DNA from: an uncultured Candidatus Saccharibacteria bacterium
Lineage (GTDB): Bacteria > Patescibacteriota > Minisyncoccia > UBA6257 > JAUSGH01
Length of the DNA: 31,651 nt
Assembly (NCBI GenBank): GCA_964366955.1
Contig: CAYIVT010000001.1
Span: forward strand, 1-31,651
Direction of reading: 5' to 3'
Positions 1 through 31,651 of this stretch are shown piece by piece (within the stretch, counting starts at the first letter, position 1; the number at the start of each line of letters is the position of its first letter). The notes below the pieces were generated by a model that worked only from the letters and a program-made list of their open reading frames with translations, was not told the DNA's origin and did not search any database. The position numbers and the translations under genes were made by a program.

Positions 1-2
1 TT

Positions 3-323
3 CGTTATTCTATGGATCAAGCTGTGGCGCGCATGCAAAAATATCAAGATATTCGAGTTGCTGCTATGGTGCAACAAGCAGCTGCGAACATACAATCACA
101 GGTCAATATGCCGATTAATAAAAATTACACCATACCGCTCCCTATTCGAGCCAAATTACGCCCGTGGTTACAGGATTTTAATTTAGGAGCAACATATGGA
201 CCAGTTGAGGTTGGCGCTCAAATAAAAGCTGTAAATGATGCTGATTTAGATCAAAAGTTTATAGATGGCTGGATGTTGTGGAACCCATCTAATATCTACA
301 CTAAAGATGCCCTACGAAATTAA
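3..323 (+). CDS. C-terminal fragment of a putative glycoside hydrolase (DUF4015-like); 5' end outside the window
   Basis: Frame is open from base 3 (cgt tat tct atg). C-terminal motifs LRPWLQDF, AQIKA and GWMLWNPSNIY resemble this family's TIM-barrel end. Confidence 0.65.
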   Translation, partial: RYSMDQAVARMQKYQDIRVAAMVQQAAANIQSQVNMPINKNYTIPLPIRAKLRPWLQDFNLGATYGPVEVGAQIKAVNDADLDQKFIDGWMLWNPSNIYTKDALRN

Positions 324-1011
324 AACAGAACATTTTGCCGGCCCATTAGAAAAACTCTTAGAGCTTGTAGAAGCTCAAGATTTAGATGTGACATTAATTA
401 GTATAGCTCGTGTCACTGGTGATTTTATTAACTATATTAAAACACTAGGGGATAAAGTAGATCATAAAACTTTAGCAGATTTTGTTGCTATGGCTTCTAG
501 ACTGATACTTATTAAATCTAAAGCCTTATTGCCAAATCTAGAGCTTACGAAGGAAGAGGAAGCTGATATTAAAGATCTAGAAAATAAATTAAGTTTATAT
601 AAAGAATTTAAAAATGCAGGCAAACTATTAGCTAAACTTTTTAGCACAGGAAAAACTGCTTATGCTCGAGAATTTCTGCAAGATACACAGAATGTTTTTA
701 ATCCACCCATAAGTCTTGATAATCAAAATATTTTTAAAAACATAAGGAGTGTTTTAGGCAGTTTAGAATTTTTAGATCACAAGGAAGAAAAAGAAGTAGC
801 TAAAATTTTAGTAACTTTAGAAGAAAAAATTTCTGAGCTAGTAATAAGAATGCAAAAAATAGACAAACAGAGTTTTAAGGATTTAGCAATTGGGAAATCT
901 AAAGGAGAAATAGTGGTTTTGTTTTTAGCTTTACTTCATCTTTTAAAAACCCAGAACATAAGTATGTCCCAAAAAAATCATTTTGATGATATTATTATAA
1001 AAAACTTATGA
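307..1011 (+). CDS. scpA: Segregation/condensation protein A (kleisin)
   Basis: Starts MPYEIKTEHFAGPLEKLLELVE (F-x-GPLxxLL), has ADFVAMASRLILIKSKALLP and C-terminal FLALLHL winged helix; directly upstream of scpB. Start moved from the track's 265 to ATG 307. Confidence 0.93.
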   Translation: MPYEIKTEHFAGPLEKLLELVEAQDLDVTLISIARVTGDFINYIKTLGDKVDHKTLADFVAMASRLILIKSKALLPNLELTKEEEADIKDLENKLSLYKEFKNAGKLLAKLFSTGKTAYAREFLQDTQNVFNPPISLDNQNIFKNIRSVLGSLEFLDHKEEKEVAKILVTLEEKISELVIRMQKIDKQSFKDLAIGKSKGEIVVLFLALLHLLKTQNISMSQKNHFDDIIIKNL

Positions 1012-1523
1012 GTAAACTATCCGCTTTAGAAGCTATACTTTTTATTTACGGTGAACCAATATCAATTAAAAAAATTGGCGGCTTATTAGAGCTCGGGGAA
1101 GAAGAAGCTGAAAAGTTAATAGAAAATTTTAGAAAAAGTATAAGCGAAGAAAATCGAGGAGTTATGCTTATAGGAGATAACGAAAATATCCAAATAGTTA
1201 CTAAGCCAGAGTTTGGCAATTTACTTGAAAAAATAATTAAATCTGAAACGCGCGAAGACATCTCGCAAGCCGCTCAAGAAACTTTAGCTATTGTGGCTTA
1301 TATGGGTCCAGTGGAACGAAGTAAAATAGAATATATTAGAGGGGTAAACTCAAGCTTTACTTTACGTAATCTTTTAGTGAGAGGCTTAATAGAAAGAGAT
1401 AAAAACTTTTATAAACTTACCAATGATGCTTTGCGACATTTAGGGGTTAGCAAAATAGAAGAATTGCCGGAGTATGAAAAGCATAGTCAATTATTATCCG
1501 AAACAACACAAAAGCTTGCTTAA
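1008..1523 (+). CDS. scpB: SMC-Scp complex subunit ScpB
   Basis: LEAILFIYGEP, ETLAIVAYMGPV, IEYIRGVNS motifs; ATGA overlap with scpA. Confidence 0.95.
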   Translation: MSKLSALEAILFIYGEPISIKKIGGLLELGEEEAEKLIENFRKSISEENRGVMLIGDNENIQIVTKPEFGNLLEKIIKSETREDISQAAQETLAIVAYMGPVERSKIEYIRGVNSSFTLRNLLVRGLIERDKNFYKLTNDALRHLGVSKIEELPEYEKHSQLLSETTQKLA

Positions 1524-1551
1524 TTTTGTCAACTATGATATTGTAGAGTGA

Positions 1552-2784
1552 ATGACTGAAACATCTACTTTCTATAATTTAGGTATTGCGCCTCATATCA
1601 TAACCATACTTGATAAAATTGGCTTTAAAACCCCAACCCCTATTCAAGCTCAATCAATTCCAATAGCCATAGAGGGAAAAGATTTAATTGGCATCGCACA
1701 AACAGGCACAGGAAAAACATTAGCTTTTGGTATTCCTATGATACAAGCGATACTTCAAGGTAAGCGCGGTCTTGTTGTTTTACCAACTCGCGAATTAGCT
1801 TTGCAAGTGCATGAAACTTTAGGTAAATTTGGTATAGCCTTAAATTTAAGAAGTGCCTTAGTTATTGGCGGAGAATCTATGGGAAGACAAGTTAATGCAT
1901 TGCGTCGTGATCCACATATAATCATTGGAACTCCTGGGAGAATTATGGACCACGTGCAACACAAAACACTCTCACTGCCATTAATTAATGTTATCGTGCT
2001 TGACGAAGCAGATAGAATGTTAGACATTGGTTTTGCGCCGCAGTTAACTGAGATACTCAGGAGCATTGCTCGCGAACGCCAAACCATGCTTTTTTCCGCT
2101 ACAATGCCTAAAGAAATAATCGCTATTGCTAATGCATACATGAAACTTCCTGTGCGCGTAGAAATTGCGCCTCAAGGAACTGTGGCTGAAAATGTAACCC
2201 AAGAAGTATTTTTTATTGATCGTGGAAGCAAGCCTCAACTTTTAGAAAAAATTCTTAATGAATATAAAGGATCTATATTACTTTTTTCTCGCACTAAGCA
2301 TGGTGCGAGAAGAATTGCCACGAATATTCGTGCGCTTGGACACACTTCCACGGAATTACACGCGAATAAATCGCTTGGTCAGCGCAAAGAAGCCTTGCAG
2401 GGTTTTAAAGACGGCGTATATCGTATTTTAGTAGCCACAGATATTGCCGCGCGCGGCATTGACGTTAAGGGTATTGAACTTGTTTTAAATTATGATTTGC
2501 CAAGCACTGCCGAAGACTATGTGCATCGTATTGGTCGCACTGGTAGAGCTGGTGGCGGGGGACACGCAATTTCTTTTGCCGCTCCAGATGAGCGCACAGA
2601 TGTGCGTGATATTGAACGCTTAATTAGAGCCACTTTGCCAGTTTCGCAAGCAACTGGATTACCACCAGCAAGATTTATTCCTATGCAAGATACGCGCAAA
2701 GCTCCTCAAAGAGGGCGCGCAATGTTTGGACGATTCTCTAATCGTTCTAGCAAAGGATCTGGGCGTCCAAAGTGGGGGAGATAG
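1552..2784 (+). CDS. DEAD-box RNA helicase (RhlE-like)
   Basis: Q motif PTPIQ, AQTGTGKT, PTRELA, TPGR, DEAD, SAT, ARGID, YVHRIGRTGRAG; basic C-terminal tail. Confidence 0.96.
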   Translation: MTETSTFYNLGIAPHIITILDKIGFKTPTPIQAQSIPIAIEGKDLIGIAQTGTGKTLAFGIPMIQAILQGKRGLVVLPTRELALQVHETLGKFGIALNLRSALVIGGESMGRQVNALRRDPHIIIGTPGRIMDHVQHKTLSLPLINVIVLDEADRMLDIGFAPQLTEILRSIARERQTMLFSATMPKEIIAIANAYMKLPVRVEIAPQGTVAENVTQEVFFIDRGSKPQLLEKILNEYKGSILLFSRTKHGARRIATNIRALGHTSTELHANKSLGQRKEALQGFKDGVYRILVATDIAARGIDVKGIELVLNYDLPSTAEDYVHRIGRTGRAGGGGHAISFAAPDERTDVRDIERLIRATLPVSQATGLPPARFIPMQDTRKAPQRGRAMFGRFSNRSSKGSGRPKWGR

Positions 2785-2786
2785 GA

Positions 2787-3104
2787 TTATCTAAAGTAGA
2801 ATAGCGCGCAAATAGCTATAGCTGTAATTACAAAAAATATTACCAAAGTTGCGAAAAGTAAACGAATTGCTTCTTCTTTCTTACCATCCAAATACCACAG
2901 TATCGGCCTACCAAATATTAATGAGCCGACAATCGCCACTGAAAAAACTAAAAGTGAAAGCATGACTATCGGCGCAAACACCGTGTCCGGAGATTTATCT
3001 AGACCAGATATTTTTGGAATATAAAATAAAGACGAAGCAATTAAAATAATATAGGCACTTGTCGCTAGAGCATTTAGCAAAGATAGTCTAATAATTTTTA
3101 TCAT
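2787..3104 (-). CDS. Small three-helix membrane protein, function unknown
   Basis: Three hydrophobic segments and a GRPILWYLDGKKEEA loop. ATG 3104 (MIKIIRLSLLNALAT) preferred to the track's TTG 3125. Confidence 0.75.
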   Translation of the reverse strand: MIKIIRLSLLNALATSAYIILIASSLFYIPKISGLDKSPDTVFAPIVMLSLLVFSVAIVGSLIFGRPILWYLDGKKEEAIRLLFATLVIFFVITAIAICALFYFR

Positions 3105-3187
3105 ACAACATAAAACTTTATTCAAGATAAAAAAGTTTTCTAAATTAGTTTTTAAAAATAATCTGTGTTAAAGTAGAAAAATAATCT

Positions 3188-3258
3188 TGTGGGATCGTCT
3201 AATGGTAGGACTTCGCCCTCTGAAGGCGAGTATCTTGGTTCGAGTCCAAGTCCCACAG
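3188..3258 (+). tRNA. tRNA-Gln (anticodon CUG)
   Basis: Acceptor TGTGGGA/TCCCACA, D-loop AATGGTA, anticodon arm TCGCC-CTCTGAA-GGCGA, T-loop GGTTCGAGTCC; CCA not encoded. Confidence 0.96.
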
Positions 3259-3287
3259 CAAAATGACAGTCTTACAATACAATAATT

Positions 3288-3322
3288 AGAGGTGGCAACC
3301 ATGCGGTTGCCACCTCTTTTTT
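3288..3322. terminator. Intrinsic terminator between tRNA-Gln and the convergent Zn-finger ORF
   Basis: 13-bp perfect stem AGAGGTGGCAACC-ATGC-GGTTGCCACCTCT followed by a T run on +. Confidence 0.85.
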
Positions 3323-3488
3323 AGTTTCCTCCCATAGACTCAAGTTCCATCAATGCCTTCCTACGATTGAACCACCCAAGTAAGCAATCCCAACACTGCT
3401 TGCAAAGATACCGATTATTCAACTCAAGCTTAACAAATTGATGAGTCGGAATATGCTCTTGCTTTCCGCAGCGAGCACACTTTTGCAT
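3321..3488 (-). CDS. Small CxxC...CxxC zinc-finger protein (~55 aa)
   Basis: MQKCARCG...YLCKQCW; GGAGGT at 3499-3504 upstream of GTG 3494/ATG 3488; own promoter and terminator. Confidence 0.75.
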   Translation of the reverse strand: MQKCARCGKQEHIPTHQFVKLELNNRYLCKQCWDCLLGWFNRRKALMELESMGGN

Positions 3489-3551
3489 TTCCACGGTTAC
3501 CTCCAACAAATAACTGTGGTACAATAAAATCATCTCAACTACTTACTTGCA

Positions 3552-3580
3552 ATGGTACATAAATACATGAAAAAAGTCAA
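3552..3580 (-). promoter_or_regulatory. Sigma70-type promoter for the 3321-3488 ORF
   Basis: TTGACT-17 nt-TACCAT on the minus strand. Confidence 0.55.
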
Positions 3581-4016
3581 TGCTTTAATAATTTTTAGTT
3601 TATTTTTAGTATTACTAGTTTTATTTTCTTTCTCAAAAAATAAAAACTCGCTTAGCCAAATTTCTGCGGATGTTCCATGTTTACTTCCCAACCTCCCGTT
3701 AGTTATGCATCTTCATTCAGAGTTAAGTATAGAAATTGATGGAAAAATACAAAATATTCCTAATACTATTGGCATAGAAAAATCTTGCGAAAGAGCTATA
3801 CATATGCATAACGATACTATGGGTAAAATTCATGTGGAATCTCAAACAGTGCGAGACTATACCCTAGGAGATTTTTTCTCAGTTTGGGGTGAAAAAATTG
3901 AAAAAGAAAATTATGACCTTATCATGACAGTTAATAACCAACCATCGAAAGAATCTAGTTCAGTTATTCTAAAAAATGATCAAAAAATAAAATTAGTTTA
4001 CACTGCTAAAAAATAA
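3567..4016 (+). CDS. Exported or membrane-anchored His-rich putative metal-binding protein
   Basis: N-terminal signal/anchor (MKKVNALIIFSLFLVLLVLF), then MHLH, C-x4-HMHND-x3-KIHVES and YTLGDFFSVWG. An alternative start is 3552. Confidence 0.75.
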   Translation: MKKVNALIIFSLFLVLLVLFSFSKNKNSLSQISADVPCLLPNLPLVMHLHSELSIEIDGKIQNIPNTIGIEKSCERAIHMHNDTMGKIHVESQTVRDYTLGDFFSVWGEKIEKENYDLIMTVNNQPSKESSSVILKNDQKIKLVYTAKK

Positions 4017-4020
4017 TCTT

Positions 4021-4626
4021 ATGAGGCAAAATTACAATCCCGAAAAATTAAAAATAACTAATAACTTGGAAGGTTTTAGTTTAAAAATGGTTAACGAACA
4101 TTTTAAACTTTACGAAGGCTATGTTAAAAAAACTAATGAGATTCAACAAAAACTAGAAGAAGCCGATAAGTCAGAAGCTAATGGCGTTTACAGTTTTATT
4201 GGGGAATTAAAACGCCAAGAAACTTTTGCTGTAAATGGCATGAAATTGCACGAGGTATATTTTGGTCAGTTAGATGGTGTGGCAAATAATGCGACACAAG
4301 CTAGCGATGAAATTTTAAAAATGATAGAAAGAGATTTTGGCTCTATGAATAAATGGAAACTAGACATGATCGCCACTGGCTTATCTGCTCGCGGATGGGG
4401 GATATTGGCTTATGACCTTAAAGATGGCAAGTTGCATAACTATGGTTCGGATGGCCATAACGTAGGCGCAGTTTGGGGCGCAATTCCTTTAATTGCGTTA
4501 GATGTTTACGAACATGCATACTTTATAGATTACGGCGTTAACCGCAAAGATTATATAAATTCATTTTTCAAAAATTTAAATTGGAACTACGTAAATGAAT
4601 TAATTAAAAAATTTAATTTAACATAA
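4021..4626 (+). CDS. Fe/Mn superoxide dismutase family protein
   Basis: Four ligand positions: NEHF, KLHE and LDVYEHAYFIDY; also GWGIL. Confidence 0.92.
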   Translation: MRQNYNPEKLKITNNLEGFSLKMVNEHFKLYEGYVKKTNEIQQKLEEADKSEANGVYSFIGELKRQETFAVNGMKLHEVYFGQLDGVANNATQASDEILKMIERDFGSMNKWKLDMIATGLSARGWGILAYDLKDGKLHNYGSDGHNVGAVWGAIPLIALDVYEHAYFIDYGVNRKDYINSFFKNLNWNYVNELIKKFNLT

Positions 4627-4631
4627 ACAAA

Positions 4632-4661
4632 TACAAGCCATCCTAGTAGGGATGGCTTGTA
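4632..4661. terminator. Hairpin terminator between convergent SOD and the Cys-rich ORF
   Basis: 12-bp stem TACAAGCCATCC/GGATGGCTTGTA with A/T-rich flanks. Confidence 0.75.
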
Positions 4662-4667
4662 AATTTA

Positions 4668-4883
4668 CTAACTCACGCTAACTAAAAGCGAGGAAGCTCT
4701 ACACTCACGACACAAAGATTTTTGAAGTTCATTGATTGCTGTCAGTCTTCTACATTTTTGACATGCTTCATGCGGGGTGCCCATCACAGGATGCTCACAC
4801 TTAGAACAACAAAATTTATTTCCACGTAATTTATTGTAGTCTAACAACGAAAAGCACTTAGAGCAATAATTACGCTCTTCCAC
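4668..4883 (-). CDS. Small double zinc-ribbon-like protein (four CxxC pairs)
   Basis: CSKC, CSKC, CQKC, CREC in 71 aa; AAGGAGGAG at 4889-4897 before the GTG start; perfect promoter upstream. Confidence 0.78.
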   Translation of the reverse strand: MEERNYCSKCFSLLDYNKLRGNKFCCSKCEHPVMGTPHEACQKCRRLTAINELQKSLCRECRASSLLVSVS

Positions 4884-4937
4884 CGATACTCCTCCTTAAA
4901 AATAATACCGATTGATACAATCAAATTACTGATAACT

Positions 4938-4966
4938 ATTATAGTGAAATAATCAATTTATGTCAA
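4938..4966 (-). promoter_or_regulatory. Perfect consensus sigma70 promoter
   Basis: TTGACA-17 nt-TATAAT; the -35 lies in the last codons of fmt (AAT TTG ACA TAA). Confidence 0.85.
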
Positions 4967-5788
4967 ATTTTTGTAAGCCCTAGGTTTTTTGCCATCTAGT
5001 TGAATTTTTTCTAATCTAAGTTTTCCTTCATGAATTGAAGTCTCTAAAATTTTCATACGAACTTTTTCCTCATTACGCCTAATGAAGGTATATACTCCGG
5101 GGTCTGGATTTAATGCTCGCACTTTACGATCAATCATTGTTCGTTCATCTTTTTCTAAATCTATAAATCCATCTTCAGTGCTAAATTTTTTAGTAAAAGT
5201 GGCTTGGCTGTGATCTTGCGCCATGCCAATATTTTTTTTATTTATAAAATTTGGGATGGTTTCCAACAAAAGATCTGCGCTCACTTGTGCAAGCTCACAC
5301 ATCAATGTTTCATAATGAATCCTATTGGCTATTGGCCAAACCCTAGTGACTATTACTTCTCCGTGATCAACTTTCTCGTCCATTAAATATAGAGTTACTC
5401 CTGTTTCTTTTTCTCCCGCTAAAATAACTGATTGTATAGGAGTTGCTCCACGATACTTTGGAAGAAGCGATGGATGCACGCCGATTGTTCCTAATCTAGG
5501 TAAATCTAAAATAGCTTTAGGAATTATCTTGGCATAAGCAGCAACGACGAAGAAGTCGAAATTACTATTGGCTATTGGCCAAACCCTAGTGGCTAAATTA
5601 TCTGGTTGCCAAACTGGGATGTTGCTTTTTATAGCCACGACCTTAGTTAATGGGGGAGTGACTATTTTTTTACGACCAACTGGTTTATCGGGGTTACAAA
5701 TAACAAGTGCCGGCGGCATACCAGCAGCAATTAAATTTTCTAAAATAATTTTAGCAAATTCTGGACTTCCAAAAAATACATATTTCAT
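4958..5788 (-). CDS. fmt: Methionyl-tRNA formyltransferase
   Basis: FFGSPEF, PDKPVGRKK, VHPSLLPKYRGATPIQ, GVTLYLMDEKVDHG; overlaps the def stop. Confidence 0.96.
   Translation of the reverse strand: MKYVFFGSPEFAKIILENLIAAGMPPALVICNPDKPVGRKKIVTPPLTKVVAIKSNIPVWQPDNLATRVWPIANSNFDFFVVAAYAKIIPKAILDLPRLGTIGVHPSLLPKYRGATPIQSVILAGEKETGVTLYLMDEKVDHGEVIVTRVWPIANRIHYETLMCELAQVSADLLLETIPNFINKKNIGMAQDHSQATFTKKFSTEDGFIDLEKDERTMIDRKVRALNPDPGVYTFIRRNEEKVRMKILETSIHEGKLRLEKIQLDGKKPRAYKNLT
5322..5348. repeat. Copy 1 of an exact 27-bp intragenic repeat in fmt (encodes TRVWPIAN)
   Basis: CTATTGGCTATTGGCCAAACCCTAGTG, identical to 5565-5591. Confidence 0.95.
5565..5591. repeat. Copy 2 of the exact 27-bp intragenic repeat in fmt
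   Basis: Identical to 5322-5348, same orientation and reading frame. Confidence 0.95.
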
Positions 5789-6267
5789 ATCGCATTATTC
5801 GCGATTACTCTAACGTCTTTTGCTTTATCAATAAATAATATCCCATTTAAGTGATCTACCTCGTGTTGAAAAACGCGCGCCAAAACTCCTTTTGCTTTTA
5901 TTTTTATGGGCTTACTATTTTTATCATAAGCAGATAAAACAACTTTTTCATTACGTTCAACTTTTCCATAAGTTTTAGGCACGCTCAAACAGCCCTCGTC
6001 TTCAATGCTAGTTTCATCAGAAGATTTAATAATTTCAGGATTGAAAAAAGAATAAAATTTACCATTTACTCTCGTTACAAAAACTCTAACATTTAGCCCA
6101 ATTTGATTTGCTGCCAAACCAATGCCTTTTTCTTCTAGCATAGCTAAACGCATCATTTTTATGAGCTCACTAATTTCTTTTTTAGAAAATTTAGAAAAAT
6201 CAAAATCTGCGGTTTTGGTGCGCAAATTTTTTTCATCTACTTTATTATTTATGGTTAAGATTTTCAT
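5785..6267 (-). CDS. def: Peptide deformylase
   Basis: GIGLAANQIG, EGCLS and QHEVDHLNG motifs. Confidence 0.97.
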   Translation of the reverse strand: MKILTINNKVDEKNLRTKTADFDFSKFSKKEISELIKMMRLAMLEEKGIGLAANQIGLNVRVFVTRVNGKFYSFFNPEIIKSSDETSIEDEGCLSVPKTYGKVERNEKVVLSAYDKNSKPIKIKAKGVLARVFQHEVDHLNGILFIDKAKDVRVIANNAI

Positions 6268-6281
6268 TTTGTAATGTCTGG

Positions 6282-6333
6282 GCCACCCGATGACCAGAAT
6301 GCACTTGCTTTAATATTTAGGTCATCGGGTGGC
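6282..6333. repeat. Hairpin element copy 1 (REP/REPIN-like or structured RNA)
   Basis: 14-bp inverted repeat GCCACCCGATGACC / GGTCATCGGGTGGC around a 24-nt spacer containing CTTTAATATTT; homologous to 17610-17665. Confidence 0.85.
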
Positions 6334-6340
6334 GAAACAC

Positions 6341-6619
6341 TCATTTTTTAAATTCCTTTGGGTCATACAAAACTTTCATAAAATATGCCCCCATATTCTT
6401 AACATCTTTAGTCTCAGCCACGGTTTTAGCTAACGACAATATTTTATCCTTTCCTAGCTTTTTTGTCAATTTAATGTATAATGCTTTATGTTCACTATCG
6501 TTTAAAATATCAGCAACTTCTAAGCCAATTGACTGAAATTCTTGCGAAACACGATTATCTCTTTTACGCCTCTTAATAGCATCTAAGTAATTTATACCAG
6601 CATTTTCAAACAAGTTCAT
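6341..6619 (-). CDS. Small helical hypothetical protein upstream of def
   Basis: 92-aa ORF with LYIKLTKK and KNMGAYFMKVL segments; TAAAAT 6 nt before the ATG. Confidence 0.75.
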   Translation of the reverse strand: MNLFENAGINYLDAIKRRKRDNRVSQEFQSIGLEVADILNDSEHKALYIKLTKKLGKDKILSLAKTVAETKDVKNMGAYFMKVLYDPKEFKK

Positions 6620-6673
6620 ATTTCAATTTTAAGCCATTTGGCTATTAAGAACAATTGCATTATATTAATTAGT

Positions 6674-7231
6674 ATGCGTCGTTTATTTATTAGTATTGAT
6701 TTACCAAAAAATATTCAACACGAACTGGATTATGAAGTTTCTGAATTACAAAAAAGTGCGTGGGATAAAGTTAAATTTGTGCCAAAAGAAAATTGGCATC
6801 TTACGCTCATTTTTTTAGGCGATCAAGATGATATTGCAATGGGTCAAATAATTAGTGCCCTCAACACGCACGTTCCACAAATTAAAGCTCAAGAATTATT
6901 GATTAAATCTTTATGCTACGGCCCAAAAATTGAGAATCCCAGCATGATATGGGCATTAACCGACAAAGAATCTTCTTTAAAATTATTAAAGATTAGAGAT
7001 TCTATAAATAATACACTAGCTAAAGCGAATGTTCGCTTTCAAGAAGACAAAAGAACATATAACGGACACATAACACTGGCGCGTTTAAAATCTAGAAATA
7101 GCTTACCTGCATTATCAAAAAATCTTAATATTAAATTTACAGCCTATACAATTTCCTTAATAGAATCAGAGTTAACTAAAAACGAAGCGGAATATATAAC
7201 GCTGGCTTCGTGGACATTAAATGAAGAATAA
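6674..7231 (+). CDS. thpR: RNA 2',3'-cyclic phosphodiesterase (2H phosphoesterase, LigT/ThpR)
   Basis: RLFISIDLP start and two HxT motifs (WHLTL, GHITL). Start ATG 6674 rather than the track's 6638. Confidence 0.92.
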   Translation: MRRLFISIDLPKNIQHELDYEVSELQKSAWDKVKFVPKENWHLTLIFLGDQDDIAMGQIISALNTHVPQIKAQELLIKSLCYGPKIENPSMIWALTDKESSLKLLKIRDSINNTLAKANVRFQEDKRTYNGHITLARLKSRNSLPALSKNLNIKFTAYTISLIESELTKNEAEYITLASWTLNEE

Positions 7232-7247
7232 CTTAAAATAATAAATA

Positions 7248-8504
7248 ATGAAACTTACAAAATCTTTTTTAAAAACTAAGAATGGTTTTTTAATCGCTTT
7301 TGCTGTAATTTCTATAAGTTCTTTGGCGTGTGTTGGTTTTTTAAGTTTTCAATTAGGCAAAAATTACCCACAGAATATTATAGTTAAGGGAGTTTCTAAT
7401 ATTGAAGCACTGGCTACTACAACAACTGATTTCAGCACTTTTTGGGAAGGTTGGCAGCTAATGAAAAATGAATATTTAAAAGGTGAGGAAATTAAAGACA
7501 AAAACTTAGTTTATGGCGCAATTGAGGGTATGGTACGGTCTGCTGGTGATCCACACACAATATTTTTCCCGCCAATAGAAGCTAAAAAATTTGAACAAGA
7601 TGTAGCTGGTAATTTTGGTGGCATTGGAGCAGAAATTGGCATTAAAGACGACCAGCTAATCGTAATAGCTCCTCTTAAGGGTTCACCAGCAGAACTAGCT
7701 GGATTACGTGCTCAAGATAAAATTCTTAAAATAAACAATAAAATAACTGAGCGCATTAAAGTTGATGATGCGGTTAATCTGATTAGAGGGGAAATTGGCA
7801 CAAAAGTAACTTTGACAATCTTAAGAAGCGGCTTAGATGTAATTAAAGAAATTACCATTACTCGACAAACAATTCAAATACCGACAATAGATTATAAAAT
7901 GCTTGAAAATAGTGTTGGATATATTAGAATTAAAAATTTTAATGAAAATGCGCCAAAGCTTTTTTTTGAAGCTTCAAAAGATTTATTAGCTTCCGGTGTA
8001 GCTGGAATGTTTTTAGATTTTGGTGATGACGCCGGCGGATCTTTAGAAGTGGCAGTTGACTTAACTGGATGGTTCTTAGAACAGGGAAGCACGGTAGCCA
8101 TAGAAGAATTTAGATCTGCTCCTCAAGAAATATTTAAAGCACACGGAAATGGAATTTTTAAACCAGTGCCAGTAGTGGTTTTAGTTAATGGTGGAACAGC
8201 TTCTGCTGCAGAAATTATGGCTGGTGCCCTACGTGATAATTTGGGATCTAAACTAGTAGGGGAAAAAACTTTCGGCAAAGGAACAGTACAAGAATTAAAA
8301 CATTTACGTGATGGTTCAAGCATCAAACTAACAATTGCTCATTGGCTAACACCAAAAGGCACGCTCATTGATCAAAATGGATTAAAGCCAGACTTTGAAG
8401 CTAAGCTCGGAGAAGAAGATATTAAAAACAACAAAGATCCTCAACTAGATAAAGCCATAGAAGTGATCAAATCTTTAATTGCCAAAAATGTAGCAATTAA
8501 TTAA
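7248..8504 (+). CDS. ctpA: Carboxyl-terminal processing protease, S41A family, with PDZ domain
   Basis: GDPHT, FGGIGAEI PDZ region, TASAAEI (Ser), GEKTFGKGTVQ (Lys). The usual LDLRxNPGG motif reads LDFGDDAGG. Confidence 0.92.
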   Translation: MKLTKSFLKTKNGFLIAFAVISISSLACVGFLSFQLGKNYPQNIIVKGVSNIEALATTTTDFSTFWEGWQLMKNEYLKGEEIKDKNLVYGAIEGMVRSAGDPHTIFFPPIEAKKFEQDVAGNFGGIGAEIGIKDDQLIVIAPLKGSPAELAGLRAQDKILKINNKITERIKVDDAVNLIRGEIGTKVTLTILRSGLDVIKEITITRQTIQIPTIDYKMLENSVGYIRIKNFNENAPKLFFEASKDLLASGVAGMFLDFGDDAGGSLEVAVDLTGWFLEQGSTVAIEEFRSAPQEIFKAHGNGIFKPVPVVVLVNGGTASAAEIMAGALRDNLGSKLVGEKTFGKGTVQELKHLRDGSSIKLTIAHWLTPKGTLIDQNGLKPDFEAKLGEEDIKNNKDPQLDKAIEVIKSLIAKNVAIN

Positions 8505-8573
8505 AGGAGTTTGTTTTATTCACATTATTTATTCTTAAATTCCTGCCAGCAGACAGGAACGATTACTCTATGT

Positions 8574-9002
8574 ATGAGAGTTTTATTTTTAGAAAACGTA
8601 AAAAAAGTGGGTCGCAAATCCGAAACTAAAGAAGTAAACGACGGCTATGCGCGCAATTTTTTGATTCCCAAAAAGTTAGCTATTGCCGCTACAAATGAGG
8701 TACTAGCTAAACAAACAGACGAAGACGCACACAGTAAAGCTCAATTGGAACATCTTAAAAAAACGAAAATAGATCTAGAAAAAGAAGTTTTTATTTTTAA
8801 AGTTAAAACCGGTAAAGATGGCTCTGTTTTTAATTCTATTAACGGAAAAGATATCGAAAAAGAACTATTCGCGCGAAATAAAATTAAGGTCAAAAAAGTT
8901 TTTTTAGATCGACCACTTAAAGCCCCAGGAGAACACAAAATTAATATTGATTTAGGTCAGAAAATAACTACAAAACTTACAATTAATATAGTAAGCGCAT
9001 AA
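8574..9002 (+). CDS. rplI: 50S ribosomal protein L9
   Basis: [13 protein letters not shown]...[17 protein letters not shown] and GSVFNSIN. Start ATG 8574 rather than TTG 8511. Confidence 0.95.
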
Positions 9003-9005
9003 AAT

Positions 9006-9033
9006 AAAAAATCCCTCATTCAAGGGATTTTTT
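9006..9033. terminator. Bidirectional intrinsic terminator between rplI and rpmA
   Basis: AAAAAATCCCT-CATTCA-AGGGATTTTTT. Confidence 0.85.
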
Positions 9034-9310
9034 ATAATGGATTCACTTTGACGATTTTAGCGTATCTAGTATTTCCATCAAATTTTATTTTTTTAGTGGA
9101 AATAAATTCTACTATGCCGCCAACTTTAGCGTATAAGGTATCATCTGCTCCTTTAGAAACTCCTGCACCGTGCAAAAACTTTGAACCCCTTTGGCGAATT
9201 ATAATTTCGCCTGGTTTAACAGCTTGTCCATGATTCTTTTTAATGCCAAGACGCTTAGATATCGAATCTCGGCCTAATTTAGTTGAGCCTACCGATTTAG
9301 TAGATGCCAT
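9032..9310 (-). CDS. rpmA: 50S ribosomal protein L27
   Basis: [43 protein letters not shown]. Confidence 0.97.
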
Positions 9311-9387
9311 ATTACAAAATATAACCCTTTAAAGTATACTTCTGTCACCCTTTACTACTGTATCAAGTATATTCTATAATGCGCCTT

Positions 9388-9549
9388 ATGTCAATGTTAA
9401 AAAATATTATAACTTGGGCCAAAGAGTATAAACATATCCTTATAATTCTTACTTTAATTTTCTTAACAAATACGATTAGTTTCGCCTTAGGTTATTTAAT
9501 GGTCAATGATCGTAACCGTTCACCGATTATTATTGAGAAAGCTAAATAA
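9388..9549 (+). CDS. 53-aa single-pass membrane protein, below the ORF-track cutoff
   Basis: Manual translation MSMLKNIITWAKEYKHILIILTLIFLTNTISFALGYLMVNDRNRSPIIIEKAK*; fills the rpmA-ndh gap; TATAAT (9375-9380) lies 7 nt before the ATG. Confidence 0.7.
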   Translation: MSMLKNIITWAKEYKHILIILTLIFLTNTISFALGYLMVNDRNRSPIIIEKAK

Positions 9550-9556
9550 GCACAGC

Positions 9557-10840
9557 TTATCCCAATCGATCATTTTTAATAAATATTTTTAATCCTTTCA
9601 GCCATAATCTTATAGCGCAAAAAAATGGACGGATTGAGAGCAAGTAATTCAATTCTACTAAACCCTTAAACAGCCAGCCTAAAAATCCACTAACAACAAA
9701 AGGCCCAATTTTAGCGATGGCGTATTTACCCCCAATTGGCGTAACATAGGGATAATCATATGGCTCATAAATAAAACTTTTCTTATTTTTAATAATTTTT
9801 TCTTTTAATTTAATGTCTTCAAAAATATTTTTAGCAACAACCCCACCCTGAATAATTGCAGATCGCGCAGTCATTGGCACTGGCAAGTTAGTTTGTGGAT
9901 TATAAAAACACACAGCATCGCCTAATCCATAAATATTGCCATAAAGTTTTAAATCAGGTGTTTGCGGTAAACACTCCATCTCTTCGGCTACTAAAACTTT
10001 ACTTCTGTCTTTTTTAAGTGGTAAAACACTTATAAGCGCCGACGCTTTAACTCCACCAGTCCAAACAAAAATGTCATAGGAAATTTCTTTTTTAGAATCT
10101 AGCAAAACTTTTTTTTCTTGAACTTCGATAACTCTTGCATTTGTTAATACGCATACTTTTAATTTCTTCAATCTTTCAACGGCTTTTTTTATGACTCTTT
10201 TATCTAACCCAGGCAAAATAGTATCTCCGCCTTGTATCATAGTAACAGCAGTAGAACACTCTTGCTTAATTTCTTGCTTTAAACTGAAAAGCCATTCTTG
10301 AATTTCTCCAGCTAATTCCACGCTAGTGGGACCACCACCACCAATCGCTATTTTAAAATCTTGTTTACTCGCTGATTTTTCTAAATATAATTCTAGAATA
10401 CGATCTCGTAATTTAATAGCATCTAAAAAAGTCTTAAAAGTCATGGCATACTTTTCTAAGCCAGAAATATCATAAAAATTTGGCTCAGAGCCCATTGCTA
10501 AAACTAAATAATCAAATTTCAATTTTTGATTTTGACAATGCACATCACCGTTAAAAAGATCTAACTCAAGCACTTTATCCTGAATAAAAATAATTGGCAA
10601 TTTAGCTATCAAATCTTTCACTGGATAAGCCATTATTTCTTTTAAGTCTAAATAATTAGCTGTTTCCTTAGAAGTGGTGGCAGCTTCATAAAGAGTTGGC
10701 GTGTAAGTTTGATATGAATTTTTATCAACTAAAAATAACCGATAATGATTTTGAAGATTATACTGCTTTAAATTTTTACCCAAATTGAGCGCCACACTCA
10801 AACCTCCAAAACCAGCCCCAATAATTACAATGTTCTTCAT
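9557..10840 (-). CDS. ndh: Type II NADH dehydrogenase-like FAD/NAD oxidoreductase
   Basis: IIGAGFGG and second Rossmann GGGPTSVELAGE, YGLGDA. Start ATG 10840 (MKNIVII) preferred. Confidence 0.88.
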   Translation of the reverse strand: MKNIVIIGAGFGGLSVALNLGKNLKQYNLQNHYRLFLVDKNSYQTYTPTLYEAATTSKETANYLDLKEIMAYPVKDLIAKLPIIFIQDKVLELDLFNGDVHCQNQKLKFDYLVLAMGSEPNFYDISGLEKYAMTFKTFLDAIKLRDRILELYLEKSASKQDFKIAIGGGGPTSVELAGEIQEWLFSLKQEIKQECSTAVTMIQGGDTILPGLDKRVIKKAVERLKKLKVCVLTNARVIEVQEKKVLLDSKKEISYDIFVWTGGVKASALISVLPLKKDRSKVLVAEEMECLPQTPDLKLYGNIYGLGDAVCFYNPQTNLPVPMTARSAIIQGGVVAKNIFEDIKLKEKIIKNKKSFIYEPYDYPYVTPIGGKYAIAKIGPFVVSGFLGWLFKGLVELNYLLSIRPFFCAIRLWLKGLKIFIKNDRLG

Positions 10841-10887
10841 TATATTTAATTCTATCATGAGGTAGCTAGTTGTGGTATATTTAAAAA

Positions 10888-11979
10888 ATGAAATTTTTAA
10901 GTTCCATAAAAAAGAAAAGTCTAGAGAAAGAAACTGTTTTGCTGCGAGTTGATTTTAACGTTGAAAAATTTGAAAATTCTTTACGCTTTGAAACTGCAAT
11001 ACCAACCATTGAATGGCTTTTAGCTCACAACGCTAAAATAGTTTTATTAAGCCACAGGGGTCGTCCAAATGGCATAGAAAAAAATCTATCCCTAGCAAGC
11101 CTTATTCCTTTTTTAAGTAAACGCCTAAGTCGTCAAATAAACTTTATTGATAATTTTAATTTTGAAGATGCGAAAGCGTTTATTAAAGCAACTGAAAGTG
11201 GAGCTTTATTCATGCTAGAAAACCTCCGTTTTAATGCAGAGGAAGAGGCTAATGATTATCAATTTGCTAAAAAATTAACTTCTTTGGGTACCATGTTTGT
11301 AAACGACGCCATTGCTGTTTCTCATCGTAAAAATGCCTCCATTGTTGCCATAACTAAATATTTGCCATCCTATGCTGGACTACTTTTTGAAAAAGAATTT
11401 AAAGCTTTAAATAATTTAATTAAAAAACCGGCTCGTCCGCTAGTCCTTATTATCGGTGGCGCTAAAACATCTGATAAAACCCCGATCATAAAAAAATTTA
11501 TAAAAAAAGCGGACTTGTTTTTGCTAGGTGGGGGGGTTGGAAACACAGCCTTGCTATCAATAGGCATTGATATTAAAAACTCAATTAGTGACCCTACGCA
11601 AATCAATTTTTTACGCAAAATTATTAAAACAAAAAAAATAGCCCCAATTTTAGATTGGGCTATGGAAGATGATCGCATTCTAGATATTGGCGCAAAAACC
11701 ATTGAAAGCTACAAGGAATACATTATGCAAGCCGCAACTATTATATGGAATGGGCCTTTAGGGTTATTTGAAAATCCTAAGTTTGCTAACGCTTCCATAG
11801 AAATCGCTAAGGCAATTTCTGAAAGTAAAGCATTTTCAATTGTTGGCGGGGGAGAAACAACTCAACTTATTATGTCACTCGGACTTCAAAATAAAATTTC
11901 TTTTCTTTCCACTGCTGGAGGTGCTATGCTAGAATTCTTAGCGGGGAAAAAATTGCCAGGAATCACTGCTTTAAGATAG
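10888..11979 (+). CDS. pgk: Phosphoglycerate kinase (compact, 363 aa)
   Basis: LRVDFNV, SHRGRP, LENLRF, NDA...SHR, IGGAK, WNGPLG, GGGET, STAGGAMLEFL. Confidence 0.96.
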   Translation: MKFLSSIKKKSLEKETVLLRVDFNVEKFENSLRFETAIPTIEWLLAHNAKIVLLSHRGRPNGIEKNLSLASLIPFLSKRLSRQINFIDNFNFEDAKAFIKATESGALFMLENLRFNAEEEANDYQFAKKLTSLGTMFVNDAIAVSHRKNASIVAITKYLPSYAGLLFEKEFKALNNLIKKPARPLVLIIGGAKTSDKTPIIKKFIKKADLFLLGGGVGNTALLSIGIDIKNSISDPTQINFLRKIIKTKKIAPILDWAMEDDRILDIGAKTIESYKEYIMQAATIIWNGPLGLFENPKFANASIEIAKAISESKAFSIVGGGETTQLIMSLGLQNKISFLSTAGGAMLEFLAGKKLPGITALR

Positions 11980-12056
11980 GATAAATAAAAGTAGAAACTA
12001 TACCCAGTTCTTTAAAAACTACTTTAAGGATATAAATTATGTTATTATACTCGTTA

Positions 12057-12905
12057 ATGAACATTGCAGATAAAAATATCGTAATACTATATCATGGTGA
12101 TTGCTCAGATGGTTTTAGTGGCGCTTGGGCCGCATGGAAAAAATTCGGTGATCAAGCTGCTTATATTGGCGTGCAATACAAAAATCCCATGCCAGAAGGA
12201 TTAATTAATAAAGAAATTTATTTAATTGATTTCACATATGGGCTAGAGCAAATGGAAAAACTGATCGCAGAAAATAAAAAAGTAACATGCATAGACCATC
12301 ACATAACAGCAGAACCAATCATAAAACTCACTCAAAATTATTCATTTGACAATAATCATTCTGGCTGCGTGTTAGCTTGGAAATATTTCCATCCCCAAAA
12401 ATTAGTGCCTAAATTCTTACTTTTTGTAGAAGATAACGATATTGGTAAATGGTCTATTAAAGGAACAGAAGAAGTTCTAGCTTATATTCGCACTGAAGAA
12501 CAAAATTTTAAAAATTGGAGCAGGTTAGTTAAAAAAATAGAAAAAATATCGTCTCGTAAAAAAATTCTAGAAATTGGCGCAGCTATTAAAAAATTTGAAG
12601 GGCGTATTGTGTCTGGTTTAATAGAGCGTAAAGCAGAGCTAGTGGAATTTGAAGGCATTCAAACTCTATGCGTAAATTCTCCAAGCTTTCCAACTAATAT
12701 TGGAAGGGCTATAGTTAAAAAAATGCCCCCAATGGCAATTATCTGGAACAAAGAACCGGGCGGAATTTATGTATCATTGCGCTCTAATGGAACAACGGAT
12801 GTTGCTAAAATTGCACAAAAATATGGTGGAGGTGGGCATAAGGCAGCTGCAGGATTTTTTATTAAAAACGATGAAAAAATTCCATGGAAGAACAAAACTT
12901 TTTAG
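12057..12905 (+). CDS. DHH/DHHA1 phosphoesterase (nanoRNase-like)
   Basis: YHGDCSDG, LIDF, IDHH and C-terminal GGGGHKAAAGF. Start 12057 or 12039. Confidence 0.9.
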   Translation: MNIADKNIVILYHGDCSDGFSGAWAAWKKFGDQAAYIGVQYKNPMPEGLINKEIYLIDFTYGLEQMEKLIAENKKVTCIDHHITAEPIIKLTQNYSFDNNHSGCVLAWKYFHPQKLVPKFLLFVEDNDIGKWSIKGTEEVLAYIRTEEQNFKNWSRLVKKIEKISSRKKILEIGAAIKKFEGRIVSGLIERKAELVEFEGIQTLCVNSPSFPTNIGRAIVKKMPPMAIIWNKEPGGIYVSLRSNGTTDVAKIAQKYGGGGHKAAAGFFIKNDEKIPWKNKTF

Positions 12906-13312
12906 ATAATAAAAAAATATTAGTCTATACCGATGGAGGTGCGCGCGGCAATCCAGGGCCCGCTGCTTGCGGTTATGCAATTAACGGCAAAGGCTACGGA
13001 GAATTTTTAGGTATTAAAACAAATAATCAAGCAGAATATCAAGGATTAATTTCTGCACTAAAAAAAGTTAAATCTTTAGTTGGAAAAGATCAATCTAAAA
13101 AAATAGAAGTTGAGGTGCGGATGGACTCAGAGCTCATCGTTCGTCAAATGAATAATCAATATAAAATTAGCGATGAAAAAATGCAAATTATGTATGTTGA
13201 AGTGCACAATTTAACTTTAGATTTTAAAAAAGTTAACTTTATTCATGTGCCCCGTGAGCAAAATAAACTTGCCGATACAATGGTTAACGATGCGCTCGAT
13301 CAAAACTTGTAA
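12884..13312 (+). CDS. rnhA: Ribonuclease HI family protein
   Basis: YTDGGARGNPGPAA, TNNQAEY, DSELIVRQM, HVPREQNKLAD. Confidence 0.95.
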   Translation: MEEQNFLDNKKILVYTDGGARGNPGPAACGYAINGKGYGEFLGIKTNNQAEYQGLISALKKVKSLVGKDQSKKIEVEVRMDSELIVRQMNNQYKISDEKMQIMYVEVHNLTLDFKKVNFIHVPREQNKLADTMVNDALDQNL

Positions 13313-13340
13313 AGCCCCCGATTATTATCAGGGGCTTTTT
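13311..13340. terminator. Bidirectional terminator between rnhA and the convergent orphan ORF
   Basis: AAAGCCCC...GGGGCTTTTT; overlaps both stop codons. Confidence 0.8.
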
Positions 13341-13567
13341 GTTTTGTACTTTTTAAAAACTTCTTTTGCGCATTTCAGCATTGCCTTATAAAGCACTCTT
13401 TCATAGTCGCAATAGCTATCAATCCTTTTTAATTTGCCATTACGATAAGCAAAATGTCCTATGTCAGTTGGCTTATCACCTGATTTGCCACCAATTTGAA
13501 CAGATTCTATGCGATTATTGGTATTTAAAATAACACGGTAAAACCAAACAGAAACTAGCTCATCCAT
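13328..13567 (-). CDS. 79-aa hypothetical protein divergent from rnpB
   Basis: GGAGGT at 13575-13580, 7 nt before ATG 13567; TTGACA-17-TACTAT promoter; terminator at its 3' end. Confidence 0.75.
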   Translation of the reverse strand: MDELVSVWFYRVILNTNNRIESVQIGGKSGDKPTDIGHFAYRNGKLKRIDSYCDYERVLYKAMLKCAKEVFKKYKTKSP

Positions 13568-13594
13568 AATGCGCACCTCCAAAAGACTACCTAC

Positions 13595-13645
13595 ATAGTA
13601 CACACTCATCAAACTATTGTCAATAACACTTTACTGTGTTATACT
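13595..13645. promoter_or_regulatory. Back-to-back promoters with overlapping -35 boxes
   Basis: Minus: TTGACA(13623-13618)-17-TACTAT(13600-13595). Plus: TTGTCA(13617-13622)-17-TATACT(13640-13645), ending 7 nt before rnpB. Confidence 0.8.
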
Positions 13646-13652
13646 ATTAAGC

Positions 13653-14015
13653 AGCAGTGAAAATATAGTTGCGCTCCGATAAACATCGGAGTGAGGAAAG
13701 TCCGGACACTCAGTGCATCTCACTAAAATGAGATGCGCACTGGTAGCAGGTAACCCCTGCCATATGTAAGTTAGAGGTGCGAACAGAAACGCTTTGACTT
13801 GAAAGAGCCAAAGAAGCCCAATCTCAAGCTAGTTGGCTTAGCTTAACTATAGAGATAAAAAGGTTAAGATGAAACGGCTAAATCCTTACCTGAGTGCAAG
13901 GTCGTGTCTCGTTTTACGAGAAGAACCGCTCGAGCCCATAAGCGATTATGGGCCTAGATAAATAACTATAATGTCCCTTTGGGATATAACAGAATCCGGC
14001 TTATTCTTCGCTGCT
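13653..14015 (+). ncRNA. rnpB: RNase P RNA
   Basis: Universal GAGGAAAGTCC and ACAGAATCCGGCTTA (P4); P1 AGCAGTGAA/TTCGCTGCT; P2 ATAGTT/AACTAT; P18-like CCCATAAGCGATTATGGG. Confidence 0.96.
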
Positions 14016-14020
14016 AATAT

Positions 14021-14042
14021 AAAATCCCCGCAAGGGGATTTT
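14021..14042 (+). terminator. Terminator of rnpB
   Basis: AAAATCCCC-GCAA-GGGGATTTT. Confidence 0.85.
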
Positions 14043-14069
14043 ATATTTTTAGAATGATATAATAATTTA

Positions 14070-15701
14070 ATGACGTTACTTAAAGAGAAATTATGTAAAA
14101 TTATTGTTGGAGAAGTTCTAGATGATGAAAAAACAAGATTAGAATATAGCCATGATGCTAGTCTTTTTGAAGTAAAACCAAAAATTATAGTAGCACCAAA
14201 AAACATAGACGATTTTAAAAATCTAATAAAATTTACAAATAAAAATAAAGGCTTATCAATAACAATACGTTCTGGTGGAACAGACATGACTGGCGGGGAT
14301 TTAACTGAATCTATTGTTGTAGATGTTTCTAAATATTTTAATCATATACTTGAAGTTAAAAAAGATAGCGCAACTGTTGAACCCGGAGTTTTTTATCGAG
14401 ATTTCGAAAAAGAAACTTTAAAGCACGGCGCCTTATTGCCAAGCTATCCAGCCTCAAAAGATATTTGTACTCTTGGCGGCATGGTAGCTAATAACTCCGG
14501 TGGTGAAAAAACTTTGTTTTACGGAAAAACAGAAGATTATGTTACGAGCTTAAATGTGATTTTACGCGACGGAAAAGAATACGCGATTAAACCTTTAAAC
14601 AAAAAGGAGCTAGATAAAAAATTAAAATTGAAAGGAGTAGAAGGACAAATATATAAAGAAGTTTATAAACTAATTGAAGAGCATAAAGATTTAATTGCTG
14701 CAGCTAAACCAAAAGTTTCTAAAAATTCAGCAGGATATTATTTGTGGAATATTTGGAACGGAGAAACTTTCGACTTAACAAAACTTTTTGTAGGCTCTCA
14801 AGGGACTTTAGGAATTATTTCTAAAATATCGCTTAAATTAGTTCAGCCTAAGGCTCATTCACGTTTACTCGTTATTTTTATGCGCGATCTTAGCCAGTTA
14901 GCGGCAATAGTTGGAGAAATTTTAAAATATAAACCAGAAAGTTTTGAATCCTTCGATGACCACACATTAAAATTGGCTGCTCGCTATTCCGTTGATTTAA
15001 TTAAGCTAATCAAGCCAAAAAATATTTTTTTATGGCTACTGCAATTTTTACCAGAAGCAATAATGATTGCAAAAGGGGGATTGCCAAAACTTGTTTTAAT
15101 TGCAGAATTCACTGGTGATAGCGAAAAGGAAGTTATAGAACAAACGAACAAAGCCATGTGTAGCCTTAAAAATTTTAAAATACAATCACGCATAACCAAA
15201 AACAAGGAAGAAGCAGAAAAATATTGGGCCATTAGACGAGAAAGTTTTAATTTACTACGCCACCACATAACCAATAAACGCACAGCTCCTTTTATAGACG
15301 ACATGATAGTACGACACGATCAATTGCCGCAATTTTTACCAGAATTAAATAAGATATTAAACCAATATAATTTAACTTACACAATCGCTGGTCATGTAGG
15401 CGATGCTAATTTTCATATTATTCCACTTATGGATTTACGCGATCCAAAAACTAGAATTATTATTCCAAAATTAACCGACAAAGTTTACAAATTAGTTTTT
15501 AAATATAAAGGCTCCATAACAGGGGAACATAACGATGGTTTAATTCGCAGCCCATATTTAAAAGATATGTATGGTGAAGAAATTTATAAATTATTTGAAA
15601 AAGTAAAAAATATTTTTGATCCAAATAATATTTTTAATCCCGGTAAAAAAGTAGATTCTAGCTTAGACTACGCCATGGATCATTTGCGAAAAAATAATTA
15701 A
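14070..15701 (+). CDS. FAD-binding oxidoreductase (GlcD / D-2-hydroxyacid dehydrogenase family)
   Basis: RSGGTDMTG, TLGGMVANNSGG, GSQGTLGII, GHVGDANFH, GEHNDG, FDPNNIFNPGKK. Confidence 0.9.
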   Translation: MTLLKEKLCKIIVGEVLDDEKTRLEYSHDASLFEVKPKIIVAPKNIDDFKNLIKFTNKNKGLSITIRSGGTDMTGGDLTESIVVDVSKYFNHILEVKKDSATVEPGVFYRDFEKETLKHGALLPSYPASKDICTLGGMVANNSGGEKTLFYGKTEDYVTSLNVILRDGKEYAIKPLNKKELDKKLKLKGVEGQIYKEVYKLIEEHKDLIAAAKPKVSKNSAGYYLWNIWNGETFDLTKLFVGSQGTLGIISKISLKLVQPKAHSRLLVIFMRDLSQLAAIVGEILKYKPESFESFDDHTLKLAARYSVDLIKLIKPKNIFLWLLQFLPEAIMIAKGGLPKLVLIAEFTGDSEKEVIEQTNKAMCSLKNFKIQSRITKNKEEAEKYWAIRRESFNLLRHHITNKRTAPFIDDMIVRHDQLPQFLPELNKILNQYNLTYTIAGHVGDANFHIIPLMDLRDPKTRIIIPKLTDKVYKLVFKYKGSITGEHNDGLIRSPYLKDMYGEEIYKLFEKVKNIFDPNNIFNPGKKVDSSLDYAMDHLRKNN

Positions 15702-15721
15702 GTGGTATAATATAGCCACAT

Positions 15722-16849
15722 ATGATCAACAATGATCTACGCACATGGATAGAGATTAGCAAAGGAGCCGTTAAGCACAATATAGCTCAAATTCGCTCTA
15801 TTTTAGCCCCTAAAACGGCTTTATGGGCGGTAGTTAAGTCTAATGCTTACGGACATGGGATCTTCACTATACCTCGTTTATTTGATAAATACGGTGTAGA
15901 TGGTTTTTGCGTTGACACGCTTATAGAAGGGGTAAAACTACGCGAAAGCGGCATTAAAAAACCAATCTTAGTTTTGGGTCTTACTTTGCCCAATCTTTAC
16001 GAATTAGCTATAGAAAATGACATTCAAATAACAATTTCGAACTTTGATATTTTAAAACTTTATACAAAATCAAAACATAAGCCAAAATTTCATATTAAAC
16101 TAGACACCGGCATGCACCGCCAAGGTTTTTACATTGATGATGTTTCAAAAGTTATTAAAAACCTTTCACCTTTGACCTTTCACCTAAAACAGAAGTTCGT
16201 TGGCCTTTACACTCACTTCGCTTCAGCTAAAGATATTAATTATCCAACTTACACCGAAAAACAATTTAATGAATATCAAGAAATAGTTAGTTTATTTAAA
16301 AAAGCGGGATTTAAAAAATTTATTCAACACGTATCTGCAACTGGCGGAACTTTAATTAATAAAAAATATCATCTAGACATGGTTCGCTGCGGCATAGCGT
16401 TATATGGCTTATTCCCATCTAAAGAACTAGAGATACAAATTCCAAAATTATCTTTTAAACCAGTTCTTTCATGGAAAACTTTAATAGGAGAAATAAAGAA
16501 AGTTAAAAAAGGGGATTATATTGGTTACGATTTAGTAGAGCGTATAACCCATAATTCTGATATCGCAATCTTGCCAATAGGGTATTGGCATGGTTTCCCG
16601 CGATCTTTATCTCAAATAGGCAGCGTTTTAATTAACGGCACTAGATGTAAAATTTTAGGCAGAGTTTCAATGGACATGGTTGCCATAGATATTGGAAAAG
16701 CTCATTGTAAATTCGGTGATCTTGCGACTATAATCGGTGCGTCTAATAAAGAAAAAATTACAGCTCAAGAAATAGCCAGTTTGGCCAATCAATCATATTA
16801 TGAACTCTTAACACGCCTAAACCCATTAATAGAACGTGTTATAGTATAA
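15722..16849 (+). CDS. alr: Alanine racemase
   Basis: PLP lysine motif AVVKSNAYGHG, HIKLDTGMHRQG, RCGIALYG, GRVSMDM. Confidence 0.96.
   Translation: MINNDLRTWIEISKGAVKHNIAQIRSILAPKTALWAVVKSNAYGHGIFTIPRLFDKYGVDGFCVDTLIEGVKLRESGIKKPILVLGLTLPNLYELAIENDIQITISNFDILKLYTKSKHKPKFHIKLDTGMHRQGFYIDDVSKVIKNLSPLTFHLKQKFVGLYTHFASAKDINYPTYTEKQFNEYQEIVSLFKKAGFKKFIQHVSATGGTLINKKYHLDMVRCGIALYGLFPSKELEIQIPKLSFKPVLSWKTLIGEIKKVKKGDYIGYDLVERITHNSDIAILPIGYWHGFPRSLSQIGSVLINGTRCKILGRVSMDMVAIDIGKAHCKFGDLATIIGASNKEKITAQEIASLANQSYYELLTRLNPLIERVIV
16161..16185 (+). repeat. Heptamer tandem repeat inside alr
   Basis: ACCTTTC-ACCTTTG-ACCTTTC-ACCT (3.5 units) encoding NLSPLTFHL. Confidence 0.8.
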
Positions 16850-16852
16850 ATA

Positions 16853-17578
16853 GTGAAAAAATGGATAAGTGTTTATATTACTGTTAGTATTTTTATACTG
16901 ATATTTATTTTTATATTATCGGGTATTTTTTATTTACCGTGGCTGCATGTTAAACAAATAAATATAACTGGCAATATGCGCGTTTCAGCCAATGACATTA
17001 AAAGAAAATTGTCGACCGTTATTCTAGAGAAGCCCTTTGCTAAATATCTTGGCTACACACATATACTGCTATGGAACAAAGTTAACGTTGATGACCCGCT
17101 AATAAAAAATATAAGTATAGCTCGTAATTGGTTTACTCAAACTGTTGACGCTATAGTTCAAGAACGAGAACGTTATGCTGTCTGGTGCTTGCAAATATCG
17201 TGTTTTTGGATCACGGAAGATGGTCAAATTTTAGAAAAATCTCCAACATCAGAAGGGCAATTGATTAATATTATACACTCCAATAAAACTCTAGATTTAA
17301 AACCAGGTATATATGTTTTACAAAAAAAAGAAATAACCCATCTCAAGACCATTCTTAAAATACTTAGAGATATTAATATTTCCGTTACGAAAATCAGCTA
17401 TGATGCCGAAACTTTAGAATTAGTTATTAAAACAGAAGAAGGAACGCGCCTTCTCTTTAGTTTATATTTTAACCCAACGCTAGTGATTACTTCCATAGAA
17501 GAGCTTTTTCATAAACAAAAACTAAACTTTAAGGATTACATAGATTTTAGAACAGAAAATAAAGTTTTTTATAAATAG
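16853..17578 (+). CDS. ftsQ: FtsQ/DivIB-like protein (TM + POTRA + C-terminal domain)
   Basis: N-terminal TM, VKQINITGN POTRA start, IVQERERYAVWC, YIDFRTENKVFYK; GTG start. Confidence 0.75.
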   Translation: MKKWISVYITVSIFILIFIFILSGIFYLPWLHVKQINITGNMRVSANDIKRKLSTVILEKPFAKYLGYTHILLWNKVNVDDPLIKNISIARNWFTQTVDAIVQERERYAVWCLQISCFWITEDGQILEKSPTSEGQLINIIHSNKTLDLKPGIYVLQKKEITHLKTILKILRDINISVTKISYDAETLELVIKTEEGTRLLFSLYFNPTLVITSIEELFHKQKLNFKDYIDFRTENKVFYK

Positions 17579-17609
17579 CAAGCAAGATAGTTTAGGGTAT
17601 AGTATATTT

Positions 17610-17665
17610 ACTCTCCCGATGACCCAAATATTAAAGATTGCTGTATTTATGGTCATCGGGAAAGT
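17610..17665. repeat. Hairpin element copy 2, inverted relative to copy 1
   Basis: CCCGATGACC(17615-17624)-CAAATATTAAAG...-GGTCATCGGG(17651-17660), with its own outer stem ACTCT/AAAGT. Confidence 0.85.
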
Positions 17666-17698
17666 TTAATATTGAATTTTAAATTAGCTTCTTAATAT

Positions 17699-18883
17699 TT
17701 AGAAAAAATGTAAACTTCGTATATCAAATATAGGGAAAAATGGCGCTATTCTAACGACAATTATTAAATGCCAAATCAGGATAACAAAAATAGCGACAGT
17801 CTTTAAGGATAGACTAACAAGATTGTTTTTGAAAATAAAAACTTTAACTAAAATATTTCTGGCTAAATTTTGATCAAAGACAGTAAACCATTCTTTGATT
17901 AAAGAAAGGGATATTAAAATCAAATATGGCAACAAAATAATTCTAATTATGTTGCTATGAAAGCTAAAAATATTTATCAAACCAAAAACTACAATAAATA
18001 AATTATAAAAAAATTCTCTTTCATAAAGACCTAAATAATTTACTAACACCATTTTATTAAACAGGCACTTTATAAAAAATTGTGCTAGGCGCACTACGTA
18101 GAACACAAAACCAAAAAATAAGATGGCTACGAGCGACGTACTTTCTTTTTCAATAAACTCATCTATCCAGTTCATTTTCCCTAAATTCTCAAAACCTAAA
18201 TTTTCATTTTCAAATAACAATAAATACTCCCCAAAAGGACGAAAAGCTGGGTTATTTAACAACCAATTTGCAAGCATTGGCTCGGAATAATCAGTCGTAT
18301 ATTGAAAACTATAAATCATAAAAATAACATAAATAGTTGCAAAAGATACAAAAATTAAAAGTAAGATATTTTTTAAATTTTGCTTCATTGCAATTCTAAT
18401 TTTGTGATGACGCATAGTGAGATCAATATCTCTCCATTCTCGCCCGAGTTTAGCTAAAGATAAGATAACAATCAAAAAAATAGCCAATGGCAATATAACC
18501 CAAGCTTCTTTTAGAACAGACATTGATAAACCCATTAATATGCCAGAAAAAATTAATTTAATATTATCTGGCTTTCTAATATAGAATAGAAAAAATTCTA
18601 TTGCGATAATCAAAGCAAGCGGTGGAATTAAAAATTCTACATTACTAAATGCAGCACTTAACACGAGCATTGAAAAAGCTAGTAAAAAAGTAGAAATTAA
18701 CGCCCATAAATTCCCAACAATAGCTACCCCTAAAAAAAAGTAAAGAAATAAAAAACAAAGCATAATGCCAATAGAAAAATAAAATGGCGCCTGTCTTGTT
18801 AATAAAAAATACCCTCCAAATATTGAAGCTAAAACTAAATACGGGAAAAATAGCAATGACAATTTTTTAACTAAGTTATACAT
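17699..18883 (-). CDS. Polytopic membrane protein, degenerate GT-C (PMT/ArnT-like) scaffold
   Basis: About 10 hydrophobic segments; WALISTFLLAFS, LIFSGILMGLS-x4-K and RPFGEYLL resemble GT-C cores. Start ATG 18883 overlaps the nuclease stop. Confidence 0.6.
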   Translation of the reverse strand: MYNLVKKLSLLFFPYLVLASIFGGYFLLTRQAPFYFSIGIMLCFLFLYFFLGVAIVGNLWALISTFLLAFSMLVLSAAFSNVEFLIPPLALIIAIEFFLFYIRKPDNIKLIFSGILMGLSMSVLKEAWVILPLAIFLIVILSLAKLGREWRDIDLTMRHHKIRIAMKQNLKNILLLIFVSFATIYVIFMIYSFQYTTDYSEPMLANWLLNNPAFRPFGEYLLLFENENLGFENLGKMNWIDEFIEKESTSLVAILFFGFVFYVVRLAQFFIKCLFNKMVLVNYLGLYEREFFYNLFIVVFGLINIFSFHSNIIRIILLPYLILISLSLIKEWFTVFDQNLARNILVKVFIFKNNLVSLSLKTVAIFVILIWHLIIVVRIAPFFPIFDIRSLHFF

Positions 18884-19643
18884 ATCCAATTTTTTTGAGC
18901 CACTCTTCATTATCCCATTCCCAAAGTTTTTTAGCACCTAAAAATGCCTCAAAATCGCTTTTCCATTCTGGCATTTCTTGGAGTTCGCAGACCCCAGTTA
19001 GTGGACCCCAAGAGTGCATGTTATTCATACACGATAAACCTGCACCCCGCCTAATTTTCCCTCGATTACCCTTAACACGTAAAATCGCTCTGCATTGATT
19101 GCAAGTTTTAACTTGATCAATTCTAAAAATCCAGCGAGTGGTTAAGTTGGGAATTTCTGTTGTCAGCACATCCATATAAGCGGATGTTTGTAAATTATAA
19201 TCACGATAGATAGCTTGTGAAGTTTTAATATCCAAAACACCATATTTACCGCCAATCAAAGCTACGGCATCAATGGTTCCCGCATAGCGATGCTTAGTAT
19301 TACAAACTCTTTTTTCTATATATTTAATGTCAAATTGAATATTTTTTTGTTCTACAAATTTTAAAGCTGCTTCAACAGCAGGGGATATAGCTGGATCAAC
19401 AAAGGGCTTTTCGCCGCTTAAAGTTTTCTGCACTGCTTCGTGAACTGCTGTACCTTCAAGAGCTGCTAACTCTGTGGCTTCTTTGGCAGCTTTAAAACTA
19501 ACTGCGTCTCCATAATAGCGCAGCAAAGCTGGCTTGGATTTTATTCCAATAATTTTAGTAACTCTAGGATACCAAGCGCCATCTATTGTGTAGCCATTAG
19601 CTTCCTTGAATTCTTGTTCAGTTTTGAATTCTAAATAATTCAT
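18876..19643 (-). CDS. PD-(D/E)XK RecB-family nuclease with a Cys/His insert
   Basis: YPRVTKII, GTAVH, EKRV, YAGTIDA, DIKTS, QTSAY; insert CNQC...C-x4-H. Start probably ATG 19643. Confidence 0.85.
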   Translation of the reverse strand: MNYLEFKTEQEFKEANGYTIDGAWYPRVTKIIGIKSKPALLRYYGDAVSFKAAKEATELAALEGTAVHEAVQKTLSGEKPFVDPAISPAVEAALKFVEQKNIQFDIKYIEKRVCNTKHRYAGTIDAVALIGGKYGVLDIKTSQAIYRDYNLQTSAYMDVLTTEIPNLTTRWIFRIDQVKTCNQCRAILRVKGNRGKIRRGAGLSCMNNMHSWGPLTGVCELQEMPEWKSDFEAFLGAKKLWEWDNEEWLKKIGYV

Positions 19644-20937
19644 CAGTATATTCATTAATATTACCCGCACCCATCATAATAACAATATTTTTTTTATTTT
19701 TAACAATTTTTGTTTTAAAATAATTTTTTAGTTCTTGTAAATCAGAAATAACAACAACTTCTTTATTGCGACGCAAGAAAATGCTTTTAGCTAAAGCTCT
19801 GGAATCAAGCTCTATTTTTTCCTCATCGCGCCCAGCCACACCATAAACCTCAAGTAAAGCTATTTGATCAGCCACGTCAAAAGCTCTAACGAAATCTTTA
19901 AATAAAATTTTCAATCTTTCTCTTTGGTGCGGTTGAAAAATACAAATTATATTAGAATCTTTATACTTTTCTTTAAAACCAGTCAATGTTGCTTTTATTT
20001 CTTGCGGATGATGGGCGTAGTCATCAAATAAAGATGCCCCCATAAACTCTCCACGATATTCGCTTCTACGCCAAGCGCCACTATAAGAACCCAAAGTTTT
20101 TAAAATAAGCTGCTTTTTAACGCCTAACGCTCTAGCTAAAATATATGCCCCAACTGCATTCGATAAATTATGCGCACCTGAAAGCTTTAAGATTTTTTTA
20201 ATTTCTAACGCTTCTTTGGATTTTATACTATACCAAACAACTTGACGTTTAATAAACTCGCGCAAAGAATAAAGATTCTTATTATCCTTATTTAAAACCA
20301 AAAGGCCATATTTATGAGTATTATCTATAAAATTAAGAAAGGTTTTTTTAATCTCATTTAAATTTTTATAAAAATCTAAATGCTCGCGATCTATATTTGT
20401 AATAAGAGCAGCATAAGGGAAATAATGTAAAAAAGAAGCCTTCCATTCATCGGCCTCTAAAACAAGATAATCACTTTTACCACTGCGAAAATTTTTATTG
20501 TCAAATTCCTTTAATTTTGTGCCCAAAATAACCGTAGGGTCAAATTTTGCCTTCTCTAAAATAAGGGCCACCATAGAAGCAGTTGTGCTTTTACCGTGAG
20601 CGCCCGCTATAGCAACAGTTTTATAAAGCTTTGTCAATTCTCCTATAACTTCTGGATAAGTAGAAGTGGGGATTTTAAAGTCACGAGCTTTTTGAAGTTC
20701 TAGATTATCTTCGGAATTAGCTTGATTATAAATTACACGAACTGACTGGTCATCTAAATTTTGTGCCTGGTGCTTGCCAATAAAAATTTTCACTCCGTCA
20801 TTTTTTAATTCTTCAATAGTAGAAGAAGGGGAGAGGTCGGAGCCAGACACCTGATAACCGTGCGCTAAAAACCAGCGCGCCAAAGCACTCATACCAATTC
20901 CACCAATACCAATAAAATAAACTGATCCCTTGTGCAT
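19618..20937 (-). CDS. murC: UDP-N-acetylmuramate--L-alanine ligase
   Basis: FIGIGGIGMSALA, AGAHGKSTT, LEADE, DDYAHHPQEI, MGAGNI. Start ATG 20937 preferred. Confidence 0.96.
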   Translation of the reverse strand: MHKGSVYFIGIGGIGMSALARWFLAHGYQVSGSDLSPSSTIEELKNDGVKIFIGKHQAQNLDDQSVRVIYNQANSEDNLELQKARDFKIPTSTYPEVIGELTKLYKTVAIAGAHGKSTTASMVALILEKAKFDPTVILGTKLKEFDNKNFRSGKSDYLVLEADEWKASFLHYFPYAALITNIDREHLDFYKNLNEIKKTFLNFIDNTHKYGLLVLNKDNKNLYSLREFIKRQVVWYSIKSKEALEIKKILKLSGAHNLSNAVGAYILARALGVKKQLILKTLGSYSGAWRRSEYRGEFMGASLFDDYAHHPQEIKATLTGFKEKYKDSNIICIFQPHQRERLKILFKDFVRAFDVADQIALLEVYGVAGRDEEKIELDSRALAKSIFLRRNKEVVVISDLQELKNYFKTKIVKNKKNIVIMMGAGNINEYTDELFRIQN

Positions 20938-21121
20938 ACTGTTTATATTTAGAAGTATATATATTTTTAGAAAAAAGTGGTAGTCCATTCAATGAAATAA
21001 GGGTACCAAAATTAACCAGTGGGGTAGTGCTTCCTTGTTTTAATATACTGTCGCACAATATACATTTTGCGTCAGTAATAGGCTATTGCCAAATAAATAA
21101 CTGTATTTTTTAATTCGTCCC

Positions 21122-21161
21122 ATCCTTCATACTCACTGCTATAGCAGTGAGTATGAAGGAT
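21122..21161. repeat. Perfect 40-bp spacerless palindrome
   Basis: ATCCTTCATACTCACTGCTA|TAGCAGTGAGTATGAAGGAT, checked base by base. Confidence 0.95.
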
Positions 21162-21179
21162 TAAGAAAATATAATTTAA

Positions 21180-21219
21180 AATAAAAAATGTAGTCTTGAA
21201 AATTAATTCGAGACTACAT
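21180..21219 (-). terminator. Intrinsic terminator of the antitoxin-like gene
   Basis: Minus strand ATGTAGTCTCGAA-TTAATT-TTCAAGACTACAT (13-bp stem, one mismatch) followed by TTTTTATTT; contains the TAG stop. Confidence 0.7.
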
Positions 21220-21570
21220 AAAAGCTCCTCTACTAACATCGTCGATCATACACATTAATTCCTTATGTCCTTTATCGCTACGCAACATATCAATGGGGCG
21301 CCTATGGTTAAATGATTTATTAGGTTTAGCTAACCACTGCAGTTGGCTATCAAGCATCATACAATCCCCTAGTTCAACTAAAAAATTATCCAGTCGCGCA
21401 AGTTGCATGCTAAATTTTTTAGTTATACGTTTTTTGCTACGCAATATTTCATGCAACTGCCCAGTACTAATACTAAATAATTTTGCAAATTTGCGAATTG
21501 GCACATCTTTACCATGAGGAATTAATTTCTTCATTAGTCGCAACAAATCTAAAGACGACCAAATTTTCAC
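21214..21570 (-). CDS. Xre/MbcA/ParS-type antitoxin-like protein (HTH + C-terminal toxin-binding domain)
   Basis: HTH (IRKFAKLFSISTGQLHEILR) plus WLAKPNKSFNHRRPIDML-x4-G...IDDVSRGAF; AAAGGAGGT at 21576-21584; TGGACT-17-TATAAT promoter. Confidence 0.78.
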   Translation of the reverse strand: MKIWSSLDLLRLMKKLIPHGKDVPIRKFAKLFSISTGQLHEILRSKKRITKKFSMQLARLDNFLVELGDCMMLDSQLQWLAKPNKSFNHRRPIDMLRSDKGHKELMCMIDDVSRGAFM

Positions 21571-21608
21571 GCAGCACCTCCTTTCTAGCTTTTATTATAC
21601 GAAAACAA

Positions 21609-22856
21609 TTAGAGATAGTCCAGCGGATTAAGATAGCCACCATATGGCATTTCTCCACAAGAACGGCTACGCCCCATATAAAATGTCGGCTTAGAGTAAA
21701 CTGTTAGATGTAAATGAGGGCCAGTTGCATAACCACTTTTGCCAACATAACCAATAAAATCACCTCTAGTAACAGTTTGGCCGTTATTTACATTTATAGA
21801 AGAAAGGTGCGCATATAGAGTTACTAAATTATTATTATGAGAAATAACTATAAAACGACCATAAGCGCCTTTACGGCAAAATAAATCCTGATTACCAGTT
21901 TTCACCACTACCCCATCTTCTGCAGCATAAATTGGAGTACCTATTGAAGCTGCAATATCTATTCCATTATGAGCCTTACCACGATAACCACCTTTTTGAG
22001 AAAAAGCTGTGATGCCAAAATTCTGACTTAAAAAACCTTTAACTGGCATTAAAAGTACTCCGGCTCTTTTTTGAGGTAAAAGGCTTGGATCAATTTTAGA
22101 TCGTAATTCTTCTTCAATTTCTTCTATTTCTCCAGAAATAGTTAACTGTTTTTTTTCTAATTCGTTAATTTGCTGCTCATAAAGACGTTGCTGATTTTTT
22201 GTTTGAGATAATAAAGTTTGTTGATCTTGTTTCTGATCAACTAAAGCTATTTTCCTAATTTTTAAAGTTCCATTTTCTCTTTTAAGATCTTCTCTTTTTT
22301 GCGATCTTTCCTTTAACTTCGTAGATAAAATAATCTGGACATTTTTTAATTCATTAATATTTTCAGCCAATTTACCATTTAAAGTAACTAAAGTTTGTGT
22401 TTCTAATAAAATATCACCTAAAGTTCCATTTTTCATTAAAGATAACAGTAAACTTTCGCGATCTCTTTCTTGTAAAACTCTCAGTAGGCTTTGAACGGCT
22501 TTTTTCTTTAACAAAACTTTATCTTGCGCATCGGTAATATCATATTGCAAAGCAGAAATCTCCAGCTCTAATTTATCAATAATAAACTCACTGGATTTAA
22601 TACCTAAATTTAACTGCCCCAAAGAATAATCCACCCGATTTAATTCTTGTTTTAATGTGCGACTACGCTCTTCTGTCTCTCCTAAATTTTTAGAAACTGC
22701 CTGCAATTGATTAGTAACTTCTTGTAGCGCGCGCGTTTTTTCGTTAATCGCTTGCTCTAGCTCTAACGGTGCAGCTGCAGAAACATAAGTGAAGCTAGGT
22801 ATTGCAATTACAAAATTAAATAAAACTATGATTATTTTTTTATGAAGGTAGCTCAT
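21609..22856 (-). CDS. Coiled-coil M23 family murein endopeptidase (EnvC/MepM-like)
   Basis: Signal peptide, long coiled coil, intact HNGID and HLH zinc motifs. Confidence 0.9.
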   Translation of the reverse strand: MSYLHKKIIIVLFNFVIAIPSFTYVSAAAPLELEQAINEKTRALQEVTNQLQAVSKNLGETEERSRTLKQELNRVDYSLGQLNLGIKSSEFIIDKLELEISALQYDITDAQDKVLLKKKAVQSLLRVLQERDRESLLLSLMKNGTLGDILLETQTLVTLNGKLAENINELKNVQIILSTKLKERSQKREDLKRENGTLKIRKIALVDQKQDQQTLLSQTKNQQRLYEQQINELEKKQLTISGEIEEIEEELRSKIDPSLLPQKRAGVLLMPVKGFLSQNFGITAFSQKGGYRGKAHNGIDIAASIGTPIYAAEDGVVVKTGNQDLFCRKGAYGRFIVISHNNNLVTLYAHLSSINVNNGQTVTRGDFIGYVGKSGYATGPHLHLTVYSKPTFYMGRSRSCGEMPYGGYLNPLDYL

Positions 22857-22876
22857 TAATTTTTGTATTCCATCGA

Positions 22877-24319
22877 CTACTTAAGCGCCTCGATAGCTTT
22901 TTTAATCCTAGCCAAGCTTTCTTCTCTGCCTAATATTTCCATAATCTCTACTGGTCCCGGCGAAGTCTCTTGTCCAGAAAGAGCCACTCGCAAAGGCCAA
23001 AAAATATCTCCCCTACCAATCTCATCACCCAATTGTTTCAAAATTTTCTCTAATTCACTTTTGATAAATAGTTCATTCTCTAACGCACTGAATTTATTGC
23101 GCAATAATAATAAATTATTTTTAGCGGCTTCTTTATTAGATTTTTTCCACACAAGCAGACTAGAAGCGTACTCCCCTATAACAAAGAAAATAGAGCTCAC
23201 TTCCTTAAAATCAGCTAAGGTATGCATTCTTTCTTTTGCAAGAGATAGCAATTTATTTTTTTGATCTAAATTAAATTTATTAAAGCTATTTTCTAGTTCT
23301 GGGTAAAAACTATTAATTCTTGATAATAATTCTGCATTGTCACAATTTTTAATATATTGACCGTTTATCCACAGTAATTTTTCTTTATTAAAAATTGCAC
23401 CAGCTTTTTGAATTCGTTCTAAGGAAAATTCTTTAATAATCGTTTCAAGCGACATCACTTCCTTGTCGTCTTCGGGATGCCAACCAAGAAGTGCCATAAA
23501 ATTTATAAAAGCTTCCGGTAAAAATCCTGCTTTACGATAATCATCAATAGAAACCGCAGCAAAACGCTTAGAAAGTTTAGCGCGTTTTTCATCTAAAATT
23601 AATGGCAAATGCGCATATTGAGGATGATTAAAACCTAAAGATTTTTGAATAAAAATTTGCTTGGGTGTGTTGCCAATATGATCTTCCCCACGGATAACAT
23701 GAGAAATTTTCATTTCATAATCATCAACCACAACAGCAAAATTATAGAGTGGAGTTCGTAGATCTTTAGCAATTGCTATATCCCCTATTAAAGAACCATC
23801 AAAAGTAATTTCCCCTCTGATCACATCTTTAAAAGAGACTTTTTCTTCTGGAATTTTAAAACGAATAACTTGTCCTCCACTTTTAGCATTTTTAAAACGA
23901 CATTTACCGCTATATTTAGGAGCTAAATCTAATTTTTCCTGATTTTGCCTTTCTGCTTCCAATTCTTCTTTAGTGCATGAACAATAATAAGCTAAATCCT
24001 GATTCAAAAGTTGCTTAAGATATTTTTCGTAAATATCTAATCTTTCTGTTTGGCGATATAACACGAATGGACCACCAACTTCTGGGCTTTCATCGGCTAC
24101 TAAACCCAGCCAACGCATACCATCAAAAATATTCTTTTCAAATTTTATATCTGATCGTTCTAAGTCAGTATCTTCTATGCGCAAAATAAATTTGCCATTC
24201 ATCTTTTTGGCAAATAAATAATTAAATAAAGCAGTGTGCGCAGTGCCTACATGAAAATATCCCGTAGGCGATGGAGCAATACGAACTCTTATATTTTCAC
24301 TTTCTTTAAAATTGTCCAT
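22877..24319 (-). CDS. gltX: Glutamate--tRNA ligase
   Basis: RIAPSPTGYFHVG, RIEDTD, HVIRGEDH, KLSKR, LRVALSG. Confidence 0.97.
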   Translation of the reverse strand: MDNFKESENIRVRIAPSPTGYFHVGTAHTALFNYLFAKKMNGKFILRIEDTDLERSDIKFEKNIFDGMRWLGLVADESPEVGGPFVLYRQTERLDIYEKYLKQLLNQDLAYYCSCTKEELEAERQNQEKLDLAPKYSGKCRFKNAKSGGQVIRFKIPEEKVSFKDVIRGEITFDGSLIGDIAIAKDLRTPLYNFAVVVDDYEMKISHVIRGEDHIGNTPKQIFIQKSLGFNHPQYAHLPLILDEKRAKLSKRFAAVSIDDYRKAGFLPEAFINFMALLGWHPEDDKEVMSLETIIKEFSLERIQKAGAIFNKEKLLWINGQYIKNCDNAELLSRINSFYPELENSFNKFNLDQKNKLLSLAKERMHTLADFKEVSSIFFVIGEYASSLLVWKKSNKEAAKNNLLLLRNKFSALENELFIKSELEKILKQLGDEIGRGDIFWPLRVALSGQETSPGPVEIMEILGREESLARIKKAIEALK

Positions 24320-25460
24320 ATTTTAATATATCCTCCGCTATATCACTCGCTGCGTTAGGCTTATAGAAATTTTTAGCATTTTCTTTCATTTTTTGCAATT
24401 TTTCAGCATTACCTAAAATTAACTTTATTTCTCTGATAACTAAATTTGCAAAAAGATTTTCTTCTGTAATCAGAATAGCAGCTCCAGTAGATGCATACTG
24501 ATGAGCATTTTCTCTTTGATGATCGTTCGCAGATTCAGTTATGGGTATTAGAACAGCGGGTTTACCTAAAGAGGCAATCTCAAAAATGGCACCAGCGCCA
24601 GCCCTTGAAAAAATAATATCAGACGCAATTAAAGCCCTATGATAATCTTCATATAAAAAAGGTACCGCATGATAATTTTGCAATTCGCTTAAACTTAAAT
24701 CTTTAATTGATTTCAAATTATTTTGATACTCTAAAAAATTATTCGTACCTACTTGATGTAAAATTTGAAATTCTTTTAAAAACTCTTTTATGTTTTTTAA
24801 AATAAAATTATTAAGTACTTGCGCACCCTGAGATCCACCTAAAACTACAAGGAGTGGCAAATGATTTTCAAATTTTAAATCAATCTTAGCCTGTTCTTGA
24901 GTCAAGCTTTGCTTTTCAATCATATAAACTACTTCTCTAATTGGGTGGCCAACAACCTTAACCTTGCTTTGATCGCCAAAATAATTAATTGCGCTCGCAA
25001 AAGCTAATTCAATTACGCGCGCGAACTTGGCACTAGCTAAAGTCGTAAGTCCGGGCACAGAATCAGAATCATGAATAATTATAGGGATATGATAAAATCT
25101 ACAAGCATAGATAATGGCCAAAGCGCCAGAACCGCCCTTAGAAAAAACAACATCCGGCATAAACCAAAAAACTTTAAACAAACTTTGAGGAATACTCCAT
25201 AAAAATTTAACCAAGTCTAAAAATACTAGCAAGGAGAAATAACGACGCAGCTTACTAGAAGAAATATAAACAGTTTTAATTCCCAATGCTTCAAAATTAA
25301 TTTTATAATCTTGAAAATCGCCAAAATAACGCACATCTAAAGATAAATTTAAAATTTGCGCTTGCTTTTTTAATGCTTCTGCTACAGCAATAAGCGCAAA
25401 AATATGCCCACCACTACCACCACCAGTTAAAAGAATTCGCATCTTATTCATAGTTATCAT
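24306..25460 (-). CDS. murG: MurG glycosyltransferase
   Basis: TGGGSGGHIF, KGGSG, LGGSQGA, SRAGAG, HQRENA. Start could be 25451 or 25442. Confidence 0.95.
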   Translation of the reverse strand: MITMNKMRILLTGGGSGGHIFALIAVAEALKKQAQILNLSLDVRYFGDFQDYKINFEALGIKTVYISSSKLRRYFSLLVFLDLVKFLWSIPQSLFKVFWFMPDVVFSKGGSGALAIIYACRFYHIPIIIHDSDSVPGLTTLASAKFARVIELAFASAINYFGDQSKVKVVGHPIREVVYMIEKQSLTQEQAKIDLKFENHLPLLVVLGGSQGAQVLNNFILKNIKEFLKEFQILHQVGTNNFLEYQNNLKSIKDLSLSELQNYHAVPFLYEDYHRALIASDIIFSRAGAGAIFEIASLGKPAVLIPITESANDHQRENAHQYASTGAAILITEENLFANLVIREIKLILGNAEKLQKMKENAKNFYKPNAASDIAEDILKYGQF

Positions 25461-25466
25461 TTAGAT

Positions 25467-26579
25467 TTATACATTTCTACTATAGGAAGAAATATTCATG
25501 ATAATACCCAACATCCCCATCATAGCAATCATACTGGTACTTCCATAACTAACAAATGGCAAAGGCATACCAGTTAATGGAATTAAACCAGATATGGCCG
25601 CAATATTAATAAAAGATTGAATGCCTATCACACTACCAAAACCAACCAAGAGTAATTGTCCAAATTTATGCTCTGTGCGCATTGATAAAATAAAAATACG
25701 AACTACTAAAACAATAAAAAATAAAATAACCATTAAAGCGCCTAAAAATCCAAATTCTTCTGCAATAATTGCAAAAATTGAATCCCCAATTGGTTCTGGC
25801 AAATAGCCAACCTTAGTTGCCGATTGACCATAACCAACTCCAGTCAAACCGCCATTGCCGATCGCAATCAAAGCCTGATTGATATGATAGCCAGAACTTT
25901 GAATATTAGTTTCTGGGTTAATGTAGGACATAATTCTATTCCATCTATACGGACTTAAAAAAGATACTGAAATTATGAACAGAATGCCTAAAGCAGCAGC
26001 ACTAAATAAGTAAGAAAGTTTTGCTCCACTTACAAAATAGACAATAATTGCAGTTAAGATAATGATAACGAACATACTAGTTGAAGATTGGTTTAATAAA
26101 ATTGCCCCTAATATTCCCAGAACTAAAGCAAAAGGCATAAATCCTCGCCAAAAACTAGACTGCCTCTCTCTATCGCGAGATAGCCACGCAGCAAAATATA
26201 TTATTGTCGCCATTTTTAAAAATTCTGATGGCTGAAAAGTAAATGAACCTATTGTTAACCAACGCAATGCACCACCAGCTTTTACGCCAAGTGGCGTATA
26301 AATTAAAATTAACAAAAAAATTGCCAAAATAAGAAGTGGCACAGCTAATCGTTCATACACGCCATAATAAACGCGTGAAGTTGTTAATAAAACAATAATA
26401 CCCAATAAAATACCATAAAAAAATTGGTGCCTGACATAGAAATAATTGTCATCTAACTTATCTTTACCCAAATTTAAAGACGCAGATGCTAACATTAAAA
26501 GACCGAACAAAATTAAAAAAGCTGTGCAACCCAAAATAATATAATCTTGCCTTTGTTTGAATTTAAGAAATGGTTTCAT
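25467..26579 (-). CDS. ftsW: SEDS peptidoglycan polymerase FtsW
   Basis: GALRWL, QPSEFLK, GYHINQALIAIGNGG, LPEPIGDSIF, GMPLPFVSYGST; directly upstream of murG. Confidence 0.93.
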   Translation of the reverse strand: MKPFLKFKQRQDYIILGCTAFLILFGLLMLASASLNLGKDKLDDNYFYVRHQFFYGILLGIIVLLTTSRVYYGVYERLAVPLLILAIFLLILIYTPLGVKAGGALRWLTIGSFTFQPSEFLKMATIIYFAAWLSRDRERQSSFWRGFMPFALVLGILGAILLNQSSTSMFVIIILTAIIVYFVSGAKLSYLFSAAALGILFIISVSFLSPYRWNRIMSYINPETNIQSSGYHINQALIAIGNGGLTGVGYGQSATKVGYLPEPIGDSIFAIIAEEFGFLGALMVILFFIVLVVRIFILSMRTEHKFGQLLLVGFGSVIGIQSFINIAAISGLIPLTGMPLPFVSYGSTSMIAMMGMLGIIMNISSYSRNV

Positions 26580-28042
26580 TTTTTAATAATTCTTCCAGAA
26601 AAAGTATTTTTTAAAAAACTATCCTGTACCGCAATAGTTCCATTAACTAACACATGATGAATTTTACTGCCACGCATCAAAACAATGTCTGCGAAAAATC
26701 CTTCGCGCAATAAACCACGATTTTTAATGCCAATTTTTTTAGCAGGAATAGATGTTATTTTTTTAACTGTATTTTCCAAAGTTAGCTCTGGCCTTTTTTC
26801 TGCTAATTCAAAATATCTAGTAAAAGTTTTAGTAGAACGATCTTCTACGAAGCTACCTAAATTATTATTTCTACTAGCACTATTTGAAGCAAGCATTGCT
26901 CTTGCTTCAAAAACCATATCTTCTGCAAAATTTAAATTAATATTTTTTATTGCTATCTTAGCCCTAAGTGAAGTTGCTGACATTAAATGACGCATTGCTT
27001 CTTTAGAATTTAATTGTTTTTCTATGGCATAATCACTTAATTTTTTACCAACTAGATATTGATTAAAAGGAGCTCGAGCTATAGTCATATTTTCTAAATC
27101 AAAATCTGGTAATTCTACTTTTCCAACCTTAGAAAGCATATATTCTAAACTTCCTCGACGCATCCAATCGGGCAGCAAAGTATATATTGGCACCACGCTT
27201 TCTTCAAATGGAAAAACATCAAAATTTAAATGCGTGCTTTTATCTAACATATCAAACATTCTTCTGGCACAATCAATATTTTTTTCATAACCCTTTATCG
27301 GACGTAAATGCGAAATAAGTGTATTTAAATTATTTTCTTGCGTAATACTGATGGTTTCTTGTATGGATTTTTCTAAATCTTTTTCTTCATTACGTAAATG
27401 CGTGCTATAAATTGCTCCAAACTTAGATACAATTTTAGTTAAAACCGCAATTTCTGAATACGGCACTAAGTTAGAATGCGCATATCCCAAGCCAGTAGAT
27501 AAACCTAGCGCGCCTTCTTCTAAAGATAGAGTAAGAATATTTTTAAAAACGGAAAGTTCGTTATCAGTTAAATCACGCATATCCTCCCCTATTAAAGCCC
27601 TACGTATTGTTGAATGACCAACCAATGTTCCAAAATTAATCCCTAGTTTACGCAAAGATAAAGTAGTTAAAAAATCTTTAACCGAATGCCAATTAACATT
27701 AATCTGATTGGGATCTACCCATTTTCTAATAGACTCCAAACTGCCATATAAAAGTGGCGCGAGCGATGACCCACAGTGACCACCAATAATTGTAGTAACA
27801 CCTTGCAATAGAAAACTAACTTGGCTGGGATTGGAAAAAAGGGTTAATTCGTGATCTGAATCTGTATTAACATCAATAAATCCCGGACAAACATTGAGCC
27901 CTAGCGCATCAATAACTTCTACTCCCTCTTTTTTTGGGAATATACCAATAGCAGAAATTTTATCTTGGCTAACTAAAATATCAGCCCTATAAGCAGATTT
28001 GCCTGTGCCATCTATAATATTGCCACCTTTAATTAAAAGCAT
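26576..28042 (-). CDS. Amidohydrolase, N-acyl-D-amino-acid deacylase-like (metal motif altered)
   Basis: IKGGNIIDGTG, PGFIDVNTDSD, QGVTTIIGGHCG, STHLRNE, KKITSIPAKK, GFFADIV. Confidence 0.85.
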   Translation of the reverse strand: MLLIKGGNIIDGTGKSAYRADILVSQDKISAIGIFPKKEGVEVIDALGLNVCPGFIDVNTDSDHELTLFSNPSQVSFLLQGVTTIIGGHCGSSLAPLLYGSLESIRKWVDPNQINVNWHSVKDFLTTLSLRKLGINFGTLVGHSTIRRALIGEDMRDLTDNELSVFKNILTLSLEEGALGLSTGLGYAHSNLVPYSEIAVLTKIVSKFGAIYSTHLRNEEKDLEKSIQETISITQENNLNTLISHLRPIKGYEKNIDCARRMFDMLDKSTHLNFDVFPFEESVVPIYTLLPDWMRRGSLEYMLSKVGKVELPDFDLENMTIARAPFNQYLVGKKLSDYAIEKQLNSKEAMRHLMSATSLRAKIAIKNINLNFAEDMVFEARAMLASNSASRNNNLGSFVEDRSTKTFTRYFELAEKRPELTLENTVKKITSIPAKKIGIKNRGLLREGFFADIVLMRGSKIHHVLVNGTIAVQDSFLKNTFSGRIIKK

Positions 28043-28078
28043 AGCTTAATACTTATATTATATCATTAACTAAAAGAT

Positions 28079-29575
28079 TTATTGGCAAGTTAAGTTGCTT
28101 TTAGCTATTTCATATAATAATCTAACTCCATATCCAGTTGCACCCTTAGCTAAAAACTCCTCTTCGGGATTAACCAACATTCTCGGCGCCATATCAATAT
28201 GAGCGAAATAAAAAGGTTTAGCAAAACAAGACAAAAAAGCTGCGGCAGAACTAGCACCACCATAACGCGAGTTTCTTTTGTGTGTATTAATAACATCAGC
28301 AAAATTTCCTTCAACATCTTTTTCGTTGAAATCTGAGAGTGGCAATGGCCAAAGTTTTTCTCCGCACTTATCGCCAATCTTTTGGATTTTGTCTTGTAAT
28401 TCATGATTGTCTTTAACAAATAAAGCTGCCATTCTTGTACCTAACGCCACCATTGCTGCTCCGGTTAAAGTGGCAAGAGTAAAAATTATTTTAGGATTTT
28501 TACTCTTAGCATATTCAATAGCCTCCGCCAAAATAACACGACCTTCGGCATCGGTATTACCAATTTCTATAGTTTTTCCACCATAAGCCTTAATAATATC
28601 TCCCTGTCTATAAGAAAATCCGCTTGGCATATTTTCAACTGCTGGAACTATACCAATAACATTAACTGGTAATTTCATTGCTGCAATCGCTTTTAATGCG
28701 CATAAAACTCCAGCTCCTCCAGCCATATCCATATGCATATCAGCCATACCATCGCCCGACTTTAAATTAAGCCCACCAGAATCAAAAGTTACACCTTTGC
28801 CAATAAAAACTAGGGGCTTATCGCTAGATTTTCCTCCTTTATACTCCATAATAATTAGCCTCGGCAAATTCGCCGAACCAGCACCAACTGCCAAAATAGC
28901 ATTCATGCCTTCTGCTTTTAGTTTCTTTTCATTAAAAATTTCTACTGAAAAATTTTTAACTTCGCGACTCATGTCTTCTGCTGCTTCTGCTAACGCCATC
29001 GGCGTCATATGGCTTGGTGGATAGCTAGAAAGCATCCGCGCAAGATTAATTGCTTCACCTAAGATTTCTCCATTTTTTATTTCTTTTTGAACTTCTTTAT
29101 TATTTCCCGAAGAAAATATCAAAACTTTTTCTAAATATTGCCAACCCTCTTTTGGTTCTTTTTTAAAATTGCGACTAAAATCAAATTGAGCCATCAAAAT
29201 GTTTGTTGCAATTTCTTCTGCTGATTTTTTTAATTCATAATCACTTAAATTAAACGAAATAATTTTTGAATTCTCAGCTTTAGCAACGCTCACAAACTGT
29301 CGAGTCAACAATCGCAACTTTTCTATATCAAATTTTTCAACTGTTGCCAAAAAAATATACCCTGAATAGTCACTTAGCTTTATCAACTTAACAATCCCCT
29401 CTTTAAATTTATTTTGTTCTAATATAGCGTCGATTATTTTTTTATCTACACGAGAGAGAAAATCATAAAACTCGCCATACTTTGTGGCTTTATTATTAAC
29501 ATGAACCAATAAAAATAAAACTTGCGCTTTATTTAAAGCAACTTTATTAACTTTCTTTTCTACAATAAATTGCAT
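28079..29575 (-). CDS. pepA: Leucyl aminopeptidase (M17)
   Basis: GKGVTFDSGG, MHMDMAGG, NTDAEGR, ATLTGA, AHIDMA. Start ATG 29575. Confidence 0.95.
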   Translation of the reverse strand: MQFIVEKKVNKVALNKAQVLFLLVHVNNKATKYGEFYDFLSRVDKKIIDAILEQNKFKEGIVKLIKLSDYSGYIFLATVEKFDIEKLRLLTRQFVSVAKAENSKIISFNLSDYELKKSAEEIATNILMAQFDFSRNFKKEPKEGWQYLEKVLIFSSGNNKEVQKEIKNGEILGEAINLARMLSSYPPSHMTPMALAEAAEDMSREVKNFSVEIFNEKKLKAEGMNAILAVGAGSANLPRLIIMEYKGGKSSDKPLVFIGKGVTFDSGGLNLKSGDGMADMHMDMAGGAGVLCALKAIAAMKLPVNVIGIVPAVENMPSGFSYRQGDIIKAYGGKTIEIGNTDAEGRVILAEAIEYAKSKNPKIIFTLATLTGAAMVALGTRMAALFVKDNHELQDKIQKIGDKCGEKLWPLPLSDFNEKDVEGNFADVINTHKRNSRYGGASSAAAFLSCFAKPFYFAHIDMAPRMLVNPEEEFLAKGATGYGVRLLYEIAKSNLTCQ

Positions 29576-29595
29576 CCTCCTAATATAACAGAAAA

Positions 29596-30543
29596 TCAAA
29601 TCCTACGCAAATCAAAAATTTTATTTTTACACGAAGGATGATTAACTGACAATACTTTTAAAGTTTCGGCCGAAAAAGGATCATAAACTTCACCGTCTAT
29701 CATTAGTTTTATATAAAATTCCTGCGTGCCTAGATTAACCATGTCTTTAATTTTAAAAATAGGCGCAAGTTCTGACTCTAAAATTTTTGCATCTTCACCG
29801 CCTACGCGAAAAACTATCATGGTGCCAACATTGCCTAAAACAGCTGATTGAAATCTTGGCGAAAGTTGGCCAAAATATTGATGCGTCAATGTTAAAGCCA
29901 ATCCATATTTACGAGCTTCGGAAATTAAACTTGTAAAATCTTCGCTTGCTAAATTTTGAAATTCATCAATATACACATAAAAATCCTGACGAGAAATTTC
30001 TAACATTTTCGCGCGCTCTATGCCAACTTGCTTAAGTTTAGAAATAAGCGTAGATCCGAACAACTTCAAACTTTCTTCACTAATCTTATTTTTAGCTAAA
30101 TTTATAAGAATGATCTTATTGTCATTAATAAATTTTTCTAAATCTAAATTAGCTAAAAAATTTAAAGAAGCTTCGCCTTCTAAATAAGATGCATCAATCA
30201 AACGTACGTCTTCAATTCTATTTTCTGGAATAAAATTTAAAATTTCTTCAATTACTTCGCCATATGAATCGATAAAACATAAACCCTTACCATTTGCTAT
30301 ATCTTGGCGCATCAAAAGTTCTAATAATTTAGATTTACCAACGCCACTTTTACCAATAACATAAAGATGGTGGCGCCTATCAGCTCGCTTAATACCAAAA
30401 ATAAACTTTTTTTCTTCTACGATAGAAGAATAATTAGTTCGCCCAATAAAAGATATTTGAGCTGGATCTACTTTGCCAAGCATCGGCAAAGTAGAAGGCG
30501 GAGAAGAATATTTAACTGTCTGCATTTTATTTTCTTCGGCCAT
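29596..30543 (-). CDS. VirD4/TraD-like ATPase, internally shortened
   Basis: Walker A GKSGVGKS, Walker B YIDEFQN, SEARKYGLALTLTHQY, GNVGTMIVFRVG. Confidence 0.85.
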   Translation of the reverse strand: MAEENKMQTVKYSSPPSTLPMLGKVDPAQISFIGRTNYSSIVEEKKFIFGIKRADRRHHLYVIGKSGVGKSKLLELLMRQDIANGKGLCFIDSYGEVIEEILNFIPENRIEDVRLIDASYLEGEASLNFLANLDLEKFINDNKIILINLAKNKISEESLKLFGSTLISKLKQVGIERAKMLEISRQDFYVYIDEFQNLASEDFTSLISEARKYGLALTLTHQYFGQLSPRFQSAVLGNVGTMIVFRVGGEDAKILESELAPIFKIKDMVNLGTQEFYIKLMIDGEVYDPFSAETLKVLSVNHPSCKNKIFDLRRI

Positions 30544-30555
30544 ATTTTTTAAATT

Positions 30556-31203
30556 TTATATCGCTCCCATTTCTTTTAAGAAATCATCAAAAGCTTTAAG
30601 AGCATTACGCACTACGTCTGGCGCAACATAAAAACCAGTTGTGTGAACAACGTCATTTCTTAATCTATGCGCACTCCAAACCCTATTTAAACTTTTAACT
30701 TCTTCTGGGACTATACGCGACAAACGATCTGCCATGTGCTCCCCCTCATAACCTTCTCGTTTTAAAAATGTATCAACAAAAGCATCTGCTTCTATGATTA
30801 CTAATCGCAAACTTTCTAGCGTTGCATTTGCTCCACCTTTAGCCGTAATAGCATCCCACATTGCTTTAATTTTCGGATCTTTTTCTGACTTTACTTTTTT
30901 AGGAATGCTTTCAAAAATAGAAAGCTTAGGATGAATTTTCAAATATTGAATAATGGCATAAACGATAATAAACAAAAGCAAGATATCCACAATAATAAAC
31001 ACCGGCCTAACATAATTTTGTACAAATTCCCAATATTTACCAAAAGAAAAATTAATATCAGAGTTTATAAAAGGCAAAAAAGCTGCGCCAAAAAAAGAAA
31101 AAAAGATGGCTAAGATAATTATTTCAAAACCCCTATTAACCCAAAGCCCCGGTTTTTTAGGAGGAGGTCCTGTTTTGAATTGTGGTTTATCGCCCGGTAG
31201 CAT
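30556..31203 (-). CDS. Membrane-anchored protein with a C-terminal HEPN-like RxxxxH domain
   Basis: Two N-terminal TM helices, IIEADAFVD, and AHRLRNDVVH (R-x4-H). Confidence 0.7.
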   Translation of the reverse strand: MLPGDKPQFKTGPPPKKPGLWVNRGFEIIILAIFFSFFGAAFLPFINSDINFSFGKYWEFVQNYVRPVFIIVDILLLFIIVYAIIQYLKIHPKLSIFESIPKKVKSEKDPKIKAMWDAITAKGGANATLESLRLVIIEADAFVDTFLKREGYEGEHMADRLSRIVPEEVKSLNRVWSAHRLRNDVVHTTGFYVAPDVVRNALKAFDDFLKEMGAI

Positions 31204-31204
31204 G

Positions 31205-31651
31205 TTATTGGAATTTTTCTAAAACTTTTTCCTCTCCATAAATTGGAAGACCTGCAGTTGGGCCAGCAGTCTTACTTTCGTTTCGTTTAATCATTGGCGC
31301 AGTAAGAACTGTTTTCATAGGCGGATGGAACAAGGTTGCCATAATAGTAGTTGTTAATCTAGTAAACTTAGTATGTTCCCAAGAAAATACATGCGATGAT
31401 AGCCACCTAGCTACCTGCATTTGCGGAGGCAATGTTCGATTACGATAGTGATGAATAAATCTTTGCGAGCGAATTTGTTGACGCCATTTTGGAAAAAAAT
31501 ACGGAACATACCAAATCATAGTTAAGGTAACGATTGGAAAATTTTGAGTAAATGAATTTAAATCAGACGATGCATACTGATTAAAAGCGCCTAAAATACC
31601 ACGCCTTGGAAAACTATCGTAATAATAAGCTTTAGGTGAAAAATAAAGCAA
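31205..31651 (-). CDS. C-terminal part of a hypothetical protein upstream of the HEPN-like and VirD4-like genes; 5' end outside the window
   Basis: Open to the window edge; ends ATLFHPP...IKRNESKTAGPTAGLP, 1 nt before the next ATG. Confidence 0.7.
   Translation of the reverse strand: MLYFSPKAYYYDSFPRRGILGAFNQYASSDLNSFTQNFPIVTLTMIWYVPYFFPKWRQQIRSQRFIHHYRNRTLPPQMQVARWLSSHVFSWEHTKFTRLTTTIMATLFHPPMKTVLTAPMIKRNESKTAGPTAGLPIYGEEKVLEKFQ

Follow-up and report, generated by a model that had tools for sequence, protein, structure and literature searches.

Phage morons are autonomous units, each composed of a promoter, an ORF and a terminator, that lie between conserved prophage genes. Within cellular genomes, leaderless or non-Shine-Dalgarno (SD) starts and SD starts reportedly co-exist, and GeneMarkS-2 is said to set compositionally atypical genes apart as a separate class; in its group-C genomes the SD sequence reportedly serves native genes inside operons. 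To our knowledge, how translation starts in the candidate phyla radiation (CPR) has hardly been studied. In the Bacteroidia, as in Flavobacterium johnsoniae, the anti-SD is kept and sequestered, and the SD-bearing ribosomal-protein gene rpsU is conserved and autoregulated (PMC7797042, PMC9976891). Loss of the anti-SD in Parcubacteria that lack uL1 has already been published, and that study describes the absence of uL1 as overlapping the loss (Tsurumaki et al. 2022, RNA 28:1041, PMC9297842). Here we describe four small genes with textbook SD sequences, and the genome-wide class to which they belong, in a genome (G000) from an order whose readable 16S rRNA genes lack the anti-SD.

Four small SD-led genes in the window

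The window is the whole stretch of DNA that was analysed (31,651 nt). The host is a tiny groundwater bacterium. Direct reading confirmed four small minus-strand ORFs that the first-pass annotation had singled out, each with GGAGG 5-8 nt 5′ of its start codon (5, 7, 8 and 6 nt for genes 1, 2, 3 and 4, respectively), a −35 and −10 at 17-nt spacing and a 3′ hairpin. Genes 1, 2 and 4 start with GTG and gene 3 starts with ATG. The four genes are flanked by fmt, SOD, M23, murC, rnpB and tRNA-Gln, and they account for every start-linked GGAGG in the window. A GTG at 10795 is also accompanied by GGAGG; it lies inside a Pyr_redox_2 gene, 3′ of the Rossmann motif, and is a chance site.

Taken together, promoter-like sites did not exceed the frequency that shuffling the sequence gave (60 versus 60.5 in one count and 64 versus 65.3 in another). 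With 9/12 matches, the site of gene 1 is at the level expected by chance in AT-rich DNA; the promoters of gene 2 (12/12) and of genes 3 and 4 (10/12 each) rank with the best that the window contains. The overlaps of these promoters with fmt, the M23 gene, the His-rich gene and rnpB are real. They had been taken to speak against recent insertion, an argument that we found to be weak, as in the case of gene 4 only a poor −35 lies in resident DNA.

Gene 1 (3321-3494, minus strand) encodes a 57-amino acid zinc-ribbon plus helix protein, with a predicted structure of pLDDT 82. Its promoter-like site, TTGACT-17-TACCAT (3552-3580, minus strand), overlaps the divergent His-rich gene at its 5′ end, where ATG GTA, taken in reverse complement, forms the −10. 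GGAGG (3500-3504, minus strand) is situated 5 nt 5′ of the GTG at 3494, and a second possible start, an ATG, is found 6 nt inside the ORF. The family comprises 65 representative homologues, and alignment revealed four invariant Cys residues and the motif IPTHQxVKFD. The homologues occur on non-CPR contigs of 67-75% GC; one of them (63% identity, on a 67% GC contig) has AGGAGGTGAGTC 5′ of its ATG, and others adjoin ligA, thiC and HU in 75% GC genomes. Gene 1 itself is at 43% GC, having been recoded from a high-GC family with its GGAGG kept, and its GC3 is 0.47 versus 0.27 for the genome. A 13-bp hairpin (3288-3317) is common to tRNA-Gln on the plus strand, where it has a good T tail, and to gene 1 on the minus strand, where the tail is poor. 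We consider this hairpin to be primarily the tRNA-Gln terminator because its T tail is on the plus strand.

Gene 2 (4668-4883, minus strand) encodes a double-zinc-ribbon-like protein of 71 amino acids with nine Cys residues, eight of which fall within four CxxC pairs. The −35 of its promoter, TTGACA-17-TATAAT (4938-4966, minus strand), doubles as the final two codons of fmt. The SD sequence is AAGGAGG (4891-4897, minus strand), the GGAGG core of which (4895-4891) ends 7 nt 5′ of the GTG at 4883. An intrinsic terminator (4632-4661, minus strand) with a 12-bp stem followed by TTTGTTT ends the unit. A database word search with gene 2 returned no protein, and this includes the proteins called on the genome itself. 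In six relatives gene 2 is missing from this position: fmt converges there with SOD or the His-rich gene as its immediate neighbor, 23-76 nt away. Genes 1 and 2 likely encode small zinc-ribbon proteins that bind nucleic acid or protein.

Gene 3 (13328-13567, minus strand) is an orphan of 79 amino acids whose predicted fold, of low confidence, comprises four strands and a helix. Its promoter, TTGACA-17-TACTAT (13595-13623, minus strand), is back to back with that of rnpB, a gene at 13653-14019. The GGAGG core (13580-13576) of its SD, GGAGGTG (13574-13580, minus strand), ends 8 nt 5′ of the ATG at 13567, and the sequence 5′ of the SD is AGTCTTTT. A hairpin with a weak T tract (about 13312-13338), which was read directly and was not called by the terminator scan, overlaps the gene 3 stop codon and lies between gene 3 and a convergent gene at 12884-13312. 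In related populations, read depth collapses across 13056-13696, which is weaker evidence than the empty sites of genes 2 and 4.

The fourth gene (21214-21570, minus strand) encodes 118 amino acids that include an Xre/MbcA/ParS C-terminal toxin-binding domain (PF09722; 25.3 bits versus a cut-off of 24.5, E = 1.5e-5). Its SD, TAGAAAGGAGGTG (21575-21587, minus strand; spacing of 6 nt), is extended to 13 nt, every one of which is complementary to the canonical 16S tail CACCUCCUUUCUA. The terminator (21188-21219, minus strand) is an inverted repeat with 13-nt arms and a 6-nt loop, followed by the T run CATTTTTTATTTT. Pfam identified no helix-turn-helix domain in the protein, and no RES or other toxin gene adjoins it; downstream there is only a 55-amino acid ORF without a Pfam match, followed by a terminator. 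No homologue was found in a set of 5.8 billion proteins or in 400 Patescibacteria genomes. We consider gene 4 likely to be a solo Xre/ParS-type antitoxin or regulator.

A segment containing gene 4 (21076-21608) is missing from a related population, where 18 nt take its place and metagenome contigs join 21075 to 21609; these are low-depth contigs of a population at 80-85% identity. The segment holds the −10, SD, ORF and terminator of gene 4 together with a 40-bp palindrome at 21122-21161. The promoter TGGACT-17-TATAAT (21594-21622, minus strand) straddles the junction, with its −35 in the 3′-terminal part of the M23 gene and its −10 in the inserted segment.

SD-led genes as a genome-wide class

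Of the 728 starts in the genome, 22 had an SD match of at least 7 nt; among the 8079 start codons that occur internally and in frame, there were 18 such matches (odds ratio 14, p = 3e-14). When matches of at least 6 nt were counted, the figures were 53/728 genes (7%) and 0.9% of internal start codons. The SD-bearing class comprises about 4-7% of the genes in this genome, and almost no other gene has a classical ribosome-binding site. The listing bore out the expectation that such genes would be enriched for short, isolated, Pfam-less and lineage-specific ORFs, with housekeeping genes lacking an SD. Median length was 158 amino acids in SD genes versus 247.5 in the others (p = 2e-5), and 70% versus 36% were isolated on both sides (p = 3e-6). 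A Pfam match was obtained for 11/49 SD genes (22%) and for 16 of 20 length-matched controls (80%; p = 2e-5). No paralogues were found among the SD genes, which are dispersed over the whole genome rather than clustered.

The class also differs in composition. The dicodon score per codon was 0.39 in SD genes versus 0.53 (p = 3e-7) and GC3 was 0.310 versus 0.274 (p = 1e-5), with overall GC (0.372 versus 0.357) remaining close to native. GTG starts were present in 17% of SD genes versus 4% of others, and the native T at position −1 in 38% versus 65%. Genes 1 and 2 were passed over by our own dicodon caller; for annotation, this class means that small SD-led ORFs escape gene callers whose training rests on the majority without SDs.

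A homologue in the relative G007 was identified for only 6/53 SD genes (11%), whereas 302 of 556 other genes (54%) had one (p = 5e-10). The reverse comparison, starting from G007, gave 6/40 SD genes versus 296/477 others. Elsewhere in this conserved block, relatives have small SD-led ORFs of their own (L081, L097 and L102). The class had been proposed to be resident. Its deviating GC3, codon style and start context, the low share of homologues and the absence of the gene 4 cassette and of gene 2 at the same sites in relatives all argue against that view, as does the kinship of gene 1 with a zinc-ribbon family of high-GC bacteria.

Absence of the anti-SD in the order and start types of other genes

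Within the order, 13 16S genes had a readable tail, among them that of the same-family genome G003, and every one of these tails is without CCUCC, as is that of G084. In contrast, CCTCC was present in 24/24 tails from other Patescibacteria classes, and within the class it was present in 8 of 19 readable tails. The 16S gene of G000 itself is absent from the assembly, and the genome lacks uL1. The first-pass annotation had envisaged an SD-read route that the cell could switch. The order-wide absence of CCUCC (13/13), the lack of uL1 and the loss published for uL1-less Parcubacteria (PMC9297842) leave this idea without support.

The housekeeping genes had been described as leaderless. A −10-type TANNNT starting at −14 to −11, where transcription would begin at the start codon, was found in 35% of the non-SD genes that lead an operon (87/247) versus 15% in a control window (36/247), and also in 49/193 operon-internal genes; a leaderless route may apply to part of the genes only. 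The HU gene has no SD, and no SD-like sequence was found in the 20 nt upstream of the bS21 gene that are visible on its contig.

The same SD minority was observed in G007, which also lacks the anti-SD (10/606 starts versus 17/6078, p = 7e-5, odds ratio 6), and a similar one, 2.8% of starts, in the anti-SD-retaining Paceibacterium G465. A second leader motif, AGTTCT, GTTCTT or TCTTTGA, accompanies the SDs in these three genomes, which belong to different families or orders. The motif was enriched 5′ of SDs at 16% versus 4% in G000, 18% versus 3% in G007, and 32% versus 1% (p = 1e-7) in G465, which served as an independent test genome. Its presence in three genomes hints at a signal common to the class, and not at donors of any kind. 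Two readings are possible for a lineage that has lost the anti-SD and in which perfect SDs are nevertheless enriched 6- to 14-fold, all of them on small genes with fast turnover.

Origin and meaning of the SD-led genes

On balance, we favor the reading in which the four genes belong to the flexible accessory pool of a uL1-less Parcubacteria/Paceibacteria genome, the SD marking a gene pool and not a switched route. Most likely, they carry textbook SDs because they are accessory cassettes that come and go. Each gene would be a self-contained cassette that has its own promoter of the sigma-70 type (at minimum a −10), an SD that is canonical and in many cases extended, a short ORF and a hairpin terminator. 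Each is the sole occupant of a spacer with conserved housekeeping genes on either side, and class members would be gained and lost quickly. The presumed horizontal source would be SD-using bacteria, or Paceibacteria that retain the anti-SD and the mobile elements of such Paceibacteria. In this host the cassettes would be transcribed from their own promoters, and any translation would probably be SD-independent, as for other leadered genes. If the SD is a simple tag of newly arrived genes, it would be of use for tracing the entry of genes into these symbionts.

Searches of 5.8 billion proteins, 60-400 Patescibacteria genomes and viral contigs returned no homologue, and no donor, for genes 2, 3 and 4. 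The alternative offered at first pass, independently acquired moron-like genes, fits better than residence, except that no target-site duplications or att repeats, no phage genes nearby and no viral relatives were found. The near-native overall GC of the class counts against accessory cassettes, as does the recoding of gene 1 with retention of its GGAGG. Intact SDs of up to 13 nt are likewise unexpected in useless relics, unless turnover is fast.

The GGAGG kept by gene 1 and the intact SDs lend some weight to the other reading, a modified form of the first-pass idea, in which SD-like leaders are read by something other than the 16S tail. The SD and leader motif would then define a second expression class under selection, possibly co-regulated, for flexible small proteins made under specific conditions; the decoder could be, for instance, a protein, a different RNA or a subset of the ribosomes. 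We judge this somewhat unlikely. It would account for the SD enrichment that persists in both anti-SD-less genomes, for the length and integrity of the SDs, for the GGAGG kept by gene 1, for the leader motif 5′ of the SDs in all three genomes and for the similar size of the SD minority in G465. However, no candidate decoder was found, the SD is not conserved in 7/8 reciprocal-best orthologue pairs, the SD genes are singletons without common function or location, and the cassettes are missing from relatives. In addition, HU and, in the 20 nt visible, bS21 are not SD-led, and the sequencing runs that hold the sequence are DNA runs only. More specifically, the SD and the leader motif (of the TAGTTCTTTGA/TAGTTCTTTAA type) may be actively maintained on flexible genes of anti-SD-less Paceibacteria and read by a so far unknown partner, providing a second, separately controllable initiation channel for accessory small proteins; this we regard as distinctly unlikely.

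It is quite improbable that this genome, unlike its sampled relatives, keeps a CCUCC anti-SD, which would make its SD genes ordinary SD-dependent ones within a largely SD-independent genome, as in the Bacteroidia or G465. The missing 16S gene, the CCTCC retained in 8/19 readable tails of the class and the same pattern in the anti-SD-positive G465 would permit this, whereas the 13/13 same-order tails, that of same-family G003 among them, and the lack of uL1, a marker that overlaps with anti-SD loss in the published study (PMC9297842), oppose it. Finally, it is very improbable that some of these small ORFs are no genes and, like the SD-like motifs 5′ of them, arose by chance: genes 1 and 2 do score only −6.1 and 1.8 on the native dicodon model and the word search found no database protein for gene 2, but the 14-fold enrichment over internal start codons, the conserved gene 1 family with its four invariant Cys residues, the eight paired Cys residues among the nine of gene 2, the Pfam score of gene 4 and the strong promoters and terminators that bracket genes 2, 3 and 4 speak for genuine genes.

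Comparison with known systems

Gene 4 resembles the antitoxins of RES-Xre, MbcTA and ParST modules in passing the cut-off for the PF09722 C-terminal domain, and differs from them in having neither a neighboring RES toxin gene nor a Pfam helix-turn-helix. At the level of the genome, the trait described for anti-SD-less, uL1-less Parcubacteria recurs in 13/13 genomes of the order with readable tails, and G000 lacks uL1; the passages considered from that study report the rRNA loss and do not mention a minority with perfect SDs (PMC9297842).

Like the SD-blind translation of the Bacteroidia, this genome combines nearly universal absence of SDs and an A-rich start context with a very small set of strong or extended SDs. 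Here, however, the order has no anti-SD and the SD genes are non-conserved orphans (11% with a homologue); in particular, bS21 lacks an SD within the 20 nt visible upstream, and HU lacks one as well. The co-existence of non-SD and SD starts, with atypical genes set apart, recalls the genomes that GeneMarkS-2 describes with two models. Unlike in group C, the SD is found here on singletons that are isolated and specific to the lineage, and the lineage itself has no anti-SD. The likeness to phage morons lies in the units themselves, which are small single genes with their own promoter and terminator between conserved genes, missing from the same site in relatives, deviating in composition and mutually unrelated. 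In contrast to morons, these units reside in a cellular chromosome, where they are dispersed genome-wide and have housekeeping neighbors such as fmt/SOD, M23/murC, rnpB and tRNA-Gln.

Four small Shine-Dalgarno-led units in the window

Direct reading confirmed all four small minus-strand units of the first-pass annotation. Gene 1 (57 aa) runs from a GTG at 3494 to 3321 with GGAGG 5 nt before its start, and gene 2 (71 aa, four CxxC pairs) from a GTG at 4883 to 4668 behind AAGGAGG at a spacing of 7 nt. Gene 3 (79 aa) extends from an ATG at 13567 to 13328 and follows GGAGGTG at 8 nt; gene 4 (118 aa), from a GTG at 21570 to 21214, follows TAGAAAGGAGGTG at 6 nt, a perfect 13-nt complement to the canonical 16S rRNA tail. 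The sole further GGAGG-plus-start site in the window lies within a Pyr_redox_2 gene, 3′ of its Rossmann motif. A consensus scan gave 12 of 12 matches for the gene 2 promoter, which ranked first in its half of the window, 10 of 12 for those of genes 3 and 4, and 9 of 12, the chance level, for that of gene 1; across the window, promoter-like sites were not enriched over shuffled sequence. The window's two best terminators stand after genes 1 and 2, the T tail of the former being on the strand of tRNA-Gln (3188-3259), and the 3′ end of gene 4 carries an AT-rich 13-bp hairpin and, after it, a run of T.

For gene 1, 65 representative homologues were found, most of them 52-63 aa or tandem 110-aa forms, whose alignment showed invariant Cys6, Cys9, Cys31 and Cys34 and a conserved IPTHQxVKFD motif. 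Its structure was confidently predicted (pLDDT 82) as a zinc ribbon with a long helix, and a fold search of this model against the PDB gave no match at E ≤0.001. The gene adjoins a tRNA and has a GC3 of 0.47; its nearest homologues are on contigs of 67-75% GC from bacteria with ligA, thiC and HU, and one homologue has AGGAGGTGAGTC upstream of its ATG. Gene 2 resembles a double zinc ribbon; the protein atlas gave only generic look-alikes of that fold and the homologue search gave zero matches. For genes 3 and 4 the homologue search returned the window's own protein alone. Gene 3 had no match in the protein atlas and its predicted model was poor (pLDDT 65), and neither gene 2 nor gene 3 had a match among 60 relatives. 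Gene 4 clears the Pfam cut-off for an Xre/MbcA/ParS toxin-binding domain; no adjoining toxin gene was found, nor any match among 400 Patescibacteria genomes.

A distinct minority of genes in the genome

The window (GC 36%, standard genetic code) makes up contig C1 in a 67-contig, 696-kb metagenome-assembled genome from groundwater (G000), in whose contigs no 16S gene was found. Its closest fmt relatives, at ≤59% identity, are annotated as Minisyncoccia, Paceibacterota or Parcubacteria, and none of the runs holding window sequence is RNA. A self-trained dicodon gene caller yielded 728 genes (90% coding). Upstream of their starts the sequence is A-rich and G is not enriched (4-19% at −14 to −1), with a small residual Shine-Dalgarno (SD) peak at −14 to −9; T occupies −1 in 64% of G000 genes. 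When starts were matched against TAAGGAGGTGA at a spacing of 4-10 nt, matches of at least 6 nt preceded 53 of the 728 genes versus 0.9% of 8079 internal in-frame start codons, and matches of at least 7 nt preceded 22/728 called starts versus 18/8079 internal ones (odds ratio 14, p=3e-14).

Compared with the other genes, SD genes are shorter (median 158 versus 247.5 aa, p=2e-5), with a lower dicodon score per codon (0.39 versus 0.53, p=3e-7) and a higher GC3 (0.310 versus 0.274, p=1e-5). They more often start with GTG (17% versus 4%, p=7e-4), less often have T at −1 (38% versus 65%, p=2e-4) and are more often isolated on both sides (70% versus 36%, p=3e-6), the last difference persisting within genes of ≤200 aa. 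Pfam matches were found for 11/49 SD genes versus 16/20 length-matched non-SD controls (p=2e-5). In G007, a nearly complete relative, 6/53 SD genes had a homologue versus 302/556 non-SD genes (p=5e-10), and the reverse comparison gave 6/40 SD versus 296/477 non-SD genes of G007 with a homologue in G000. From these differences in length, codon usage, isolation, Pfam content and conservation we conclude that a distinct class exists, a positive outcome of the genome-wide comparison proposed in the first-pass annotation, and that the window's four genes are typical members. SD genes are dispersed over the genome; a clustering in islands is out (3 adjacent SD-SD pairs versus 3.45 expected, no excess at contig ends), and so is a paralogous family, no SD gene being a paralogue of another. 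One 88-aa SD-led protein with two TM segments (G000:C8:5159-5425; AGGAGGT, spacing 5) lies directly upstream of an HU gene (C8:4742-5014) whose own long leader lacks an SD.

Presence and absence of the units in relatives

Comparison with relatives favours flexible, probably acquired cassettes. In contigs of a related population from other groundwater runs (80-85% identity; X4 and X7), position 21075 is joined to 21609 with 18 other bases between. The absent 533 nt comprise the −10, SD, ORF and terminator of gene 4 together with a 40-bp palindrome; of the unit, the weak −35 (TGGACT) alone falls in the shared M23 coding sequence. The palindrome (21122-21161) is a perfect 20+20 and, being within the absent segment, came or goes with the cassette. 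Around gene 3, bin depth was 0.3-1.5 versus 7-43 on the flanks in three runs with related populations. The g6341-def-fmt block is conserved across the fmt loci of 42 relatives; in six, an SOD or His-rich gene lies directly convergent downstream of fmt, 23-76 nt away, and in the window the same spacer measures 331 nt and contains gene 2. Different small SD-led ORFs occur elsewhere in this block in relatives (L081, L097, L102).

At L089, where a relative encodes an SOD of 68% identity, a different ORF of 155 aa (5309-5776) occupies the fmt-SOD spacer; its product has TM helices and, near the N-terminus, two CxxC pairs. The spacer is thus filled by unrelated genes across lineages. A 199-aa ORF with GGAGGTG follows directly on a tRNA 3′ end at G007:C1:127594, the T-arm GGTTCAAGTCC lying within its leader; it resembles gene 1 beside tRNA-Gln, and such tRNA-adjacent sites may be insertion spots. 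Contigs of runs X4 and X6 join 5758 to 9783 via 40 other bases, a different gene order beside fmt/def in related populations, and related-population contigs skip 66-76 nt (13791-13868) within rnpB (RNase P RNA, 13653-14019), so that a variable helix of this RNA differs between populations.

The first-pass annotation had preferred a resident class; the absence of the gene 4 segment in a related population and fmt spacers without gene 2 speak against residence. Its alternative, independent acquisition of phage-moron-like genes, agrees with this absence at the same sites but finds no counterpart in flanking direct repeats, of which none were found. The gene 4 segment has no flanking target-site duplications, the sole candidate being a 9-nt repeat at chance level. 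A phage origin is unsupported, as no viral relative came up in IMG/VR for gene 4 or for two SD orphans of larger size.

Leader motifs and start context

The motif TCTTTGA occurred in 8/55 SD-gene upstream regions versus 0/330 others, and in G007 ATAGTTCT stands immediately 5′ of four SDs. A combined leader pattern (AGTTCT, GTTCTT or TCTTTGA) preceded SD-led ORFs in 16% versus 4% in G000, 18% versus 3% in G007 and 32% versus 1% (p=1e-7) in G465, an anti-SD-retaining Paceibacterium that served as independent test genome. This motif suggests either that SD genes circulate in a class-wide pool and have their leader architecture in common or that selection acts on a second signal. Native genes of G000 and G007 have T at −1 in 64-69%, after an A-rich stretch from −11 to −3, apparently a start context reminiscent of the Kozak type. 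The words TAATT and TTAA are also in excess upstream of starts; a new kind of SD that pairs with the new AU-rich 16S tail was considered on this ground and set aside, as upstream stop codons (TAA) and −10 boxes are confounders.

Loss of the anti-SD in relatives

In all 13 readable same-order 16S genes, including that of the same-family genome G003, helix 45 is followed by GGATCA and then AU-rich sequence, with no CCTCC (the anti-SD) within 400 nt; by the same method, GGATCACCTCCTTTCT was present in 24/24 Patescibacteria of other classes. Within the class, 8/19 16S tails retain CACCTCCTTTCT and the rest show C-to-T decay (loci L207-L232), stepwise examples being CACTTCTTATCT, TTATCTCTTTTC, TTATTTCCTTTCT and ACATTTCTTT. 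The anti-SD-less G007 nevertheless has an SD minority (10/606 versus 17/6078, p=7e-5) of short, codon-atypical genes, and in G465 most genes lack an SD and the minority amounts to 2.8%. Disuse of the SD is therefore class-wide, and the minority is independent of a decoder in the recipient. The prfB frameshift site, tried as an indicator of anti-SD function, was uninformative, given that the N-terminal domain is missing from both release factors. The two class-I release factor genes (G000:C34:1-609, L173; G000:C20:12406-13087, L174:1471-2151) start just where the PCRF region ends (MDNIQKIILEVRAGTGGDEA... and MISLPLKPLVGKYDNNAAYLSVYPGVGGDDA...), and hence lack domain 1 and, in prfB, the frameshift site.

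The class itself is real, and the interpretation in the first-pass annotation is supported in part; a resident set switched through an SD-led route is less favoured than flexible, probably acquired cassettes. Against such a route, CCTCC is missing from the 13 readable same-order 16S genes and G000 is without uL1. It is rather unlikely that some so far unknown reader decodes the SD-like leaders. A literature search for SD or anti-SD with CPR terms yielded no paper on SD-bearing orphans or such a minority. G000, rated 100% complete, gave no Ribosomal_L1 (uL1) match, which places it among the uL1-less Parcubacteria, a group in which loss of the anti-SD has already been published (Tsurumaki et al., PMC9297842).
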